In this document: in pieces, positions 1 to 64,000 of the stretch
How positions within the stretch are numbered: the stretch's first letter is position 1
Layout: every line of letters begins with the position of its first letter
Assembly (NCBI GenBank): GCA_001662655.1
Contig: KV460217.1
Reading direction: 5' to 3' (one strand)
Length of the DNA: 64,000 nucleotides
Source of the DNA: Pseudogymnoascus verrucosus
Lineage: Eukaryota
The notes under the pieces: generated by a model
What the model saw: only the letters and a program-made list of their open reading frames with translations
The model's database searches: none
What the model was told of the DNA's origin: nothing
Program-made: the position numbers and the translations under genes

Positions 1-962
1 ACATGTTTGTCTGTGCCAGAGTTGTTGGGTTTAGGTGTGTCGGAAGGGGACAGTCCTCCAATCTGACTCGTAGTAGAAGACACGCCAGTGTTGCTGAATT
101 CAGGATTGTCGGATGCTAATGTTGTCGATGGTTCATGCTGGGTAACAGTTAAAGACATGTCAGGCATGTTAGATGTCAATGTTGATGATGGTCCTTCAGT
201 CGTCTGCGCAGGAGTAGAAGACACGATATGGTTGTCTAGTCGAGACAAGTCAACAGATGGAGATGGTGTGATAGAGGGAGCGGGTGCGACAGTAGAAGCT
301 GGCGTAGTAGAGGAAGCTGGCGTAGTAGACGAGGATGATGCGGGGATATTGTCACTAAGCTTCCAGTTCTTCGAATCATCACCAATAGTGGTTGTATCTA
401 GCATCACGCCGACGTAGTTGTTATCGACCAGTGCAGAGCTCAGGGAGCTACCTGGCAGTCCGAGGCTGCTTATTTTAAATTGGCCATTACTGCCACCCTT
501 CCCCGCGTGTCAGCATTTTATATTGTGCCTTTCGGCGGAATAACTCACAAGAAACCAGCGCTGGTTGTTGTATATCTCGCCCGAGGGGCCCATCCACATG
601 ATGCACATAGATGGTTCAGGGCAGTTGATATCCAGTCGATGGCCAGAACTTCCCCATCCCTTATTATATATGAAATAGTGGCCCTGGGAGTCTGGAACGA
701 ATTGCCACAGAGAATCGTCTTCAAGCGGATCGCATGATTTGAATCTAACGGGGTACGGACCGGACCCGTCGACGTTGGGAATTGCAAACAAACAGTTGCT
801 GTCGCCAGCCTCGGGGGTGGTCATTGTATACCATAACTTCGAATCAGGCACTGCTGCCCTTCGCAAGTGACGGTGGAAATGCTGCGGAGCGAAAAATGGC
901 AAAGTCGGCTGTGTGGCCAGAGTTGGCATCTGGCAACGAGTTGAGGGGTCCATATTAGCCAT
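1..962 (-). CDS. Ricin-B-lectin-like protein with Ser/Thr/Pro-rich stalk (3' end runs off the window)
   Basis: ATG at 962; QxW-like motifs DSLWQF, NQRWFL, SKNWKL; intron GTGAGT (548) to AG (~498); exon 2 reads GGSNGQFKISSLG...SSSSTTPASSTTPAST with no stop to base 1. Confidence 0.55.
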
Positions 963-2167
963 ATTATATAAGAGAATTGCGGCTGACAGGGAGTATATTA
1001 TAAAGTATAGTTTGTAGCGGCCAGAAAATAGGGGCCAGCCTCGTTTGAGAAGGTGTAAAATGTGTAGAAAAAAAGAGTGATGAAAAGAAACCGAAAAAGA
1101 CAAATAACTAAGAAATAGCTAGTAACAAGAAATTACCGAAGACAGGAAATCAAGAGGACTTTATGCCATCGCTGGCGACAAGGAATTATTGAAATGGCGG
1201 AGAAAGCGGACTTCTATATTCAACAAACGCCACCACAGAATAATTCAGCCACATGTAAAAATAACTCTACGACAAGGCTGCTGTCATGTCGCGGCTACAG
1301 TGCGATAGTATTGGCAATATTGGAGTGGGGATGAGACTCAAATAATAGGACTTACCTATTATAGTGCATAGTGAGCTCGTTATTGGTAGTGTTTGGTCAT
1401 TTCTCATTTTATGGTGATGCCGGCGCGTATCCAAAACAGCCTTTTTTAAAGCGAACCAGTAACCCGGATAACAAGGGGCGGGCCACTTTGCGCCATGCGT
1501 CAACAGCGCGAAGAATTAGCGAGTAATATAATAATAGAGTATTCTCTAGTCTAGGAATACAGGCGCGCGCTTTGTGGAGCCATTGAGCAACTCCTCCTCT
1601 TCGACCTACGGGAGCCTTGCGAGAGCCTCCTTCGGCATTGTAGAATCCAAATTCGTGGAGTGCCGTGTCCACAGTGTCCACTGCGCACTTTGCCTGTCGA
1701 GGTAGCCGCCACGATGCAGATGATGTGGCATCTTCGCAGAACGCAAACATTTCAGGACGTCAAAGAGTGAATGATTGCCACGGCTGAGTAAACCACAACA
1801 CACCGCCTCCCCTCCGATCTCCAAGGCTGCGCATCGCATATCCCGCACCAAGCCTGTACAACTGAGCCATTTTATGCATCATTTACGCCTCTCTAGCATA
1901 GAGCTGGTAACTCCCGTTTCTGCCTACTTTGGGTGAGTGATCAATGTATTTGCCGAACTTTTGGTTCGGTATATGGAAGTCTCCATAATACCTCAAAACC
2001 AATGACATATAACTGTGCTCCACACTTTTCTTACATACGAGTTATCATCTTACAGATATTATCTAGTACGGCTGTATTATTCGGCTGATCCTTTAACGCA
2101 AGATCTCCAGACTCAAGATGCGGGGGACTCTAGATCTCTACAAGTGGGGTTCTCCACTTCTAAGCTA

Positions 2168-2181
2168 CCGAAGTATCGCCG
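2168..2181 (-). promoter_or_regulatory. CGG-N8-CGG (InuR/AmyR-type) site upstream of GH32 gene, next to CreA-type SYGGRG sites
   Basis: ccgaagtatcgccg about 130 bp upstream of the ATG; gcgggg (2120) and gtgggg (2144) nearby. Confidence 0.5.
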
Positions 2182-2307
2182 TTTATGGCAATCCCCATAC
2201 TTTGTAATCATTCTGCCATGAGAACTGCCTGGGCATAGAATAGCATATAAAGGCATGTAATATCCGGTATAAACCTGTGAAATGCTCTGTATAACCTGAC
2301 TGTTATC

Positions 2308-4254
2308 ATGAAACCCTCGTTAGTTGTTGCAGCTCTTGCAGCTACCTCTGCAGCTACCTCTGCAGCTAGTTCAACTGTCTCACAATGGACCAAAGGCCAA
2401 CGTCACTCTGTCAACTACAACAAGGCACCGCCTAACCTCTCAACACTTGCAAATTCTAGCTTGTTCGAAACATGGAGACCTAGAGCCCACGTTCTTCCGC
2501 CATCTGGCCAAATTGGTGACCCGTGTATGCACTACACTGATCCTAGTACAGGACTTTTCCACGTTGGCTGGTTGCACGGTGGTGCTTCTGGGGCCACAAC
2601 CGATGACCTTGTCACATACCGCGACCTGAATCCTGATGGACGGCCGTTCATCGTTGCTGGTGGAGTGAACGATCCCATTGCCGTCTTTGATGGCTCCGTC
2701 ATTCCGGCGGGAATCGATGGCAAGCCGACTCTACTGTACACCTCGGTCTCATATCTGCCCATCCAATGGACTATTCCTTATACAAGAGGAAGCGAGACCC
2801 AGTCTTTAGCAGTTTCCTATGATAGTGGTCGCAACTTCACTAAATTGCGTCAGGGACCAGTTATCCCTTCTGCGCCCTTCGCTGTTAACGTAACTGGTTT
2901 TCGCGACCCCTTCGTTTTTCAAAACGCCAAACTAGACTCTCTCCTCGAAAGCAGCCCACAGACATGGTATACCGTCATCTCAGGAGGCGTCCACGGAGAC
3001 GGCCCCTCCCAGTTCCTCTACCGCCAACACGATCCCGACTTCCAATACTGGGAATACCTAGGCGAGTGGTGGCATGAAGCAGCGAACTCGACTTGGGGAA
3101 ATGGTGACTGGGCTGGCCAATGGGGGTTTAACTTTGAAGTAGCTAATATATTCAGCCTTGACAAGAACGGTTATAACGCCGAGGGTGAAGTCTTCACTAC
3201 AATTGGCGCAGAATGGTCGTTTGAGCCTATCGTACCGGAGGTCTCGGACTCGAGGCAAATGCTCTGGGCAGCAGGCAACGTAACTATTCAAGATGGGGCG
3301 CTCAAGTTCACGCCAACCATGGCAGGCTTTCTAGACTGGGGTGCGTCGGCATATGCTGCTGCTGGGAAAGAATTACCTGCAGATACGCAAGCGTCGATGA
3401 AAAGCAAATCACCCGATCGGTTCATAACATACGTGTGGCTTACTGGGGACTTTTATGGCACGCACAACTTTCCCACCTTGCAGCAGAATTGGACTGGCGC
3501 GTTGTTGCTTCCCCGAGAGCTAAGTGTCGGAACGATATCTAATGTGGTAGATAATGAGCTCTCTCGCGAGACAGGCTCGTGGCGAATTTCAAGCAGCAAC
3601 TTGGGCGTCCTTGAGCTCGTTACGCTAAAGCAAGAGATTGTTCGGGAGACCATGTCCCAATTGACGAGCGGCGTATCGATAATTGAGCCCGGCAAGACGC
3701 TGGGCTCGTCAGGTCCAGTGGCCTTTCAGCACCGTCCAAAATCGAAATTCTACATCCTAACCGCGTCACTCTCGTTCCCTGCATCGGCTCGCGGATCGGA
3801 CCTGAAGGCTGGTTTCGAGGTCCTGTCCTCAGAGTTCGAGACGACTAGGATCTACTACCAATTCTCTAACGAGTCAATCATCATAGACCGCACCAATTCT
3901 AGTGCTGCGTCCTCGACGACGGCCGGGATCGACGCCCGCAACGAGAGCGGCAAATTGCGTCTGTTTGATGTTATAGAGAACGGCGAAGAGAAGATAGAGA
4001 CGTTAGAACTAACTATCGTCGTTGACAATTCGATCGTGGAAGTCCATGCCAATAGCAGATTTGTCATAAGCACTTGGGCCCGGTAAGTAACACCATAATC
4101 TCTCTGTTATATTGTAAATACTGACGTCAATAGATCATGGTATAAGGCCTCGAAAGATATTCGGTTCATTCATGACGGGGAAGGGGAGGTGAAGTTCGGA
4201 AACATAATGATTCACGAAGGGCTATTTGATGCCTGGCCAGAACGTAGTAGATAG
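2308..4254 (+). CDS. Secreted GH32 beta-fructofuranosidase / fructosyltransferase
   Basis: Signal peptide; GQIGDPC nucleophile, FDGSV, FRDP and NFE motifs; C-terminal beta-sandwich (IVVDNSIVEV); intron 4083-4133; exon 2 ends ...FDAWPERSR*. Confidence 0.93.
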
Positions 4255-4656
4255 TATCACGGAATTAGCAGTGCAAGCCGGTTATGAATGGGAAAATATG
4301 ATTTGTTTTACTTGGGACCTATAATACCATATTCAAGCAATTGTGTGCTTAATTTATATAATGATATCTAAAGTCGTAAAGTTTTCATACTTAAATTAAC
4401 TTTGCTAAAGTTTGCAAGAGTCTAATTTATTTAATATATAAAAATATAAAAACCAGAACCATCTGCAACACAGGTATAATTTAAAGTACAGTAGCATCCA
4501 TAGTTTTAGTTTCCTTTCTTATGAACTACCAACAAATTGTTCTTTGGAATGCACTGCCCTATCTGCGACAAACGTCGATTAAAAGCCGTTTGCGCAACTT
4601 TAAGGACGCCCCTTTTATTCCTTCATGGTTTGAGGAAATCAAACTTCAGAACTGCA

Positions 4657-6598
4657 TCACGACGCTTGGAGAGCGAATCCCTTAAAGAAGTCTCCAATAG
4701 ACTCGTGATTCTCAATCATAGTGACCATTGAAATATCTATTTCCATTAGTGCCCAGTCTTTCCATGCACCTAGACAGGATCGAGAAAAATAAAAGGAAAC
4801 ACCCACAATGATCTGGCCTCACAATTGCCACCGTGCCCTTGCTTGGCTCAATACCATAGAACTCATATGCCTTTCCATGCCCTGAATTATAGCTCTCATC
4901 ATCGAAATATACTTTATGTAAATCTGTTATGGAAACATTATCAGCTCTGTCAACTTTCGAAAGGAAGTCACGAACCTCGCATTTTCCACTTCCCAGTAAT
5001 AGGCCAGAAGCAATCCGGGATCTGCTCCTGCACGGTATTGATGCGCTTGCCCGAGAGAACGACGATCGGCTCAATGAAAGAGTCGATATCTGCAGACGCA
5101 GGCGTGTGAGACTTAACAGGACCACCGGAGGAATAAAGATAGGCCCCCAACTCTTCAAGTCTAGTTGCACTAGAAGGCTCATTAATGTCCCCTGCGAAGA
5201 TGACAATCCGCCAGCGCCCATCTGACGGCAAAGCTTTCACAAGCTGCATCGCTTTTGCATCGCAGAACCTCACCACCTGCGCGCTCGGGAAGCGCATCCC
5301 TACTATGAGATTAGTTGCCAGACTCTGCATGCTGTCCTTTGCATTCGTGATCTTCGAGTCTCCGTATTTTGCCGTCAAGCCCGCTGTATACTGTCCGGCC
5401 TTAATAAAATGCTCTTTAAATTCGGTTGAGCCATCTTCCTTCGCCGCCTTTGAGCTAAAAGCCTTTACGAATGCACGGTCGAAGTTAATCAGGTCAGATG
5501 CCACTTGCTGACGCTCCTGGACGTACGTCTCAAGAAGAGCTGGCGGTGATTGGCCTTTCAAGACCTGCGCGAGCTTCCAGCCGATGTTGTATCCATCTTG
5601 TAGACTCGTGTTCATACCCTGCCCCGCTTTTGGTGAATGCGTATGGCAGGCGTCGCCAGTGAGGAAGACGCGGTTGTCCTTGGAGAAGAAATCTGCCTGG
5701 CGCTGACCAATGGCGTAGGCTGACCACCAGAAAGTTTCTGCGATTTCAATCTGATAGGGATGGAAAATTCGCGATGCGGTAGAGTGCAGGTCGGAGAGTT
5801 GGACGTCCTTGGCTGCTGTCCCGGATGGCAGCTCAATATAGAAGCGTACCATGGAGCCACCTTCGCGCGGGATTATCAAGAGACTTCCAGAGTTAGACTG
5901 GAGAGTTGCTTTTTTGCGGATGTCAGGGAAGTTTGTTCGTGGAAACACGTCCATTACGCCCCACACAACATCACTGCTGTCGCCAACCATCTTATAACCA
6001 AGAGATCTGCGCACAGCGCTATGTGCACCATCACAAGCCTGCTAGGATGAGAAATAATACTGTATAGGGGTCAGATACTACTTACTAGGGCATACTTTGC
6101 CTTGAAAATTTCCTCTACTCCCTCTTTTACGGTGACGACAGTCACAGGGTAAGCCTCCGGATTAGCAGCTTCCCCACTATCAACCTGTACTTTCTTGACC
6201 TCATAGCCATAATCCACGCGCTGCTCATTAAACCTTTCCATCACCTCAAGCAACAAACCATTAACCCGCGCCTGATTCAAGATTAAGTGTGGTTGGTGAG
6301 ATAATCCTGGCGCTGTATCTGCCGTCCTGCCAGTCCAAACCAGATTTCCCTCTGCGTTAGACCCCCAGAAATTAACTTCTAACACATGGTAGGCTTCCCG
6401 AAGCATCTCTTCGGCGATACCAAAACTCTCAAAGACTTCCACTGTGCGACATTGTACGCCGTCGGCTTTCCCTATTTTCAATGGCCCAGGCTGTGATTCG
6501 AGGACTTTGCACCGAAGACCACATCGGGCCAGCCATGCTGCGGCGCAGAGCCCAGCGGAGCCGCTACCACAGATCAGGACGTCGACGTGCTGAGTCAT
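4657..6598 (-). CDS. Phenol 2-monooxygenase (FAD-dependent phenol hydroxylase)
   Basis: VLICGSGSAG, ADGVQCRT, GCDGAHS, GDACHTHSPKAGQGMN motifs; C-terminal thioredoxin-like domain (VRPDH); several GT-AG introns; ends ...GFALQAS*. Confidence 0.92.
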
Positions 6599-7840
6599 AT
6601 TTCCGGTATAGCAGGAGAAGGGGATATAAGGATAACAGTTCAAAGGTGCTTAATAACCTTCCGCGCGTGGCTTGGCTGAAGAGCAGATATACATCTTTAT
6701 ATCCAGAACATACTTGAGTGTGCTATCCGATGCCGAGCTTGAGACTTACATTTGCCGAAATCCGCCCATATACTTTCGTCCCACAGCTTCGGCTAGGTAC
6801 AGGTGTAGCATATTGGAACAACACTATGGCAGTGCTCTTCGGAGTTGACCCCCAGTGTTAGATGCCGAGTTTTACTGCCAGTGCGGGGAACTCGTCGGAT
6901 ACGCTTCCGGGCATTGCGGGGAAATCATCGCCACCATTTTCAGCAGCTTTCTAGCCCTCACATCATCAAATGGGACATTCTCTAATCTAAGTATATATAC
7001 GGAGACGTGCTCAATGAAGCTGTTTAAACTTTACGATCTGCCGGAGCCTTGCGGGAGATCTCCTCCGGCAGTCCAGTATCTAAAGTCGCCGTGCATCGTG
7101 TCTACCGGCTATTGGCGTCTCAACGCAAGGGGGCTATTGGAAGTGAAATATATATTAGATTCCATGGGAGCCATCTCCTTTGCCAGTTCAGATGATAAAT
7201 ATATCCCGACCAAGGCCATTGTTCAAGTGCCAAAATTAAAAATGCAGCCACAGCTGAACGAACAAACCCTCCAGCCTCCACAGCCGCGCACCACCTATCC
7301 CGCGCCAGGCCTGTATAGCTGAACCTTTCTCATGCGCCATTTAGACCTCCCTGCCATAGAGCTAATAGCTCCCCTTGGCTTTTTTTTGCTGCCTACTTCC
7401 TCACCCGCGAGGGCATGGTCAGTCGCGACATGATACCAGCCTTGGCGTCCGTGGCGTAAGCGATGAGGCTGTGCACCTCCCACCACCGACCCTTACGTGT
7501 GCGCCACATTAGCGGGGCTGAGACCGCTCCCACTCCAGACAACAACCGGGAAACTCGACTTTACTACCAACTTTATAGGCCGACCACTCGCCGGATCAGT
7601 CTAAGGGTCTTGGGATTTTGTGGGTTTATTGAAGAAGAGGTTCTTTATGATTTTGGCCTGACCTGTTTCTAGAGAATCGATCAAGAGAGAGACTGAGTTT
7701 GAGAACGAATAGCACAGATAAACCCTGTGACGTGCGACGGATACAATCAAGACCCTGACAAGACTTGAGTTCGCGAAACTCTACCCAAACGAACCCAAAG
7801 AAACGAACAAACGAAGCCTCATCCAAAAAAGCTCGCAACA

Positions 7841-9336
7841 ATGAACGAAGGACCCTCGCACGAGCCCCCGGCGCTGCCAGCGGGATGGATCGCTCAGTGG
7901 GATGCCGAGTCCGGGAAATACTACTTCGTCGAGCTGTCTACACGACAGACGCGCTGGGATGTGCCCACGGCCAGCTCCTCGAGCACGCCGCATGAAGAGC
8001 GCTCGAATTCCGGTTTTGGACAGCATCAGCAGCCCGGAGAGGGCGAGAGGGGCATGGGAGGAGATGGGCCAGAGGGAGAGAGAGGATTGGGGGTATGTAT
8101 TCTCTGGTTTTTACGCGGTGGATATCAAGCGGTGGGAGAGAAGCTAATGCATAGCAGAGCATGGCCATGAAATACGCTATGGGATCCGGGTCAGGAAAAC
8201 AGAGCAGTGGTAGCAGCGGACTCGTCGGGATGGCGGGGTCTTTGCTGGGAGGTGGGAAACAAAGCAGCAGCAGCGGTAGCGGCGGGCTTGCGGGCCTTGC
8301 TGGGTCGTTGCTAGGAGGCGGAAAGCAGAGCAGCAGCAGCAGCAGTGGAGGATCTGGCGGCCTGGCTGGGATGGCTAGCAGCTTCTTGGGAGGGGGAAAG
8401 CAGAGCAGCCAGAGCCAGAGCCAGAGCCAGAGCCAGGGACAGTACGGAGGGTCGTCGCAGCAGCAGAGCGGGAATTATAGCAGCGACCAGACTGGTAACT
8501 ACAGTGGTGCTCACCAGCAACAGGGAAGTAGTGGCGGAGGAGGACTGATGGGGATGGTTGGTGGACTTATGGGCGGAACTGTGAGTTTTTTTCAATTCGA
8601 TTTGAAGAGCGAGTGCTAACAATTGTGGTAGCATGGACAGCAGGGACAGAGCGGATATGGATATTCTGGCAGCGACCAGCAGGGCAGCTATCAAGGACAG
8701 GCACCGCCTCCAGCGTACAACCCTGGTGGTTCATCATCGACGTCCACATACGGCGGCGCCCAGGGACAAGACTCCAAATACGGCAGCGATAACAAGTACA
8801 GCAGCGACAACAAGTACGGCAGCGACAACAAATACAACAGCAGTCAGCAGCAACAGCAACCTCCCTACGGCGGTCCCCCACCAAACACAAACTACAACTC
8901 CCAGCAGCAGCAGTACCCGCCACCACCACAACAGCAGCCCTATGGCCAAGCACCACCACCACAGCAGCAGCCCTACGGCCAGGAACAACACCAGTACGGT
9001 GCCCCACCCCCAGTCCCAGGCGCATACGGTCAGCAGCCGCCGCACCAGCAGTACGGACAGCATACGCCAGGCGGCTTCCCGGGAGCGCAGCAGGGCGGGA
9101 CAGCGCCAGGGAACTTGCCGAAACCGGAAGGGAAGCACCACTTTGGGAGATCGCATGAGGGGGGGTTGTATGGCGGACAGCAGGGTGGAAAGAAACATGA
9201 TGGAGGCCATCAAGGCCAGCAGGGTGGACAGGGACAGTATCCGCCGCAAGGGGGATACCCGCCGCCGCCTGGTGGGGGTGGTTATCAGCAGCAGGGAGGG
9301 TATCCACCACCACCTCAGTACCCACCGCAGTATTGA
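7841..9336 (+). CDS. WW-domain protein with Gly/Ser/Gln/Pro/Tyr-rich low-complexity tail (WWM1-like)
   Basis: LPAGWIAQWD..YYFV...TRWDVP WW domain; introns 8093-~8157 and 8581-8631; exon 3 (8632-9336) is in frame. Confidence 0.85.
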
Positions 9337-9610
9337 AGGGAGTAAGGGCAAGGAAGAAGTGGTAGATATCGAAGATCGATTAGAATTTAGCAAATGATTA
9401 TGAAATTGTATGGTAACTGTAATACACCACGATTGATTTAGCACCTTCGTGAAATGTTCTTGGGCATAGTTCCTAACTAAGCTCGTTTGCCATAACTAAT
9501 CGCTGGGGAACGATCATCAGCAGCACCGCCGGCTAAACTCCACAAACACCCCCCCCTTAGTGGTAACTTGAGCGCCATGCGGGGTTATAAGAAACCCCAA
9601 GTAACAGTCC

Positions 9611-11481
9611 CTAGCGAGATTCCCAGCTCTCTTTGGTCGCTGCGAAGGCCTTGTCACCATTATCGCCCCCTATACGTATCTCACAACGCGCACTTCCCTT
9701 ACCTACAGATAAACTCTCATCATTTGCAAAAGTCCATTCTAAACCACATTGGCCTTTGCATAGACATGGTACCCAGATTGCGTAGTTTTGTAGAAGTCGG
9801 AGGCGCTTTTCCCTCTCAGGTCCCCCTCTTAAGTCATCGGGCCGTCTTTCCTCGCAAATCTTCATATGGACCATGTATAGTATAGCCATTGTATATCCTT
9901 TTGAGTGTAATGGTTGAAGGGGGGGTTCTTTGGTATAGGGAAGGCTTGTCCAGAGCTCTATTATTTGTTCACTTTTGACTCCGAAGCGTTCTAGCTCGAG
10001 GAGAAACGAAAAGACTAGACAGGAATTAGCACTAGTGATATCTCCCAGCGACCTTATCCTTATAGGTTCAATGTGCAGGTTTGATAAAAGTACCTACAAT
10101 CGATATTCTCGCCACCGTTTCCACCTTCGAACACGCATGCATTGTATATTGCTTCGTATAACCCATGGGAAGCTGAAGTCAGATACTGCCAGAAAAACCT
10201 TTCGGGATGGGCTTCCTTGAAGTATTTTGCCCCGTCTGGTAGCTTGCCAGGGTGTGTAAACCCCCGATCTTGGGGCTTTTTACTGCGACGACGGGCTAGG
10301 AATATCCCTGGCGCTCTTTTCATCATGTCTGTGACCTCGTTGCACACAAAACTAAAATCTTCATCGTCGAACTTATCGAACTTGTTCATTTCAAAATGAT
10401 CTCGATTGAGGGAGTATTTTTCCGTTGAATCGAGACAGCCAGAACTCTCATTCACGACAATTTTCTATCGTAAAATTAGTAACTTGCAATACACGGCAGA
10501 TAAACGTACCATTTGTTCGTTGGGGTCGCGCACGATAGCTCCAACATTACTTTGTTTCATCTCGTAGAAACAGGTAACTTTGGCGCTGTTTGGTAGTCTC
10601 CGCGTCATCCCAAATCGATCTACTAGATCTTTGAGATATTCATCGTCTCCTTGAAGCACCCTGAGGACTTCGCCCTGTACTACCTTCTGTTCGCTCCTCA
10701 CAAAGTTGAGCATCTCATTTATCTTCATGTCTGAACCTCTAAAAGGCGTACCTAGGAATATAATCCCAGTAATAGAGTCAAAAATACGACCCCACCTCGG
10801 CAAACCATTGCTACCGTTGTCATCTCTTGCACTGAGGAGTGCCTAACAGAGTTAGGCGCGGAGAGAATAAACATAGCTAAACTGACCTTCAGAGCTACCA
10901 AACCACCGAAACAGTGTGCTATAAGTATAATAGGTCGATATGGAACTTCCTGTGGGGAGTAGATGTTAACTATGGAAAGCCTCACTATAGCATGGTATGC
11001 GGCCTACCTTCTGCAACACGGTCAAGGCCGACAAGAATCGAGCTGCGACCCTCGACGTGTTCGTAGAGATTACTTCCTGACTAGTTCCATACCAAGTTGA
11101 CTGATATCCGTATCGTAGTATTCGAGCGTTTGGCACTGCCGAGCGCAGCATGCTCTCATCACTAAGCCAGTTGACGCCGCCCTTGCACCAGGTCTCATCG
11201 GGGTGGGCAGCAATGCCGTGAATCGCAATTATACTAAAGTCGTTTCCTTAGAAAGTTTAATAGTATATAACTATAAACGGTTGAACTTACTCGATAACCT
11301 CAGTGAAAGCTGTAGGGTCTGGGGTGAAAAGACATTTCATGCCGATGTCATCACTAGTTATAGGCCTGCGAACAGTCTGCTCAGCCTCAAAAGGCACAAG
11401 TTGGCCGTTGTACTCATGTTGCTGATCGACTGCCTAAAGAAAGTTAAAAACAAATTGGGGGAATCTCGAGGTATATACCAT
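9611..11481 (-). CDS. SesB/SERAC1-like alpha/beta-hydrolase (lipase-like) protein with unknown C-terminal domain; 3' end uncertain
   Basis: Spliced reading IIAIHGIAAHPDETW..VNWLSD..ARILRYGY..PIILIAHCFGGLV..GIIFLGTPFRGS..CFYE..DHFEMNKF; several canonical introns. Confidence 0.72.
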
Positions 11482-11813
11482 TGTAGATGATTCTCTTGAA
11501 AGTTTCTGGTGGTAGTGTTAATGCTTTAGCGACACTGATGAAGTTGTTGAGAACGGGACGTTCAAGGCTACTTCGGGGCGGATAGAGTGTTTAAGGCTGC
11601 TCTGGCAGCTCCGAGGAGACGTTCTGAGGTTACACGAGTAAGGCTGAGGTACAGATTCTTACAAGGCGCCTATGGTGGCTTTCACGCCAAGTACGCAGTC
11701 CGCCTCACTCTTCAGATGAGGCTGGCCAATAGACCATTCCTTGAAACATTATAATCATATATGAATCATAACCTGCCTCGTTCTATCATCGGATTGTATT
11801 TCGACAATCATCT

Positions 11814-12791
11814 ATGATGCTATATACTTCTAAATCACCTCCATTTTCGAATGACCAGCAGCTCTGCGATGAGCTAGATAATGCCAAAACGGAGGCTGGG
11901 CGAACCAGATCGCTGCCAGGCCAGCCGTGCGTGCGGATGGATGCGCCTCTGAAAAACATCAAGTTCTTGAGAAAAGACCTCTGTGCCGAGGATCTGGAAA
12001 AAATTGCCTTGAAACTTTGGATCTTGTCAACACCCTCTAGTTCGAACATAAACCCACTCCATCGCCAGCGAGTCAAGGGTCGGGAAATCATCGTCACAGA
12101 GGAACCACGGCTGCATCTGGTGTGGTTCTATGATAGAATCTTTATCAAGCCACTCCCGAAGTATCTCCTGTCGTATACAGTCTGGGAGACTTTTTTTGTA
12201 AATAACGAGGGGCCTCTTGTCTATCAAGACGAAATACGCAGGGCAGCCCTAGGGTTCCTGCGAACCTATCGCTACCTGATCCAGCATGAATCGGACTTCA
12301 TAATCGCTAAGCAAGAGCACCTTAGTCTTATTCCGAAGGATGTACAATGGGAAGAGTTTTGTGGATTTATTTCGGCGCTCGAAATAGAAGACTCGGATGT
12401 TTCGAATCGCTACTGCTACGGGGAGCTGAGGCTATCGCGGCTTAACCTCTATGCTCCATTTCTACTGGGGAAGTCTCACTACGAAAATCTACATGGACAG
12501 TATGGCGATTACTTCGCGAGAATGTACGGGCCCATCTTGTTCGTCTTTGCGGTAGTTTCTACTGTTTTAAACTCGATGCAAGTTGCTTTAGCGGCTGAGC
12601 AGACCCCAGGGACACATTGGGCATCTATCTGGCTTGCCTTCCGTTGGTTTAGTGTATTAAGCTTGCTCGGGTCAATAATAGTGTCTCTCTGCTTTATTTT
12701 ACTTTGGCTATGGATGCTTTCCAGTGAATGGGTCTATGTATTGAGATGCAAGTTGTTGGGGTGGAACGAGAAAAGAGGGACTACGGCCTAA
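11814..12791 (+). CDS. DUF6601-like fungal membrane protein
   Basis: LHRQRVKGREIIVTEEPRLHLVW..RIFIKPLP, RYCYGELRLSRLN, two C-terminal TM helices; single 325-aa ORF. Confidence 0.78.
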   Translation: MMLYTSKSPPFSNDQQLCDELDNAKTEAGRTRSLPGQPCVRMDAPLKNIKFLRKDLCAEDLEKIALKLWILSTPSSSNINPLHRQRVKGREIIVTEEPRLHLVWFYDRIFIKPLPKYLLSYTVWETFFVNNEGPLVYQDEIRRAALGFLRTYRYLIQHESDFIIAKQEHLSLIPKDVQWEEFCGFISALEIEDSDVSNRYCYGELRLSRLNLYAPFLLGKSHYENLHGQYGDYFARMYGPILFVFAVVSTVLNSMQVALAAEQTPGTHWASIWLAFRWFSVLSLLGSIIVSLCFILLWLWMLSSEWVYVLRCKLLGWNEKRGTTA

Positions 12792-12922
12792 AAGCCGATT
12801 ATGAAGAAGGACAGAAGACTACTTTTAGGCATTATGGAGACGTCCTTATATAAAGCCATGAGTATGGCATCCCTGCCTCTGTGCAGAAGGCAAGAACACG
12901 TTACATAACTTATATATATATC

Positions 12923-15323
12923 TTAAAATGACTCTAGCGCATCCTCAGACTCATACAAACTACTTTCCATAGATGTATGTTCCGTCTCCGGTTCTAATTC
13001 TAATTCCATTTCAAATACTTGCTCGACGACTTCACCTACCTCTGCACCACGTCTTATAATATCTAGCAACTCAGTGAATACAATAAGAGTCTCCACGCAC
13101 GGCTTATGTTCGACAAGCATCTGATACGCTGTTTTCCCAGAAATATCCCGTGTATCCGAATATAAACCTCGTAGGTCTTGGGTTTGGAGGAGTTTCATCA
13201 TGGAGGTGTCGGTGCTAAGCGCTACTTTGTGCAATATGGTGAGGTTATCAACGTCAGTCGCAGTGATGTCAGCCCCATATGAGAAGAGCAGAGTAGCAGC
13301 TTCAAGTGCACCGTAGCGAACTGCTCGCATGAGGGGGGTTGAGCCGTACGCATCCCTAGCGTCAATTTCCGCACCATGGTCAAGAAGATACTTGATTGTG
13401 CGAAAATGGTTCATTGAAGACGCGAGTGCAAAGGGTGTGCGGATTAAACAGTCCTTCCGATTTATGTCTGTGCCTCTTTGGATGATAGACTTGATGTATG
13501 CGAGATCATCGCGGAGTTTGCATGCGTGATGAAGATTTTTTTTTCCGTCTGCAGCTTCAGATATAGGTGCGTGGGCTCGAAGAAGAGATAGCATACAGTC
13601 GAGACGGCCGAAGTAAACGGACTCGATAAGCGCATCCTCGCCTACATCATTCTTGATACTGGAATCAGCGCCACAATGTAGTAGAGTTTGAACGTGGACA
13701 TTGTTTCCGCGGCGGCTTGCCCACAGGAGAGGGGTGTTTTGGTGTGTATCGGTACAGTTAATCCAGGAAGGATCACGGCTTAGTGCTTCTTCAATACTGC
13801 TATGTTTTATATCTAAGACTACTTCGTGGAGGTGAGAGAAGCGGTAGTCTTCTATGTATCTGGAATCGCCAAACGAGCCGAGAAGGTGTTCAATGACAGT
13901 ATTGCTTTTAGATCGTGATAGGATAATGTCCCAAGCAAGAGACGCTGGGCTTCTGCATTTCATTAGCTATCGTACTGAATATGGGAGAAACGCAAACCTA
14001 TGGGCTAGGTCTAGAACGTCTTCATCTGCTTCTGTAGCAATAAAAAAGTCGATCAGTGTGACATCCCTCTAACCACAGCTGACTTGAGAATTGTTAGTGA
14101 ATGCGTGAAAATAGCCGTACCATAGACTTACATGTAGGGGAGTATTCCATTTCTTGTGTGATACATCCAGCGAAGAAGCAAGCCCTTGGGAATAAAGACT
14201 TTTTATGGCATCGAGATCTCCAATGTGTGTGAAGTGAAAGATTGACGCTGACTGATCGACAATCCTAGAAGTCCTTAGAGAGACCTGAGGTCCGCCTAGT
14301 TGTGTAAACTTGCACGTGAAGTTAAACGCTTTATTCACATACCAGGCAGGGAAAAAATAGGAGATCTGTATTGCGAATGTCTCATTGCGGACACAAGTTG
14401 AAGAATCACAGTTCTGTTTAATAATTGCCAGGCCGGTGTAGGTCCAAAAGAGCACCCCCAAGAGTCTGTCGAGAAATTGGGGACTACGATTGTAGCAGAC
14501 ATTGTGGCAGGCGCAATAGCAATTTCTGCTGCAACAAGACGGGGGTTGCCAAAGAGGTTGCACTTCGATCTCCTGCGCTTGGATATCTCTATGAATCAGG
14601 TTATCTTGTATATCTAGGGGCTGACTTGATCTGCCTTGTTGTGAAGGACGTTGCTCGTTCTGGACCTATACCCTGACCCACAGACTGCTTGATTCCTTCG
14701 ATATCCTGTACAAGTCCTCTCATACGTTGGCTTTGCTCAGTAAGCATCCTCATTGCATTCTCACTAAAAGTGATGACATTGGCTAGACGTAGCTCCACTC
14801 GAGACCCAATGGATCTATTTAATAGAGCCATTGTTAGATGATTAGGCATTGGGTGACCGCACAACAAAGTATCATGAGAGTTGTTCTTACAGATTTCCGA
14901 GGTGTATCACCGCGATCATTTCTTCACGCATGACAGACAATTGTTTCCTAAAAGTAATGACTTTCCGGCGTGCTACAAGCCATCTTCGTTTCCGCATTTG
15001 GTAGATACCGCCTGGAACATCTATTTTTGTATTTTGTCCTTGGTTAACATCTGGTGGATGAGTTGATCTAGATTTTGTAGTATAGTCCTCTACTTGCGGA
15101 GCGACACGACAATATTGTCCAAACCCTCGACGTTTTCGCCAGCCGACACTCTTCGACCCAATATTGCTGCCACATCATTGAGGATTGCAGTGAGGTCTGA
15201 AACTTCATTGAAGAGGACTTGCAATTCAGCGGGGCCTCCATAGACAACCTTAACTGCCTGGATGGTCTTGCTCACAGCGCCTATCAAAGTCACAACTCCA
15301 GTCGCAATCGAGAGGGCATCCAT
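12923..15323 (-). pseudogene. HeLo-like (fungal STAND N-terminal) + ankyrin-repeat gene, disrupted
   Basis: MDALSIATGVVTLIG N-terminus, CxCxCH linker, ankyrin repeats (TPLLWAS, TPLMRAV); in-frame TAG at 15090-15092 and apparent frameshifts near 15030, 14640 and 14065. Confidence 0.7.
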
Positions 15324-16194
15324 AATCGATGCGGGATAAGATCTGGACAAGCATGGCGCTGCAACATCAGCAGCAAGGCTGATTCTTATGGGACGGCGTC
15401 AGAGTTTAGGAATGGCACCTTTGCAAGCCACCGCAGAAGAGTGCAACCTCCAACATGAAGGGTGCGAGCGAGAGTGCTCAGTAGGTTCGACACCGGTTAT
15501 CTTAGTTTGGCATTTGGAGGCATTATGGCGCATATACCATACAGTGCGCGGTAACACAACAGACAATTACATTGCATAAACAGGTTTGCAAAAGCGCCAG
15601 GACTGTGTGCCAGGCCAATATAATTATAAGGCGATGGCCAGCACAGAGTTCGCAGTAACACAACAGACAATTGCACTGCGCAGCCAGATTTGGAAAGTCG
15701 CCCGTCATGTGTCCCAGGCCAATCTAGCGGTTGTTCAGAACGTGGCGACCGGTGATGGGTTCTCTAGAGAACGAGACCAGAAATATGTCAAGGAGAGAGG
15801 GTTTTGACAAGCTGCCTACTAAGATATCCATTCGGAATCTTTGGCGCTTCTGAAAGGATTACTTCACAGGAAGTTGCGTAGATGAAATCTGCCTTAAACG
15901 AGTAAGATTAGTGGCATACTGACTTGACGCGGCACGCGCAGACTTATAGGTTAATATTAGCGCAACGTATATCTACAGTGATACCTGCCGCTAGCCCTAC
16001 TCGGCTAGCTGCATGTGTCCCCACTGATATGTAAGTCGTTGTATTCATATCACGAACACTCCTTCTCGCCCTGCCTAAAAGCCCAAGTTCGCAAAATTCT
16101 CGTCGTAACCCATTCCGAATTGGATCCCTTCTATCCCCAATCCTCTCTTCAAAGATTGTCCAGCGTAGGGTATTCTACCTGTTCCTCAACAGCC

Positions 16195-17220
16195 ATGAAG
16201 AGCATTCTCGAAATTGTCCACGAGTGTGATAAGTAAATTCCGTCCCCACATCGCATCTCCCTATCAACTTGGGCTTACTAGTGCCTCCCGAGTCCTAGCT
16301 TCCCGTACTACGAACCATGTCGTACCGATGCCTACAACAGAGAGCTAGAGTCCTTATGGCTTTTCTTTCTTCCGGACGACCCTCAACCACACGGCTTTCT
16401 CTTGGACTCCATTGTTCAGCGCATGCCATGGACGCCCGACTTCCGCCTCGTTACGACCCCACATAAAGAAGTCCATCTGATCAAACAGGATCGCGAAGAC
16501 TGGCAAGAAGCATGTGTCAAAGCGATTGATGACCTCCTCGATCTCGCCCGCGAGAAGAAGACTTTTCCTGGACTGGGGAAGAAGCGTGATGAACAATTCC
16601 CAATTGTAGGTGCAAGTTTTGATATCGGCATCGAACGGTCTGCGAGCTCCCTATTCGGTATCGTGGGAAGAGGGGCACACATGACCGTCTACACGCGTAC
16701 GAGCTCGGGAATGAAGTTCTGGATCCCGCGGAGAAATGCGAAGAAATCCACCTGGCCGAACATGCTAGACAACACTGTCGCAGGTGGCGTGGCAAGGGGT
16801 GAGATGCCCTTTGAATGCCTTGTTCGTGAGGCTGGTGAAGAGGCCGCTTTATCAGAAGAGCTTGTACGAAGAGACACGGTGGCTGCGGGAGCTGTGACAT
16901 GGTTCAATATATCTGATGAGAAGGCTGGCGGAGAACTGGGGCTTATGAATCCGGGAGTGTTGTATGTGTACGACCTGGAGGTAGGCGAGCATGTGACTTT
17001 CAAGCCAGTCGACAACGACGTGCAGAGTTTTCACTTGCTTGGTGTTGATGAGGTAAAGGAGGCGATGAGGAATGGGGAATTCAAGCCTAGCTGTGCCACA
17101 GTGATGATTGATTTTTTTGTAAGGCACGGCTTCATCACCGCAGAGAACGAGAAGGATTATACGGAGATTGTGTCGAGGCTTCATCGAAAGTTGCCCTTCA
17201 AGACAAGTCCTGGGTTTTAG
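16195..17220 (+). CDS. Nudix hydrolase, YJR142W / thiamine-pyrophosphokinase-related family
   Basis: ERSASSLFGI, WIPRRNAKKSTWPNMLDNTVAGG, Nudix box REAGEEA, FKPSC; intron ~16233-16299. Confidence 0.88.
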
Positions 17221-18376
17221 ACGTCATGGTTGAGGGCCCAAGCAATCCTAGAATATTCACTTATTTTACAGACTCAGGGAGGAGGTGGTAACTACAGTGA
17301 AATGCAAAAGGTTTCCTCGTGGTCTATGGTCGCGAAGCTTGTTAGGGTACGAGATATTCAAATTCATAATCATAGTGATCCGTCACTCAATGATCCCTAC
17401 CAAGAGTTCTTCACCCAGTGATCTACCACCTGATGATCATATATCTAATGCTTCAGCATAGGTGCATGGAGAGCTGCGAGAAAAAGACAACAGAGCAAAG
17501 ATAGTATCAGGGTTCTGAAGAATTTGAGCAGAGAGAGCGCCTTCGCTACTGAGCTTGGGGATGCGGATGGGGGGCGGAGAACGAGAAGATGGCAGTGGAC
17601 GGAGAATTGAGGAGGACGGCGCACCAACTGATAGCGAGAAACCGGATGAGGTCCAATAAGGGAGGCAACGTGCTCCTGTGGTATTGTTGCTCTCAGGGTG
17701 ACTGACAAAGGAAATTTTGGTATGTGTGTTGAGGCCGTCATAACACCGAAATTATTAATTCTTCCCCGCATTTATTTTTCTGTCCCAGATCTAAAAACCG
17801 GAGCAGCTCCGGGGCAATGTCTGACACTTACGGTTAAATCACTGCTAGTTTCACTCATTTTTGCTTATAGTTTCGCCCAATGCTTCCAAGTGTCGGCAGC
17901 AACTACACCGAGCTAGGCCGGGTCACTGTTCATATCCGCACTTTCCACTAGTAAATGTGCATTCTTCATGGTAGATTGGTTTGATATAGAATATAGAATG
18001 CGGGGTAACCAAGTAGCAATGAAATTATTCTTCACCGTTAGCCAGGTTTCTGCAGGACCCGACAATTTTAAATCTTTACCCTCTACCTTATTTCCTCGGG
18101 GCCTTTGAAAATATTATATCGGCAAGTGGGTGACAAACCTCGTCAACCGTCATGTTACAGGGGAAGCCTCAACTGCATTGTGATATTTCTCTATGAAGTT
18201 GTCAATTTCGAGTAACTACCGATGTGGATCTTTCTTAATTGCAAGTCTTTATTAGCAGCACGTCTGTGGGGTAATATGTTCTGACTATCTATATAACTAG
18301 CATGAAGTCCAAAGAAAAATGAGCTGCCAGTCATCATCAACACTCAGGACTTGAGTTTTACTTATCTCATTTTGCC

Positions 18377-19546
18377 ATGCTTGTATCAAACGCTCTCTTC
18401 TTCCTCGGCCTTGCCCTGCCAGGTGCATTGGGGGCTCCATCAACGAGCTCTTTCAACTGGAAAATTTCTAAAGGCAATGGAGTCAACCTTGGTGGCTGGC
18501 TGATACAAGAAGCTGTCATCGACCCTACCTGGTGGAGCCAACATTCTGGAGGTGCCTTGGACGAATGGGGCTTGTGTGCTCATCTCGGCACTCAGTGCGG
18601 CCCTGTCCTCGAACAGCGGTACGCGACATACATTACCCCTTCGACTATTGACAAGCTCGCTGCGGCCGGCGTCAACGTTCTACGTATACCGACGACCTAC
18701 GCAGCATGGGTGAAGGTCCCGGGCACCCAACTTTACACCGGGAATCAAAAGCAATTTCTCAAGAACATTGCCACATATGCCATCAATAAGTACAACATGC
18801 ATATCATAGTTGATGTGCACTCTTTGCCTGGTGGTGTGAATGGAATGGGGTTTGGCGAGGCCGAGGGTCATTTCGGCTGGTTCAACAACCAGACTGCTTT
18901 GACATATTCCTACAAGGCAATTGACGCTGTTATTGCCTTTGTCCAAAGCTCCGGTTTCCCACAATCCTTCACCATTGAACCAATCAACGAGCCTGTGGAC
19001 AACCCGAATATGATGTATTTCGGAACCCCGGCAGCCCTATCGGATGCAGGAGCCGCATGGACTTTGGAATACATCAAGGGCGTTATTCAACGGGTTGTTG
19101 CAACCAATCCAAATATTCCTGTGATGTTTCAAGGCAGCTTTAGAGGAGAAGCATACTGGTCACCACAGTTCCCGGCGAATACAAACCTCGTCTTTGATGT
19201 GCACAACTATTATTTTGCCGGTCGCCCAACAGATTCCGATACTGTTTCTGCCAATATCTGCTCCGACGCAAAGGCCTCTGCTGGCGATGGCAAGTTCCCT
19301 GTCTGGATCGGCGAGTGGTCTATCCAGACGGCTAGCAACAACAAACTCGCAAACCGGAGAAAGAACCTCAATACTGGTCTGTACGCCTTCAATAAATATA
19401 CTCAAGGTAGTGCATACTGGACTGCGAGATTTTATGGAAACGTTCCAGTTGAGGGCGAGGGGGTACAAGGCGATTACTGGAACTATGAGTCCTTCATTGA
19501 TCTTAGGTATATCAACGCAAGCGAGGGGACTCCATATTGCATATAA
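18377..19546 (+). CDS. Secreted GH5 beta-glucanase (1,3/1,6-glucanase type)
   Basis: Signal peptide, GVNLGGWL, LRIP, DVHSLPG, INEP acid/base, GEWS nucleophile; intronless 389 aa. Confidence 0.9.
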   Translation: MLVSNALFFLGLALPGALGAPSTSSFNWKISKGNGVNLGGWLIQEAVIDPTWWSQHSGGALDEWGLCAHLGTQCGPVLEQRYATYITPSTIDKLAAAGVNVLRIPTTYAAWVKVPGTQLYTGNQKQFLKNIATYAINKYNMHIIVDVHSLPGGVNGMGFGEAEGHFGWFNNQTALTYSYKAIDAVIAFVQSSGFPQSFTIEPINEPVDNPNMMYFGTPAALSDAGAAWTLEYIKGVIQRVVATNPNIPVMFQGSFRGEAYWSPQFPANTNLVFDVHNYYFAGRPTDSDTVSANICSDAKASAGDGKFPVWIGEWSIQTASNNKLANRRKNLNTGLYAFNKYTQGSAYWTARFYGNVPVEGEGVQGDYWNYESFIDLRYINASEGTPYCI

Positions 19547-20512
19547 GTCTGTCAGTCACCGCTCGCCGTATGCGTCATGTTACTCGAAAAGCTATGCTAG
19601 CAGATTCTCGCTTTATTCGCCAGAATTACGTAGGCAGATTTCGAAGAAGAGCTACTGAGCTGTGCATATGAAAAGCTGGGAAGCCATAAGTTTGTGCTGG
19701 AAAAAGAGGAGGAAGCATCATGTGAATCGCCTAGTCTTTTCAACAATGACTAAAAATTCGGATTTAGTTTAGGTCTACGGGTTTTAAGCTCTAGCTTGGA
19801 ATGAATCGCATCAATGCTTTATTACATGAAGTTGTATTTAAGTATGACTGAATCGGATGTCCTGTGATCCCTCTGTAACACCTCCAAGTCAATACTGATC
19901 CTTTCTATACATAGTCGAATGTCAATACGGCGTAACTCATCTAAAGATTAGATAATAAGCAGCATGGTACGCATGAAAAGTATTTTGAGCTTTGCGCCAA
20001 TCCACCATAAAATACCTACTTCTAAATATCACTTTACCATTATAATAATAATAAAACTATTGTGGCCTTAGAGCCGGTGGGGTGGATTGTACGATTGGCT
20101 TCGAGCCCAAGACTCCGCCCCCACACGGCCCCACACAAGCCGTTCGGCTCAGAGTGGGTGAGTAAAGTTTAGGCTTCAACTCTCATCTCGGGAATAATTG
20201 TTTCTTCCGTAATACTGTCTCAACTAAATTAAACATGGATGCGGCCGGAGTGGGGAAACCGCATAACTGGACATGGATCCGGGCCATCAATAACATCCAG
20301 CAGCCTCACCCGTAGCTTACGGGTTGGTGTTAATCCCCACCAATTTCTGGTACCTATATGTCCCTATATCTCATCGCAAACAAGCCGCTTCGACATCACG
20401 CACGAATTGTTTTGTTTTATACTGATATTTCGACTTCCCTGACAGATTGACAAGCCATTCGAACAAAGCTTCGTTTGAGTTAAAACCATATATTCAACGA
20501 AAATTGGTTACA

Positions 20513-22656
20513 ATGTCGAAATATGAAACCGTCTTAGAGGGGTATGAGCCTTTGAAAGTATTGGTGGCCGGTGGAGGAATTGGCGGCTTATCAGCTGCCA
20601 TCTTCTTGCGTCGCGCAGGACATCAAGTTGAGGTTTGAAAAGCCTTTAAAACTTTCTTCGGGAGAGTCACTAATGTAGAATACAGATCTTTGAATCCTCT
20701 AGATTTGCATCCGAGGCTGGTGCTGCCATCCATATACCAAGCAATGTCAATGGCCTACTGCGAAGGATGGGCATGATCCCAGAAGACCATGGAGCAAACC
20801 AGACAGAATGGGTATCTGAATATCGACCAAATGGAGAAATGGTTTTTCAGAAGGACGTTAGACCATTGTCCTCTGTCTTTCCCTACCCTTGGCAGTTGAT
20901 ACATCGAGTAGATCTACACAACGCACTGAAGAGCATTGCTGTGTCACCGGAAGGGATAGGGCACCCCGTTGTCCTTAATCTGCGAAGCAAGGTCGTGTCT
21001 ATTAACATTGATACACCGTCCTTGACATTAGAGGACGGATTCACGTATACCGGAGATCTGCTCATTGGCGCCGATGGGGTACACTCGAAGCTCAGATCTT
21101 CCATAGCTAAGGATTGCCCATTACCAACTCCATCTGGATCTAGTGCTTTTAGATTTTTGATACCCGCCGATGTCATCCGCGCCGACCCTAAGACTGCTCA
21201 TTTCCTGGAGAGGAAAGGAGAGATGCGTCTCTTATATGGCACCGATCGACGCATTGTAATCTATCCATGCAGAAATAACACACTTATAAACTTCGTGGCC
21301 TTGCACCCCGACGAGGAGACCGAAGCCGATGGAGATAACTGGGACCAGGCAGCATCCAAAGACAGCATGCTATCTTGTTTCTCCTCGTACCCAGAGGATG
21401 TGCGACTGCTCCTTGCGAAGGCATCGGCTGAGACTATTAAATTGTGGAAACTGCTAGATCACGAGGAGCTGGGAAAAGACAATTGGGTGCGCGGGAAAGC
21501 GTGTCTGCTTGGAGATGCAGCCCATGCATTCCTTCCTCACCAGGGTCAGGGTGGTGCGCAAGCTATCGAGGATGGTGCAGCGCTTGGTGCACTTTTCCCT
21601 CTCGGTACGCAAGCATCAGATGTCCCACGTCGACTCCAACTCTACGTTCAGGCTCGTTATGATCGCGCAACACTCGTCCAAGACTTTACACGACAAGCAG
21701 CTTTTAAAACAACACATGGTAAACATGGTGGAAAAGTCATTGACCCAATGCAATTCACAGAGATAAACTTCCGGCACGATGCTTACGATCATGCACGTGG
21801 AATTCTCCTCCGAGAGCTTGCTAGGAACGCCACATACAGGCGAGCGGCCTTCTCCTTTGGACCTTCTCCTGGTCCAAGACAAGATCACATGGGGAGACTA
21901 CGAAATTTGGGAGAGCATTCATATAAGACCTCCTACCTCACATTTAAAACACACAAAAGCTACATTAGCACGCTCTTACCAAGTGAAGAACTGTCAATTG
22001 ACACCAACGGAAGCTGGGCAACGGCCACTCTCGCGGTTACGCGCCTGGCAAACTTGAGCTGGCTTGGTGGCCGGGGCTACTCGTTCTTCGCACTTTATAT
22101 CCACAATGTCACCAGTGACAACAAGACAGCGACTGGCGCCTTGACCGATAATGAGCTCGCAACTGGAGGTGCGAAGAAAGGTGACTTTATCCCTGTCATG
22201 TTCGAGAACAAGGCAGACCCAATTATCACTGGCAGGGAAGAGCTCGGCTTTTCTAAGGTCTTTGCTACCCTGGAAGACACATCCACAGCATCTTCCTATT
22301 CGCTTAGTGCTGGGTGGGAGGGTACTGAATTCTGCACCTTGACCCTAGAGGGTCTGGTTGAAGTGCCATCAGCGGAGCCTACCACTCAGGCTCCCAGTCT
22401 TCACTGGAATGCCATTACGTCCAGCAAAGAAAGTGGCCACAACTACCGCGGAACTGTTACGGTGTACCCTCCTTTTCCTACTTCGGAAGGACAGAGAGAG
22501 TGGAAGGCTGGCGTGGCTAAGGTAAACTTCACAGACCTTGGTGGGCAGCAGCTAGTGCAAGCATTCCCCACTCTATCACACATAATCGAAGGCTTGAGAG
22601 GTATTCAGATCGTCGAGGTACTTAAGAGTGGCGTTTTGGCGTCTAGGGATATGTAG
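20513..22656 (+). CDS. Salicylate-hydroxylase-like FAD monooxygenase fused to a C-terminal acetoacetate-decarboxylase-like domain
   Basis: VAGGGIGG, GADGVHS, LLGDAAH..PHQGQG motifs; C-terminal WLGGRGY..PVMFEN..PIITGREELGFSK; intron 20633-20685. Confidence 0.88.
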
Positions 22657-23094
22657 CCGGATAAATATATTGTTTAGTTTGTCAAATAACTGAGATAAGC
22701 TATATAAAACACGGCATTGTCTTCAAAGGAAAGGCCAACCTTGTACTTTCGCATTTGGATATGTATTTATAATGAGACATATATGCCTCGTCTATAATTG
22801 AAATGGAGTCAAAGTACCGTAGGGGTAAATCGCTTGCGATTAATGTCTTTAATGTTATAGTGGTTGAGTCAGAGATGATAGCGCGAGCCATGAAACATGA
22901 CGCCGCAAATTATCACTCTGGGGTAACTGTCGATCATGGATTCAATGCGGGTTACAAAACCATAGGAATTATCCCAAGCATCTGACATTCAGAAAAGTAA
23001 AAAATAATTCCGTAACTTATGAATTGAATAAACACTCTAACAAGATATAGGTAGTTCTTGTCATGGGAGCAGTAATGCTTCCATATTGACCTAT

Positions 23095-24784
23095 CTAGAC
23101 CAGCCAAAACGTCTTCTTTCTTGCCCATGGTCCCAAGACGTAGAGTGGCACAGCTAATACCAAAATGGCCCATTGGATTGCGGCCATCTCCCAAAACATC
23201 TTGATTAAGCCTTCTCTTGCAAGCCAGATTGGAATACTAAGCGTGACCCCAAAGGCGACGGTATTTTTGCCCGCATTGATAAGTACCAAGGCTTCTGACC
23301 CTGTTGCTGGCCACCCGTCAACTACAACAGACAGAACAACGGACGGAACAAAGACTAGAGCAGAAACCTGCATAGCGTAACCAGCCGCAGCAGCGTATGC
23401 GCTACCTCCGTGAGCTAAGGTGTATGCGAAAAGGAGGAGACCAGGCGGAGCGATGAGGAAAGGCATGAGTAGAGCCGGCATACGATACTCTGGGATATGA
23501 GTCTCTCCGTGAGATCGTTGCCTAAGGAAGCGCGACATGTAATCGGTAAACGGTCCCGCAATAGGGTAGGCTATAACAATGCCGAGGAAAGAAGAGAGTG
23601 CGAAAAGACCAATACCGGATGCTTTGAAGAGGTAGGGAGGGGGAGACAGGAGCTGGGGGGCAACTGTAGCAATTATTACTGCGCTAGGCACTGTCAGAAT
23701 GTATAATACACAGTAGTTTGCTTATGCAGAAGGAACAACAGAAATGTAGTGCTTACCCTCCAAGGAATACACCATAAGAAATGGTTGCGAAGAAAACCTG
23801 TGGTACCAAAATGAAGCGAAATGGGAGCGAAAATTGCCGAGGCCATTCGACCAGTCCGCGTGGTTCGGTACCGCGGTTCTTGAAACTGATGAGATCCCTC
23901 CAATATGACCCAGCGTAAGGCGGATTCAAATTGAGTGCTTGCGACCCAGTAGATTCTGTAGTCACTACAGGCGCATTCACTGCCTCGTTTTTATACTCAA
24001 TCATCTGAACGGCCACCTTATCAGCTTCTTGTGCGGTTTCCCCGTCGTACATAACACGTCGATAGTTCGTCTCGGGAAGGAACAACAAAATCAGGACAAG
24101 ATTCACTCCAATAAGGATAGCGCACAAGATGAAGAACCATCTCCAACCCTTAGCAGTAATGATGAAGCCTGCAATCATAGGCCCAATCTGAGACCCTCCG
24201 GCAAGAAAGATTGAGAATATGGCCATGGCCGTTGCAAAGTAACGCTCCATGTATAGATCTGGCGCACGTCAGCTCCAGATTATTCAATAAATCAGTGAAA
24301 ACTTACCAGCAACTATTGCAGGACCAAGGGAATCGATGCTACCACCAGCGAAGCAAGCTAAGATCCGAGAAGCGACTAGGCTTTGGAATGTTGCAGCCCT
24401 GATGCTCCAGATTGTAGCAGCTAGAAAAACAAAAAGAGCAACTATGATGGTTGCACGCTTTCCTAAGCAAACTGCAGTTGGTGTCCAGAAAACATTACCG
24501 ACACCGAGTGCCAACACGGGATATGAAATCACGTCCACCAACTGGGCGTTGCTAAGGTGAAACTCCATGGCGAGAGCAGCAAACCCGGTCGTAATGCCTG
24601 CCGCGTACATGTTTGCGAGAAACACCATGATGCAAATGTTTGCGAGTGCCAAATGTCTGATGTATGCTGGCCAAAACTGATAACCGTAGTATTAGCATAC
24701 CGGACTTACACATGGAGCATTGGAGGTCTTTCCTACTTTTGGATCGCCAGCTGTGCATTGGGAGAAATCATTCCTTGGGGACAT
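23095..24784 (-). CDS. MFS transporter
   Basis: Hydrophobic exons with GKRATII, ASRILACF, GWRWFF, LPETNY, PEYRMP; introns near 24670-24710, 24257-24307 and 23694-23756. Confidence 0.85.
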
Positions 24785-25324
24785 GATGATAGAAAGTGAC
24801 TCAGTTTGGTCGTATGCATCCAGGTCCTGAGGATATTATGTGTATAAGTGACGGCGATGGGATGTGGCCGCGTATGAGCATTTGCTTCTGTTTCGTCTGT
24901 CCAAGGAGATCGGGGAAGCACATAGAATAAGGCAAAGATAAATCATTGCAGTCCAGATGTACTTCATATAATTGCGTATTGGTATAGCGCGCGGACCCGT
25001 ATTTTGCAATATTGGAAATGATTCTGCGTAGTTAGCGAGACAAAGGGATAGAACCCCACATCACCCGGACCGGGGAAATGGCGGGGGTGGGGAATTTGGC
25101 AAGCAAAAGCTACCCGCCCCCGTATAACAAACACATTCTCAAGTTAAAGTAGCATATTTATCTCTGTGAGGAGCTTCATTGAATACTAGTTTTATTTCGG
25201 ACAAAGCGCGAATAGACTCAAGTGTATGCGCAAATTAGGTAAGGTTGACAATAGTGCAGATTAAGTGAAAGAGATGAATTTGATCAGTTTAATAATTTGC
25301 TCCTTAGATACTCTAAATAGCAGT

Positions 25325-25769
25325 CTACCATTCCCCCCCAATCGCGTAACGAAAGACCTTTGTAAATACTTTTCCTCCAGTACTGCCCCACGTCTGGGCC
25401 ATACCCTATGAGGTCGCATCATTAGTTTGTTATAATCTCTTTCAGTGGTTCCTTGAACATATACAAACTTACTGCATTTAAAGCGACTCCTGTAAACATG
25501 GCAAATAGGAATGCGCGTTCGATCCCGTTACTTCCGTTGGGACGTTCCTCAAAGTTTAACTGGCGATTTAATGGGCGATAGTTGGGGATGCGATTGTGGT
25601 CACGGGGCCAACCAGGAGGATTCTGGACGAGTGTTGTTGTTGAGGACGGATTCAGCGACGCATCAATATTGGCCTCGTTGGTGTCGTTTCCAGAGATGTG
25701 AACCTCGTAATCCTGTAGCGTGCTTTGGAGAGTATAGGTGATAGGGTTTGCTGTCGTCGTGACCGACAT
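25325..25769 (-). CDS. Small hypothetical protein (~125 aa) with C-terminal hydrophobic segment
   Basis: MSVTTTAN...NPPGWPRDHNRIPNYRPLNR...FAMFTGVALNA, GTAAGT intron, exon 2 GMAQTWGSTGG...YAIGGEW*. Confidence 0.7.
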
Positions 25770-26031
25770 CGTGATGAAGGAAGGGAGAAATGAACGAGGA
25801 AAGTAACAGATCCAAAGGAGTCTGTGTCAGTCGTATAGGCAGGATTATTAAAATGTGAGTATGAAAAGTTAATCTTGCAGTTGGCAATTTGGGCACCAAT
25901 GTTTTCGCATGAAAAAAAACCTCACAACAGCTTGTCTGTTTCTATCACCTCTGTTCACTCTCTCTCCATTGCCAGCCGCGGTCATCGGGAAGGGTCATAT
26001 TCTGTTCCGGACTGGGGTGTTCCGAATATAC

Positions 26032-26043
26032 CCCCACATTCCG
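26032..26043 (-). promoter_or_regulatory. Cluster A motif CGGAATGTGGGG (CGG-N3-GTGGGG)
   Basis: Exact 12-mer also at 37639 and 45213; lies in the divergent promoter of the small gene and the ALDH-like gene. Confidence 0.65.
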
Positions 26044-26223
26044 TCGCCTGGAAGCATCACCTGTCAACTGCCGTTCCACGGCAGAAACTGGCGGCAAATG
26101 ACAAACTTCAAAGGATGTAAATCAGATGTGTTCCATGTCATTTTACGATTAATCTTTATTCGTGTTTATTACCATCATAGCGTTTTAAATCCATTGTTGT
26201 TTCGTCCTAAACGTGTTCTCGCA

Positions 26224-27920
26224 ATGTCTTCATTAAGCGGTCTCGAGCAGCTCCGCGCAGCTGCAATTGATGGTAGGACAGAGAACGTCAGGCACAGGCA
26301 GAACGAAATCCAAAAGCTTCATTTATGCCTCCGCGAAAATGCCGCTACCATCTTGTCCTCCATTACCAAGGACTCAGATAGCGGCTCATCGAACACCAGC
26401 CTTGAGTCGGAGGCAGAGTTCTGGCTGACCATGAATGCCGTTGAACAACAATACGACGGGCTCGATTTTGAGGCATCGATCAAACAAGAGTATTTGATTG
26501 TTACCGGGGCCAACAACCAGGGTCGGAGAATTGGGAAGGGTGTGGTTGTTATTCGTCCGACGACACACACGCGGTTCTATTCCATCATAGTTCCGCTTGT
26601 AACTGCCATAGCGGCTGGGAGCTGTACAGCTTTAGAGGTGAGATTCTGCAATCAAATACTATGAAACGACACGCCATTGATACAAACTCTGCGACAGCTT
26701 GCAGATACGATGTTGAATGTTGACTCGGTATTGAAAGATATTCTACCTAAATCGTTAGACCCTGACACATTCTGCATCATAAACGCAACTCTTTACAGCC
26801 AGGAACATGTATTCCTTGTCGACCAAACAGCACAGAGCAATGTATCTTCTGTAGACCGGCTTTGCTCGAACTATTCTGCGCGTGCAATTGCGATAGTCGA
26901 TCGCGATGCCGACATTGAATTTGCAGCAAAAACTATCGTTAAAGCGCGCTTCTCCTTTCAAGGAACTTCACCATACAGCCCCGATTTGATTGTTGTCAAT
27001 GAGTACATCAAGGACGAGTTTACTGAAGCATGCTCTCGTTATGCTGGGAAATTCTTTCCCTCCATGTCGAAATCGATAACAGTACGGAACAACAACTTCT
27101 TAGAAACCAAGAAAGCCCTGAAAGCTGCGGAAGAGAAGGGCGAAGTCACCACATCTGGAACGACACTATTCAAGATTGTGGATATTCATGATAGGTAGGT
27201 CGTGTTAAAACGTTCATGTTTTACGACGGTTAGCATTCTATCGTTCTCCGGTGCTGATACTTTCTAGGAGCTGTCCTATGACCAAGATGAAAATCAGTGG
27301 TTATTGCCTCTCCATAATCTCATCGAGCAGCCTAGTTGACAGCGTCAGCATCAGCAAACTAAGGTGAATTCCGTTCTTTCCCAAAACCCTTATATTCGAT
27401 CTTGCTAATGCGACATAGCCCCGACCTTCTTGCACTCTACACCTTCTCTGACCCAGCAACGGCTAAATTTCTCTCTCAGCATGTCAATGCCCACACAAGT
27501 TTTGCCAACTCTATCCCCTCGCACATACTCGTTGGGCCTGCTGCGCCCATTACCCCCGTCCCCGCACCACCACACCACAAATATAGCACCAACATGTTCT
27601 CGTCACCACGGCCACAATACATCGCCTTGCCGGCACCATCTAGCAACCTCGCACTGATTGACGACATGCTAGCCAGGTTCTACGAGCCTGCGGGACAGAG
27701 CTCGGCTCTGGTGAAATTGAGAGGAAAGGTGGTAGGAAAAGATGGAAAAGCCGCAAAGCTTTTGAAACCAAAGAAGGTACAGCCAGAGGGGAGTCAGTTG
27801 GGATTTTTTGAGCAGGGAATTTTATTAGGTGCAGGATTGGTTTTGACGGTTATCATTTCGACGGCGATTGGGGGGATTTGGGTGGTGAAGCGCTCGATTA
27901 AGGAACAGCGGCCCCTGTAG
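26224..27920 (+). CDS. Aldehyde-dehydrogenase-fold protein (fatty-ALDH-like, C-terminal TM anchor) with degenerate catalytic motifs
   Basis: PLVTAIAAGS, AIVDRDADIEFAAKTIVKARF, SPDLIVVNE, LALYTFS; several introns; TM tail GILLGAGLVLTVII. Confidence 0.8.
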
Positions 27921-28044
27921 CAGTTGACATTAGATATGGGATTGGAAGGTGTATTCGGAGAGAAAAGATATGTACTAGAGAAGTGGATTATGATGCAGGC
28001 ATAAGGAAGTAGTCAGTTTTACATAATCAAAATATTTAGGTGTA

Positions 28045-29886
28045 ACGTAATTCACATACGAGTCGCCCACACAAGCGAGTCGCCCACCAAAACACCAAAA
28101 CGCGTCAACTTAACAAAAGTCAACATGCCACTACCAACACAAGCCCAATCCTCTAATCAAGAGGGTCGAATACTATTAGCTATTAATGCAATTAAACAAG
28201 GCCAGTTTCAAAGTGTTCGAGCAGCTGCAGCATCGTACGATATCCCCCGAACGACCTTACGCGATCGGATTCACGGAATGGCTTCCCGACGTGATTCTAT
28301 TCCTAACTTACAGAAGTTGACTCCGTACGAAGAGTCAGCTCTCGTTCGGTACATCCTTGACCTAGATTCACGTGGATTTCCGCCCCGGCCGCAAGGTGTG
28401 CAAGAAATGGCTGACCTTCTACTCTCCGAACGAGGCGAGAGCTCTGTTGGGAAGAACTAGACTACCAACTTCATAAAACGTCGTACGGAAATTAAAGCAA
28501 AGTTTAGCTGGAAGTACGATTATAAACGAGCAAAATGTGAAGATCCTAAGATAATTCAAGAGTGGTTTTCTCTCGTACGAAACACAGTTGCAAAATATAG
28601 TATTTTAGAGCAGGATATCTACAACTTTGATGAAGCAGGGTTTGCTATGGGAGTTATTGCTACTGCTAAGGTGGTTACAAGCTTAGAGTCAAAGAGTAGT
28701 CGTGCGAAGACTATACAGCTAGGAAATAGAGAGTAGGTGTCAATTATCTAAGGTGTTAATTCGTACGGATGGGCACTCCCGCCGTTCATCATTTTTAAGG
28801 CGCAGAATCACCTCTCTGCTTAGTACAAGGACTTAGGATTACCAGACGATTAGGTGATTACGCTAAGTGAGAATGGGTGGACTTCGAATTCAATTGGGTA
28901 CAAGTGGATTCAACACTTCAATCAGCATACAAATGCTCGTACGATCGGAACGTATCGCCTTCTTATTCTTAACAGACATGAGAGCCACCTCTCTGCTCAA
29001 TTTCAACACTACTGTACAGAACGGAAGATAATTACCCTCTATATGCTACCACACTCGTCGCACATTCTTCAGCCACTTGACGTGAGCTGCTTTACTCCAC
29101 TAAAGCTTTCGTACGGACGTCAGATTAAAACCTTCGTACGGAACAAGCTAAACCATATCACGAAGCTTGAGTTTCTCTCTGCATTTAAGGAAGCATTTAA
29201 AGCTACATTTACAGAGCAGAACATTAAGAGTGGATTCCGAGCTATAGGGCTAGTTCCGTACGAGCCATAGAGTGTCCTCTCTCACTTAAATCTACACTTA
29301 AGAACTCCGACTCCTCCTATAGTTGAGAGTGACAATTGGACTTCAAAGACTCCTTAAACTATAAGGGAGCTTGACTTTCAAACAGAGCACGTTAGGAACC
29401 GCATTATACAGCATCAGAATAGCTCTCCTAGCTCAATTACTAACGCACTAAGCCGGCTTGCTAAAGGAGCTCAGGTTATGATGCATTCTGCTACTCTACT
29501 TAAGGCAGAAGTTAAGGCTCTACAAGCAGCAAATGAACAGAAAAAGAGGAGGGAAAGGAAGCGTAAGAGGCGTATAATGCAAGGGGGAACCCTCTCCGTA
29601 CGAGATGCAGAGGATATCCTTCAAAGTGCTGAGGTTGATGCTCAAGTCCGTACGGAGGTGGCAAGTAGGACTACTCAGCAGGTGGGTTCTACAGGCCGAC
29701 AGAAGCGCTGCGGCTTATGTGGTATTATGGGCCATAACTCCCGTACGTGCAAGAGGCACGAGGATTCAATTACGATCGAATAAGGGTCATTATATAGGGT
29801 GGTGGTGTAGTAGTAGGCAGTAATAGTCAATTTTGGTGTTTTGGTGGGCGACTCGCTTGTGTGGGCGACTCGTATGTGAATTACGT
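28045..29886 (+). mobile_element. Complete pogo/Fot1(Pot2)-type Tc1-mariner DNA transposon, RIP-inactivated
   Basis: Perfect 56-bp TIRs (28045-28100 / 29831-29886) starting ACGTAATTCAC; TA target-site duplication on both sides; transposase inside. Confidence 0.96.
28125..29783 (+). pseudogene. pogo-family transposase (HTH-psq, CENP-B HTH, DDE, C-terminal CCHC knuckle) with in-frame stops
   Basis: One frame with stops at 28458, 28734, 28749, 28821, 28851, 29268 and 29355; YNFDEAGF, LILNRHESH (from LILDGHESH), QPLDVS, CGLCGIMGHNSRTC. Confidence 0.93.
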
Positions 29887-30017
29887 TATTTATTCTGATT
29901 TTAATTAACTTACTATTAAACGCCATATATTAACAGTCGTGTCTCTAATCAGCTATAATAAGGGTAAGGTAACAACGTAGCTTATAAACTAATTATTTTA
30001 AACGTCGAATACTTCAT

Positions 30018-31037
30018 TCAACTCTTTGCACCGCCCGTGGGCCACTTTCCTAATGTAAACTGACTATTGCACATATTCCGCAACTCCCAGTCCTCAGCCC
30101 CCACAGTCGCGGACAAGCCAATATCTTCAAAAGATCCACACAAGCCAGCAACAAACATAGCCGCCATGAAATGATCATCGGTTCCATGTGCATCGCGGTA
30201 CTTTGGGACCTTCATCAGCATAGTCATAGCGCGACGAAGCTCAGGGCCCGATTTCTTGGTGATGGCGTCTTCGAATTCCTGGCGGAAATCCAGCATTTCG
30301 CGGTCGGGCGGTGTTTCCAAGGCAAAGTTATCTAGATGGGAGTCATTAGAGTTTCCAAAATATAAAAATATTGTACTTCAGGGGATGAGCGTGGCATACC
30401 GCGGAATTGCAACATTTGGAACCAGTTATTCCGGTACAAGTTGTGAACGGCACCTCCGGTGCCAATAAAAAGAACATTCTCTTTCCTCAGCGGACGCAGT
30501 GCTGAGCCCACCTTCACGTGGTAGTGAGGATCGTAGCGGGCGTTCATACTGATAATTGTCGTGGGCGGAGAACCACCAGGGAACATGCGGATAAGGATGA
30601 GATAGGTATCATGAATCCAGTCAAACTTGTCGTTGAGTTTGGCCTTCAGCCCACTAGTTTTCAGTAGATCGACACATCGACTAGCCATAGGGAGATCAGG
30701 GACTAGCTCGTAGTCCATGTATTTTGCAGGGTCAACATAGGCAACGGGGGATTTGGCCGGCGTGGGTTTAGCGGCGACTTCTATTTCGTCGCCGGAGGTA
30801 GCCCAGTGTGCACCCTAAAGGAGATACAGATGTGAGCAATAAAATTTCAATTACGCAGCAAAAAAGGAATTGAGAGATAGACGACAAGCTTACCATCATG
30901 ACAACATGCTCGACTTTGTTTGCAAGGGCTTCGTCGCCGCATTGCTTCCAGTAGGTGGCCGACGCCGACTCCTCGCCCAACATCATAGTGGAACCATGGG
31001 AGAAGAAGTGTACAGGAGTAAGCTGAGACTTAGCCAT
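30018..31037 (-). CDS. LigB-type extradiol aromatic ring-opening dioxygenase (4,5-DOPA dioxygenase family)
   Basis: FFSHGS, GAHW, WIHDTY, GTGGAVHNL, AHGTDDHF motifs; introns ~30818-30893 and ~30333-30399. Confidence 0.88.
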
Positions 31038-32349
31038 GATGAGTATGCTCTGTTCCGACAGAAGACTGGGCGGAGATGCTGATATGGGCGAGAAATAGGA
31101 TGTGAGAGCGGCAATAGACACAAGCCGGAAAAGGCGAGGTAACGGATAGTATATTTTTGGTAAGAGGGACGTTAGATACGGCACTGAACTGTTCGTGACT
31201 GTGGAAGCCAATGGGGCGATTGTGAGAAGGTGATTATCATGTTGTTGATGCTAGAATCTGACCACTGGTGATATAGCTGGAACCTCGGAGTTTGAAGATA
31301 CGCGGCTAACCGAATTAAAACTTCCGTTGTAAAGACCCAATGGGTCTCGAAATGGCAACGAACCATGTTTGGTTTCTCTCCGGGTCAACTGCTGTGCATA
31401 GTTGAGACATATCGAGTGAAGTCCTGTGATACTTACCGGGTCCGGTGGGGGGATGTTGATGGGGAGTACCGGGGACTGCGGTCGCGGCGGTTGGTTGACA
31501 CCATGTGCACGTACCCTTACCAGCCGCAAGGATTAGGCGTGACGTGAGGGTGAGGGGCCGGTGGAGCAAGCGAGAATATGAACGACACGAGTCTGAGCTC
31601 GGGTCACTGAGAGTAAAAGTGCCCCTGTTTCGTATAAAAAATATATAATCACCTGTACTGGTGTTGTAAAATGTAGAAAATATTGCCCCCTTTACGCGGA
31701 GATGCACCTCTCTCACTACTAAACTAGCAGACGTAAACTAGAGGGGCTGCATTTACGGAAGCGGAGCGGATTCAAACATGAAAAGTGCCATTATATACCC
31801 CTCCCACCAAATCCTCTGCTGTGTGTATATAATATCATTAATTTGGACTTTTGGGAGGATTCCTCTATCCTTGCGATAATATATTGCCTCTGCATCCTAA
31901 GCTCTCTGAATAAGTATGCGATCGTTGTCTAAGGGTTTTCAAAGCAAGGGCGAGGTTGACCGGAAAAGGCAGACAGCTGAAGAGAACGTCGAAGAGGCAA
32001 AGGAAAAGGAAAGCAAAGAAAAGATACCTATAACCTCATAATATTTATTTACTACTTTAAATGTTTTTCATAATTGTTCGTGTAACTATGAAGTCCTCTT
32101 GAGGAATGATGATGCGTAGATCCATACATATAGGTGCCGAAGTTCACACTTGTGCCTGGACCCATCTTACCCCGCCATTAGCGTTATGCGCTAGAGTGGG
32201 TCATACATTGGACGAAGTCCACATAAATTCTTATTGTCCCACGACAGCTCTATTTAGTTTTGAGCCTCCTAGCTTGACCGTCGGGACCACCTTCGGCCGG
32301 CCACTGCCTTCCTCATTCACTCCACGGCCCAAGTAAGTATAAGCAGAGG

Positions 32350-35300
32350 ATGCCTGACGCACCGACGACGCAAAACCCGGCTGGACCGAGATCTACGCCG
32401 ACAGGCTCAAATGCCGAGGGCATGGGTCGTGAAAATGATGAGCTAGACAACACTGAAGCCGGCGGCGGTCGGTCCAATCGTAAACGACAGCGACAGCATC
32501 CTAAGGCACCAGTCACGCACCAATGCGGGATCTGTCAACGGACATATGAGCGTGCAGACAGGCTAAGCCGCCATCTAATGACTCATGAGAACGCACGGCG
32601 TTATCTATGCCAACGATGCCAGAAGAGCTTCAATAGAGCAGACCTTCTGACTCGACACATGACAACGCACAACCGAAACAATGATGGGTCAGGCCTTGAT
32701 CATGGCACCATTAACCGTACCGACCGGGTAGGCCAGGCATGCCTTGCATGTGCAGCCGCAAAAGCCCGCTGTGAGAACAACAAGCCATGCCGACGCTGCC
32801 AGAGTAAGGACATCACGTGCGAGGTGCCCAACCTGACATCGAAAAATGCGCTGTGGCAGATGTCTAATAACGGAGCGTCCCAAAGCCGCTCTCCTGATAT
32901 ATTGGACCGGGATAGTGGTATAACAGCAACGCAGCCGCTTCCATCGAGGAGACGACAGCAGCAACCGCGGTTACAACAACGACATCGGCCACAACAACAG
33001 CCACAGGGAGAGGAAGAAGAAGAGGGCGAGGGTGAAGATGGGGACGAGGAAGAAGGGCACCAATACGAAGATAATGGCCAAGAGCTATATCAACAGCCGC
33101 AGATACAGCATTCTGTCAATGGCGCTTTCGCGATTGACGAGCAACCAACTGGGCTCTTTAACGCAAGCCAAAGCTCTAACATTCGCGCCAACCAGCTTCA
33201 AATCAATAATGGTACCACGAACCATGAAGTTGCTCCTCAAACATGGGTTGAAACCGCAACTGATCAGGTAGAGACATACGTCATGCATTCTATGTCTGTG
33301 GGTGAGAACCAGCTCGTCTTCGACAATATCATGAATGAGGTTCAGTTTATGCCTTACATAGTTGATTTCAATAATCAGAACCTTGATACTGAACTCTTTA
33401 ACTTTACTTTTCAAGAAACACAACTGGGTACATTTCCAGCTCCGCCAATTATAGAGGATAATAATAACGAATCTGTGGACGACGAAACATCAGGACGATC
33501 CCCACGGCTGACTCGTGACGTCCGTGCCGGCTACGCTGCTTTCAAACGCTCGCCGTGGCTTTGGACGCCACGGCAACTAGACCGTGCCCTTCAGGATGGA
33601 GAAAACTTAACGCTGGATGAGGACAGCATGTCGTCTGCACTAACCCCGAACTCTTCGGGCCTAGCGCCTAACGTTCCAAGCTGTGGCTTCCCTACAATCA
33701 AATCGGGAATTCGTGATAAGATGTTTTATTTGGTCGCGACGATGGACAAATATACTAACCGCATTCCTGATTTTCCCTCTGTGGATGTTATTAATCACGT
33801 CGTGGAAGCCTTTTTCGTTCGGCAAACTTATCAAGTAGATAACTGGATTCACATACCAAGTGTGTTAGAATTTATCCCCGAACTAGGGTTGGCAATGGTG
33901 GTTGCTGGTTCAGCCGTTATCGCGGTGCCCGCAATATGGAAGATGGGCCTTGTTCTCCAGGACGTCATCCGAGTTAAGCTTGGAGAGATGGTAAGAACTT
34001 TGATTTGCGATTACAGAACCATATTAACTAGGTAGTATAGTGGGAACGGCAGAATAGTGCTACACGAAGCCTACAGCCACTGCAGGCGTGGATGCTTTCA
34101 TTAGATGCGGGACTATGGAGTGGATTCCAAAGGCAAATGGAACTCGCCGAGAGTTTTGAGCAAACCTTGATCACAGTGTGTCCACCCAGGCGTTATTCTG
34201 GATATTGATTCTTCTTGCAAGATATGAGATTATGTGCTAACTGAAGGCAGATGATGCGTCGTGGTGGTATGTTTGGATCGACGGCTGACACACAAAGTCT
34301 CATACCTCACGAATCAGATGAGGGGAAAGTTCTCGAAACAAAGTGGAAGAAATGGATACAACTAGAGTCGTTCAAAAGGTTAGTCGAAGACCTATTGGCA
34401 AGGCCATATTTAGTACTGACCTATCCTTGAGACTATCTATACATTTATTTCTACATGATACTCGGGCATCGATTGCCCTTCAAAAAAATCCGCTGATCTC
34501 AATCACGGAAATTACAATCTCATTGCCAACCGCTCGGATCTTCTACCTTGCTGGCTCCGCTACAGAGTGGAAATCTTGTTTTCTCGAGCAAAGAGTTCCT
34601 CCGCTGGCGCAAGCGTCAATTCAACTAATTGACGTGATGCACGATATGAGCGTACTGGACAACCTCCACTCAGAAATCGACGTTGCTCTCTGCTACACAG
34701 CCGCAACTCACGGCTTCTGGGGCCAAATCTGGGCATTTCGCGAATCTTGGAAGTTTTATAATGTTGACGTAGATAAAGATTCGGTGCATCGTCTATGGCT
34801 TATGACACAGCAGCGCGAACTCTACCAACAAGTTAAGATCTTTGAGGAAGCTCTGGTCGCCAAGCCAATTCCGCAATGCGAGCTACTCGTAATAATTGAG
34901 CTCCTTCTCATGATCCTTCACGTTTCAGCTGAGGAACTCACGCGCTTTGCTGGCAAGTATGGCGAGGAAGCAGCATCGAGGGCATTCGTGAGCCTAGACA
35001 AGTGGTCTGCTACGGAGCAAGCAAGAAAGGCAGTATGGCATGCGGGGCAGGTATTACGTTGGGCAGCAGTAATGCCTCCTGCTGAGCTGCGGGATTTCTA
35101 TGCCATCGCTGTTTATTTTGCCAGTCTGGCGCTATGGGCATTTGGGCACGTGTCAGCCTCTAAAGACCACACAAATGACCCGGTAAATCGACATACCCCG
35201 GCCTCTCTGGATTCTACTAGCAAAAGCACCTTTGTCGTTCTTAACAGCGATGAGACCTCTAATGCTCGCTTATTCATTGCTGGTCGTCAAATCACGCCAG

Positions 35301-35539
35301 TCCTGGCAGCCGTGGTATTCAACTGGCACTCGAAACGGCCAGAGGCTCAAGACGGCGCACTCATTCAATTAGACGATCCAAACGCTGTTCTGCAGATGGC
35401 TCGGGACTTGTATCGAAATAATTTCCCGTTCAAGGGCGAGCCCTTGCCGCCGCTGGTTGAGAACATTGGGAACTTGATGAGAGACCTTGGCAGTTTGCCT
35501 CAAAATCGATTTTCACGATGTGTAAGCCCAATGGAATGA
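32350..35539 (+). CDS. Transcription factor with two C2H2 fingers, a Zn2Cys6 cluster and a fungal TF domain
   Basis: CGICQRTYERADRLSRH, CQRCQKSFNRADLLTRH, CLACAAAKARCENNKPCRRCQSKDITC; multiple introns. Confidence 0.92.
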
Positions 35540-35982
35540 GGCCTACCTATGGCGGGATTAAGTAATGAGAATGGATCTATGAATATGTCTGTACTCGACT
35601 ACTATTAGTTTTTGTTTTCGGATACAGCCAACACATATTTGTAGAACAGCTAGTGTCCAATTGCTCACTTAAATGAATTCAGTACAGTGATTGTAAACAT
35701 AGCTCATGGTCTCAAAGGGCAGCGCTTGCATGTGTAGATGAGAAGCTGCAGGCTATTTAGTAAGGCGAGTCGGCTTTCAATGTGAATGATTTAGGAAAAC
35801 AATAGATTAAATGGCGGCAAGAACTTGCGCCTTAGACATATAGCAAATATCTCTTTTCGGCGCCTTTCACATAGAATTGGCTGCGGCCCATTGGAGATAG
35901 ATGTTGATTATCTCATGAGGGTTATCTCTCCATTAGAAAGGACATTATGGAACTGGACGCCGGCTTAATCTGAGGAAATTGG

Positions 35983-37409
35983 CTACGGAATAGCTGGATC
36001 TACACTAGTAAATTTTGCTCTGATGGTAGTCACTGTCATTGCATAGCTTTGCGGCACAGGCATAGGAGCTACCAAGTCTGTGGTCGACTCCATGTCCGTA
36101 GCGAATTCGTGTGTCTTGTACATCCCACACCTTTCCGTACGGCGCAGATTGTCATCCGGATGTTGATTGTAGTAGGGGTGAGCTCGTGTGGTATGAATGT
36201 CGCTGTGCCCAGTAGCCGCAGAAGGGGTGCGACAGCTCAAAAAACGGTATAATGGTTTGAGAGGTGGTGCGCAGGCACAAATGAGCCCGACAGAACTTTC
36301 AACAGCTGACCAAGTGGTAATATCGCTTCCATCCCCTATAATTATCACATGCTCTTAGTAACATATACGGAAATCATAGTTATGTGCTCGAAACCAGTGA
36401 TTCGGAACAGAATAGCATGATGCATGAATAGAACGCCAATTAAAACCAAAATAACTCACAAGCTTGATCACTGCTGGTGTTGAACTGAGTGACCCGTGCG
36501 AGACGTACAATTGCAGCTACGATAACAAGAGAGGCGAGGGACACAATTGCCAGGAGCGCAGCCTTTTGGCCACGGTCAATTTTTAGTGACACTGCGAAAA
36601 TGTAAGTCATGGTCATCTCGTTCAGTGTTCAGCCATAACATACTGATGTGAGGAATAATGAAGAGCAAGAGCACGACATCGCACAAGATATTACAGATTG
36701 CAGTTACCCAAAGCGTGATAAGATAATTGCTACACTGTCCCAAACTCTTGACCTGCCAGGCTTTGCTAATGGGGCGACACTGAAAGATGCTTGTAAACAT
36801 CACTGAAGTTGTGTAGGAACCAACAAAAGCCATGAAACCATATACTGCATATCGGCCTCTCTTGTGGCTTCTGAAGATCCGTAAAAACAACGCACAGATA
36901 GCAATCTTGGTAATACCTAGCACAAGCAGGTAGATGAGACGAGTGAAAAAGCCTAGTAACAGTGTTTTCTGATATTGCTCCTCGGTTATGGTATCTTGAT
37001 GGCGCCCCGCGCCGTACCTCGTGAGAAGACAGTTCAGGAATATGAGAATAGTCTCAAAGATCTACCGAAGTATTTAGCATCCATTGGCATATACGGGCGT
37101 GAATTAGCTACCCAAGCGACTGCAATCCATGAATCATCTGTGCCCCAATTGCGGGTCAGAAATATTCGAGTGAAGAAACGAGCAACGACAGTCACGGACG
37201 CAATTGTGAAAGGAACCAAACTTCCAACCAGTATTTCTTGTATACGGGACTCGCTCAAATACTTTTGGTCCTAGACATTCGTTAGAGCTCGTTCATGATC
37301 GACTTTTAGACATCCTTAACGACGATAGTGCCCAAAGTGAGATTGCTCCACAAAGTTGGTAAATCATTTAGGAAAAGAAAACAAGCTGACGTACGTTTGA
37401 TGTTGGCAT
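35983..37409 (-). CDS. PTH11-like (fungal rhodopsin-domain) integral membrane protein
   Basis: MPTSN|intron|DQKYLSESR..ARFFTR..WGTDDSWI..YGAGRH..KIAICALFLRIF..FQCRP..WSAVESSVGLICACAP. Confidence 0.82.
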
Positions 37410-37638
37410 TGTTTGATTTTATAGATAGAAACAGTAATATAATAATATGGTCCAGGCTTTTCGATTGAGGATAGAAAAACCCTGGAAATATTCAAATTCA
37501 AGATCGGTAAAAAGCAGGCGAACTAACCCTTTTTTAACTCTTTTTCAGTCTCTCCTGCCCTAACATTTTATCCCCCCCACTTCACTTTTGGAACATGGGG
37601 TAACTCAGGGGTCATCTGCATATTGACAGGCACAGGGC

Positions 37639-37650
37639 CGGAATGTGGGG
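37639..37650 (+). promoter_or_regulatory. Cluster A motif CGGAATGTGGGG
   Basis: Exact copy 230 bp upstream of the PTH11-like ATG. Confidence 0.6.
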
Positions 37651-38148
37651 TTCACTAGAGGTAATGTAACGTCTGCTTGGAAGTGTTCCATGTGGCAGTG
37701 GAGACTTTATAAGTTTCACTGGCGCATCGATGCAGTATATGGTTCCTTGCATAATTATTGCGTGGACAACTGTCCTTAAATTATTCTCCCCAGCATATAG
37801 AGCCACTTTTCAATAAAGGTGGTCGCCGGGTCTACGTACCACACTGTAACGACCCCATCGTCAACGATGAGGAACTAATCGCACACACTCCAGTGTCAGC
37901 GACTGATTCAAGCAACTCCTACGAATACTAAAAGTCCTGATATGACTGAAATCCAAATGGTGATTCAATAGCTCTCATAACCTATCCGACACTCCAAAAG
38001 CCCAACCTGGAAGAGTGGCCTCAGGGTGGTTCAACTCCACCGTCGAAGCTCCTGGTGGCAAGGCACCTCTTCTGCCCTAAGGGCAATCAAAACAACTACA
38101 ATGCTTCTACGTACCACCAAACATTCAATAATGACTAGTAACTAAATA

Positions 38149-39477
38149 TCAGAGTTGCGCTGGTAGAACTTTTCCAGTACATTCTCCAAAACCCACGCCA
38201 TTTGATGCCAATGCGGATATCCGTATTTCATCACCATCCTCAATGTAAACCCTTGACTTTCCATCACCAATTTCAAAGCTGTCTTGTCCACCCTTGGTAA
38301 GTTCTAGTAGGCATCCGTGGCTCTCATCTGTCGAGCCCGATATTGTACCCGTACCTAAGATGTCGCCGGTGTTCAGGCAGCATCCATTGCTGCTCTGATG
38401 CACGACTAAATCTCGGAAAGTCCAATACATAGCATTGAGATTGCTCTTACAGATAGTGGTCGATGTGCCACTAGTTATAATATCAGCCTGCAGGGCTATG
38501 TCGTAGCTGTTAATGGGATTGGGATCCACGAGATATGATGCAACCTCCAACTCGCGTGGCTGGCCTATGATTGCCGAGGCTTGTAGTGCATCCAAGGTGA
38601 TTATCCAGGGTGACATCGATGTGGCGAAGCTCTTCCCGTTGAGTGGACCTAATGGGGTCATTTCCAAACCTTGGATATCTCGCGCTGAATCGTAGTTAGG
38701 TAAAACATCCATTGAGGTCAAGCATGGCCGACTTACCACTCCAGTCATTCATGAGGACATATCCAAATATGTGGTCATCGGCGTCCTTGCTTGTAACAGT
38801 TTCACCCAACTTGGTGGGCTTACCGACGATACAGGCTAACTCCAACTCGTAATCGAGCTGCTCTGTTGGTCGATATTTTATGCCGCCTTGACCATCGCGG
38901 AATTGTCCTTTAGGCCTGACAAATGATGTCCCCGAAACAATTATCGAAGAAGTTCGCCCAGAATAACCTATTGGGAAATGCAGAAACGCGGGTGGGAGAT
39001 AGCGTTTCTTCAGTATTGCTTCGCCAGCATTAAGTACATGGTCCTTTGAACACGAGAAATCCGTAAAGTCGCGGCTCGAGACGGGGAGATGCATGGTAAC
39101 ATCCTTAAGTTCGGCTGTAGATCCAGCTGGGAAAGATGTAAGAGGTTCTTTGAATAGGGTCTGGAGTGCTGCTCTAGCTTGTTGGTGGATAGATCTAGGA
39201 AGTGCGGCAAAGTCGTTGAGAACAACCTTCATAAATTAGACATGTCTTAAAAAATGTCACTTAATGGAAAGAATTAGAAAAACCGCACCTGAGAGAAGGC
39301 ATGAAGTGCTTCGTTTGGCAAAGAAGACAGGAGATCATGTTTTGCGAGTTCATCGAGGTATATCACCGTATTTTCCAGTCGGGTAACTGCAGACGGGCGG
39401 GGATGGTCTTCACTGCTTCCAATTCCGAATGGAATATTACAGACTGAAAAGTGGGAGGCGAACATAGCGGTGGACAT
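38149..39477 (-). CDS. Fumarylacetoacetase (FAH family)
   Basis: HFSVCNIPFGI, DFTDFS, LDYELE, MNDWSARDIQ, PLGPLNGKSF, GDILGTGTISG. Confidence 0.92.
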
Positions 39478-39803
39478 GCGTGAGCTCTGTGAGTCTAGTA
39501 AAAGGGTTTCTGAAAAGTGTAGCTATAAGAAGCAATGAAGTATTTTTTTCGAGGTGGTAAATTGATTTTGACTACTTTTTACTTTTCGAACCGTTTCTCT
39601 GTATGTATGTGCCCGTACACGCTCCCCCTCACCCGCCTTGCCAGCAGTTTGTCCACAAGTGACACAACACTGCATACCATTGAAAACGTACAATAAGTAT
39701 TAACCTGATACGATTGGCAAATCAAATGCCGAGGATTGAATAAGACGCAGCGTCGCAATTCGGGTCGGTAATGGATGGCCAGTTCCTCAGCCATCGACCC
39801 GGC

Positions 39804-39825
39804 CCCCACTATCCGGCCGGTGGGG
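39804..39825. promoter_or_regulatory. Two overlapping inverted CGG-N3-GTGGGG sites in the FAH/cupin divergent promoter
   Basis: CCCCAC-TAT-CCG (39804-39815) and CGG-CCG-GTGGGG (39814-39825). Confidence 0.6.
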
Positions 39826-39986
39826 GTTGGTCCGTTACAACATGTACTAGATATCCAGCCACTCTTTGAAAGTGACCGATATTCGCTCTGATCTCATTTC
39901 AAATCTCATAAATGATTTAATGGCCATTATCCTCAATCAGCTTACCAATTTGACTTGACCACTTCTTCAATTAATTCCTTCACAAA

Positions 39987-40544
39987 ATGGCGAGCTATGT
40001 CAAACCCAGCCCCCTCCCTCCCATCAACCGATACATTACAACCAATTCGGAAACAGGCACAGCACTCCTGGACGCTACCATCTCCAACACAGCCTCATGG
40101 ACCAGCGCCGGTGTAGCCAATTTCTTTCTTGGCTACTGCACGTCTGCCAACCCCGTCTCATTTAAAGCCGACGCCGACATTAAAGCCTATAGCAAGTATC
40201 TTGCTGAGCCTCCTGGCCTTGTCGTCCCCAATGGCACCGTCCTTCGCGTCGTCGACATGATGCCAGGTGAGCTATCGCCTATGCACCGAACCACCAGCTT
40301 GGACTACGGAGTCGTGCTAGAGGGCGAGGTCGAGTTGATTCTAGACGGAGGCGAGAAGAGAGTCATGAAGCGAGGGGATATTTGTGTGCAGAGAGGTACG
40401 AACCACGCCTGGAGGAATTGCAGCAATACGGAGTGGTCAAGGATGTTGTATGTTTTGACGGAGGCGTCACCGGTAGAATTAGAGGATGGAAACAAGTTGG
40501 AGGAAGATTTGGGGGGCATGGTAGGGGTGAGAAAGAGTGCCTAG
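39987..40544 (+). CDS. Cupin-2 domain protein
   Basis: SPMHRTTSLDYGVVLEGE, GDICVQRGTNHAWRN; intronless 185 aa. Confidence 0.9.
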   Translation: MASYVKPSPLPPINRYITTNSETGTALLDATISNTASWTSAGVANFFLGYCTSANPVSFKADADIKAYSKYLAEPPGLVVPNGTVLRVVDMMPGELSPMHRTTSLDYGVVLEGEVELILDGGEKRVMKRGDICVQRGTNHAWRNCSNTEWSRMLYVLTEASPVELEDGNKLEEDLGGMVGVRKSA

Positions 40545-40858
40545 TGACCTGGGCAGGGATATGGAGCGCAATTGTCATAGGTTTGGCTAGTTTATAGGAT
40601 GAAACAGATGAACTAACGAAGAACTGAGTCGCCCTCGCAAAATTATAAATAACTGATTTCGTGCCGCTACTATTTAAGATAAACAATGGAGACGCAAGGT
40701 ATGGATAATTTATCAATGTACTTTTACAATTTTGCCAGAAATAATTTCATTACTGTACCAAATCATTCATTTTTTATCTTACATTCAACTGTAACAATAA
40801 CAGTACTAAGATTTATGATGCTAAACTATATATAATCATGCCTGCCTTAATATGTTCT

Positions 40859-42921
40859 CTATCTTTTAGGTATAATTGGAAGTGTGACGTAGTTGTCTAT
40901 GCCTTCTCCAAAATGGAGATTGTTCGTCCCGGAAAAAATATTCTTGGATCTTTTGAAGAAATTAGCATGGAAGCGCAGAATTGCTTACGGCAAAAAGAGA
41001 AGAGCCATAGAACGAAAGCCACGACATACCTGTCTTTCACATTTGTGTGCGTAAAAATGCCACTCCCCTGAGTGTCTCCAGAGGAAATTTCAAATACTAT
41101 TCTACCCCCCTTTTCAGCGATCACGTTTGTCGGCCAGACCTCGACATCGACCGCGTAGATAGCATTAGGTTTGACCTCCTGGACATCGATTGAGCGGTAC
41201 TCGCGGTACGGCTGGTACTCGCTGTGGCGTGGGTGATCCGTGGCAACCTTCCGCAGTGAGACACGGAGCCAGCCTTTGGCGAGAGGGATAGGATCACCAG
41301 CAGTGCCAGTGTAGTGGACCTCTTTGCCGGACGGGTCGATGTAGCGTATGGTCACAAAAAGGTCGATGTCCTTCTGTGAGGCGGTAGCAGTGGAGTCCGG
41401 AGTTAAGGAAACATTTAAATGGGCAGTTATATGCCCTGTAATCTCAGTGTCGGCCTCAAATGGAGCACTGATGAATTGGACTAGCTGTGGACTTGAAAGA
41501 TTTCCAAGGGCTTCGTATGAGATGGTTGAAGAACCAACAAATGGGACAGTAGTAGAAAGGGTGTTCTCGGGTGTCAGATAGAACTTGGTATACTGTGTTC
41601 CCTCCAATGGCCATTCTGGCTCTTCTCGCCTTTCGTACACTTTTTCTGACTCTGCGTTATTGAATCCCACATTACCTTTGCGTAAGATGATGCTTACGGG
41701 TGCGACTTTGCCTGGAGTAGACCATCCAACTCTATCGTCACCTTTAAGAAAGGCATCAAGGAAGGATCTTTGAACCTCAACTTCCTCCTTGCAGTAGAAC
41801 GGCAGATCGTGGCGACCGGTAATAAAGCGAAGATACTTTAGCTTGGACCCTGCCCACTTGTACCCGTTGATGTTACCTATATGATCTGTTAGACATTACT
41901 AGTAGGTTATGGGTGATACAGTACTAACCTCTCAAATGTAACAATATCCCTCCCCAGTTAGCCACGGACAAAACAGGAACCTCGATATCCCCAAGGTTAA
42001 ATTCCTTGGATGCATAGTAAGTGTCGTCTAGAAATTTATTTTTCTCGTTGTCGATGTTCTGATCATTTCGATTCTGCATCAATACATCCTCAGGCAAATC
42101 ACCTTCAGCTGTGTCCTCGCCCCATTTGGATGCGGCGCGGCCAGGCTTTCCGTACTGATTCGTAACAACTTGTCGATTCCACCAAAATTTGATGAAGTCG
42201 TTTGATAATATACCGCCATGTCGACACCGATCACGATAGTAGTCTGTCATGCCTTCCCATGGCACTATTGCAGCGAGGCCCTTGGGCCTGCGTGCCGCTA
42301 CTCGCCACTGACTGCCTATTCATATCCATAAGTTGGTTTTCACTGTGAAACATAATGAGATACATACCTGCATAGTAACTTATTCCTAGCAAGCCCACCT
42401 TACCTGATGACCAAGGCTGCTCCGATGCCCATTCGACAACATCGAAAAAACACTCGCTCGTGCTTCTTGACATTGTGTCCAGCAAGCCTGGACTTTGTCC
42501 TAGTCCCCGCTCATCACATCGAACTACGACATAGCCCTTTGAAGTCCAGAACACCGGGTCGGGTGTCTCCCACGCGCTGTACTTGCTCTTATGCTCAGGA
42601 TTCACTTCCGAGAATGACTTGGCAAAGAAACTAGACGCAATTGTTAGTATGCAATCAAATTACGACGCGATAAAAGAATCCCAAGCTGTACAAATCAAAG
42701 GGTTCTTACTTGTCATAATGGATGTCTTTCCCGTACGGCCCATAGGTCACCAAAACTGGAAACTTCTCGTCTGCTGATTGGGATAACGGCCGATACACAT
42801 TGCAGCGTACGGGTAGAGGAGAATCTTTTAGAGGCACGGAAACATTCTTTTCGAATACTAGGTTGTTCTCTCTGTCCTCTGTGATTGTCAACAGATCCCT
42901 GATATTATTTGTGATTGACAT
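40859..42921 (-). CDS. CocE/NonD (peptidase S15-like) alpha/beta hydrolase
   Basis: VTYGPYGKD, WETPDP, DERGLGQSPG, GISYYAG nucleophile, ITGRHDLPFY, KGWLRVSLRK, EVWPT; several introns. Confidence 0.9.
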
Positions 42922-43116
42922 CTCCGCAAAATTGAAGACCGTAGTCTGGTAACGGGTTTAGTTGGTAGCAGATAGGGTATGACTTCAGGATATGTTGATA
43001 TCTAAAGTAAGTATTTAAGAGTATATAATATGTGGGGGTTTAAAGGAGCACGCAATTATAAATTGAGAAATGCGCTTCTTTGGTAAGAGTGGGAATAGGC
43101 TACCTACCCCCACCAC

Positions 43117-43128
43117 CGGGAAGTGGGG
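43117..43128 (+). promoter_or_regulatory. Cluster A motif CGG-GAA-GTGGGG upstream of the CocE/NonD hydrolase (near-copy cccacattccg at 43422)
   Basis: Matches CGG-N3-GTGGGG. Confidence 0.55.
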
Positions 43129-43474
43129 GTGGGTTATCATGTATCGGCAAGTTCTGACCAAGATTTTAGTCGGAACTAACTATTTGTTTCCCTCAAGGTT
43201 CGCACGGCATTCACGACCACTAAAAGTATGAGTACACTGCGCAGTAATTTGTTTCAAAGTACTTGAACGGAAGTACTACTTCAATTATCATGTTCGTTGC
43301 TGCCACTACTACCCCTGTGCCTGCTTTCAGCCTCCGACTCCGATTGGGTCTTGTCCCCCGGAGGAACTGCGTTGCCAGGTTTCCGATGTGCTTTTGCTCA
43401 TTGTTTTTTAATCCGTAATCACCCACATTCCGTATAGCCTGAACCTATTCCGGAGACAGGTAGACCTCCAAATC

Positions 43475-45058
43475 CTAGTTTTTGGTGTAGCCTTTCCGCT
43501 CCACCACCGTCCCACAAAAGTTCTCCGGCTTCACAAACCACCTACTCACCGATCTCCACTCTTTATTTCTCACCTCATCATCGAGAACAAATTCAAACCT
43601 CCTCACTACCTCCGGAATAAGTTTGCTCACCTCTAGCAAGCTCAAATTCTTTCCAATACATGTCCGACTACCCATCCCAAACGCAAAGAAATAACGCTCA
43701 ACATTTGCCCCATTGTTATGCTCCTTAATCTCTAACCAGCGCTCTGGCCGCCAGGTGTCTGCATCAGCCCCGTACACGGAAGTGTTACGATGTGCCACCC
43801 AGGCGTTGATGCCGACCGTGCAGCCAGCGGGGAATTTCTGCCCGGCAAGCGTGGCACCACAGGGAGGTACCACACGTGAGAGAGGTAATCCGGTGGCTGA
43901 GTGTAGGCGGAGGCCTTCTTTGATAACAGCTTGGAGGAAGGGAAGTTGGGTAGCTTCTTTGAAAGTGATTGGGTCAGAGATAGCACCTGCGGCTATGCCA
44001 GCGTCGATTTCGTTTTGGAGGCGCTTGTACGTAGCAGGGTGCTTAAGGAGATGATAGAGGACCGAGGAGAGCGTGATGGCGGTCGTGTCGCTACCTGCCC
44101 CAATGTTGCTCTGGCAGATGGTAAATAAGTCACTTGGTGTCATTTTCTCTGGATCTTCAGCACGAAGAGCCAGAAACTTAGACACAAAATCGGGTGGGCC
44201 ATCACGGTCTTGACTTTTGGGGTCTTTGAGCAACGCCTCTCGTGACGCGATCTGAGATTTGGTATAACCTGCGACATATCCGTGGCCCCCAGTAGATGGA
44301 AGAAGAGGGAAGAGGATATTGTGGAGCTTTGGGAATATGCCAACGTATGTGCTGTATGAACCTCGCGAGTCAATGGCTCCGAAGACTCCTTCCTTATCAA
44401 CGCCCATGTCGAGGAATCCAAAGCGCTTTCCAAATGTTATCTCGCCAATAACATCGAACGCGTAGCATTGGAACCAAAGCCCAAAGTTCACTTTCCGGCC
44501 GGTCTGAGCTATCTCATGGAAGCGCAAAACGAACAGACAGCTACAGTTATCAACAAACGGCTCGTAGCCCACAAGAGAGCTCATTGAGTATGCGGAAGCA
44601 AACTTGCGGCGTTGTACGCCATGGCGATGAGGGTTAAGGTCGGCAAAGAGGGACGCCTTGTCGGGATCTGGCGGCATCCATGCCCAGTACCATGGAGCCT
44701 GGTTAGTTCGTTAGATTAGTAAACTAAAGGCTGGAGATGGCCATCGAACCTTGACAAACGCATTTCCATGCCCGTAGATTATTTTCGCGGCTTCAACGTC
44801 GTCGATGGAATACTCATTCGGCGCAATCCGCACAACTGGCCCATACTTCTTATGGAGGTCGACATTCGTCCTCTCAAAATCGCCTTGGTATATTTTATAG
44901 AGATACCACAGACGTGTGAATCGTGCAAGAGGCGGTCCTGGAACGCTGCGTAGCGGATCAATGAGCCACGAGACCAAGCTAAAAACAACACAGAGAGCAG
45001 CTCCAAGAGGCAAAATACTGCCTAAAGACAGTGATAGTAATTCCTTCAACATTGACAT
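43475..45058 (-). CDS. Cytochrome P450 (pisatin-demethylase-like)
   Basis: N-terminal TM, PGP, YGPVVRIAPNE, AGSDTT, EGLR, PERW, FGMGSRTCIG; intron ~44700-44749. Confidence 0.94.
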
Positions 45059-45212
45059 TGCCACAAATGTTCTATTGCTCGACTTGAAGAATTACATAGG
45101 GAGTATGGCGTCTTATTATACGCTGTAATAGTGAAGCAAGCGTTGCATAGTTAACGGAAGGCAACTGATGTTCACCTGTGTGGGAATTGCGGGGTAATCC
45201 CCCCTCACTTAT

Positions 45213-45224
45213 CCCCACATTCCG
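45213..45224 (-). promoter_or_regulatory. Cluster A motif CGGAATGTGGGG upstream of the P450
   Basis: ccccacattccg, exact copy. Confidence 0.62.
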
Positions 45225-45514
45225 CGGCCCCAACCCGGCAATATCTAAACGACCCCGATAATCTTCTCGGCAGGCCGCCGCTCCCGAAATTCAATTACAA
45301 CGCTGACTTTTCGTGAACTACCGGGTCATTTTTCAGGTGCTGGAATGCGACTGTGCAAACCTTATAGATACCTATACCGATTTTCATTAGTAGGGTGACT
45401 CCGCAAGTCTTTTTCTACTAAAGACGGATAAGCTATTAGACATGAGACAAAACGATCCAACGATATAAGATTTAGCTAAAAATATACGTTTTCCTCATGC
45501 AAGAGTCTACGGAC

Positions 45515-47119
45515 CTATAACCGCGACGAGAAACCCACCTCAGTCGCTACCACTCCCTTCGCACCGGCTACCCTCGCTGCCGCAACACCTGCCCTCCGTC
45601 CAAACACAGCACCGCTCGTCAAACCACTGCCACCAGGATAATTGCCATAAAACAGACCTCCCAACATTTCACCTACGCAGAACAGGCCCTCCACCTCCCG
45701 GCCTGATTGCGAGATGACAGCAGTGCTAACTGGGTTTACAGACAGGCCCCCGAAGGTAAATGTGATACCACAGCATACCTTAACCGCCATAAATGGACCT
45801 TTGTCAACTGGGAGTGCCCAGTTCGACTTGGGTAGCACCAGCTTTACCGTAGAACTCTGCGTTGATAAGCCGTCTTTGACAGCGGGGTCCCAAATCAAGC
45901 TTGGCTTCTCCTTTTGTGATGCGTAGACGGCCGAGTTATATTCCTTAATAGTCGAGATAAAAGTCGCTGGCTCATTCAGCCCACGCTGCGCGCAATTCTC
46001 TGCCAGCTCTTCAAGCGTCGAACCCCAAATTTTCTCCACTACTGTATCACGGTATTCCTCGTCCCGAAGCCACGGAATCATGCGCTGATCCCATACCTGG
46101 AATGCCACTCCATCAGGTTGCCCATGGATCGCGCGCCCAAAGCGTGCATAGGTAAAATTCCGCATGTCAACTCCCTCGTCAACAAAGCGCTCGCCGCCGT
46201 TGTTCAACATTAGGCCTAGCGGATATCCGCTCTTAGTAAATTCGTTGGAGATGGCCCGGTCGCCGCTGTTCGCTGGTGCATTCGCGTCCCAGCATGTACT
46301 ATGGCACCCAGACCAGTTGCCAGCCTGCTTGGCATTCACATCCCGCATTGCAAATTCGAGAGCGTCACCAGTGTTATATGGGGTACCGCGAACGCGTGCC
46401 AGGTCCCACCCCGGACCGAGATATTGTGAGCGCATACGGGGGTTGGCTTCGAAACCGCCAGCGGCAAGGATCACTGCCTTCGTTTTAATTATTTTGTCGA
46501 TTCCTTGGACCTCAACAACGACGCCTGATACGGCACCCGTAGCTTGGTCCGTGATGATGCGTTTTGCGGCGGTTGAGTAATAGACCTCGATGCCGTGCCG
46601 GCGTGCGGCATTCTGGTGGTCTTGGATTAAGCCCTTCCCTCCCTCATCAGTCTTTAGGGACATGCCGCCCCAGAACTTGAAGCGGCCATTAACCTTGTAC
46701 GCCTGTCTGTTGAAAGAGAGTTGGAAGCGGATTCCCTGCTTCGCTAGCCACTTAACGGCCGCATTCGACTCCTCGATCAGGGCCTGGCTTAGTTCAGGAT
46801 CAGTTCTCCCCGAAGTCATCCGGTCAATATCCTTCCGGAATTCCGCCGGCGTGTAGGGTTCGAGGTCAATGAGCTTGGCCATTTCAGCCGTGACGTTGTT
46901 GACGATGGGAAGCAGATCTGCTGTGCCATTGTGCACGGTCCGAAAGGCGCCGGCAGTAAAGAAGCTGTTACCACCTGCCCATTCCTCAGGACACTTGTCG
47001 ATAATTACAACGCGCCCTGCACCAGCCTCTGCCGCCTGTATTGCTGCTGTGAAGCCCGCATTTCCACCACCAATAACGAGGACGTCGGCGGCGCTGGTGA
47101 CTGATGATAGAGAAGGCAT
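45515..47119 (-). CDS. FAD-dependent tricarballylate dehydrogenase TcuA/CobZ-like flavoprotein
   Basis: DVLVIGGGNAG, GGNSFFTAGAFR, AGGFEAN, GWDLARVRGTPYNTGD, GNWSGCHS, RFVDEG, GITFTFGGL, NYPGGSGLTSGAVFGR; intronless. Confidence 0.85.
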   Translation of the reverse strand: MPSLSSVTSAADVLVIGGGNAGFTAAIQAAEAGAGRVVIIDKCPEEWAGGNSFFTAGAFRTVHNGTADLLPIVNNVTAEMAKLIDLEPYTPAEFRKDIDRMTSGRTDPELSQALIEESNAAVKWLAKQGIRFQLSFNRQAYKVNGRFKFWGGMSLKTDEGGKGLIQDHQNAARRHGIEVYYSTAAKRIITDQATGAVSGVVVEVQGIDKIIKTKAVILAAGGFEANPRMRSQYLGPGWDLARVRGTPYNTGDALEFAMRDVNAKQAGNWSGCHSTCWDANAPANSGDRAISNEFTKSGYPLGLMLNNGGERFVDEGVDMRNFTYARFGRAIHGQPDGVAFQVWDQRMIPWLRDEEYRDTVVEKIWGSTLEELAENCAQRGLNEPATFISTIKEYNSAVYASQKEKPSLIWDPAVKDGLSTQSSTVKLVLPKSNWALPVDKGPFMAVKVCCGITFTFGGLSVNPVSTAVISQSGREVEGLFCVGEMLGGLFYGNYPGGSGLTSGAVFGRRAGVAAARVAGAKGVVATEVGFSSRL

Positions 47120-47460
47120 AGCACAGAGAGATGAAGTAATGATAGAAGATGAGAGTGAATGCTGCTTGAGAAGACAGTACCTACATGGCAGGCGACAGCA
47201 TCTAAATATTCGAGGGCATTGTGGGGATGTTCTGACTAAACGCAAGCTTTTGCTCGCGCCTTCTCTCAGCTGTAGATGAAAACTGTTTGGTGCCCTACCA
47301 CGTGAGAGGAGACGGAGGTTTTGAGGCCGAAGGATGACGCGGAACCCACTTGTATCGGGAAGCGGGTCTCTCCACACCCCAATGGCGCTGGGACCCCTGA
47401 ACGTACAGGGGATACCATGCCATCGGGTCGATCTAGGCGCAGGCCTCGGAGCTTGTCCGA

Positions 47461-47477
47461 CGGAGAGTTTCAGTCCG
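47461..47477 (+). promoter_or_regulatory. Cluster B motif CGG-N11-CCG (CGGAGAGTTTCAGTCCG)
   Basis: In the TcuA-like/aldolase divergent promoter; 16/17 identical to the site at 59274. Confidence 0.72.
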
Positions 47478-47679
47478 ACGACAAACTGACAGGATAACAA
47501 GGACGGCAGTGTTATCCGGATTTCTTGTACTTGTAATTGAGATGTATATCAATGGGGGATTCTCAAGGCTTGGAGCATGCTTCGCTAAGAAACTCAGATC
47601 AAGTCCATAAAGTACACCAAATATCCTGCTGCACACACACATATCACCTCAAGCCAACTTACTAAAACCACCACCCATT

Positions 47680-48671
47680 ATGGAGGCGTCAACCGTTACC
47701 TCGACCGTGACTAGTACCCACGAAGATATCAGTGGGAAGCTATTGCCTATTCCGGCCGATACGCCTAGCTCGCAAAATACAGTGGCCGACAACGGCAGCA
47801 GCTTCTTCGAGGAGGTGCATTTTTTAGGCGACAAGGCGGGCAAGGTCACCATCCGCTCTCCCCCGCGCTTCGATAACATCGAGGACCAACGTAAATATCA
47901 GAAGCAGCATCTCGCCGTCGCATTCCGGGTTTTTGCCCGCCAGGGCTTCGACGAAGGTGTTGCTGGCCACATCTGTAAGTCATGCGATTTCAACGTCACG
48001 TGGACTCATGAAAGCTTACAGACCCCCTAGCTCTCCGTGATCCCCTCAATCCCGAGTACTTTTGGATCAATCCGCTCAGCACGCACTTTTCGCAAATCCG
48101 CGTTAGTGATCTTGTTCTCGTCAATGAGCAGGGTGAAGTACAGCCTGAAGGCGCACAGGCGGCCATCAACGGCCCAGCCTTCGCGATCCACAGCGAGATT
48201 CACAAGGCGCGGCCAGACTTGAACGCCGCGTGCCACGCGCACTCGGTGTATGGGAAGGCATTCTCGTGCTTTGGTCGGCCTATTGAGATGATTTACCAGG
48301 ATGCGCTACGCTTCTACAACGACCTGGCCGTGTACCCGCGCTACGGCGGCACCGTCATCTCGACTGAAGAGGGCGCACGTATTGCGAAATCGCTGGGCAA
48401 CTGTCGCAGTATTATTCTCCAGAACCATGGCATGATTACATGCGGAGCGACGGTGGATGAGGCAGCTTTCTTGTTTATTGCTTTAGATCGCTGTTGCCAT
48501 GCGCAGTTGCTAGCGAATGCGGCAAGTGGACCTGGCTGGGAGAAGATTATTATTGGCAAGGAGGAGGCCGAGATGACGCATAAGAAGAGCGGGAATTCAA
48601 GTAAGATGTGGCTTGCATTTCAGCCGTATTATGATCAGGTGGTAAAGAATGAGCCGGATGTTTTAACATAA
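47680..48671 (+). CDS. Class II aldolase/adducin-family metalloenzyme
   Basis: GFDEGVAGHIS|LRDP, FWINP, AFAIHSEIH, AACHAHS, LQNHG; intron 47975-48030. Confidence 0.9.
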
Positions 48672-48729
48672 GGGGTATTTGAATAGGTTATTGTTTTATT
48701 TATTTAAAGGGGTATATACATATTTTAGA

Positions 48730-51358
48730 CAGTGTGCAGCGAATCGTGACTCGGCATGATTCGCCCCGAATCAGATTCGAATCATGATCTGATTCGGGCT
48801 ATTTCTCAATGATTCGAATCATGATTCGAATACTTGCCAAGATACATAATATGTCCAAGCGTCTAGCGGTGAAGGCTTGTCGCCGTCCTCAATATATAGC
48901 TTTTTAGATTAACATTTAATACAATTAATACAATCATTGTTATTATGAGTGATTCCGAGCTGTCTGACGTTCCTAAGGATCTTGATGATTATGTCGTCGA
49001 TAAAGATAACAGTAATGCGAGTGTATTCTCATCGTCTTCGCTGTCGTTACCACAAAGTAGTAATGATGGTATATTCTCATCGTCTTCGCTATCGTTACCA
49101 CAAAGCAGTACTACAATACTACAGCTACCAGCCACTCATTCTACTCTTTTTACGAAGAATCTATATTCTCGTACTATCTTAAGAGGCTCTCCTAATAAGA
49201 TGCAGTATACCTGTACACAAGAGAACTGTTCATATATGCCTAAAGCTAAACCGGTATCACAAAATACGATAAGCAATTTATGGAGACATATTGAGCTAAA
49301 GCACCTAGCTATCTTCGAAGCTTCTTCAAAATCTACTCGAAAACTGAAGGATAAAGACAATATCCGCCCTTAGAATCGTGCGTCTATGTCTAGATTCTTC
49401 AGGCCAAATCCCCAGAGTACAACGACTCTAGTTTCAAGCACTAAATTCCGAGAATTGCTGCTTGCGTTCATCGTTACGAATAATCTACCTATAAGATTAG
49501 TAGATAAATTCTCATTCCGGCAGCTCGTACATCATCTTAATCCTTCAGTCCTAAGTATCTCTTCAACGTCTTTGAAAAGGGATCTACATAGGCAGTTTTG
49601 CCATCATCGAGGGCAGCTACAACTACAACTACAGAAGCATATTATAGCAGGTGGACGATTATCACTTACAACTGATGCTTAGACTGCTACGAATAGAACG
49701 GATCATGCTGCTATTACTGTACACTAGATATCAAAAGATTAGGTCCAACACTTAAGAATCCTTAATGTGATAAATCTACTTGAGCCTATTCATTCTAGCG
49801 AATACCTAGCTCAGCAATTACTCTCAGTTACAGATGATTTCAAAATTACACATAGAGTCTTTACAATTACAAGAGACAATGCATTAAATAATACAGTAAT
49901 GCTCAACTAATACGAATTAAGAGCAGCAGATGTTCCGACGACGACGAATCAGCCATGGAGCTTTATAGTAAAAGATGGCGATGTACGATGTATAGCACAT
50001 ATTATAAATCTAGCTGTTTAAGCAGCTCTTACAACGATGAAAGCTATACTATCAGAAGAGCTTGAGAGTTATCGAGTTCAAGAGGGTTTAGCTTATGCTC
50101 GGATCAATGCTATCTATTCTAAAAAAGAAGAAGTTGTTAGCGCTTTAACAAAGCTTCGTAAGCACATCTATGTGTTTAGAAATCGTTGAGGGTAGAAGGA
50201 CAGTCTTCGTTCTCACGCCATTGCCACTGGAATCAAGCCTGTTACTCTTACGATTAATATGCTAGTAAGATGGAACTCAACGTATCATATGCTTCAAAAT
50301 GCATTGTTAATAGAGGCACCAATTACAGCGCTTTGTGCGTTACAGACTCTTGATATAAGCATGCGGGATATCCAGATTACTTCGAAGGAATGGGAATTAC
50401 TTCATGCTCTTATAGATTTCTTCGAGATTTTCAAGCGTATCTCAGAAAAGGTGCAAGCAGATGGGTATCCAACACTTAACTACTGTGTTCCATATTATCT
50501 ACGACTAATGGATAAAATCAAGAAGATGAAGAAGACTATGAAGCACATATCTATCGACGAAGCTTGTACTGCTGCGTTTAACAAATTAGACGACTATTTC
50601 TCACTTGCAACAAGCCAACGGTCAAGCCATTCAACAGTTGCAACAATATGCGATCCTCGGTTTAATTTTAGTATATTTAACTTCTATTTACTAGAAAGCT
50701 TTTATAACATAAGCAAAGAGCGAGCAAGAGCACAGTTTGCAGCTTGTTATAACAAGTATAAAGCACAGGACAATGACATTCGAGCAGAGGAAATAGATGC
50801 TATGCATAACGAGGATGAGAATATACCTCGAGAAGTAGACTCTGAGGATGAGATGTTTAAGCATCGAAAGCCTATACTTCAAGAAGTCGAATGGAGACGG
50901 TAGCTTAATGAGCTAGGAGTTGATAAGCCTAATACTAATGTTCTTAAATATTAGCAAGCAAAGCAGTATTAGTATCTAATAATTGCACAAATAGCTCGAG
51001 ACTATTTGGCAATTCTAGCAACATCAGTAGCATCAGAACGAGTCTTTAGCTAAGGAGCTGACATTGTTACGAAGAAAAGGAATAGACTATTACCTTTAAC
51101 AATCAGATACTTACTATGTCTACGGGATTAGGGGGTAATTGTCGATGATGAGGATGTCGAAGATATAAGTCAAGATATGGGTTAGGCATAGTTAAATATT
51201 TTTCGTAGTTTTCAATATTCCATACACTCTATTTCAGCCTCAAAGATTCGAATCATGACTCGAATCAGATTCGAGTCATGATTCGGCGAATACCTCAAAA
51301 ATATGAATGATTCGGCGGATCGCCGAATAGTATTCGGGGGGTGATTCGCCGCACACTG
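48730..51358 (+). mobile_element. Complete hAT-superfamily DNA transposon, RIP-inactivated
   Basis: 8-bp TSD ATTTTAGA (48722-48729 / 51359-51366); TIR CAGTGTGC(A/G)GCGAATC 15/16; subterminal GATTCGAATCATGA repeats. Confidence 0.95.
48945..51185 (+). pseudogene. hAT transposase remnant (BED-like finger, DDE core, dimerisation domain)
   Basis: SLTTDA*, ITRDNA, VRCIAHIINLAV, VRWNSTY, ATICDPRF, ARDYLAI.ATSVASERVFS; many TAG/TAA stops at Trp/Gln positions. Confidence 0.9.
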
Positions 51359-51396
51359 ATTTTAGATTGGAATTCGAATAAAAAAATATAAAAAGT

Positions 51397-53662
51397 TTAA
51401 CCCGCAGCCTCATGCCTACCACTATTCTCAGCATCTAGTAGCACGCCATTAAAGCTCGGCATATACATATCCATCAGGCCATTAAAGTCGTCGTAGCCAT
51501 GCGGTAGGTACATGTTCCCTGTCTGCCCCATAACATTCTCTGCCGCATTAGACGACATGGGTGGAAACATTTGACATAAAGCTTCCAGCTCCTGGGAGTT
51601 GGGCGTCTGCACGTCCCACGTATTATCTGTAGGGGTTGTTAGCCTATATAATGACAGGAACGGGGTGTATTTAGGAACATATAGGTAAGTCTGGGGGAAT
51701 AGGGGTAAGTTAAAGAACATAACTCACCAAGGATATTCGGAATGCCATTCGCCGCCATCAGCCTCCTGATATTACCTACTGGGCTTAACACCCCCGAATT
51801 CGGCACCGTCAACTCATCTAAGCACCGCAAACTCGCAAACAGCGCACTCAAATTTTCCTCACTTCGCGTGCCTTCGGACGCAATCGTGTTCCGCGTGTGA
51901 ATTGTGCACGCCACATACACAGTGTAGCTTAGAAGGTATGGCGCACGCCGCATTGTGTATTTCTCCTGGTACGTCGAGGCGATGGAGGTTATGTTGCGCG
52001 CAGCTGTAGTGCAGCGTTTCCAGGACATGGCGGGAATCGACGACTGTCGTAGGTGGCCAAAGACGAAGGGCCGATGTAGAAGGATCACGAGTGAGTTGTA
52101 CGTAGTGAGTAGGATCATAATGTTTGGCGAGGGGGATGGAGAGGATGAGGGTGGGTCTTTAGCCCAGGGCTCGAAGACAAGGTGTGGGGGGAGGGAGGCG
52201 TACCAGCCGGAGAGGGCATCATCGACGCCTTGTAAGTGGGCGCGCGCGTTGTCGGCTGTGGCGCCGACGACATAGAATAGGTTGATAATTTTGGCCATAA
52301 TCTTAGAGAGCAGGCAAAGCTGTTGGAAGGTGGAGATGGAGTGAATCGGCGTCGGCACGACCGGCGGCATGGACGGGTTATTGGGGGATTTGGGGTCTAC
52401 ATAAGGCGTCCAGAGCTCGTTCTCCTCCATCGTATCTAATAAGTCGCGCGGAACGTGTGCGTCGCAGGGCTGAAAGGTGACAGGGCGACCGAGATATAGG
52501 CTCTGCAGCTTGTCACAGATGAAGGCGCCCCAAAAGACGCGTCGGCGGATTTCGACGTCTTCGGCGTTGCCACCCACAGCTTTGCAGTCGAGATGCAGAC
52601 CGAGATCGTACACCATTCGCAACGCGTAGCCCGTATACAGCCAACCCTTTGAGGCCATTCCCCGGGCATTAAATGTTGAGCCAAGGAGGAGAAGCCCTAC
52701 AATGGTTGGAATGCTTGAAGTGCCGAGGAGGGATTCGCTCGCGAGCAGGTTTTCGCACCGCGTAAAGAAGCGCCGGCCAATGGTCTCTGGGTCAGACACA
52801 ATATCTCGCACCTCTAGACGGTCCGAAAACTTGCTCACGCAGGCAAAGATGGCATTGAGGAGGAAGGGCGAGCAGTGGGGTCCGCCGGTGACCAGATCCC
52901 GCATGATGGCCGGTCGATATGTTAGGAGGAAGGTGTGATGTTGCCGATTCCAGTGCAGGTCGAGGAGATGCATCGCCAGTTCGGCTGGCTCATCACCAAT
53001 GGTGGTCATTTGCAAAAGGCGGTACTCCTTCTGCCGCTCTAGTAACGAGTTGGCAATGAGCTGATGGCGGAGCGGCTCATTGGTCTGACTGCTCCTCCGA
53101 TGCATAGGGTTGTCGGGGCTCAACCCGTGTAGCGCGGACGTGGGACCGTAAACCTTGACCTCTCCACGTTCGTCGACTGAAAGATAATTGGAGGGTTGGT
53201 AGCTGTCATCTTCTGATCCAACTGTCTCCCGATGCCCCTCATTGTCCTTCGAACCCTTGGAGTGGGGATTATGGGGCTGTTCGACATCTGCTTGACCACC
53301 TTGTGCCTCCGGGACGGCGCAACTAGATAGGTCTACCTTTCCATTGGTGACAATAATAGCTCCCAACCTCTTGTCACGTTCCTCTGGGGTTGCTAACTTA
53401 AGCTGGACCAAACACCTCTCTAGTGTCAATTTCTCCTCTAATAGAGCATTCATCAACATATTTGACGGCCTGTAATGATTAGCAAAGATCTGATAATCTC
53501 GGAGGCTCAAGTCCCTTGCCTTTTCTTAGGGGGCTCTATGGAATAGACACACTGGCGGTTATGTGCCATGCAGGACCCACACCGGGGCTTCTGGATATCG
53601 CACTTGGTCTTGCGGTGCCGACACGTGCGACACGCTCGGGCGAGGATCTTTGGCTCGGTCAT
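51397..53662 (-). CDS. Zn2Cys6 transcription factor with fungal-specific TF domain
   Basis: ACRTCRHRKTKCDIQKPRCGSCMAHNRQC; GWLYTGYALRMVYDLGLH, RRRVFWGAF..DKLQSLYLGRP; introns near 53472-53522 and 51568-51728. Confidence 0.92.
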
Positions 53663-53884
53663 GCTTGCCACTATGTTGATACAGGCTGCCGGAGAGACAG
53701 GATGCGTCGCAGAGTAACTGAATTGTCGGGCATAACTTGTGTGCTCCGTCCCTATAAGTCTGGATTGCGGGATCTCGGAGACACCTATACCTACGCGTTT
53801 AGGCATTCATGTCTTTGGGGTCGATACATGACCTGATTTCAACCCCACATTTTATTACCCCACCTTTTTACTACCCCGCATCAA

Positions 53885-53901
53885 CGGACTGAAAGGCCCC
53901 G
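53885..53901 (-). promoter_or_regulatory. Cluster B motif CGGGGCCTTTCAGTCCG
   Basis: In the TF/PIG3 divergent promoter; CGG-N8-AGTCCG. Confidence 0.68.
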
Positions 53902-54420
53902 ACACTCGTAAGCCCAAGCCGAACGATAACCTTACCTGAATGCCATAGGGCAAAACATCAGTCGCATTTTGGAGCCTATGTCTAGACGGGATGGTGTTAT
54001 TTTTGCATTTGCTATCGGGTTGTAGTGGTTCAGCCAGGACTGGTCCTAAAGCTTGGTATATCGGATAGCGGGGTAACTTACCAAGACCATGTACCTCGAT
54101 AAAGTTTGATACAGCAGCAATACGTCCGCTGCACCCCAATGGCTAGCTTTCGGGGCCGAAAAGCCGGAGATCAACGAAGCTTCTATCACACGGCTTGCAT
54201 ACTACTGGATGCACACTAGAGTCGGCCAGCATAAAGTAAGCAAATCCATCTATCTACCAAGGTATTACAACTACGCGTCCGCACCAAAACCCAACATTAT
54301 CTCCTGCGATAAACTACGTTGGTGAAGTTATTTTCTGGGTATTTTAATCAGCACCTCACAATCGGTATAGCACATTGCTTTCTACGCAACCGGTCGGCGC
54401 CATATCAAGACAACTCCAAG

Positions 54421-55605
54421 ATGAAAGCAGTTGGTATAAAAAATGGCCGCGGCAACGCCGATGCTTTCTTCATCGACGACAATGTCCCCGATCCAATTGT
54501 CTCTTCGGGTCGCATCTTAGTTGCCATCAAAGCCTTTGGCCTAAATCGTATGGACATAATGCAGCGCGAGGATAAGTACCCATATCCCCTCCTACCAGAG
54601 TCGGGAAAGATTTTGGGGGTAGAGTTCAGTGGGTTAGTTGAGGAGGTGGGACCGGACTGTAAGTGGCGTTTCGAAGGGAGCGGTTGATGGTGGGAAGATT
54701 CTAATGAGACAAAACAGGTACTTCGAATTTCAAGGTCGGGGACAAGGTGTTTGGGCTGGCTTATGGGGGAGCTGTGAGTGCTTGTGCTATACACTTCTAT
54801 GTTTCTCATACACGTCACTAACTATAATTCCCAAACAGTATGCACAGAAGATCTCTGTTTCTGAAAAGATGATCATGCACATCCCAGACACAATGAGCTT
54901 TGAGACAGCAGCAGGGATTCCAGAAGTCAGTTAAACCTAACCTGTCTTTTTTGACAACCAACATCCAGCTAACCCACCACCCAGACGTACTTCACTGCCA
55001 TCCAAGCCATTCATCTCGTCGGCGGGTTAGAGCCCGGCCAAACCGTCCTCATCCACGCTGGCGCCTCAGGGGTAGGTCAAGCAGCCATCCAGGTTGCCAA
55101 ACTGGGCGGCGCCTCTAAGGTTATTGTCACGGCCGGTACCGACGCAAAGTGCGACCTCTGCCGCTCCCTCGGGGCCGACGTGGCTGTCAATTACCGCACG
55201 GAAAAATTTGCCGACGTCGTGGAGCGCGAGACGGCCGGCGCGGGTATCAACCTCATTATCGACCTCGTCGGGCAGAACTACTGGCATGCCAATACAGCCT
55301 CCGCTGCCAAGGAGGGCAAAATCGTGCTGGTTGCTGCTATGAGCGGGAGCATCATCGAAGCTTTCGATCTACGCGCGCTATTGAACAAGAGGCTGTGGGT
55401 TCTGGCCACGACGCTGCGGACGAGGGACTCTACGTATCAGGGAAAGCTGCGGGATAAGTTTGTCGAGGTTGCTTTAGATAATCTAAGGTTGGGGCGTATG
55501 AGGATTACGGTTGATAAAGTGTTCCCCTGGAGCGAAATTGCAGAGGCGCACAAAAGGATGGAGGCAAATACCAATGCGGGGAAGTTGATTTGCGTTGTGG
55601 AGTAG
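54421..55605 (+). CDS. NAD(P)H quinone oxidoreductase, PIG3/zeta-crystallin (MDR) family
   Basis: AFGLNRMD, ILGVEFSG, GGAYA, AAGIPE, LIHAGASGVG, MEANTNAGKL; three introns. Confidence 0.9.
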
Positions 55606-55971
55606 TTGGCATGGTGAGATTTGCAGTTTTTCTAGAATATAAGACACCCTGGTTTTTGTACTGAACTGCAGAATGGAGTAAGATAAACTGTGATTTACGC
55701 GTCCTCCCAGATAGTTAGAGGGTAGCCAATTAGACACAGAATAATTATTGGAGATGGACAGAAAGTGTACATGTTCCGATTATTAAAGCTCTACATTCCA
55801 GAAATCTTCTACCGAAAGCTATTTGCTACATTCCTTACTAGTCATTAAATTTTATCATTTAAAAGCATTTGTGAAATTTACCGTAACCAAACACTTCAAG
55901 GGCGAATGGAAGCATAATAATTTATAATATAGTCTAAACCCACGTAAAAACATTACAACCTAATTATCTAC

Positions 55972-56946
55972 TTATCTAAAAAGCTTCTCCGAATTCGTCA
56001 CAAACAACTTCTGCCAGACCGCATCATCCGTAATCCATTCTCTGAGCACCTCAATATGCACATCATCGGGGACCTCCCTGAAGCCTTCGATATCATCTAA
56101 GCGCTGCTGGTCCGTCCTACCTTTCCTCGCAACTCCCAACTGCGTATGCGGCCAATCTGAGCCAAATACAATCTGGTCGGGTCCCGCCGCGATGACAGCC
56201 TTGACTATGGGCTCGATGGCCTTCATTCCCTCACGGCCGCTGCCGTGTCCGTTGTAAAGTCGTTCAAACCCAGACACCTTGACGGTAAGACGTCCCTCCT
56301 TCACCAACTCAAGGAAGGTCGCAAACTCGGGCGTTTTCTCCTCGCCTGGGAAGGTGCCGCCGAAGTGGTCCGCGATCATCTTGACTCGTGGGTCCATGGC
56401 ACGGATCTGTTCCGCCATTGATGCCCATGCTGCACATAATCAGCTCAGCTCTACAATATTGGCGGAGATAATCGTCGTGGAAAAATACTGACTGCGGACA
56501 TCACAGAATACACCAATGGCCCACCCAAGGCGCCCAAACCGCTCCGCCAACGCAGCAACTTTCTTCCCAATCTGCGAGCCGCCAGCCTGCTCGCCATGGC
56601 CCCAGGACATCTCATGGAGCCGGGCCCCTCGCACTCCGGCCGCGTGCAATGCGTCAAGCTCCGCGTCCGTGGTAGTGTTGACATCGATGGTGGCAAGGCC
56701 ACGGAGAGTTAGTCCAGCTGTCTGGGCCTTGCTCAAGGTGTCGATGAGCGCGGCGGGAGACGTGCCTTGCACAGAGGCATGCACGACAACAACGCAGGTG
56801 CAGCCGGTAAACTTGGAGGGGTACTCGGTGATTTGAGCGGCTTTGGGTGTGTAGGATCGCGAGGTTGGGTATGGGAAATTTACTGGGTCGAAAACGTGGG
56901 TATGTGTGTCCCAAGCGCCTGCTGGGACGAGAGGGCTGCGAGGCAT
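55972..56946 (-). CDS. Amidohydrolase-2 family protein (LigI / lactonase-like)
   Basis: AWDTHTHVFDP, RSYTP, GVRGARL, DHFGG, VKVSG, FGSDWPHT; one intron near 56435-56495. Confidence 0.85.
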
Positions 56947-57213
56947 AATGTTTATAAGACCTGCTTTTATATTCAGTGGCTTTAGATCAAAATAAAAACA
57001 ATTGGAGTCAAATAATGTGTAGAGGATGGCGGGACATTTTATATGCTTGGAACAAGGAGTGTGGACTTTTTAATAATTCCAAGGGGGTGGATAAAATGTA
57101 TAGGATATCCACGCTCGTGTCGCTGACCCTTGAGTGCGGGGTAGTTAGTTGGTGGGGTGTTTCTCAGTGTAGCGTACTCCTGCCGACAAAGATGGTTGTC
57201 GGCCTCTAGCGGT

Positions 57214-57230
57214 CGGCCTCTAGTAGTCCG
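57214..57230 (+). promoter_or_regulatory. Cluster B motif CGGCCTCTAGTAGTCCG
   Basis: Upstream of the amidohydrolase; CGG-N8-AGTCCG. Confidence 0.62.
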
Positions 57231-57684
57231 AGCACTATCAGCTTAGCCCTGCCACAGACAGACAGGATCTTTGGGGTTCCCATTTCCTACTCTCTCCAAT
57301 AATAGATGATTCAGCAAAATGCCAACTCCCAGTACCGTATCCAATATGAAGATGTTGGGCTGCATCCAATTGCTTGGTTGCTTGGAACATCTCCGAGTGA
57401 GTAAAATTTTAATCAAAATAGAGGTAAAGTTCGCGTGGAGCTAGAAATGGTTATAAGTAGTTTTACATAACAATTACACTTGCTATGTCAGTTGTTTCCA
57501 CATGAAAACATGTATGGCATGAGTGCAAATACCGTAGATTAGACTAGATCGGCGGAGCTTTCTTTTTCTGAAAACATTATAGCACGCTCGTGGCTATTAC
57601 AAAATACACGCTGTGGAGCAAGCAGTTTAAATATTGTTAATTTGATTTATTTCAAAAAATCTGAATTATAATCTCTAGTATTGC

Positions 57685-58788
57685 TCATTCAGACTTCAGT
57701 TTCTTCGCCTTCATACCCTGGGCCAAAAGCTCTGTAACATCGTTTACCGTCTTCCCTCTTACTCTTGCATCCGGTTGCTCCTTTCCAAGTTCCGAATCTT
57801 CCGCTACAGTACGGTATACTCCTGCAACTTCTTGAAACCTATAGTCATGTAAGCATCCTTCCCAATAACGAGACTCATACATCAGACTCACAGTCCCTTC
57901 TCAAATCCGCCATTCTCAGCCATCGTATCAGCAATCTCCATCATCTCATGCACCCATCGATACGCCTTCGGTGCCATCGTAACTAGCCCCTTCTCCGCCA
58001 ATGTGAGTGTTGAAGGATTATACTTCTGTAGATACTCTCTTAGCTCCTCCAAAACGCCTAGTTCCTGCGCCGTGGTAAACGACTGGATTGCCAGTGCTAC
58101 GAAGCCCTTCGTCGTGCATGCAAAGCACATTTTCAACCCCGTCGCTGACCCAATCTTCAAATCAAGATGCTGCACATTCAGTGCCGCAGACAATGCTAGG
58201 TCAGGGATTTTGTGCGGGCCCGACAAGATAAAAGATGGGCAATGCCAGTTCGGCTTGCCATCGGCACCTCTTTCTTTCGGATATGGTACTCCACCTATGA
58301 TGCCACCATCCACATGATGGACGTTTGGGTTCACGCTGAGCAACGAGTTGATCTCGATAGCTGAGTTGGGTGAAATGGCGTTCATGTCCACATAATATAA
58401 AGGAGATTTCCGTGAACCGGGTGCGGGAGAGAGGGCAGAGACGATTCGTTCTGCGGTCTCTTTGGCGTCACGAGGGGGGACGATGGAGATGATTGCCGAG
58501 CAGGAGGACACTAGGCTTTCAATGGATGGGGCGAGATTGACGCCAGCTTTACGCGCGCGTGCTTGAGTACTTTCACTATGGAGAGAACAATCAGTGCTGA
58601 ATTCTTTCAAGAAGTTACATGTTAAACTCGACAGAGGAGTAGTAAAAGGGACTTAAGCAGGTGCTTCGTTACCTTCGATCTGCTGCGTATGTGAATACCT
58701 GATAACCGTGGTCGATGAGTAGCGATGCTACCCCTAGGCCCATCTCACCAATACTGACGACACCAACACTTGTGAAAGTCTCTGTCAT
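57685..58788 (-). CDS. 6-phosphogluconate / beta-hydroxyacid dehydrogenase-like NAD(P)-binding protein (DUF1932 type)
   Basis: VGVVSIGEMGLG Rossmann motif, SIVPP, YVDMNAISP, DGGIIGG, ATGLKMCFA..TKG, KAYRWVHEMMEIA; two introns. Confidence 0.85.
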
Positions 58789-59231
58789 TTTTGAAATAAT
58801 AATTTTCCGTCTTTGGAGTAATATACTATATCTTTGAGATTTGCTAGGAACGGATGAGCACCTGCGACTTCGTCAAAAACCGAGTCCAAAATCGAGGACC
58901 TAAATATTATCACAAAAAATCAAGTGTTACTCACACTATTTAATTTACATCTGAAAAAAATATCCACAAAAAGAAACCTATTCTTATCACAGGTTTCTAA
59001 GATTGTTGGCGGGGTCGTTCAACGTCGAAGCATTCCAGGCTCCCAGCAGATACCACTAGTGGGAAGCCCCGTTTCTGTGGGCTCGGGTATCGGCACCCCG
59101 CGAACAATGCCCCGCGGACAATGCTCCATATCTGGACGTCAGACTTTAGTCCTGTTCGTCTGCTATGGGGTTTGGCGACGATCCTCCCCAGGTTTAAGCG
59201 ATCCTTGTCGAATCCTATAAAAGAGTAGACA

Positions 59232-59290
59232 CGGACAGTTACAGCCCGCCAATGGCAGCAAGAGATGGGAGGTCGGAGAGCTTCAGTCCG
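59232..59290. promoter_or_regulatory. Two CGG-N11-CCG sites in the dehydrogenase/carrier divergent promoter
   Basis: CGGACAGTTACAGCCCG (59232-59248) and CGGAGAGCTTCAGTCCG (59274-59290). Confidence 0.7.
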
Positions 59291-59745
59291 CCACAGTAGC
59301 ATGCTATCCGACGAGATTATTCGCACGGCATCTCCAATCCATCACAACCTGTTACGATAAGAAATCTCACATGACATAGTCTCAGAGAGTATCCGAAAGG
59401 CCCTTTGGCTCCATGTGGTCCTATGATCTTTAGTGGGTGTCTGGAGAGAGCTCCGCTCTCTCCTTCTGATGTCCCGACGCCGAACATGCAAGGCAGCGTT
59501 CTGTGGACAGCTCAGGTCCGATGCCACGTCTTGGGCCTAATGGAAGATGTATCTAGGTTTCAAGAGACAACGCCTCAGATTAGCATTAATTTTGTATTCT
59601 AGAATCGTCCTATTATCGCACTTTCCGTTCATACAACTCGCTCTGCATTGTTCGATATTGCCACTCCTTGACCACTTTATTACGAGAGAAACTTGTATAC
59701 ACAACACCACCATATCATATACTCGTGGACAACTGGAAACAAAAT

Positions 59746-60938
59746 ATGTCAGTGCAACCCACTGAAACATCTGTCTTGCCTGAGCAAGTAGACAAGAAAA
59801 AAGAGCGCAATAGTCCCCTTCGCTCTGTACTTGCTGGCTCAACAGCCGGTGCAGTTGAAATTGGTAAGTCGAAAATCATACAATGCAATTTGAGATTAAA
59901 ACTAATCATGTCGGCTCCCAGCTATCACCTACCCTGCTGAATGTATGTTTGCATCATGCTACATTTTATACCATAACTCCATATTTCACCTCCTACACCC
60001 GTCGACGGATATAAATATTTATTAGGGGATTTACTCACACAGATTTAGTTGCAAAAACTCGAGCACAACTCAATCAAAGATTAGTACAAGGTCAGAAGCT
60101 ACCTTGGCCAAAATTTGGTGGAGAATGGTATGCTGGGTGTACCACGCTGATCATTGGAAATTCGATCAAAGCTGGCGTTCGTGAGTGTTGCTCGGGTATT
60201 AGCCAAAGCTCAGTAGTTTCTGACATAATTTGTCGTAGGATTTGTGGTATTTGACCAGATTAAAGAGCTACTTCAAGATGCAAATGGCAATCTTTCAGGC
60301 CCCAGAACCGTTGTAGCGGGCTTGGGCGCCGGGGTCTTCGAATCAGTCCTAGCCGTGACTCCGTTCGAAAGCATCAAGACTACTCTGTACCATAGCATCT
60401 CTTCTGTTTGCCTCTACTACCGCTAACTTCTCACAGTATTGACGATCGAAAAGCAGCCAAACCCCGTCTTCGGGGGTTGTTCCACGCTGTTCCCATAATC
60501 GCCCGCGAGCGTGGCATTGCTGGATTTTATCAGGGTCTAGTCCCCACCACGGCGAGGCAATCCCTTAACAGTGCAACGCGGTTTGGCTCCTATGGAGCAT
60601 TTAAACAGATGGCACTGTCTTACAAAGAAAAAGGGGAGAAACTTGGAAGCGTTGTGACATTTGCGATCGGCGGCGCGGCGGGAGTCGTCACAGTATATGT
60701 TACGCAGCCGGTGGATACGATAAAGACGCGGATGCAGAGCATTGAGGCCAAAACACTCTATAAGAGTAGTCTGCACTGTACGAAAAAGTTAGTTCAAGAG
60801 GACGGAGTGTTTAAGCTGTGGAGTGGAGCGGTGCCGAGACTTGCGAGACTGATCTTTAGTGGTGGTATTGTATTTTCGATGTATGAAAAAAGTATGGCTA
60901 TGTTTGAAAAAGTGGATCCTGAAGGGGTATATATTTAA
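59746..60938 (+). CDS. Mitochondrial tricarboxylate (citrate) carrier, Ctp1-like
   Basis: AGSTAGAVEI.ITYPAE.AKTR, GNSIKAGVRF, VTPFESIKT, QPVDTIKTRMQ, WSGAVPRLARL; several introns. Confidence 0.9.
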
Positions 60939-61014
60939 AATGTCTTAATAAATATTCGTCGACTACTAAAAATAATATGAAAAACCATGTCCCAAGGAAG
61001 TTACGACCGGGGCC

Positions 61015-61186
61015 TGCTTGGAAACCGTTCTTTCCATCTATAGGGCTTCAAAGTATCGAGGAAGCTGCGACAGGTCGGTCTTGCTTGCAATCGCTCTTGC
61101 CATATATAGGGCTTGGAGGTTTTGAGGAAGCTGCGATCGAGAATTTGCTTGGTAGTCGTTCTTTCCATATCTACAAAGTGGAAGCT
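61015..61186. repeat. Degenerate ~65-bp tandem repeat (about 2.5 copies)
   Basis: Units start tgcttg at 61015, 61082 and 61146; shared tatagggctt...gaggaagctgcga in the first two. Confidence 0.6.
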
Positions 61187-61440
61187 CCAAAAACCGACTA
61201 TTGGTTGTGATGAAGACAGTGAGCATGCATGTTATCTAGACTAATTTTGGTCCTAATTATTAACAGAAAGAAAGAGACGCATTGCAGCCTTGTGAAACAA
61301 CTGGCTCATGCGGGAATGAGCGCAAAGAGAGTCTTCAGGATGGTTAAATTACAATCAAAATATTCAATCAAGTATAACTTACTCCAAAAAATATTCTTGA
61401 AATTATCCTGAAGGGTGGTGTCGTTGTAGTCTGAAAACGA

Positions 61441-61457
61441 CGGGCACTTATAGTCCG
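61441..61457 (+). promoter_or_regulatory. Cluster B motif CGGGCACTTATAGTCCG
   Basis: 370 bp upstream of the MFS ATG; CGG-N8-AGTCCG. Confidence 0.68.
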
Positions 61458-61810
61458 GCGTAGCTCGAGCTATAGGAAAAGCAACGACGCAAGCGCGGCC
61501 TACGGCCCCGTGTTTAGAACAGCACCCACGACCCAATCGGGCATAGGGACTCTTACAGCGGGGTAATCTCTCCAACCATGTGGGAACCATCATATTAGAC
61601 GCTGGAATCCAGTATATGGGGATGCGGGGAAAGACCAGGGTCGGCATGCCGAAAAGGACGAAATCTAGCTTCCCCGTGGGGTTGGGATATAAAAGAGGCC
61701 AGAACCTCAATTTTTCAGAACAGCCTTAGTACTATCGACAACCATTTTTTTCCACCACCATCACCATATTTCATGATCTAGTTAAAGATACCACCTATTC
61801 CTTGAGCAAG

Positions 61811-63480
61811 ATGGCCAACGTCAATCAGCTCACCGGCCCTGCTGAGCACAGCGTGAAGCGCGATGACACCTTCGTTGAGGACATAGACATCGACAAAAAT
61901 GATATCTCAGGCAGTGGATATGTTATGTCCACCTACCATTCATACACTCCAGAGTACAGTAGCGAAGTGGAAAAAAAACTCCTCCGCCGGATTGATCTTC
62001 GTATCATGCCACTCGTCGTTATCATCTATATTTTCAGCTACCTCGATCGGAATAGCGTGAGTGAAGCTACTTCTCCCTATTCCAACCTTAATGCTGATGA
62101 GATTATTAGATAACTCAAGCTCGTTTGTATGGTTTGCAAGAAGATACCAACGTTACCGGTGCAGTATACAACACTGCTATTGCCATCTTCTCTGCTGGAT
62201 ATGTCATTATGCAATTGCCCTCCACAGTCATAATGACCAAAGTGCGTCCTTCTATCTACCTGGTAAGCCATACATGCATGTCATTCTGAATTTTGGCTTT
62301 TTGCTCACTCAAGTAGCCATGTTGTATGATTGCATGGGCCATTGTCAGCGGCTCAACAGCTGCAGCATCAAGTCCTGCAGGCCTCCTTGTTGCCCGATTC
62401 ATGCTCGGGCTAATCGAAGCTCCCTTCTATCCTGGTGCAGTCTACTTCCTCTCCTGCTGGTATACAAAGAAGGAACTTGGTATACGGATGGCATTCCTCA
62501 TCTCGGGCCTCCTTCTCTCCAATGCCTTCGCTGGTCTTATCTCATCTGGCGTCCTCTCCGGTATGGCCGGCGTCGGAAATCTGGCTGCTTGGCGCTGGCT
62601 CTTTATTCTTGAAGGGCTAGCAACTATCGCAATCGCCCTAGTGGCTCTTGTCTTTCTCCCGGACTATCCTGCTACAACTAAATGGCTTAGCGAAGAAGAA
62701 ACCATCGTCGCCCAAGGCCGCTTAGCCAAGGACGCGGGTAGCGACGATGTCTTGGACGAGGAGAAAGTCCCTATGCTCCAGGGCATCAAATGGGCACTGC
62801 AAGATCCGCGTACCTGGATGTTTGCCTGCTTGCAGATGTGTGCTTCGGCTGCCATCTCATACTCTCACTTCTTCCCGACTCTAATCTCCCAACTAGGATT
62901 TACCAACAACACTACCACATTATTGCTGACCTCTCCCCCATATCTCTTCGCCTTCCTTTGGTCACTAGGCCTTGCCCTCAATGCAGACAAGATGCAAACT
63001 CGGTCGCCGCACGCGGCCATCTCAATGCTCGTCGGCATGGTTGGCACCATCCTATTGATTGCCGTACCCATCCACTATAAATACCCCCGTTACGCCTTCA
63101 CCTTCCTCGTGGCCTCGGGGTCCTTCGGTGTTTACTCCTCCACATATACCTGGCTCTCCTCTACGATCGTCCGTCCACCCGTCAAGCGCGCCGCCGCCAT
63201 CGGTATCGCCAACACTATTTCTAACACAGCAGCGCTGTTTGGCGGCTACTTCTGGCTTGACATTTACTCCCCAGCCTTCCGCGAGTCGTGGGGCTGCGAG
63301 TTGGCCTTCATGGTTTTGGGGCTGGCGTGTATCCTGACGCTGAGGCTGGTGCTGCAGAGGGCCAATAAGGCGTTCGATAAGTTGGCGGCCGAGATTGACC
63401 CCAATGATAGTGTTGCTATGGCGGCTCTGGATGATGATTCACGGCGTGCAGTACAAAATGGGTTTAGATATATTATTTGA
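61811..63480 (+). CDS. MFS transporter, anion:cation symporter (Dal5/Tna1/tartrate-like) family
   Basis: LLRRIDLRIMP, YLDRN, EAPFYPG...WYTKKE, AWRWLFILEG, LPDYP..WLSEEE, KRAAAIG; two introns. Confidence 0.92.
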
Positions 63481-64000
63481 GCGAGCTGTTATTTATATGC
63501 AATGGGGGAAAGTTAGTTTAGCTCTAATTGGATTAAATGTAGATTAGATTGCATGCCTTCAACCTCCTACCGGAGAATAGAAGAAATATTTCTGATCGTT
63601 GAATTGGCCCCTCACAGCACCGGTAAAACTTTATATGGGAGAATGTTCTATCTTGATGCAACAAGAGCCGTCTCCAAACCCTGACCGAGCCCTTCGACGT
63701 CTGATATAATATGGTTCCTATATTATAGCACGATGGTTAGTGATGGGGTCTGTGGAGAAGCTGGAAACTAAGTTTAGAAATGGCAATGCTCATTTCTGGA
63801 ATCATTGGCGTGCTTCGGCCTCTCCATCTAATGGTATAATGGAAACGTACCCACGAGATTTGGATCCCATTATAGTAATGCATTTCAATCTCGTATACTC
63901 CATCCGCGTTTATTTATTGTGGGATTCTCATTAGGACAGTAGTAGGACTTTGCGTAGCCCGAGACTCGTATACTAAAGGTCAGGCCGTCATAAATCCCAA

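Follow-up and report, generated by a model that had tools for sequence, protein, structure and literature searches.

In the 64-kb stretch of DNA analysed here (the window), the composite motif CGG-N3-GTGGGG is a genuine promoter element that is specific to one gene cluster and has been conserved in evolution. It probably acts as a conserved upstream activating element and, as judged from sequence, most likely forms the composite site of the dual-domain regulator encoded at 32350. Within the window, CGGNNNGTGGGG (CGG-N3-GTGGGG) was matched six times against 0.25 expected, and at least six matches occurred in 0 of 100 shuffles. The six matches are located at 26032(-), 37639(+), 39804(-), 39814(+), 43117(+), and 45213(-). 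All had been named in an earlier note, the first, second, and last as exact copies of the 12-mer CGGAATGTGGGG, and all were recovered; since they all fall within 26032-45224, its statement that no N3 copy occurs outside the cluster is correct. With up to one mismatch, the 12-mer CGGAATGTGGGG was matched four times in the window against 0.20 expected (at least four in 0 of 100 dinucleotide shuffles), comprising the three exact copies and one 11/12 copy, CGGAATGTGGGT, which is present as claimed but starts at 43421 and not at 43422.

GTGGGG alone occurred 44 times in the window where 24.25 occurrences were expected, and no shuffle out of 100 gave as many. An unbiased k-mer ranking of cluster intergenic DNA against the rest of the window placed GTGGGG and GTGGGGG at the top for k=6 and k=7, while at k=10 CGGAATGTGG shared the first place. 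All N3 copies are intergenic and lie 150-500 bp 5' of start codons, ahead of cluster genes. Their consensus is approximately C-CGG-[AGT][AT][TC]-GTGGGG, with CGGAATGTGGGG as the commonest form in the window. The AAT spacer is kept in four window copies, three copies of the related cluster L001 and one of L004, and CGG is preceded by C in about 10 of 15 N3 copies, which produces a palindromic CCGG. No direct repeat family of at least 25 nt was found in 19000-48000, so the N3 copies are independent of one another.

The genes are predicted to form a fungal (Leotiomycete-like) aromatic-acid catabolism cluster. Its first member is a FAD monooxygenase fused to an acetoacetate-decarboxylase-like (ADC-like) domain (20513-22656, +), whose nearest relatives of solved structure are decarboxylative vanillate and 4-hydroxybenzoate 1-hydroxylases; the same fusion was also found in L001. 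It is followed by an MFS transporter (23095-24691, -), a small conserved gene without a Pfam domain (25422-25769, -), the 5' part of an aldehyde dehydrogenase (ALDH; 26224-27198, +), a LigB-type extradiol dioxygenase related to 4,5-DOPA dioxygenase (30332-31037, -), and the C2H2 + Zn2Cys6 regulator (TF; 32350-35539, +). Further along are a partial ORF of a Fung_rhodopsin-domain membrane protein (36576-37061, -), a fumarylacetoacetate-hydrolase (FAH) family gene (38149-39477, -), a Cupin_2 protein (39987-40544, +), a CocE/NonD-type hydrolase with Peptidase_S15 and PepX_C domains (S15; 40897-42921, -), and a cytochrome P450 (43475-45058, -). Inside the cluster there are also a pogo/Tc5-like transposon (28043-29888) and, near 38012-38108, a multi-copy element. 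Outside its proposed limits, the promoter of a GH5 gene next to the cluster contains a relaxed match, CGGCAAGTGGGT, at 18120.

The exact copies of CGGAATGTGGGG are found in the divergent promoter between the small gene (ATG 25769, -) and ALDH (ATG 26224, +), 181 bp upstream of the ALDH ATG (26032-26043, -); upstream of the rhodopsin-like gene (-, putative start) and downstream of FAH (37639-37650, +); and 155 bp upstream of the P450 ATG at 45058, - (45213-45224, -). The S15 hydrolase (ATG 42921, -) is preceded by the 11/12 copy at about 500 bp (43421-43432, -) and by a head-to-head doublet on both strands, CCCCCAC-CA-CCGG-GAA-GTGGGG, at about 190-205 bp (43108-43128), with N3 on the plus strand and N2 on the minus strand. 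A palindromic doublet, CCCCAC-TAT-CCGG-CCG-GTGGGG (39804-39825, both strands), consisting of two opposite-strand N3 copies with a common CCGG core, occupies the divergent promoter of FAH (ATG 39477, -) and cupin (ATG 39987, +). The monooxygenase promoter carries the variant GCGG-CCGG-A-GTGGGG, which can be read with N5 or N1 spacing (20239-20255, +), about 260 bp upstream of the ATG at 20513. At 20119-20142 (-), two GTGGGG boxes follow each other as direct repeats at a distance of 10 bp, and the second of them has CGG at N5. An inverted box pair of CGGGTGATGTGGGG (N5, -) and CGGGGGTGGGG (N2, +) lies upstream of the MFS gene (25054-25092, both strands), and the N5 variant CGGGTCCGGTGGGG (31437-31450, +) lies between LigB and TF, at about 400 bp from the start codon of the former (31037, -) and about 900 bp from that of the latter. 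The earlier note had listed the N5 copies at 20242(+), 25054(-), and 31437(+), which are present, and missed a fourth at 20129(-). Its claim that every cluster promoter carries a copy holds for CGG-N(1-5)-GTGGGG, found in 8 of 8 promoter regions, but the N3 form occurs in just five of these (small gene/ALDH, rhodopsin-like, FAH/cupin, S15, and P450), the other three (monooxygenase, MFS, and LigB/TF) having N5, N2, or N1 variants only.

The conservation in orthologous promoters that the earlier note had suggested checking was evident in L001, a syntenic metagenome contig with the same gene set, whose regulator, small gene, and ALDH are 46, 54, and 61% identical to those of the window, respectively. 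This contig holds three copies of CGGNNNGTGGGG against 0.05 expected (0 of 100 shuffles as high), and they sit in the small gene/ALDH, S15, and cupin/FAH promoters, matching the window; the cupin/FAH copy is CGGGTCGTGGGG at 16533(-). In L001, two copies have the form GGGAATGTGGG and lack the C of CGG. The S15 promoter of L002 contains two copies in tandem. In 12 kb of L004 exact CGGNNNGTGGGG was not found, and CGGAATGTGGAT together with N2, N4, and N5 forms was present instead; CCGGCCCGGTGGGGGTGGGG stands at the place matching the 31437 site in the LigB/TF region. Over L001, L002, and L004, N3 was the modal spacing (4 of 21 boxes, P 5.4e-5).

A three-way alignment of the ALDH promoters of the window, L001, and L004 gave CCACATTCCG as the longest invariant block; it is the only 10-mer common to the three, and a common word of such length appeared in 0 of 2000 shuffles. 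The longest word common to the monooxygenase promoters of the window and L001 was ATGCGGCCGGAGTGG, and a 15-nt common word was obtained in 3 of 2000 shuffles. The segment C[CT]CCAC[TA]TCCCGG of the 43108-43128 doublet also occurs in the S15 promoters of L001 and L002. However, the longest word common to the three S15 promoters was 7 nt, equalled in 1203 of 2000 shuffles and not significant, and what is conserved there is the pattern and not the letters. The cupin/FAH promoters gave no alignment between clusters. The proposal that the motif defines the cluster limits is backed in part: synteny with L001 supports nine genes (MFS, monooxygenase, small gene, ALDH, LigB, TF, S15, cupin, and FAH), but the P450 and the rhodopsin-like gene were assigned by the motif alone, and three promoters carry variants only.

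GTGGGG was counted at 2.02 per kb in cluster intergenic DNA (9.4 kb), 0.12 per kb in the rest of the cluster, and 0.60 per kb outside. An unlikely though not negligible explanation is that GTGGGG alone matters, read by the regulator fingers, by CreA (SYGGRG), or by both, and that CGG is there only because the promoter patches are rich in G+C. In favour of this, glucose repression is common among catabolic clusters, about 8 of the 21 boxes of the cluster lack a CGG at N1-N7, close box pairs are frequent (20119/20129, 25054/25087, and 37575/37645), and counts of CGG-Nx-GTGGGG in the window from N0 to N8 were 0, 1, 2, 6, 0, 4, 0, 1, and 0, the N5 count itself being above chance, so the spacing is not strict. 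GTGGGG also falls within SYGGRG, as that consensus is quoted in the available part of its source (PMC13609398). The other seven SYGGRG variants (GCGGGG, CTGGGG, CCGGGG, GTGGAG, etc.), however, occurred at 0.2-0.6 per kb everywhere, so that the consensus as a whole is not enriched. Because GTGGGG alone is enriched among these variants, plain generic CreA sites seem unlikely. Moreover, CGG keeps to the 5' side of the boxes: it stands 3 bp ahead of GTGGGG in 6 of the 21 in the cluster, and the 23 elsewhere are all free of it from N1 to N7 (binomial P 9.2e-8, given a local CGG frequency of just 0.0112; Fisher P 0.0077), and the G+C of cluster intergenic DNA is 0.44. CGG and spacer also lie within the longest invariant promoter blocks of clusters with a protein identity of just 43-61%. 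That CGG holds a set place 3 bp 5' of GTGGGG is non-random, both in the window and in the orthologous clusters.

The gene at 32350 encodes, as had been claimed, two C2H2 fingers followed by a six-cysteine motif. The finger helices are RADRLSR (finger 1) and RADLLTR (finger 2), both C-x2-C...H-x3-H units are present in the translation, and Pfam zf-C2H2 scored 35.9 bits. A 23-residue linker leads from the fingers to the Zn2Cys6 pattern C-x2-C-x6-C-x5-C-x2-C-x6-C, for which Pfam Zn_clus gave 20.7 bits (E 4.5e-4), just under the cut-off of 21; the orthologues of L001 and L004 were above it with 22.3 and 24.8 bits, respectively. The C-terminal region lies in the second exon, which had no Pfam match at E<=0.01; Fungal_trans (PF04082) reached 22.3 bits in L001 (cut-off 23) and is carried by full-length homologues. 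The homology search returned 143 proteins at E<=0.001, with C6 transcription factor, ‘related to Pig1p’, and ‘nicotinate catabolism cluster-specific transcription factor’ among the names of the 120 matches listed. Among 123 proteins examined, 105 had the full C2H2 + Zn2Cys6 pattern. Positions -1, 2, 3, and 6 of finger 2 were R, D, L, and R in all 105, and those of finger 1 were R, D, H, and R in 83 and R, D, R, and R in 21 (including the window, L001, and L004), while the linker from finger 2 to the Zn cluster was 19-23 residues long in 95. By its predicted fingers, Zn cluster, and homology, the regulator is a member of the C2H2 + Zn2Cys6 dual-domain class (Cmr1/Pig1/HxnR-like).

In the proposed recognition, finger 2 would contact GTG and finger 1 GGG, and the Zn2Cys6 module, about 22 residues C-terminal to finger 2, would read CGG (chiefly GG), which lies on the same strand as GTGGGG and is displaced in the 5' direction by one finger-slot. 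Zinc fingers run antiparallel to the G-rich strand of their site and the Zn cluster is C-terminal, so the order of the half-sites would match that of the regulator domains. Family members hardly differ in their finger helices, and what distinguishes the targets of paralogues would therefore be the CGG half-site together with its spacing and the spacer. Some sites stand alone, others form head-to-head doublets around a common CCGG core in divergent promoters, and others again are repeated in tandem at a distance of 17 bp. The doublets and tandems suggest that regulator molecules often bind in pairs, so that two molecules per promoter would be common. As the CGGs of the CCGG doublets overlap by 2 bp, there may be no room for two Zn clusters on such a doublet. 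Monomer binding is suggested by the single CGG of each exact copy and by an AlphaFold2 model (156 residues, 24-sequence alignment, mean pLDDT 64.5) in which no helix follows the last cysteine; this low-confidence model, with residues 116-137 and 141-150 at pLDDT <50, predicted no coiled-coil-like helix in the 43 residues past the Zn cluster. The identity of the binder, the assignment of domains to half-sites, and the stoichiometry are what we infer from these sequence features. Speculatively, a carbon catabolite repressor may compete at the same boxes, GTGGGG being a CreA-type core too.

The conserved AAT spacer is not accounted for by a simple two-half-site model and, together with the C ahead of CGG, is what speaks for two proteins on overlapping sites, a C2H2 protein on GTGGGG and either a separate Zn2Cys6 factor (CCGG/CGG) or a TEA/ATTS factor on the left half. 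The reverse complement of the 12-mer contains CATTCC, which we take to resemble the AbaA-type CATTCY (TEA/ATTS). This arrangement seems improbable, as copies with the spacers TAC, GAC, GTC, GAA, ATA, and CCG retain CGG and GTGGGG but lose CATTCC, Pfam annotation of the cluster and of L001 revealed no second regulator gene in either, and factors of the TEA type regulate development. That the copies recur by chance, or are left over from a dispersed repeat or transposon as the two mobile or multi-copy elements inside the cluster might suggest, is a very remote explanation and already contradicted by the shuffles (0 of 100 for the window 12-mer, window N3, and L001 N3), by the missing direct repeats of at least 25 nt, by a search for extended common flanks in which the flanks of the copies proved unrelated, and by copies at corresponding promoters of distant orthologous clusters.

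A composite site for the dual-domain regulator has partial counterparts in known systems. With CreA/Cre1/Mig1 it shares an identical G-rich core hexamer, two C2H2 fingers, and sites that are often paired in catabolic promoters; it differs in that the GTGGGG variant alone is enriched here, with CGG at a set distance on its 5' side, and to our knowledge CreA lacks a Zn2Cys6 domain. Zn clusters, whether AlcR-type monomeric or Gal4-type dimeric (CGG-Nx-CCG), read CGG triplets as their unit. AlcR uses single CGG-containing half-sites as direct or inverted repeats, an arrangement resembling the singles, doublets, and tandems found here, but the partner of CGG here is a zinc-finger box and not a second CGG. 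A Gal4-type pair of CGG triplets at a fixed spacing was looked for and not found: in the flanks of the three exact copies, which are unrelated, no second CGG recurs at the same distance, and the doublets share an overlapping CCGG.

Cmr1/Pig1 likewise combine two C2H2 fingers and a Zn2Cys6 cluster in one protein, and both domains are functional in vivo according to Tsuji et al. 2000, as summarised in the available parts of two later accounts (PMC5415576, PMC8232033). A ‘related to Pig1p’ protein is among the listed homologues of the window regulator, but beyond the DNA-binding region this regulator shows little identity to Cmr1/Pig1 (query coverage 19-20%), and as described there they control melanin biosynthesis, whereas the window cluster is predicted to be catabolic. 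The literature search found no published DNA site for Cmr1/Pig1, and in the part available Shelest 2017 states that DNA recognition by the C2H2 + Zn2Cys6 combination ‘remains obscure’. HxnR, the regulator of the Aspergillus nidulans nicotinate catabolic regulon (PMC8478523, PMC5746545), is described in the accessible portions of those papers as the pathway-specific factor of a catabolic cluster, and carries two C2H2 fingers at its N-terminus. The enzymes of its cluster differ from the decarboxylative hydroxylase/ADC-like fusion, LigB, cupin, FAH, and CocE/NonD hydrolase found here. Its site, GHGGGG, came from a zinc-finger predictor and is stated to be not experimentally determined (PMC8478523); it was predicted from the fingers only, and the portions available call HxnR a Cys2His2 factor and propose no CGG half-site or spacing. 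The HxnR-named homologue P0091 has the finger helices RADHLTR and RADLLTR, and the GHGGGG predicted for HxnR includes GTGGGG and agrees with the helix reading made here via a zinc-finger recognition code.

In the window scan, exact copies of the 12-mer CGGAATGTGGGG were located at 26032(-), 37639(+), and 45213(-), as the earlier note had claimed, while the copy with one mismatch that it had placed at 43422(-) is present at 43421(-). These four matches with at most one mismatch compare with 0.20 expected, and none of 100 shuffles got to four. The degenerate form CGGNNNGTGGGG of the composite N3 motif, in which CGG and the GTGGGG box are separated by 3 bp, occurred six times against 0.25 expected (0 of 100 shuffles got to six), which, within the window, is above the background frequency that the earlier note had named as the outcome speaking against its proposal. 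All six matches lie between 26.0 and 45.3 kb, so the absence of N3 copies outside the cluster held as well. GTGGGG alone was counted 44 times in the window against 24.25 expected; the background for enrichment consisted of the window and the fetched loci. Since CGG-Nx-GTGGGG occurred 0, 1, 2, 6, 0, 4, 0, 1, and 0 times in the window at spacings from N0 to N8, respectively, N3 is the modal spacing and N5 the second. The N5 copies lie at 20129(-), 20242(+), 25054(-), and 31437(+), the first of which had been overlooked when the other three were recorded. According to start-codon searches, the motif copies are all intergenic and 150-500 bp 5' of a start codon. No direct repeats of at least 25 nt were found within 19-48 kb and the sequences flanking the copies are unlike one another, so that the copies are independent and not repeat remnants. 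A relaxed match, CGGCAAGTGGGT, was seen at 18120-18131 (+), about 200 bp 5' of a GH5 cellulase ORF and just beyond the proposed left cluster limit.

The cluster was mapped by Pfam scans of large ORFs and start-codon searches. From left to right, Pfam domains identified a FAD monooxygenase fused to an acetoacetate-decarboxylase-like (ADC) domain (ATG 20513, ORF 20513-22656, +), an MFS transporter (23.1-24.7 kb, -), an aldehyde dehydrogenase (ALDH; ATG 26224, +), a LigB-type extradiol dioxygenase (ATG 31037, -), the regulator (ATG 32350, +), a Fung_rhodopsin-domain protein (36.6-37.1 kb, -), a fumarylacetoacetate-hydrolase (FAH) family gene (ATG 39477, -), a cupin (ATG 39987, +), a CocE/NonD-type (S15) hydrolase (ATG 42921, -), and a P450 (ATG 45058, -). 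The map also includes a small gene without a Pfam domain (ATG 25769, span 25422-25769, -). The LigB protein is similar to 4,5-DOPA extradiol dioxygenases. Judged from its gene content, the cluster looks like a catabolic one, with hydroxy- or methoxy-benzoate-type aromatic acids as the candidate substrate class.

Several further features were observed in and around these genes. The monooxygenase ORF combines FAD-dependent decarboxylative-hydroxylase-like and acetoacetate-decarboxylase-like (PF06314) domains, a fusion kept at 2520-4493 (+) in the related metagenome locus L001. Between the ALDH and LigB genes sits a pogo/Tc5-like transposon (28043-29888) with HTH_psq, HTH_Tnp_Tc5, and DDE_1 pieces and perfect inverted ends of 58 nt (100% complementary), while L001 carries no such insert at the matching place. 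Four sequencing runs were compared with 30000-45400, and in one of them, X13, a contig covers this stretch with 675 substitutions among 780 differences. A single long contig of this run swaps 298 bp (37807-38106) for 24 other letters, and at least five other contigs stack on 38012-38108 at a depth of about 200 vs 33 elsewhere, which suggests a short multi-copy element just 3' of the FAH gene, within 37807-38108. Outside the cluster, a second catabolic-looking group at 51639-63480 comprises a Fungal_trans-domain regulator (51639-53525, -), a zinc-type alcohol dehydrogenase, Amidohydro_2, NAD_binding_2/DUF1932, a mitochondrial carrier, and an MFS protein. A pair of GTGGGG boxes 15 bp apart (53843/53858(-)) lies 5' of this Fungal_trans regulator, with no CGG at N1-N7. 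A phenol-hydroxylase-type FAD monooxygenase gene (FAD_binding_3 and Phe_hydrox_dim; 4968-6649, -), 14 kb left of the cluster, has two GTGGGG boxes within the coding sequence (5959 and 6172).

Scanning of metagenome contigs with the first exon of the regulator yielded six loci. L001 spans 21.3 kb out of a 208-kb contig and carries the same gene set as the window (MFS, monooxygenase-ADC fusion, small gene, ALDH, LigB, regulator, S15, cupin, and FAH). Its regulator, ALDH, and small gene (5022-5354 (-) vs 25422-25769 (-) in the window) are 46, 61, and 54% identical to those of the window, respectively, and the small gene and ALDH are divergently oriented in each case. ALDH, LigB, and the regulator are present in L004, and the regulator and the S15 hydrolase in L002. 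A further locus, L006, was rejected as an orthologue (36% identity over 109 residues, G+C 0.595) and kept as an unrelated control. In L001, CGGNNNGTGGGG occurred three times against 0.05 expected, and 0 of 100 shuffles got to three. One promoter each of small-gene/ALDH, S15, and cupin/FAH holds these N3 copies, and all three of these promoters have N3 copies in the window too. When GTGGRG was allowed, a tandem partner was gained in L001 and two tandem copies were seen in L002. The result was weaker in L004, where the copies comprised only CGGAATGTGGAT and N2, N4, and N5 forms. The N3 spacing was modal in the related loci too (4 of 21 boxes, P = 5.4e-5).

The longest invariant run in a three-way alignment of the ALDH promoters was CCACATTCCG, the reverse complement of CGGAATGTGG. 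It is the sole 10-mer common to all three promoters, and 0 of 2000 shuffles got that length. In the monooxygenase promoters, the longest common word was ATGCGGCCGGAGTGG, which spans the site at 20242; a common word of 15 nt was equalled in 3 of 2000 shuffles. The N5/N1 variant at 20242 is thus also under constraint, as it lies inside this word. For the S15 promoters, the MAFFT alignment misplaced the site of the window, and direct reading of the three sequences found C[CT]CCAC[TA]TCCCGG in common; among the same three there was no significant exact common word (longest 7 nt, equalled in 1203 of 2000 shuffles). Neither the LigB/TF promoters nor the cupin/FAH promoters of the window and its orthologues could be aligned reliably, though the latter hold N3 copies in both. 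Conservation in orthologous promoters, which the earlier note had proposed as a check, was found in the three L001 copies and in the invariant ALDH and monooxygenase blocks. The element is very probably real, conserved, and cluster-specific.

In the regulator, two C2H2 fingers (helices RADRLSR and RADLLTR) are joined by a linker of 23 residues to a complete six-cysteine Zn2Cys6 motif, whose Pfam Zn_clus score of 20.7 is marginally under the cut-off of 21 that both orthologues pass. Its relatives are Leotiomycete proteins and, farther off, proteins named after the melanin regulator Pig1p and the Aspergillus nidulans nicotinate regulator HxnR. The full pattern of two fingers and cluster was found in 105 of 123 family proteins, with a finger-to-cluster linker of 19-23 residues in 95 of the 105. 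Positions -1, 2, 3, and 6 were R, D, L, and R in finger 2 of all 105, while finger 1 mostly had R, D, H, R (83 proteins); another 21, among them the proteins of the window, L001, and L004, had R, D, R, R. Under the standard recognition code for such fingers, G-T/H-G would be the triplet of finger 2 and GGG that of finger 1, together 5'-GTGGGG-3'. C2H2 fingers run antiparallel to the strand that carries the G-rich box, so that whatever follows finger 2 in the protein is placed 5' of GTG, where CGG lies. As the finger helices are uniform among paralogues, something else must separate their targets, for which the Zn-cluster half-site, its spacing, and the spacer would be the obvious candidates. 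When the DNA-binding region (156 residues) was modelled with AlphaFold2, the fingers had a pLDDT of 80-91, the linker was of low confidence, and there was no helix in the 43 residues past the Zn cluster, which would fit, if weakly, a protein lacking a coiled coil of the Gal4 type. Binding of the element by the in-cluster regulator is predicted and appears likely, and the prediction that its two domains read the two half-sites as proposed is plausible, with about even odds. The regulator may bind as a monomer and the motif may mark the limits of the cluster, as the earlier note had suggested. Overall, we somewhat favor the explanation that the element is the composite site of the dual-domain regulator of the cluster.

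The window was further split into cluster intergenic DNA (9.4 kb), the remaining cluster, and the outside. GTGGGG occurred at 2.02, 0.12, and 0.60 per kb, respectively, and the other variants of the CreA consensus SYGGRG and one-letter neighbours at 0.2-0.6, 0.2-0.7, and 0.2-0.7 per kb. In an unbiased k-mer comparison, GTGGGG came first among the 6-mers and GTGGGGG among the 7-mers, while CGGAATGTGG tied for first at k=10. The AT-rich k-mers AAAGTATT, TGAAAAGT, and AAATCATT were also highly ranked and were rejected, as their flanks are unrelated and they resemble intergenic composition. Separately, all four copies of TGAAAAGTG in the window (31779, 37805, 39445, and 39511) fall in cluster intergenic DNA; their flanks are unrelated, and they could represent either a second element or just AT-richness. 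CGG stood 3 bp 5' of the box in 6 of 21 cluster boxes, and none of the 23 boxes beyond the cluster had it 1-7 bp 5' (Fisher's test, 6/21 vs 0/23: 0.0077). Given the local CGG frequency of 0.0112, 6 of 21 at one offset corresponds to P = 9.2e-8, while no excess of CGG was detected 3' of the boxes. If the boxes were read by the fingers only, or by CreA only, the boxes without CGG and the loose spacing would be accounted for, but not the one-sided fixed offset of CGG, the lack of enrichment of other SYGGRG variants, or the inclusion of CGG and spacer in the invariant blocks.

Besides single copies, two layouts of the composite site recurred, namely head-to-head doublets with a common CCGG core and tandem copies. 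Doublets occur at 39804-39825 in the window (CCCCAC-TAT-CCGG-CCG-GTGGGG) and at 5548-5568 in L001 (CCCAC-ATT-CCGG-TAC-GTGGGG), and with N2 on one side at 43108-43128 in the window and at about 5849-5872 in L004. Both CGG of the CCGG doublets overlap by 2 bp, so either one Zn cluster is engaged at a time or chiefly GG is recognised, and a pair of L001 copies with the sequence GGGAATGTGGG is in line with this. Tandem copies are exactly 17 bp apart from start to start (L001 13269/13286 and 1851/1868, L002 2769/2786); two of these three promoters are orthologous to each other. An AAT spacer appears in four window, three L001, and one L004 copies, a recurrence that a plain model of two half-sites does not explain. 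Two proteins on one site, e.g., a TEA factor at CATTCC, would suit these AAT copies, but only these. An origin of the copies by chance or from repeats is contradicted by the shuffles and the orthologues.

Beyond the composite site of this one regulator, a joint reading would yield a first cis-element grammar covering the entire C2H2+Zn2Cys6 'dual-specificity' family, which we regard as tentative and rather doubtful. One finger box (GTGGGG/GHGGGG) would be common to all members because the recognition helices are invariant, and paralogue targets would be set by a Zn-cluster GG/CGG half-site one finger-slot (3 bp) 5', plus the spacer; the two domains of a single chain would therefore read one 12-bp site. 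The layouts, with CCGG head-to-head copies in divergent promoters and 17-bp tandems, would set promoter strength and direction. As the box is common to CreA, induction and glucose repression would be wired into the same bases.

C2H2+Zn2Cys6 transcription factors are widespread in ascomycetes, where they govern melanin, nicotinate use, and other pathways. A concrete 12-bp site is offered here, with its halves in the same order as the domains of the protein and conserved in orthologous clusters, so that the question of whether both domains read DNA together is now reducible to mutations of half-sites and spacing. It also provides a practical route to delimiting the regulon for a cluster of aromatic catabolism that is uncharacterised and, should the grammar hold generally, targets could be predicted likewise for paralogous regulators. 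In the openly accessible papers searched, no experimentally defined site for any Cmr1- or HxnR-type factor was found. As summarised in PMC5415576 and PMC8232033, the dual-domain family traces back to Cmr1/Pig1, and the regulator at 32350 belongs to the same family. Recognition by the C2H2+Zn2Cys6 pair 'remains obscure' according to Shelest 2017. For HxnR, a predictor gave GHGGGG, and experimental determination of the site is stated to be absent (PMC8478523); the same logic gives GTGGGG for the cluster regulator. In its action the element would resemble a UAS specific to the cluster. Compared with these systems, the novelty is that a zinc-finger box and a Zn-cluster triplet are apparently coupled at a fixed distance, a coupling kept across orthologous clusters.

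Follow-up and report, generated by a model that had tools for sequence, protein, structure and literature searches.

A block of eleven genes lies between positions 20513 and 45224 of the window, that is, the whole 64-kb stretch of Pseudogymnoascus verrucosus DNA that was analysed (Table 1). The original prediction had assigned these genes to families, and all eleven of its domain calls were borne out by Pfam, each in its place. ATG-to-stop open spliced models were obtained for nine of the eleven genes; the two models lacking a full open frame are g7, for which consensus introns were found, and g2, whose 5′ end is approximate. The Pfam scan covered 31 chosen pieces inside 18-48 kb and 60 chosen out of the 113 ORFs of at least 90 aa outside it, and these ORFs showed no domain of a PKS, NRPS or terpene synthase, in agreement with the predicted lack of a backbone gene. 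The DNA transposon between g4 and g5, on which the original prediction is silent, is not a cluster gene; it is 1.85 kb long, with inverted ends of 58 nt that are 100% complementary and a TA at either end. A TcuA-like gene neighbours the cluster, and the non-cluster 39 kb of the window hold catabolic-looking genes, namely a phenol hydroxylase, GH32, GH5 and a second cluster.

Table 1. Features of the block, with gene models and Pfam matches
Feature	Position	Strand	Model or sites	Pfam match
g1, group A FAD monooxygenase fused to acetoacetate-decarboxylase (ADC)-superfamily domain	20513..22656	+	696 aa, 2 exons (20513-20632, 20686-22656)	FAD_binding_3 (E 1.3e-13) and ADC, single reading frame 20674-22653, +
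g2, MFS transporter	23095..24950 (end approximate)	-	at least 4 exons	MFS_1 on two exons, 23753-24691, -
g3, conserved 125-aa orphan protein	25325..25769	-	2 exons (25473-25769, 25325-25405)	no Pfam or NCBIfam match
g4, ALDH-fold protein without catalytic Cys and Glu, hydrophobic C-terminal tail	26224..27920	+	502 aa, 4 exons, open	Aldedh, weak, 26665-27198, +, E 3.5e-7
pogo/Tc5-type DNA transposon	28043..29888	+		HTH_psq, HTH_Tnp_Tc5 and DDE_1 on pieces of one stop-interrupted frame
g5, DODA/YgiD-type LigB (class III) extradiol dioxygenase	30018..31037	-	290 aa, 3 exons, open	LigB, 30332-30814, -
g6, transcription factor, two C2H2 fingers then Zn2Cys6 cluster	32350..35539	+	1003 aa, 4 exons, open	zf-C2H2 (two) and Zn_clus, 32278-34035, +
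g7, PTH11-like / fungal-rhodopsin-domain membrane protein	35983..37367 (ends approximate)	-	consensus introns	Fung_rhodopsin, 35983-37061, -, E 7.7e-35
g8, fumarylacetoacetase (FAH)-family C-C hydrolase	38149..39477	-	404 aa, 3 exons	FAA_hydrolase_N and FAA_hydrolase, 38149-39522, -
g9, cupin	39987..40544	+	185 aa, single exon	Cupin_2, 39975-40544, +
g10, CocE/NonD-family alpha/beta hydrolase	40859..42921	-	602 aa, 5 exons	Peptidase_S15 and PepX_C, 40897-42957, -
g11, cytochrome P450	43475..45058	-	510 aa, 2 exons	p450, 43475-44710, -, E 2.4e-60
Composite motif CCCCAC-N0-5-CCG, 13 matches	20129..45224 (span)		20129, 20242/20246, 25054, 25082, 26032, 31437, 37639, 39804, 39814, 43108, 43117, 45213	

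Contigs of two runs, X1 and X2, whose RNA nature is a guess and not a record, were compared with the predicted introns. By summary count, spliced forms of four genes occur in these contigs, through joints or loose ends. Joints were seen for the g6 intron 34176-34250 (X2), the g8 intron 38685-38736 (X1) and the g10 introns 42631-42709 (both runs) and 40950-41029 (X2). Loose ends of X1 contigs fit the g5 intron 30332-30399 and the g11 intron 44699-44749. The cupin g9 is also covered by X1 contigs, and P450 contigs are present in both runs.

Catalytic genes of the block

The predicted fusion of a FAD monooxygenase with an ADC domain stands, since both Pfam domains lie in one frame, the ADC domain scoring 43.8 bits against a cut-off of 29.8. 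The g1 model is open, with 685 of 696 residues identical to protein P0001, and fused homologues occur across Ascomycota, two of them carrying the name OpS4 from their sources. The best solved relatives of the monooxygenase half are 8r2t, 8x38 and 8gsm, the first two being the MNX1 oxidative decarboxylases GsMNX1 (8R2T) and PcMNX1 (8X38; PMC13559804), with E about 4e-41. Only Tyr251 is kept among four tested active-site residues of PcMNX1; Gln79 is replaced by His, Tyr134 by Trp and the catalytic general base His247 by Arg, which is nearly invariant across the g1 family in the alignment. Oxidative decarboxylation by g1 is therefore not secured. On this point the original reading of the monooxygenase needs correction, since the enzyme resembles MNX1 in sequence and yet lacks its catalytic His. 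In oosporein synthesis, OpS4 is described as converting orsellinate to benzenetriol by decarboxylative hydroxylation (PMC13450407), and the MNX1 and OpS4 enzymes do not have the C-terminal ADC domain of g1.

The ADC half has a predicted fold of pLDDT 83, whose best structural match is 3cmb (TM 0.73), followed by MppR, Sbi00515 and Swit_4259. It shares the fold of the ADC superfamily (CaADC, MppR, Sbi00515, Swit_4259; TM 0.50-0.73) and differs from it in being fused to a flavoprotein, with 10-17% identity to solved members. One Lys is invariant in all 32 aligned sequences, in what we take to be the block where ADC-superfamily enzymes bear their Schiff-base lysine.

Judged from its sequence, g5 is an intact DODA/YgiD-type LigB enzyme, as the prediction of an extradiol dioxygenase required. 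Its open model is identical to protein P0121 at 285 of 290 residues, and five His-bearing blocks are conserved among related loci. The nearest solved structures are the 4,5-DOPA dioxygenases 9j2l, 8in2 and 29ky and E. coli YgiD (2pw6). g5 thus belongs to the fold family of Beta and Amanita DODA, YgiD, Neolecta NiDODA and A. sydowii AsLigB, and differs from them in falling below the YgiD equivalog cut-off (66 bits against 233) and in its apparently degradative gene context. NiDODA and AsLigB/AsDODA convert L-DOPA in vitro, and their authors draw attention to uncharacterised ascomycete homologues (PMC13263728; preprint 10.1101/2024.12.13.628389). The original prediction took characterised fungal routes to be mostly intradiol, and the literature concurs in that extradiol cleavage in fungi is barely characterised (PMC12420386, PMC10512348). 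An A. niger strain stripped of every one of its 17 genes for ring-cleavage dioxygenases, those of LigB type among them, is described as still growing on gallate, so that no phenotype is known for the LigB family.

g8 is the only clear C-C hydrolase of the cluster. It matches mouse and human FAH at E about 1e-43, and its orthologue P0243 scores 376.3 bits against the TIGR01266 cut-off of 375.3, and thus stands at the fumarylacetoacetase equivalog level. CocE/NonD enzymes are esterase/peptidase-type hydrolases, and the C-C hydrolysis formerly ascribed to g10, whose sole clear solved relative is 3ib3, was an assumption. The solved relatives of the cupin g9 are 3es1 (E 2e-34) and 8x0u. The ALDH-like call for g4 holds for the fold alone. 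In alignments with solved ALDHs, the catalytic Cys is replaced by Pro/Ser and the catalytic Glu by Asn, and the same replacements occur in 10 of 10 relatives from the related loci. An aldehyde-oxidation step therefore cannot be assumed, and by these alignments g4 cannot act as a classical aldehyde dehydrogenase. The orphan g3 is matched by 311 representative proteins at E<=1e-3; its AF2 model (pLDDT 60) is a single long helix with the remainder disordered.

Conservation and regulation

Synteny was followed in 31 metagenome (environmental fungal) loci fetched with LigB. At least one further cluster gene is present in 24 of them, the remaining seven all being shorter than 4 kb. The partners that recur around LigB, in shuffled order, are the dual zinc-finger regulator (adjoining in 15 of 31 loci), the Cys-less ALDH-fold protein (11), the 125-aa orphan with both exons (9), CocE (9), the cupin (8), FMO-ADC and FAH (only 3, the flanks there being short), altogether seven to nine families at 60-85% identity. 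For the MFS transporter, a homologue at 53% identity adjoins the cluster in one locus, L025, and other MFS matches reach only 24-28%. L025 holds nine of the eleven cluster genes, in an order unlike that of the window. Catalytic blocks are conserved as well, namely those of LigB, the CocE serine nucleophile (7 of 8 alignments), the His/Glu-bearing blocks of the cupin (7 of 7) and the ADC lysine. Two loci (L023/L024) carry an 82%-identical LigB amid other neighbours, a BBE-type oxidase and an SDR.

Similarly, locus tags or a shared contig link the genes in nine named species, which belong to four classes of ascomycetes: Pseudogymnoascus sp. 24MN13 (VE04_02908 / 02904), Pseudogymnoascus sp. VKM F-3775 (V491_00526 / 00520), Botryotinia globosa (EAF00_008047 / 008043), Cadophora gregata (ONS96_007191 / 007192), Oculimacula yallundae (VTL71DRAFT_2252 / 2251), Malbranchea cinnamomea (5961 / 5955), Sporothrix eucalyptigena (010023 / 010011), Aspergillus nanangensis (FE257_002073 / 002071) and Coniothyrium glycines (006309 / 006317). 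LigB and FMO-ADC are on contigs of unequal length in Bogoriella, Bisporella, two Penicillium and two Aspergillus species. The linkage in related genomes on which the original prediction had staked itself is thus found, and nine genes are conserved together across fungal classes: FMO-ADC, MFS, the orphan, the Cys-less ALDH-fold protein, LigB, the C2H2+Zn2Cys6 regulator, FAH, the cupin and CocE/NonD.

The composite motif has 13 matches in the window against 1.78 expected, and none of 100 shuffles reaches 13; the pattern was derived from the same upstream regions in which its matches were then counted, and the related loci serve as an independent check. All 13 matches lie upstream of cluster genes, within eight predefined upstream regions, and none occurs in the other 39 kb of the window. 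Inverted pairs are formed at 39804-39825 and 43108-43128. In the non-redundant set of 27 related loci, 19 of the 23 sites fall no farther than 600 nt upstream of a cluster gene, with densities of 0.67 sites/kb upstream, 0.03 in gene bodies and 0.01 elsewhere; 14 of the 31 loci have no match. The bases bound by a zinc finger are predicted by its helix positions -1, 3 and 6. By this code the residues of the g6 fingers, read off the translation, predict GGG and GTG, i.e. GTGGGG. g6 may read the composite site in two parts, the pair of C2H2 fingers contacting GTGGGG and the Zn2Cys6 module the adjoining CGG; the homologue in one locus (L006) also has both zinc-finger types.

Alternatively, the motif could represent sites of the carbon-catabolite repressor CreA, common in catabolic promoters, and not the site of the cluster regulator. 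The core GTGGGG fits the CreA consensus SYGGRG, the Zn2Cys6 part is short, and the pattern came from the promoters themselves. We consider this unlikely, because the CCG-extended pattern is confined to the cluster and absent around the catabolic-looking genes elsewhere in the window, also stands upstream of the orthologous genes in distant fungi, and has two parts that match the architecture of g6. With g6 as the preferred reader of the motif, it remains to weigh how far the unit extends. Oxidoreductase and hydrolase genes are abundant in fungal genomes, and the block might be a set of chance neighbours with unrelated functions. This is already contradicted: the same families surround LigB elsewhere, none of the eight flank genes of the window nor the TcuA-like neighbour recurs in the 31 related loci, the genes lie close together by locus tag in the nine species, and they share a promoter motif. 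The grouping is more than chance, as its recurrence in other fungi and the common motif indicate. The predicted extent of eleven genes is less secure than the nine conserved partners. No homologue of g7 or g11 was found in the 31 loci at E<=1e-8, L025 with the other nine included, and the differing block order of the window and L025 points to rearrangements around g7. The functional unit may thus be a nine-gene core, beside which the P450 and the PTH11-like gene are mere neighbours by local Pseudogymnoascus history, outside the pathway. This is conceivable, if somewhat improbable, since both genes have the motif upstream (37639-37650 and 45213-45224), in the 12-base version that the g3/g4 promoter also carries, and P450 contigs occur in the same runs as core-gene transcripts. 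In P. verrucosus, too, FAH and the PTH11-like gene stand side by side, merged there into one gene model. We favour the reading that the two genes have joined the regulon in Pseudogymnoascus.

Proposed pathway and related systems

We put at roughly 0.6 the probability that the cluster is a regulon, conserved widely among ascomycetes, by which a phenolic (hydroxylated aromatic) acid is catabolised or detoxified through DODA-type extradiol cleavage; the labels 'catabolic' and 'plant aromatic' are what we infer. Candidate substrates are acids of the orsellinate or gallate type, or catechols of the caffeate/DOPA type. The compound would be imported by g2. The flavin monooxygenase half of g1 would hydroxylate it, perhaps releasing CO2, and g5 would open the ring of the resulting vicinal diol or benzenetriol next to the diol. 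Where the product takes the form of an ester or a lactone/pyrone, g10 may then open it, and g9 may isomerise or further oxidise an intermediate. The ADC-type domain of g1, with its invariant lysine as Schiff base, could decarboxylate a beta-keto acid or split off pyruvate, and g8 would cut the leftover beta-diketo acid to central metabolites. This chemistry assigns no step to g4 or to the orphan g3. The original interpretation thus survives in its conserved unit, single regulator and extradiol enzyme, and loses ground on the eleven-gene extent, the ALDH chemistry and C-C hydrolysis by CocE.

The main competing explanation is biosynthetic. LigB would be a DOPA/caffeate-type extradiol dioxygenase whose product is betalamic acid, muscaflavin or a pyrone; the catechol would come from the P450 or FMO, and the other enzymes would tailor the product. 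The DOPA dioxygenases nearest to g5, the pigment context in which NiDODA and AsLigB/AsDODA are described, and the P450 in the block all speak for it. It is nevertheless quite unlikely. The unit conserves a fumarylacetoacetase-family C-C hydrolase, which is a hallmark of degradative routes; none of the 31 related loci has the P450; and the Pfam scan of window ORFs detected neither a tyrosinase nor any enzyme for amino-acid handling or conjugation. E. coli YgiD also cleaves DOPA in vitro, and its natural role is not known. No such neighbourhood is described in the available text of the DODA papers, and 'gene cluster' occurs 0 times in that of the A. sydowii preprint (10.1101/2024.12.13.628389).

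Degradation by extradiol aromatic ring opening would be an unusual route, hardly studied in fungi. Bacterial LigB-type meta-cleavage of protocatechuate (4,5-) and gallate (LigAB, GalA), as generally understood and partly described in PMC10512348, likewise employs an extradiol dioxygenase of the LigB superfamily, after which hydrolytic and aldolase-type reactions lead to products at the level of pyruvate. g5 differs as a single-subunit DODA/YgiD type, and the cluster lacks LigA, LigC, LigI, LigJ and LigK homologues, its downstream enzymes being FAH, the ADC-superfamily domain, the cupin and CocE instead. The conserved ascomycete catabolic cluster for gallate / 1,2,3,5-tetrahydroxybenzene (Martins et al. 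2023, PMC10832562) shares with the present one a flavin monooxygenase of group A, a gene of the FAH family, a transporter of the MFS type, a transcription factor and, by description, a short conserved no-domain protein like g3. There, however, a DUF3500 protein opens the ring, where the present cluster has LigB; no DUF3500 match was found among the window ORFs scanned with Pfam. In the available part of that account the monooxygenase is not described as ADC-fused, and partners of the CocE, cupin or ALDH-fold kind are not mentioned. The 'ARD' class of candidate phenylpropanoid-degrading fungal clusters was defined computationally (Gluck-Thaler & Slot, preprint 10.1101/184242), and the preprint, in its available part, gives no function, regulator site or biochemistry. 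Its members, for which an aromatic ring(-opening) dioxygenase serves as the anchor, are described as unexpectedly conserved and as enriched among plant-associated Pezizomycotina, and the present cluster, matched by this class description and not by gene content, is very probably an instance of the class.

Linkage and make-up of the cluster

The genes of the cluster are also linked in other fungi. Locus tags place homologues of the FAD monooxygenase-ADC (FMO-ADC) fusion (g1), the LigB dioxygenase (g5) and/or the fumarylacetoacetase (FAH, g8) 1 to 12 gene numbers apart in nine named species, which span Leotiomycetes, Eurotiomycetes, Sordariomycetes and Dothideomycetes. Further species carry the homologues on equally long contigs (Sclerotinia borealis, Diplocarpon mali, Rutstroemia, Glarea, Halenospora, Amniculicola and others), and the best matches of Bogoriella, Penicillium cataractarum, P. 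atrosanguineum, Aspergillus tetrazonus, A. karnatakaensis and Bisporella lie on unequally long ones.

With the LigB protein as query, 31 loci were found on metagenome contigs, 16 of them under 4 kb and four near-duplicates of others. They were searched by tblastn with the window models (HSPs at E<=1e-8, summed score of 80 bits or more). A homologue of the regulator g6 lies beside LigB in 15 of the 31 loci, followed by the ALDH-fold gene g4 (11), the 125-aa orphan g3 and the CocE/NonD hydrolase g10 (9 each), the cupin g9 and the FMO-ADC fusion (8 each, three of the fusions partial), the MFS transporter g2 (6, only one above 50% identity) and FAH (3). Locus L025 holds nine of the 11 cluster genes in a changed order. 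Homologues of the P450 (g11), the PTH11-like gene (g7) and the TcuA-like neighbor occur in none of the 31 loci, and the flanks of the long loci hold unrelated genes (GH6, SNARE, HET, histidinol dehydrogenase, peroxidase). The original prediction of one dedicated gene cluster stands as regards linkage in related genomes: 24 of the 31 LigB loci carry further cluster genes, the seven with LigB alone being all under 4 kb, and none carries any of the eight flank genes searched. Co-location is conserved beyond the synteny of the surroundings.

In loci L023 and L024 (10001-20958), a LigB 82% identical to g5 lies in another neighborhood, with a BBE/FAD_binding_4 oxidase, an MFS transporter, a regulator at 32% identity, an SDR and an FMO. 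Such a setting points to a second LigB-anchored cluster type.

The window DNA is fungal. In Pseudogymnoascus sp. 24MN13, a hypothetical protein has 98% identity to the g1 product, and its neighbor on the 36.5-kb contig has 99% identity to the LigB product. Every domain named in the original prediction was found by Pfam at its position, and the claimed absence of a backbone gene was confirmed, since the ORFs scanned across the 64 kb include no PKS, NRPS or terpene gene. Spliced models were built by a scoring script and adjusted with annotated homologues and read joints. Nine of them are open from ATG to stop, namely g1 (696 aa), g3 (125), g4 (502), g5 (290), g6 (1003), g8 (404), g9 (185), g10 (602) and g11 (510); g7 has consensus introns and the g2 model an approximate 5′ end. 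Identity to database proteins is 685/696 for g1 and 285/290 for g5.

The transposase frame of the pogo/Tc5-type element inside the cluster (HTH_psq, HTH_Tnp_Tc5, DDE_1) is broken by stops or introns, and a sequencing run, X3, departs from the window sequence left of 29953. Directly right of the cluster lies the TcuA-like gene, which scores above the equivalog cut-off for the FAD-dependent tricarballylate dehydrogenase TcuA. Neither this gene nor the aldolase/adducin-family gene lies beside LigB elsewhere, and the composite promoter motif of the cluster is absent from both.

Features of the window with their positions
Feature	Position	Strand	Description
GH32 glycosidase gene and phenol-hydroxylase-type FAD monooxygenase gene	2281-6649		FAD_binding_3 + Phe_hydrox_dim in the monooxygenase; unconnected with the cluster's motif
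pogo/Tc5-type transposon	28043-29888		Between g4 and g5; perfect 58-nt inverted ends, TA at both borders
Regulator (g6) intron	34176-34250		GT..AG
FAH (g8) intron	38685-38736		GT..AG
Inverted CCCCAC-core pair	39804-39825		FAH/cupin promoter; around central CCGG
CocE (g10) intron	40950-41029		GT..AG
CocE (g10) intron	42631-42709		GT..AG
Inverted CCCCAC-core pair	43108-43128		CocE promoter; around central CCGG
TcuA-like gene	45515-47119	-	Single exon; NCBIfam equivalog, 487 vs cut-off 369 bits
Class II aldolase/adducin-family gene	47611-48668	+	Divergent pair with the TcuA-like gene
hAT-like remnant	50196-50900
Possible second catabolic group	51642-63477		Fungal_trans regulator, zinc alcohol dehydrogenase, Amidohydro_2 (ACMSD-type decarboxylase family), DUF1932, mitochondrial carrier, MFS

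Proteins of the conserved core

Exon 2 of g5 by itself scores 30.6 bits against PF02900 (cut-off 26.3), and P0121, a full-length database homologue 99% identical to g5, bears this family. Because the nearest solved structures are 4,5-DOPA dioxygenases and E. coli YgiD (E 1e-11 to 2e-9 with one exon), g5 is classed as a single-subunit DODA-type LigB enzyme and not as one of the LigAB type. It falls below the NCBIfam model NF007914 (4,5-DOPA-extradiol-dioxygenase, YgiD equivalog), with 66.3 bits against a cut-off of 233. In NiDODA the metal-binding histidines are His10, His48 and His230, according to the available text of that study (PMC13263728). Five His-bearing blocks of g5 are conserved in the related loci. 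The blocks close to either terminus and where exons 1 and 2 meet persist in all locus alignments listed for each block, and in both respects the exception is the broken copy of locus L030. Histidines of solved DODAs align with the second and fourth blocks, and the other two were mapped by position only. The L030 copy (208-1126; 42-47% identity) contains stop codons, has lost blocks and is probably a pseudogene.

The FMO half of g1 is closest to GsMNX1, PcMNX1 and 4-hydroxybenzoate 1-hydroxylase (E about 4e-41), which are fungal oxidative decarboxylases. Mutations have probed the PcMNX1 active site at Gln79, Tyr134, His247 (the general base) and Tyr251, as described in the accessible part of the report (PMC13559804). 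Alignment to 8x38, in which the numbering of the chain is assumed to differ by 3 from that of the paper, as agrees with all four residues, places His, Trp, Arg and Tyr of g1 at these positions. Only Tyr251, one of the four, is kept, and g1 lacks the MNX1-type active-site set. The Arg at the place of His247 is nearly invariant in the family alignment and stands next to a second Arg. Because the general base is replaced by this nearly invariant residue, g1 is assigned, on its alignment, to a subfamily of its own among the group A flavoprotein hydroxylases. Decarboxylative hydroxylation by g1 may be taken only as a lead. Two g1 homologues bear the source name OpS4, which, in the text available of one paper, hydroxylates orsellinate with decarboxylation during oosporein synthesis (PMC13450407).

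The C-terminal 260 residues of g1 adopt an acetoacetate-decarboxylase fold in the predicted model (pLDDT 83), for which Foldseek returned 3cmb first (TM 0.73, E 1e-16), then MppR, Sbi00515, Swit_4259 and CaADC; the domain scores 43.8 bits against PF06314 (cut-off 29.8). One Lys is invariant in 32 of 32 aligned FMO-ADC fusion proteins and is presumably the counterpart of the catalytic Schiff-base Lys. The fusion is widespread: most of the 120 matches listed bear the two Pfam families, and they extend from Leotiomycetes as far as Aspergillus and a yeast. Identity of the FMO-ADC homologues is 62-67% in Botrytis and Sclerotinia and 43% in Zymoseptoria.

The g8 product is a long-form fumarylacetoacetase, with both FAH Pfam domains (N- and C-terminal) on the window exons; mouse and human FAH match half of the protein (E about 1e-43). 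Its database homologue P0243 (345/404 identical) is a borderline pass of TIGR01266, with 376.3 bits against a cut-off of 375.3. Pfam finds S15 alpha/beta-hydrolase and PepX_C domains on four exons of g10, and matches to TIGR00976, from single exons, are under its cut-off. The serine nucleophile block of g10 is kept in seven of eight locus alignments, the eighth, L010, being broken there. Six Colletotrichum and Seiridium database models of 943-1125 aa (P0254, P0267-P0269, P0272, P0275) contain CocE/NonD and FAH together; they are either true fusions or merged neighbors, and either way the two genes are adjacent in these fungi. The cupin g9 resembles two uncharacterised solved cupins, 8X0U and 3ES1.

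In alignments of g4 to 6k0z and PutA, Pro/Ser stands in place of the catalytic Cys and Asn in place of the Glu, so that the catalytic pair of an aldehyde dehydrogenase (Cys and general-base Glu) is absent. This loss is common to 10 of 10 relatives from the loci, which have conserved blocks of their own instead. The Pfam match of g4 spans just 69 residues, its C-terminal tail is hydrophobic, and the ESM Atlas gives only 'ALDH family'. The orphan g3 is a real gene, because conservation beside LigB extends to both of its exons and to the C-terminal block. It is matched by 311 representative proteins and by no usable entry of Pfam, NCBIfam or the ESM Atlas; Atlas matches to phage-tube clusters scored under 0.9 and were set aside. 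An AF2 model of a g3 relative is mostly disorder with one long helix (pLDDT 60, pTM 0.28), too poor for a fold search.

Promoter motif, regulator and transcripts

A k-mer screen of eight upstream regions gave the composite motif CCCCAC-N0-5-CCG. It has 13 matches in the window against 1.78 expected, a number attained in none of 100 shuffles and partly circular, since the pattern came from the same upstream regions; all 13 lie upstream of cluster genes and none elsewhere in the 64 kb. An independent check is provided by 27 non-redundant related loci with 23 sites in all: 19 are found upstream of cluster genes at a distance of up to 600 nt (0.67 per kb), three inside gene bodies (0.03 per kb) and one in other sequence (0.01 per kb). 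No match occurs in 14 of the 31 loci. Inverted pairs of the motif number two in the window (see table) against 0.02 expected, and the strictly palindromic form is absent from all related loci. The P450 and PTH11 promoters carry a 12-base version of the motif identical to that of the g3/g4 promoter, which argues that both genes may have joined the regulon in this genus.

The regulator g6 has two C2H2 fingers followed directly by a Zn2Cys6 cluster, and both domain types are present in the distant homologue of locus L006. From the translation, helix positions -1, 3 and 6 are Arg, Arg and Arg in finger 1 and Arg, Leu and Arg in finger 2. By the standard recognition code, these fingers would read GGG and GTG, which together make GTGGGG and complement the motif core. 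Zn2Cys6 proteins usually bind a CGG/CCG half-site. We infer that g6 is the putative reader of the composite motif; the motif core also agrees with the CreA consensus.

Among the runs with the region none is recorded as RNA, but two from different studies, X1 and X2, are guessed to be RNA and have contigs that match it at 99% identity or above. These contigs skip introns of the regulator, FAH and CocE genes precisely at the GT..AG borders (see table), and loose contig ends are compatible with the LigB and P450 introns. Two samples thus contain spliced copies of these cluster genes, which is a matter apart from induction or co-regulation. No contigs of X1 or X2 cover g7, which is not evidence of silence.

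A possible catabolic route and its relation to known systems

The simplest reading of the conserved genes is a degradative route. Beyond the domain assignments, its steps are all our inference. An aromatic compound would first be hydroxylated, followed by extradiol ring opening. Hydrolysis of an ester or lactone could come next, then a Schiff-base decarboxylation or retro-aldol cleavage, and hydrolysis of a beta-diketone would be the last step. The core may represent an unrecognised central route by which filamentous ascomycetes break down aromatics. In it a DODA-type LigB enzyme would carry out catabolic extradiol cleavage downstream of the bifunctional FMO-ADC, joined by two conserved proteins with new functions, a membrane-anchored Cys-less ALDH fold and the 125-aa orphan, and a dual C2H2/Zn2Cys6 factor would turn the route on by reading a two-part site. 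We hold this joint reading tentatively, with a probability of roughly 0.3; a tentative part of it is that the nine-gene core (all but g7 and g11) may be a fungal counterpart of bacterial meta-cleavage.

Alternatively, the genes could serve a DOPA-cleavage pathway to a pigment or pyrone, the main rival. The in-vitro DOPA activity of ascomycete relatives supports such a pathway, yet FAH is conserved in the cluster and the P450 is not, both of which speak against it. A 2025 survey, in its available text, finds LigB/DOPA-type dioxygenases conserved in fungi and without known catabolic role (PMC12420386). In Aspergillus niger, the accessible part of one study reports 232-fold induction of one LigB gene when tanX is mutated, and normal growth on gallate of a strain lacking all 17 ring-cleavage genes (PMC10512348).

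The literature found contains no functional description of a cluster of this make-up, and nothing useful on an orcinol/trihydroxytoluene pathway; the transcriptome papers found for S. sclerotiorum and F. verticillioides deal with subjects other than the present cluster. Clusters anchored on an 'aromatic ring(-opening) dioxygenase' (ARD) were catalogued computationally in 2017-18, according to the available text (10.1101/184242), and later reused.

For the breakdown of plant and lignin aromatics by fungi, nearly all descriptions concern ring opening of the intradiol or homogentisate type. The present locus and its relatives place the LigB family among fixed partner genes, propose a regulator and the site that it may bind, and offer clear targets for knockout and assay, so that the question of what fungal LigB enzymes degrade becomes directly testable. 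A parallel is the fungal gallate cluster, which in the accessible part of its description (PMC10832562) likewise combines a monooxygenase, an FAH-like gene, a short protein with no domain, an MFS transporter and a transcription factor. The difference is that the ring is opened there by a DUF3500 protein, a family with no match among the window ORFs scanned. The cluster thus belongs with the fungal aromatic catabolic clusters, to which it adds a nine-gene core, a candidate pair of cis-element and regulator, and three types of protein that are so far unexplored, namely the FMO-ADC fusion, the ALDH fold without Cys and the orphan g3.

Follow-up and report, generated by a model that had tools for sequence, protein, structure and literature searches.

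Eight genes between positions 45,515 and 63,480 of the window (the whole stretch of DNA that was analysed, 64,000 nt in length, from the soil fungus Pseudogymnoascus verrucosus) form a real cluster with conserved linkage. Their promoters carry a common motif that recurs at an orthologous locus, and the first gene encodes a flavoprotein with a peroxisomal targeting signal. With moderate confidence, we propose that this is a catabolic cluster, occurring across Pezizomycotina and controlled by its own transcription factor, which would channel an external polycarboxylated acid or lactone into central metabolism. An earlier note on this DNA knew of no characterised fungal cluster of such composition; our literature searches likewise found no description of one.

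Genes of the cluster

Gene models were drawn up from open reading frames, then as spliced models, and compared with database proteins. All eight genes listed in the earlier note are present, and searches of Pfam, NCBIfam and PDB bore out the family of each, including that of the in-cluster Zn2Cys6 factor. The features are:

45515..47119, minus strand: TcuA-family FAD flavoprotein, single exon, 534 aa (FAD_binding_2)
47680..48671, plus strand: class II aldolase-fold protein, TqaM/NovR type, 311 aa, exons 47680-47974 and 48031-48671
48730..51358, plus strand: hAT-type transposon, 2.6 kb, hAT-like RNase-H domain, between the 3′ ends of the aldolase-like and transcription factor genes
51397..53662, minus strand: Zn2Cys6 transcription factor, 704 aa in the model (Zn_clus PF00172, Fungal_trans PF04082)
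54421..55605, plus strand: PIG3-family NAD(P)H medium-chain (MDR) reductase, 333 aa, 4 exons (ADH_N, ADH_zinc_N)
55972..56946, minus strand: LigI-family (COG3618-type) amidohydrolase_2, 303 aa, 2 exons (PF04909)
57685..58788, minus strand: DUF1932/6-phosphogluconate-dehydrogenase-like NAD(P)-binding protein, 317 aa, 3 exons (DUF1932, NAD_binding_2)
59746..60938, plus strand: mitochondrial carrier, tricarboxylate (CTP/FUM11) type, 306 aa, 5 exons (Mito_carr)
61811..63480, plus strand: MFS permease nearest ACS (anion:cation symporter, 2.A.1.14), 520 aa, 3 exons (MFS_1)

The flavoprotein scores 487 bits with the NCBIfam TcuA equivalog model NF006130 (cut-off 369) and fails the older model TIGR02485 (233 bits, cut-off 372.55); in PDB it is matched best by fumarate and urocanate reductases, and a tree resolves several lineages of it in fungi. 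It ends in -SRL, a type-1 peroxisomal targeting signal (PTS1) that the earlier note did not mention, and a C-terminal [SAP][RKHNQ]L occurs in about 85 of the best 120 homologues listed. The signal points to a reaction in peroxisomes, perhaps of oxidase type, that would set the protein apart from bacterial TcuA. Since neither the window nor 61 neighbour ORFs at 10 loci of the closest bacterial homologues yielded a TcuB-type gene, the flavoprotein probably hands its electrons to O2.

The aldolase-fold protein, the model of which differs from a Pseudogymnoascus sp. protein in one of 311 residues, matches PF00596 and, with 276 bits, clears the PRK06208 cut-off of 255. Its PDB matches include TqaM (6.5e-49) and NovR (1.2e-48), a likeness absent from the earlier note. 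The class II aldolase of the earlier note stands as regards the fold; aldol cleavage is less likely, and by its closest relatives the protein is more likely an oxidative decarboxylase. In TqaM, a three-His metal site binds a 2-hydroxy acid via its carboxylate and hydroxyl, and C1 is removed (PMC13351049).

For the PIG3-type reductase, the best NCBIfam model is TIGR02824 and the best PDB matches are 2oby and 2j8z (“quinone oxidoreductase”; about 1e-42). The amidohydrolase aligns without gaps to a Cadophora protein (83%), and its family profile matches bona fide LigI (PDB 4d8l), the best characterised match, over the full length with an E of 6.8e-68; a single fungal sequence reaches only 9e-14, a distant likeness. 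D-x-H-x-H, DH, SDWPH and several arginines are invariant in the family, which we consider a probable lactonase. The DUF1932 product matches 1i36 and 3qsg, both uncharacterised, and atlas clusters of DUF1932 only; no characterised member of the DUF1932 family is known. FUM11 shares 54% identity with the carrier, a Taphrina protein named “mitochondrial tricarboxylate transporter” 60%, and a Talaromyces protein, aligned without gaps, 67%. The best subfamily model of the permease is TIGR00893 (139.7 bits, below cut-off, for a partial query consisting of the last exon). The transcription factor gene has three exons (53662-53520, 53469-51728 and 51626-51397), and its first intron is of the GC-AG type.

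The hAT element, also new with respect to the earlier note, has 16-nt terminal inverted repeats, a broken transposase frame and an 8-bp target duplication, ATTTTAGA, at 48722-48729 and 51359-51366. A DNA contig of a near-identical sister strain joins 48721 to 51359, omitting 2637 bp. The transposon is no part of the pathway.

Conserved linkage and a shared promoter motif

Three loci of close relatives (L001, L002 and L011), the flavoproteins of which are mutually near-identical and 85% identical to that in the window, have the same order of flavoprotein, aldolase, transcription factor, PIG3, amidohydrolase and DUF1932 genes, without the transposon. The similarity to the window ends exactly at the 3′ end of the flavoprotein gene; on the other side, the comparison with L001 reaches as far as DUF1932, where L001 ends. 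The transcription factors of L001 and the window share 74% identity. Conservation of the linkage, which the earlier note had put forward as a check, also extends further: flavoprotein, aldolase and amidohydrolase genes recur together in Leotiomycetes, Eurotiomycetes, Sordariomycetes and Dothideomycetes, as judged by adjacent locus tags and shared contigs. Among the matches listed, the locus tags are neighbouring or close together in six species:

Cadophora M221: aldolase 001276, flavoprotein 001277
Scytalidium: g3226, g3227
Talaromyces verruculosus: 08205, 08206
Sporothrix curviconia: 001247, 001251
Rasamsonia emersonii: 150, 146
Pestalotiopsis fici: 13161, 13158

In Rasamsonia, Sporothrix and Pestalotiopsis, the tags lie 3 or 4 numbers apart, in agreement with a gene order identical to that of the window. 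At least 22 of 77 fungal amidohydrolases share a contig, judged by locus tag or equal contig size, with a flavoprotein (10) or an aldolase (14) from the lists of the best 120 each; seven of these contigs measure 25 kb or less, and two (21,774 and 24,258 bp) hold all three genes.

Bacteria have a counterpart: in Burkholderiales, the flavoprotein gene is followed by the aldolase gene, at times with an amidohydrolase. Class II aldolase genes occur in 12 of the 80 closest bacterial flavoprotein loci, mostly directly downstream of the flavoprotein, amidohydrolase_2 in four, a HIBADH-type dehydrogenase in 13, PrpD in nine, PrpF in five and TctC in 14.

In a dyad scan of the window alone, CGGA-N10-CCGA ranked first: it occurs six times against 1.36 expected (none of 100 shuffles reached six), with five copies in four of the five cluster promoter regions and one in the other 60 kb. 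A refined pattern, CGGAC-N9-CCG, tuned jointly on the window and L001, occurs eight times against 1.05 expected (none of 100 shuffles reached eight). Six of the eight copies lie in the five promoter regions, at least one in each; the other two are at 26008 and 39818. This is a Gal4-like CGG-N11-CCG site, a candidate for the regulator’s type of target. It bears out the shared promoter motif of the earlier note, though it may differ from the one meant there. The promoter regions are:

47120..47679, flavoprotein/aldolase-like divergent promoter: CGGAGGTTTTGAGGCCGA at 47313; CGGAGAGTTTCAGTCCGA at 47461 (CGGACTGAAACTCTCCG on the opposite strand); sites 200-360 bp from the ATGs of both genes
53663..54420, transcription factor/PIG3 divergent promoter: CGGACTGAAAGGCCCCGA at 53885; GCGGGGT at 53873 and 54068
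56947..57684, amidohydrolase promoter: CGGACTACTAGAGGCCGA at 57213-57230, minus strand; GCGGGGT at 57136
58789..59745, DUF1932/carrier divergent promoter: CGGACAGTTACAGCCCG at 59232; CGGACTGAAGCTCTCCGA at 59273-59290, minus strand
60939..61810, MFS gene promoter: CGGACTATAAGTGCCCG at 61441-61457, minus strand

GCGGGG elements are enriched in the cluster promoters; GCGGGG(T) resembles CreA/Mig1 sites. The MFS promoter also contains a short dispersed repeat with high depth and loose ends, at about 61113-61196.

The intergenic DNA of L001 is not alignable with that of the window, and L001 provides an independent check of the first pattern: all three CGGA-N10-CCGA places in its 21.6 kb fall inside the 2.7 kb of orthologous promoters. 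All four CGGAC-N9-CCG copies lie in three orthologous promoters (this pattern being tuned partly on L001). At the more distant locus L015, with a transcription factor homologue nearby, one site lies 221 bp upstream of the flavoprotein; four loci with the flavoprotein alone (L006, L007, L009 and L012) have no motif site.

The flavoprotein is not everywhere bound to the cluster, because its neighbours are unrelated at seven metagenome loci with flanks of 5-10 kb (L003/L004, L006, L007, L009/L010, L012, L017) and because, among the matches listed, Aspergillus wentii and Vermiconidia have flavoprotein and aldolase on separate contigs. The solitary flavoprotein gene of Pleosporales-type loci, the separate contigs of these two species and the several flavoprotein lineages in fungi could mean that the lactonase, reductase, dehydrogenase, decarboxylase, MFS permease and transcription factor make up the pathway, with flavoprotein and/or carrier as mere neighbours in some lineages. 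We regard this as unlikely: the flavoprotein has a divergent promoter with two motif sites in common with the aldolase-like gene, is linked to the aldolase or the amidohydrolase in four fungal classes and mostly directly precedes the aldolase in the 12 bacterial loci, while the promoter of carrier and DUF1932 has two motif sites as well.

Proposed function

As the genes stay together in many moulds and have one motif in common, they probably serve to break down a plant- or microbe-derived polycarboxylic acid. We infer every biochemical step, the step order and the substrate from family membership. The ACS-type permease would import the compound, and the LigI-family amidohydrolase would hydrolyse a carboxylated lactone, giving a hydroxy or oxo acid. 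NAD(P)H-dependent adjustment of C=C and C=O groups may fall to the PIG3-type reductase and the dehydrogenase of the DUF1932 family, and the TqaM/NovR-like enzyme would take off one carboxyl carbon, its nearest characterised relatives being metal-/O2-dependent oxidative decarboxylases of 2-hydroxy or 2-oxo acids. In peroxisomes, the flavoprotein would desaturate a succinyl-type -CH2-CH(R)-COO- unit, with O2 as the probable electron acceptor, and the carrier would take the tri- or dicarboxylate so formed across the mitochondrial membrane. The Zn2Cys6 factor would switch on all five promoter regions via CGGAC-N9-CCG, to which the GCGGGG(T) elements may add glucose repression.

A tricarboxylate substrate, as read by the earlier note, is plausible: the TcuA equivalog score, the 54-60% identity of the carrier to proteins named as tricarboxylate transporters, FUM11 among them, and the bacterial TctC, PrpD and PrpF neighbours lend it indirect support. 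TcuB is missing. Tricarballylate alone would call for no more than the flavoprotein, so the presence of four other enzymes suggests a larger substrate or another one.

The same genes could instead make and export a secreted organic acid resembling itaconate or a fumonisin side chain: the carrier would export a tricarboxylate of the TCA cycle, and the flavoprotein would work as a reductase, turning aconitate into tricarballylate, with product tailoring left to the remaining enzymes and export of the product to the MFS protein. The carrier’s identity to FUM11 of the fumonisin cluster fits, fumarate-reductase-family flavoproteins can be enoate reductases (cf. the top PDB matches), and the combination of transcription factor, carrier and MFS gene mirrors itaconate clusters. 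We nevertheless find biosynthesis quite improbable. The permease is nearest the uptake-type ACS subfamily, whereas biosynthetic clusters usually carry drug:H+ antiporter exporters; the known relatives of the lactone hydrolase and oxidative decarboxylase are degradative; bacterial counterparts adjoin TctC uptake receptors; and GCGGGG elements are enriched in the promoters. Nor is there a committed-step enzyme among the cluster ORFs of at least 95 aa (no cis-aconitate decarboxylase, PKS, NRPS or citrate-synthase type). Finally, such families abound in fungal genomes, but a fortuitous grouping of metabolic genes, unrelated to one another and not regulated in common, is hardly credible in view of content and order conserved while flanks differ, linkage across fungal classes and a promoter-concentrated motif, 6-8 fold over expectation, that recurs in L001.

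Comparison with known systems

The catabolic cluster proposed here resembles tcuRABC of Salmonella enterica, which serves tricarballylate utilisation with an FAD dehydrogenase (TcuA, converting tricarballylate to cis-aconitate), an Fe-S partner (TcuB), a transporter (TcuC) and a regulator (TcuR). The fungal flavoprotein passes the TcuA equivalog model, and both systems have a dedicated carboxylate transporter and a regulator, which is Zn2Cys6 in the fungus and LysR in tcuRABC. The fungal cluster differs in lacking TcuB, in the PTS1 of its flavoprotein and in having four further enzymes and a mitochondrial carrier.

LigI hydrolyses 2-pyrone-4,6-dicarboxylate in the bacterial pathways for protocatechuate 4,5-cleavage and for gallate. 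The LigAB, LigC, LigJ and LigK set is not in the fungal cluster, and to our knowledge the Lig and Gal pathways use other partner enzymes than those encoded here (TcuA-like, TqaM-like, PIG3 and DUF1932). TqaM and NovR/CloR (PDB 9m09, 9ryg), whose structures are among those nearest to the aldolase-like protein (E ~1e-49), are metal- and O2-dependent oxidative decarboxylases of class II aldolase fold that serve antibiotic or alkaloid biosynthesis, whereas the cluster’s protein sits among degradative-looking genes. Itaconate clusters combine an mttA/mtt1 carrier with an MFS gene and a regulator; there, and with FUM11 in the fumonisin cluster, a CTP-type carrier lies beside enzymes, MFS and transcription factor genes, as here. 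Those clusters are biosynthetic and have a committed-step enzyme, whereas the Pseudogymnoascus cluster has degradative-type enzymes and an uptake-type ACS permease.

The main texts of two papers on gallate mention no amidohydrolase, aldolase, fumarate reductase or quinone oxidoreductase. The enzyme families differ between the Pseudogymnoascus cluster and the Zn2Cys6-controlled catabolic clusters for quinate (qut), nicotinate (hxn), proline (prn) and gallate (1,2,3,5-tetrahydroxybenzene; PMC10832562), but the architecture is the same, in that enzymes and a permease are joined by a pathway-specific Zn2Cys6 factor and divergent promoters contain CGG-type sites.

Gene content and conserved linkage

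The eight genes named in the earlier note were all located between 45515 and 63480, and their family assignments hold by domain and profile matches. They encode, in order, a TcuA-like flavoprotein, a class II aldolase-like protein, a Zn2Cys6 transcription factor (TF), a PIG3-like reductase, a LigI-like amidohydrolase, a DUF1932 protein, a mitochondrial carrier and an MFS permease. The DNA of the window is fungal, with short GT-AG introns, and gene models were derived by listing the canonical introns that could join open frames. Three models were compared with database proteins, each alignment being gap-free: the aldolase-like model is identical in 310 of 311 residues to a protein of Pseudogymnoascus sp. 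24MN13, the amidohydrolase model shares 83% identity across 302 residues with a Cadophora protein, and the carrier model 67% across 291 residues with a Talaromyces protein. The near-identity of the aldolase-like protein makes the organism a Pseudogymnoascus (Leotiomycetes). In the TF gene, intron 1 (53470–53519) lacks a GT donor and is read as a GC-AG intron (GCAAGG...CTAATCATTACAG), the sole option under which the Zn2Cys6 domain stays whole and in its reading frame. The DUF1932 protein, a 6PGDH-like NAD(P)-binding protein, is without a characterised relative, and the ACS subfamily is the one nearest to the MFS permease.

A metagenome scan with the flavoprotein yielded 30 loci. Three of these (L001, L002 and L011) are near-identical to one another, specify flavoproteins 85% identical to that of the window, and retain the flavoprotein, aldolase, TF, PIG3, amidohydrolase and DUF1932 genes in window order. 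Their similarity to the window stops exactly at the 3′ end of the flavoprotein gene, which fixes the left border of the cluster and excludes the adjoining P450 gene (43475–45091); the latter was considered as a member and rejected, as it lacks synteny in L001 as well as a CGG-N11-CCG site. At seven further fungal loci with 5–10 kb of flank (L003/L004, L006, L007, L009/L010, L012 and L017), the flavoprotein gene, whose product is 59–77% identical, stands among unrelated genes. A TF homologue is found near the flavoprotein gene in L013 and L015, and a PIG3 homologue in L014 and L023. In two more distant fungal loci, L015 (2893–4405) and L017 (11479–12756), a gene for an iron-type alcohol dehydrogenase is found close to that of the flavoprotein, and L015 has a motif site in addition to the TF homologue; this arrangement may represent a variant cluster.

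We further compared the match lists of three protein searches (flavoprotein, aldolase and amidohydrolase), in which the locus tags of six species place two of the genes side by side or close together.

Adjacent or near locus tags of cluster genes in six fungal species
Cadophora sp. M221: aldolase 001276, flavoprotein 001277
Scytalidium lignicola: amidohydrolase g3226, flavoprotein g3227
Talaromyces verruculosus: amidohydrolase 08205, aldolase 08206
Sporothrix curviconia: amidohydrolase 001247, flavoprotein 001251
Rasamsonia emersonii: amidohydrolase 150, flavoprotein 146
Pestalotiopsis fici: aldolase 13158, amidohydrolase 13161

The tag spacings of four (flavoprotein–amidohydrolase) and three (aldolase–amidohydrolase) correspond to the order in the window. 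At least 22 of the 77 fungal amidohydrolase hits occur on the same contig as a listed flavoprotein (at least 10) or aldolase (at least 14), contigs being matched by identical length or by locus tag; these are lower bounds because the comparison took in the best 120 flavoprotein and aldolase hits. These cases include at least seven contigs of 25 kb or less, and the full trio is present on at least two (21,774 and 24,258 bp); counter-examples, with the genes on separate contigs, are Aspergillus wentii and Vermiconidia calcicola. The cluster occurs in Aspergillus section Nigri, Talaromyces, Penicillium, Paecilomyces, Xylariales, Sporothrix and Helotiales. Linkage of cluster genes, which the earlier note had put forward as a candidate regulon, is conserved beyond close relatives by the tags and the shared contigs, in addition to the synteny of the L001-type loci.

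A mobile element separates the aldolase-like gene from the TF gene, on the 3′ side of each:

48730–51358 (2,629 bp): hAT-type transposon

It is bordered by an 8-bp target duplication, ATTTTAGA (48722–51366 including the duplications). Its terminal inverted repeats are 16 nt long, GATTCGAATCATGA-type repeats lie subterminally, and the transposase frame is broken up over three or more ORFs. In a near-identical strain, 48721 and 51359 are contiguous on a DNA contig, with 2,637 bp skipped, and the element is not present in L001; the insertion is therefore recent, at strain level, and does not belong to the pathway. Further hAT copies were seen in sequencing runs. In the carrier–MFS intergenic region, a short dispersed repeat (61113–61196) with very high summed depth and many loose ends and joints in the sister-strain DNA assembly may be a MITE-like element.

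A candidate regulatory site

A dyad scan (4-mer, gap of 0–14, 4-mer) was run on the window's five promoter regions alone, i.e., the intergenic regions at flavoprotein/aldolase, TF/PIG3, amidohydrolase, DUF1932/carrier and MFS. It ranked CGGA-N10-CCGA first, with five copies in four regions versus one in the remaining 60 kb; the six copies in the window compare with 1.36 expected, and none of 100 shuffles reached six. The refined pattern CGGAC-N9-CCG, tuned jointly on the window and L001, occurs eight times in the window versus 1.05 expected. Six copies (47461, 53885, 57214, 59232, 59274 and 61441) are located in the promoter regions, at least one in each, 200–530 bp from the ATGs. Gal4-type zinc cluster sites take the form CGG-N11-CCG, which CGGAC-N9-CCG fits.

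The intergenic DNA of L001 is unalignable with that of the window; in this locus, all three places of CGGA-N10-CCGA and all four copies of CGGAC-N9-CCG fall within the orthologous promoters (2.7 of 21.6 kb). L015 has one motif site, 221 bp upstream of the flavoprotein gene, and a scan of the stand-alone flavoprotein loci L006, L007, L009 and L012 found no motif site. The cluster has a TF gene of its own and a candidate CGG-type site that is common to all five promoter regions and recurs in L001; the earlier note had also reported a shared promoter motif. Two copies of CGGAC-N9-CCG lie outside the cluster:

26008–26024: start of an ORF running into an aldehyde-dehydrogenase-like frame (25873–27195)
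39818–39834: divergent promoter of a fumarylacetoacetase-like gene (38152–39235, minus strand) and a cupin gene (39975–40541, plus strand)

These may mark extra regulon members or be due to chance, about one copy being expected per window.

A plain k-mer scan brought up a second element, GCGGGGT, which is enriched in the cluster promoters of both species and shared with other promoters of the window, with six of its 12 window copies in four of the five promoter regions and four of its seven L001 copies in orthologous promoters.

Positions of GCGGGGT(A)
Cluster promoters, window: 53873, 54068, 57136, 59009, 59095, 61558
Cluster promoters, L001: 1070, 1256, 4540, 9411
Elsewhere in the window: 8233, 9579, 18000, 32169, 45189, 45882

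Given these six other places, and its resemblance to the general CreA/Mig1 carbon-catabolite-repressor core, we rejected it as a pathway-specific site. Two sequencing runs, guessed to be of RNA, cover parts of the flavoprotein and aldolase genes in small pieces of low depth and are uninformative on expression.

The flavoprotein, its companion enzymes and the carrier

The TcuA assignment of the flavoprotein stands in part. The protein passes the cut-off of the TcuA equivalog model NF006130 (487.4 bits versus 369, covering model positions 4–462 of 467) but stays below that of the older TIGR02485 model (CobZ_N-term/TcuA; 233 bits versus 372.55). TcuA is paired with an adjacent TcuB-type Fe-S membrane protein, which reoxidises FADH2. 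No TcuB-type domain was found in the scanned ORFs of the window or, with Pfam, in 61 neighbour ORFs of 10 bacterial loci of the closest clade. The fungal system further differs from that of TcuA in that the flavoprotein carries a peroxisomal targeting signal (PTS1): it terminates in -SRL, and of the best 120 homologues about 85 have a C-terminal [SAP][RKHNQ]L, with ARL in 46 and SRL in 15. The PTS1 is thus conserved, and the flavoprotein-catalysed step is probably peroxisomal. The FAD-binding GxGxxG is already reached at residue 17, leaving the protein without an N-terminal presequence. A peroxisome-proteome paper on Histoplasma names a PTS1-bearing “FAD-dependent oxidoreductase Fdo1”, a possible orthologue of the flavoprotein of the window.

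A FastTree phylogeny of 60 flavoproteins comprised 48 selected database hits (unnamed hits being mostly omitted), the window protein, eight locus translations and three bacterial sequences. The clustered state is spread across several clades, requiring at least four changes, and the stand-alone state is concentrated in a clade of Pleosporales type; most simply, this can be read as dispersal, in some lineages, of an old cluster. The clade of the window protein (Pseudogymnoascus, Cadophora and Leptodontidium) nests with the Dothideomycetes Zopfia, Lophiostoma, Kalmusia and Alternaria (support 100), apart from other Leotiomycete flavoproteins (Venustampulla, Scytalidium and Bisporella), which hints at several paralogues or at transfer of the cluster.

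The class II aldolase named in the earlier note does contain an Aldolase_II domain (PF00596 at 6.5e-37; the PRK06208 cut-off is passed), but among its closest relatives in a PDB search are TqaM (6.5e-49) and NovR (1.2e-48), oxidative decarboxylases that had gone unnoticed, with FucA at about 1e-9. Passages of PMC13351049 describe TqaM as a non-heme-iron enzyme of class II aldolase fold that oxidatively decarboxylates 2-hydroxy acids. The aldolase-like sequence contains an H-x-H and, further on, another His, candidates for a three-His metal site.

In the amidohydrolase, PF04909 is matched in both exons, and the TIM-barrel Amidohydro_2 pattern (D-x-H-x-H, mid-chain His, strand-8 Asp) is present; D24, H26, H28, H176 and D243 are invariant across 17 fungal and bacterial sequences. 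It may be an orthologue of the 2-pyrone-4,6-dicarboxylate hydrolase LigI: the family profile scores E = 6.8e-68 against 4d8l, the next characterised entry, 4dlf, being at 1e-5, but a single fungal sequence reaches just 9e-14, and the one NCBIfam match, 4-sulfomuconolactone hydrolase, falls far under its cut-off. The reductase can be called PIG3-like from its matches: the last exon alone (206 of 333 aa) scores 201 bits against TIGR02824, for which the whole-protein cut-off is 296.8, and the top PDB matches (about 1e-42) are 2oby and 2j8z, both entries of human PIG3. The proposed kinship of the carrier to mitochondrial citrate carriers agrees with its Mito_carr match and with its closest relatives, a Taphrina “mitochondrial tricarboxylate transporter” (60% identity) and FUM11 (54% over about 275 aa), although the tricarboxylate naming is that of the source annotations.

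Proposed function and bacterial counterpart

In silico, there is good support for reading these genes as a cluster and a regulon. Taken together, a permease of uptake type, a lactonase, an enzyme akin to oxidative decarboxylases, two redox enzymes dependent on NAD(P), a peroxisomal flavoprotein, a mitochondrial carrier of tricarboxylate type and a Zn2Cys6 factor dedicated to the cluster suggest that this is most likely an uncharacterised fungal catabolic gene cluster under Zn2Cys6 control. From the TcuA equivalog model, the FUM11/CTP-like carrier and the TctC, PrpD and PrpF genes near bacterial homologues, we hypothesise that its substrate is a tricarboxylate. With tricarballylate alone as substrate, the four other enzymes would be superfluous, and TcuB is missing.

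A more specific scheme, which we consider improbable, is that the five enzymes form an undescribed eukaryotic route from a carboxylated pyrone or lactone via tricarballylate to the TCA cycle. The LigI-like lactonase would produce 4-oxalomesaconate by opening 2-pyrone-4,6-dicarboxylate or a lactone like it, the PIG3-type reductase would saturate the C=C bond to give 4-carboxy-2-oxoadipate, and the DUF1932 dehydrogenase would reduce the 2-oxo group to a 2-hydroxy acid. From the latter, the TqaM-like enzyme would oxidatively remove C1 to yield tricarballylate, which a peroxisomal, TcuB-independent TcuA-type oxidase would convert to cis-aconitate, to be delivered by the FUM11/CTP-type carrier to mitochondrial aconitase. 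For each step, the closest characterised relative of the enzyme would offer a precedent; the chain as a whole is what we infer. An origin of the substrate in gallate or tannin is unsupported, since fungal gallate catabolism is assigned to another cluster (PMC10832562) and the main text of two gallate papers, searched by term, does not mention the enzyme families of this one.

The first 45,000 nt of the window are rich in genes of aromatic-catabolism type, and include GH32 and GH5 genes as well:

4971–6649: phenol-hydroxylase-like FAD monooxygenase
20674–22653: fusion of FAD_binding_3 and acetoacetate-decarboxylase-like parts
30335–31250: LigB-type extradiol dioxygenase
38152–40541: FAA hydrolase with cupin gene
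43475–45091: P450

The earlier note knew of no characterised fungal cluster of such composition, and our literature search, with subscription journals mostly outside its reach, likewise found no description of the gene set or of a fungal TcuA function; the cluster seems to be widespread in Pezizomycotina yet undescribed. Two of its families, the TcuA-like flavoprotein and DUF1932, are without an assigned fungal role, and a substrate hunt can start from the exact gene models, the predicted regulator with its candidate site, the step predicted to be peroxisomal and the counterpart in bacteria. If the tricarballylate link is true, this would be the first eukaryotic tricarballylate-type dehydrogenase, and one functioning without TcuB; if false, the genes would still offer a clean case in which to study a new pathway for organic acids or lactones in fungi used for acid production.

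The bacterial context was assessed at the 80 loci closest to the fungal flavoprotein (42–48% identity).

Gene families at the 80 bacterial flavoprotein loci
Class II aldolase: 12, mostly Burkholderiales; in most, on the same strand directly downstream of the flavoprotein gene
Amidohydrolase_2: 4
HIBADH-type dehydrogenase: 13
PrpD family: 9
PrpF: 5
TctC receptor: 14

This context is typical of tricarboxylate uptake and of methylcitrate/aconitate chemistry, and the bacterial occurrence implies that the flavoprotein–aldolase(–lactonase) module is older than the fungal cluster. From the amidohydrolase side, a flavoprotein and an aldolase gene accompany the query homologue in just one of 80 bacterial loci (L045, the same as L111), in a metagenome-assembled genome of Betaproteobacteria. 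At 2673–8882 of this locus, operon genes for a class II aldolase, a flavoprotein like TcuA, a TctC receptor, a D-2-hydroxyacid dehydrogenase and a CMD-family protein are followed by a divergent LigI-like amidohydrolase gene, and then by genes for another TctC, for hydantoinase A/B and for an amidase. No bacterial arrangement seen here comes closer to the fungal cluster.

Follow-up and report, generated by a model that had tools for sequence, protein, structure and literature searches.

Gal4-spaced CGG-N8-AGTCCG sites in all five promoter regions serving a cluster of eight genes: a likely upstream activating element of its own Zn2Cys6 regulator

The window analysed here is the whole stretch of 64 kb of DNA. 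Between 45.5 and 63.5 kb it carries a cluster of eight genes (Table 1), which we mapped by hand from open reading frames, Pfam matches and N-termini conserved in a relative. Besides a Zn2Cys6 regulator the cluster contains an anion permease, a mitochondrial carrier, a TcuA-like FAD dehydrogenase, a lactonase-like amidohydrolase, an aldolase-II-type decarboxylase and two reductases. The genes are served by five 5' intergenic regions, 3901 bp in total, and three of these five are divergent promoters. A P450 gene lies to the left of the cluster.

Table 1. Genes, 5' intergenic regions and 17-mer sites of the cluster, with the counterparts of the sites in the relative L001
Feature	Position	Strand	Sequence	Details	L001 counterpart
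FAD-dependent dehydrogenase, TcuA-like (FAD gene)	45515..47119	-		NCBIfam equivalog	
5' intergenic region	47120..47679				
Site P1	47461..47477	+	CGGAGAGTTTCAGTCCG	FAD gene/class II aldolase-like divergent promoter; ATGs at 342/203 bp	exact, 19667(-)
Class II aldolase/adducin-family protein	47680..48671	+		one intron near 47974-48031	
Zn2Cys6 regulator	51397..53662	-		first intron 53519-53470, GC-AG by eye	
5' intergenic region	53663..54420				
Site P2	53885..53901	-	CGGGGCCTTTCAGTCCG	regulator/PIG3-type MDR oxidoreductase divergent promoter; ATGs at 223/520 bp	exact, 14798(+)
Medium-chain dehydrogenase/reductase (ADH gene), PIG3 quinone oxidoreductase-like	54421..55605	+			
Amidohydro_2 protein, LigI/sulfomuconolactone hydrolase-like	55972..56946	-		one intron	
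5' intergenic region	56947..57700				
Site P3	57214..57230	+	CGGCCTCTAGTAGTCCG	Amidohydro_2 ATG 268 bp downstream of site	exact, 11270(-)
NAD_binding_2/DUF1932 dehydrogenase-like	57888..58788	-		ATG 58788, one intron after 58675, 3' end provisional	
5' intergenic region	58789..59745				
Site P4b	59232..59248	+	CGGACAGTTACAGCCCG	second site, one mismatch, 42 bp from P4a	9364, one mismatch, 59 bp from the L001 P4 site
Site P4a	59274..59290	+	CGGAGAGCTTCAGTCCG	DUF1932 dehydrogenase-like/mitochondrial carrier divergent promoter; 486/456 bp	exact, 9305(-); upstream flank GGGAnGT conserved
Mitochondrial carrier family protein	59746..60938	+			
5' intergenic region	60939..61810				
Site P5	61441..61457	+	CGGGCACTTATAGTCCG	MFS transporter ATG 354 bp downstream of site	7298, CGGACACTACCATTCCG, one core mismatch, 12/17 identical, CGG-N11-CCG kept
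MFS anion transporter	61811..63480	+		like D-galactonate and 4-hydroxyphenylacetate permeases	
Sixth loose-pattern match	26008..26024	-	CGGAACACCCCAGTCCG	200 bp 5' of an ORF with a weak aldehyde-dehydrogenase match	

The FAD gene product matched NF006130 (tricarballylate dehydrogenase TcuA) with 487.4 bits, above the cut-off of 369 and over profile positions 4-462 of 467; against the older TIGR02485 model it scored 233, under the cut-off of 372.55. The TcuA reaction, reportedly described by Lewis and Escalante-Semerena in 2006, is the oxidation of tricarballylate to cis-aconitate. The nearest solved structures of the class II aldolase/adducin protein are NovR/TqaM-like decarboxylases. The MDR oxidoreductase reached 202 bits with the PIG3 subfamily, under the cut-off of 296.8, with a partial exon as the query, and an atlas search with the DUF1932 protein returned a family name only. 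Taken together, the gene contents suggest that the cluster is probably an organic-acid catabolic one. We infer its pathway from the one equivalog match. An organic acid resembling tricarballylate is the probable inducer, and the permease would be placed at the plasma membrane. The other enzymes of the cluster do not take part in the tricarballylate route known from bacteria. A full-text literature search turned up no study of tricarballylate use by fungi or of TcuA in them, and in the fungal papers found 'TcuA' appeared only as the Salmonella paper in reference lists.

In the regulator a zinc cluster is followed by a linker of 9 residues up to RPS, then by a coiled coil and a Fungal_trans domain. 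The zinc cluster, CX2CX6CX6CX2CX6C, has its cysteines at residues 11, 14, 21, 28, 31 and 38 (Pfam Zn_clus, E 5.3e-9); the six align without gaps to those of Gal4 and Lac9 and are conserved in the relative. Among solved structures the zinc-cluster exon matched Gal4 (E 7.7e-7) and Lac9 (E 1.8e-6) best, with weaker matches to Hap1/CYP1 (0.018-0.071), Ppr1 (0.026) and Put3 (0.16-0.29). Of 120 orthologues listed, 26 have an annotated zinc cluster; in 24 of these, 9 residues separate the last Cys from RPS or RPT, and the 16 extra linker residues of the other two are read as a retained intron.

A homodimer model of residues 49-108 scored 0.49 (median of three runs), compared with 0.01 for the best of three controls, with contact agreement between runs of at least 92% and partner pLDDT of at least 70. 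The predicted contacts are in register (9:9, 13:13, 16:16, 20:20, 23:23), in the manner of a parallel coiled coil. In a microbial benchmark the mark used to call a dimer was reached by 21 of 30 solved one-chain pairs and by 0 of 23 solved single chains. Of the 29 in a eukaryotic benchmark, 17 reached it, and only one of the seven without an older solved relative did, so the regulator model may have passed because the predictor had learned solved dimers of the Gal4 family.

Each of the five 5' regions contains one exact copy of CGG-N8-AGTCCG, 203-520 bp from the flanking ATGs, and CGG-N11-CCG is present in all five. The consensus 17-mer, tCGG-N4-T-N3-AGTCCGa, contains CGG and CCG as inverted triplets with 11 bp between them. 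Its AGTCCG half is unchanged in nine of nine sites, and the opposite half consists of CGG followed by variable bases. Over the whole window the motif occurs six times against 0.28 expected; the maximum in 100 dinucleotide shuffles was two, and none reached six. The five 17-mers listed in a preliminary description of this DNA are all present at the positions and on the strands given there, and its statement that they cover all eight genes, the regulator included, agrees with the gene map: three of the promoters are divergent, therefore five sites serve eight genes.

The motif was also recovered by an unbiased enumeration of all gapped 9-mers in the five 5' regions (splits 3+6 to 6+3, gaps 0-15). 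CGG-N8-AGTCCG, counted in both orientations, was the sole word found in five of five. After dinucleotide shuffling a word in all five regions appeared in 0/60 and 0/150 shuffles (0/210 in total), and words in four of five appeared in 11/150. The sequences flanking the sites are mutually unrelated, which rules out a dispersed repeat as their origin.

The exact sites score 21-28 with a weight matrix that was trained on the same sites it ranks, a circularity which leave-one-out scores of 14-28 soften and do not remove. The second site of the carrier promoter, P4b, scores 19.3 against these 21-28; the preliminary description was right that a variant exists there and had placed it on the minus strand, while it reads better on the plus strand. 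Outside the cluster (window positions 1-45514 and 63481-64000) there is one weak match, at 26008 on the minus strand, which the earlier list of sites, otherwise correct, had omitted. We rejected it as a ninth target: its matrix score is 9.6 (16th in the window), the central T is absent and chance alone would give about 0.28 matches per window. Probably it arose by chance and does not belong to the regulon. A variant at 47313 was likewise dismissed, at a background-level score of 9.6. With the sole outside match at background, the earlier claim that this regulon is distinct from another cluster, called cluster A, holds within the window. The P450 gene at the left border is without a site.

For a comparison between species we used the sequences L001-L003, which come from a single organism (1-7 differences over 20687 bp) and provide one independent, distant relative. 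They contain the identical eight genes in identical order. The regulator of L001 is 75% identical over its body and 81% over the DNA-binding exon, and the other cluster proteins are 59-94% identical, by exon. Of four related runs (X7, X9, X19 and X24), two also span these genes, X9 differing by roughly 6% and X24 by 11-15%; the conservation of the sites described below is based on L001.

The orthologous promoters are 42-45% identical between the window and L001, which is chance level, and the longest exact words they have in common are 9-12 bases, where shuffled sequences averaged 9.3-9.6 and reached at most 12-15. The site is kept within these promoters. CGG-N8-AGTCCG occurs four times in L001 against 0.07 expected, a number reached in 0/100 shuffles. 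The phylogenetic footprinting that had been proposed as a check gave exact sites in four of five orthologous promoters, with orientation kept, and one mismatch in the fifth, the MFS promoter. The specified motif positions are kept at 44 of 45, and over the whole 17-mers 66 of 85 positions are kept. De novo enumeration in L001 alone returned 28 words present in at least four of five promoters, by inspection all registers of the same site. About 5 kb of L001 flank contained no site within one mismatch. Beside the L001 cluster we found a fully symmetric site, CGGAGA-N5-TCTCCG.

In silico, these data strongly support the assignment of the eight genes to one putative regulon, as the preliminary description had proposed: the site is the only word common to the five promoters and it is kept in promoters of the relative that cannot be aligned. 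Very probably it turns the eight-gene cluster on together. We consider it likely that the regulator encoded in the cluster uses the 17-mer as its upstream activating site, in its own promoter as well. The term operator used earlier is a bacterial one, and upstream activating sequence would be the fitting name. We infer the identity of the binder and activation over repression; the earlier choice of the protein at 51397-53662 fits its zinc cluster, its linker, the dimer prediction and the synteny. A homodimer of this regulator, the most likely binder, would bind the 17-mer, each zinc cluster reading one CGG triplet, and the invariant 9-residue linker together with the parallel coiled coil would set the 11-bp spacing. 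Each promoter region would have one high-affinity copy, three bidirectional promoters allowing the eight genes to be driven from five sites, and positive feedback would arise from the site in the promoter of the regulator itself. Such autoregulation is no more than plausible; the regulator shares this promoter with the ADH gene, and the site could act for that gene only.

The asymmetry of the site is not predicted by a simple symmetric homodimer, and could be due to a heterodimer or to a co-factor bound nearby. This asymmetry, with an invariant AGTCCG and a variable opposite half, speaks for a selected cis-element bound by some other Zn2Cys6 protein, for example the product of the C2H2/Zn-cluster gene at 32278-34035, or by a heterodimer with an AGTCCG-reading partner; moreover, CGG half-sites are common to many zinc-cluster factors, according to one report (PMC10250231). 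We regard a different binder as unlikely, since in both species the gene of the in-cluster regulator lies in synteny with the sites, its zinc cluster is nearest to the two solved CGG-N11-CCG binders, its predicted homodimer beats its controls, and the symmetric site beside the L001 cluster has the same spacing. Another possibility is that the motif, which was chosen after the sequence had been seen and has a chance-like extra match at 26008, reflects chance, base composition or remnants of dispersed repeats and has no function. The outcome of the enumeration, the retention of the site within promoters of chance-level identity and the unrelated flanks all argue against this, and we give it hardly any credence.

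Regulation could also be negative, the element being the operator of a repressor or dual-function factor and the cluster staying off until an inducer frees the factor. The sign of regulation is not readable from sequence alone, which leaves room for such a scheme. Counting against it, positions 200-620 bp 5' of the ATGs and in the middle of bidirectional promoters are the typical placement of activating sites, and Fungal_trans regulators inside catabolic clusters are mostly activators. A repressor therefore appears quite improbable to us, and activation by the in-cluster regulator is the reading we retain.

The arrangement is like the UAS-GAL of Gal4 and Lac9 in budding yeasts in its inverted CGG triplets 11 bp apart, in the matching positions of the six cysteines, in a coiled-coil dimer that is predicted directly after the linker, and in single sites within divergent promoters of a small pathway regulon. 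Unlike there, the regulator is not an orthologue, its middle domain and its targets differ, and the site has an extended invariant AGTCCG half with T preferred at position 8. The regulator also lies within its cluster and has a site in its own promoter; to our knowledge GAL4 has neither. The binding of Gal4 to CGG-N11-CCG is given in PMC10250231, and for CLR-2 of filamentous fungi a ChIP-seq study reports a motif CGGN11CCG in about 60% of 114 bound regions, near-identical to that of Gal4p (PMC4620465). CLR-2/ClrB is a Pezizomycotina Zn2Cys6 activator with the same triplets and spacing. The likeness lies in the motif, and the CLR-2 regulon is a dispersed cellulase regulon of many genes, in contrast to the compact cluster here.

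Regulators of the AflR type are encoded by an in-cluster Zn2Cys6 gene, with a palindromic site in each promoter including their own, and by the logic of 'islands of sites' the distribution of sites delimits the borders of a cluster. The present cluster likewise has an in-cluster Zn2Cys6 gene and a site in every promoter. The sequence and spacing of the site differ from the AflR type, and there is no backbone synthase; the cluster looks catabolic. That a regulator encoded within a cluster has a palindromic CGG site in each of the promoters is a textbook principle, so the mechanism proposed is not new and the value lies in the specific assignment, by which an anonymous neighbourhood becomes a candidate eight-gene regulon with borders defined at the sequence level.

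The Salmonella tcuRABC system, which serves tricarballylate utilisation, includes a LysR regulator and TcuB. Going by the TcuA equivalog match, it would correspond to the present cluster in that enzyme and in a co-regulated permease. It differs in that the regulator here is of the Zn2Cys6 type and in that the carrier, the lactonase-like protein, the aldolase-II-like protein and the two reductases have no counterpart. The likeness may point toward a fungal route for tricarballylate-like acids.

The regulator belongs to a family conserved throughout Pezizomycotina, with identities of 50-96% in groups that range from Leotiomycetes to Onygenales, Aspergillus and Fusarium. This widely conserved unnamed Zn2Cys6 family thereby gains a concrete candidate binding site. 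More tentatively, and rather doubtful when all parts are taken jointly, the 17-mer may be the cis-code by which an uncharacterised Pezizomycotina Zn2Cys6 family governs a TcuA-type/mitochondrial-carrier organic-acid cluster, with asymmetric reading of AGTCCG. If this were true, one protomer or a partner would read six bases and not the canonical CGG, an asymmetric mode at a Gal4-spaced site. In fused gene models, members of the family adjoin a DUF1932 gene (P0080, from a Mollisiaceae species) or a mitochondrial carrier (P0117 and P0119, from Fusarium). Database labels on family members read 'NirA' or 'xylanolytic activator'.

The eight-gene cluster lies in fungal DNA with introns and was mapped from stop-to-stop ORFs, Pfam and NCBIfam matches, splice-site reading and N-termini conserved in a distant relative. 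It has exactly five 5' intergenic regions, 47120-47679, 53663-54420, 56947-57700, 58789-59745 and 60939-61810 (3901 bp in total). Three of these regions are divergent promoters and each of the five holds one exact copy of CGGN8AGTCCG, 203-520 bp from the adjacent start codons; the preliminary description was therefore correct in that five sites serve all eight genes.

Genes of the cluster, with coordinates in the window and protein identity to the syntenic metagenome locus L001 (FAD protein: first 129 residues, where the locus ends)
Gene	Position	Strand	Identity to L001
TcuA-like FAD dehydrogenase	45515-47119	-	81%
Class II aldolase-family protein	47680-48671	+	93-94%
Zn2Cys6 regulator	51397-53662	-	body 75%, DNA-binding exon 81%
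PIG3-like MDR oxidoreductase (ADH)	54421-55605	+	82-85%
Amidohydro_2 protein	55972-56946	-	71-86%
NAD_binding_2/DUF1932 protein	end near 57888, ATG 58788	-	82-89%
Mitochondrial carrier	59746-60938	+	67-78%
MFS anion permease	61811-63480	+	59-83%

The site is enriched in the 64-kb window. CGGN8AGTCCG has six matches, at 26008(-), 47461(+), 53885(-), 57214(+), 59274(+) and 61441(+), against a mean of 0.28 and a maximum of 2 in 100 dinucleotide-preserving shuffles (six reached in 0/100), and the looser CGG-N11-CCG has 23 matches vs 8.65 expected. The five cluster sites and a variant at 59232 had been quoted with sequences and strands that agree with the window; the match at 26008 was missing from that list. 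As the motif had been picked after inspection, we enumerated all gapped words that specify nine bases (splits 3+6, 4+5, 5+4 and 6+3, gaps 0-15, both strands) in the five 5' regions. The only word present in all five was this motif, in its two orientations. Shuffling the region sets with dinucleotides preserved gave 5-of-5 words in 0/60 and 0/150 sets, and 4-of-5 words in 11/150. AGTCCG itself occurs 20 times in the window, five of them within the 3.9 kb of cluster promoters. The sequences flanking the five sites are mutually unrelated, so a repeat is not the source of the sites.

A single metagenome scan, queried with the DUF1932 exon, yielded three loci on very long contigs, which we counted as one relative, L001, because they differ mutually at 1-7 of 20687 positions. 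The eight genes have the same order and relative orientation in L001 as in the window. Alignment of the five promoter pairs effectively fails (global MAFFT identity of 42-45% across aligned columns), and their longest common exact words, of 9-12 bases, are not longer than those found with shuffled partners (means 9.3-9.6, maxima 12-15). The site is conserved in these orthologous promoters with its orientation kept. L001 carries four exact matches, at 9305(-), 11270(-), 14798(+) and 19667(-), where 0.07 were expected and four were reached in 0/100 shuffles; all are in orthologous promoters, oriented as the inversion of the locus predicts. In the remaining promoter, that of the MFS gene, CGGACACTACCATTCCG stands at 7298, differing from the window site at 5/17 positions and at 1/9 specified positions. 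The exact motif is present in 9/10 promoters of window and relative, and the five orthologous site pairs are identical at 44/45 specified positions and 66/85 positions of the 17-mers. Enumeration on L001 alone returned 28 gapped words in at least four of its five promoters, all of which proved by inspection to be registers of the same site plus flanks.

The zinc cluster of the regulator is Gal4-like. Exon 1 encodes its six cysteines (Cys 11, 14, 21, 28, 31 and 38), and comparison with all solved structures placed Gal4 (1aw6, E 7.7e-7; 1d66, E 1.9e-6) and Lac9 (1cld, E 1.8e-6) closest, in gap-free alignments, ahead of Hap1/CYP1 (E 0.018-0.071), Ppr1 (E 0.026) and Put3 (E 0.16-0.29). The Gal4 target is described as CGG-N11-CCG (PMC10250231), and the ChIP-seq motif reported for the Neurospora activator CLR-2 is likewise CGG-N11-CCG (PMC4620465). 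The first intron, 53519-53470 (-), was read by eye as a 50-nt GC-AG intron (donor GCAAGG, branch CTAAT), and its splice is confirmed by the orthologues, whose PPK(K/R)RPS agrees with the junction between EPPKK and RPS. The linker is fixed: among the 26 of 120 listed orthologues in which RP[ST] follows an annotated zinc cluster, 24 share the window's length of exactly nine residues, and the other two have 16 extra residues, which seem to be a retained first intron in the gene models.

The regulator family is widespread, with at least 645 proteins at E 1e-20 or better among 8000 candidates scored, most carrying automatic names only. The best orthologues are from Pseudogymnoascus species (96%, 91% and 87% identity); others are from Cadophora (78%), Leptodophora (74%), Zopfia (65%), Onygenales (57-60%), Aspergillus niger (57%) and Fusarium (53%). 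Fused gene models place the family beside a DUF1932 gene in another fungus (P0080) and beside a mitochondrial carrier in others (P0117, P0119).

Residues 49-108 of the regulator are predicted to form a parallel coiled coil beginning just after the linker. The homodimer prediction scored 0.49 (median of three runs), whereas the highest of three controls scored 0.01; agreement between runs was at least 92% of contacts, with partner pLDDT of at least 70, and the predicted self-contacts are in register at segment residues 9, 13, 16, 20 and 23. In calibration, the same mark was reached by 21/30 one-chain solved pairs and 0/23 solved single chains from microbes, and by 17/29 eukaryotic cases; since only one of the seven eukaryotic proteins without an older solved relative passed, the result may reflect likeness to solved Gal4-family dimers.

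The site is most likely a Gal4-style upstream activating site and a candidate target of the in-cluster regulator homodimer. A homodimer would bind the single copy in each promoter, one site would be common to both genes of a bidirectional promoter, and the regulator's own promoter would be among the bound targets. We infer that the in-cluster regulator is the binding protein, that it activates, and that it feeds back on its own gene; the nature of the inducer is likewise inferred. The half-sites are asymmetric, with a nine-site consensus of tCGG(a/g/c)(g/c)a(c/g)Tt.(c/t)AGTCCGa: AGTCCG is invariant in 9/9, T at position 8 occurs in 8/9, and the other half is CGG followed by (A/G/C)(G/C)(A/C/T). 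Because a symmetric homodimer fails to explain this one-sided invariance, participation of a partner protein in site recognition remains a live rival to the homodimer reading. Such a system is of a textbook kind, so its novelty is modest; the specific site, its possible regulator family and the cluster are undescribed as far as the searches went.

Specificity outside the cluster was judged on the remaining window sequence and on about 5 kb flanking the cluster in L001. A weight matrix was built from the nine exact sites and is hence trained on sites it ranks (leave-one-out scores 14.1-28.4). The five window sites rank at the top (21.1-27.8 bits), followed by 59232, the other site in the DUF1932/carrier promoter (+ strand reading, 19.3), and, below it, an intragenic match (13.8). 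The 26008 match and a 47313 variant score 9.6 each, among background matches. The former (26008-26024) is probably a chance occurrence; it precedes, by 200 bp, an ORF (ATG 26224) that gives a weak aldehyde-dehydrogenase match, and it adjoins a Tc5/pogo-type transposon (28005-29783). Just past the MFS end of the cluster, L001 also has a fully symmetric site of equal spacing, tCGGAGA-N5-TCTCCGa (4599-4615, score 18.8), in front of a second Amidohydro_2 gene (3312-4406, -) that adjoins an RPE65-family oxygenase gene (1471-3135); in the relative, this second gene may additionally belong to the regulon. The window stops short of the equivalent place.

At 487 bits, the FAD protein exceeds the cut-off (369 bits) of the curated equivalog model of tricarballylate dehydrogenase TcuA; its relatives of solved structure are soluble fumarate reductases and urocanate reductases. 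The aldolase-family protein most resembles NovR/TqaM-type decarboxylases and the amidohydrolase most resembles pyrone-dicarboxylate and sulfomuconolactone hydrolases, while the permease falls into the organic-anion MFS group. Together with the mitochondrial carrier, these similarities suggest that the cluster breaks down a polycarboxylic acid or lactone resembling tricarballylate; literature searches found no paper on a fungal cluster of this type. Elsewhere the window is rich in aromatic-catabolism-type genes, which form a series in its upstream part (4968-6649, 20674-22656, 30332-31250, 38149-39235, 39975-40544 and 43475-45091): phenol hydroxylase, an FAD monooxygenase fused to an acetoacetate-decarboxylase-like domain, a LigB-type extradiol dioxygenase, fumarylacetoacetase, a cupin and a P450, with a C2H2/Zn-cluster factor (32278-34035) among them. 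No good site was found in the promoters of the window's aromatic-catabolism genes.

The aldolase and regulator genes converge, and their 3' ends are separated by a hAT-like transposon remnant (about 48800-51360, with a weak hAT RNase-H match at 50196-50903). In sequencing runs of related strains, a contig of X9 joins 48712 directly to 51359 without the remnant, and read depth over it is several-fold higher in X9 and X24, indicating a multi-copy element in these relatives. The carrier-MFS intergenic region contains a 66-bp tandem repeat of about 2.5 copies (61015-61173), 270 bp from the MFS site; many joints and high depth in the related runs mark it as a dispersed short repeat. Both MFS promoters share the palindrome CCCCGTGGGG (window 61672-61681, L001 7116-7125), closely followed in the window by the TATA-like ATATAAAAG, and the palindrome could be a second element specific to the MFS gene.
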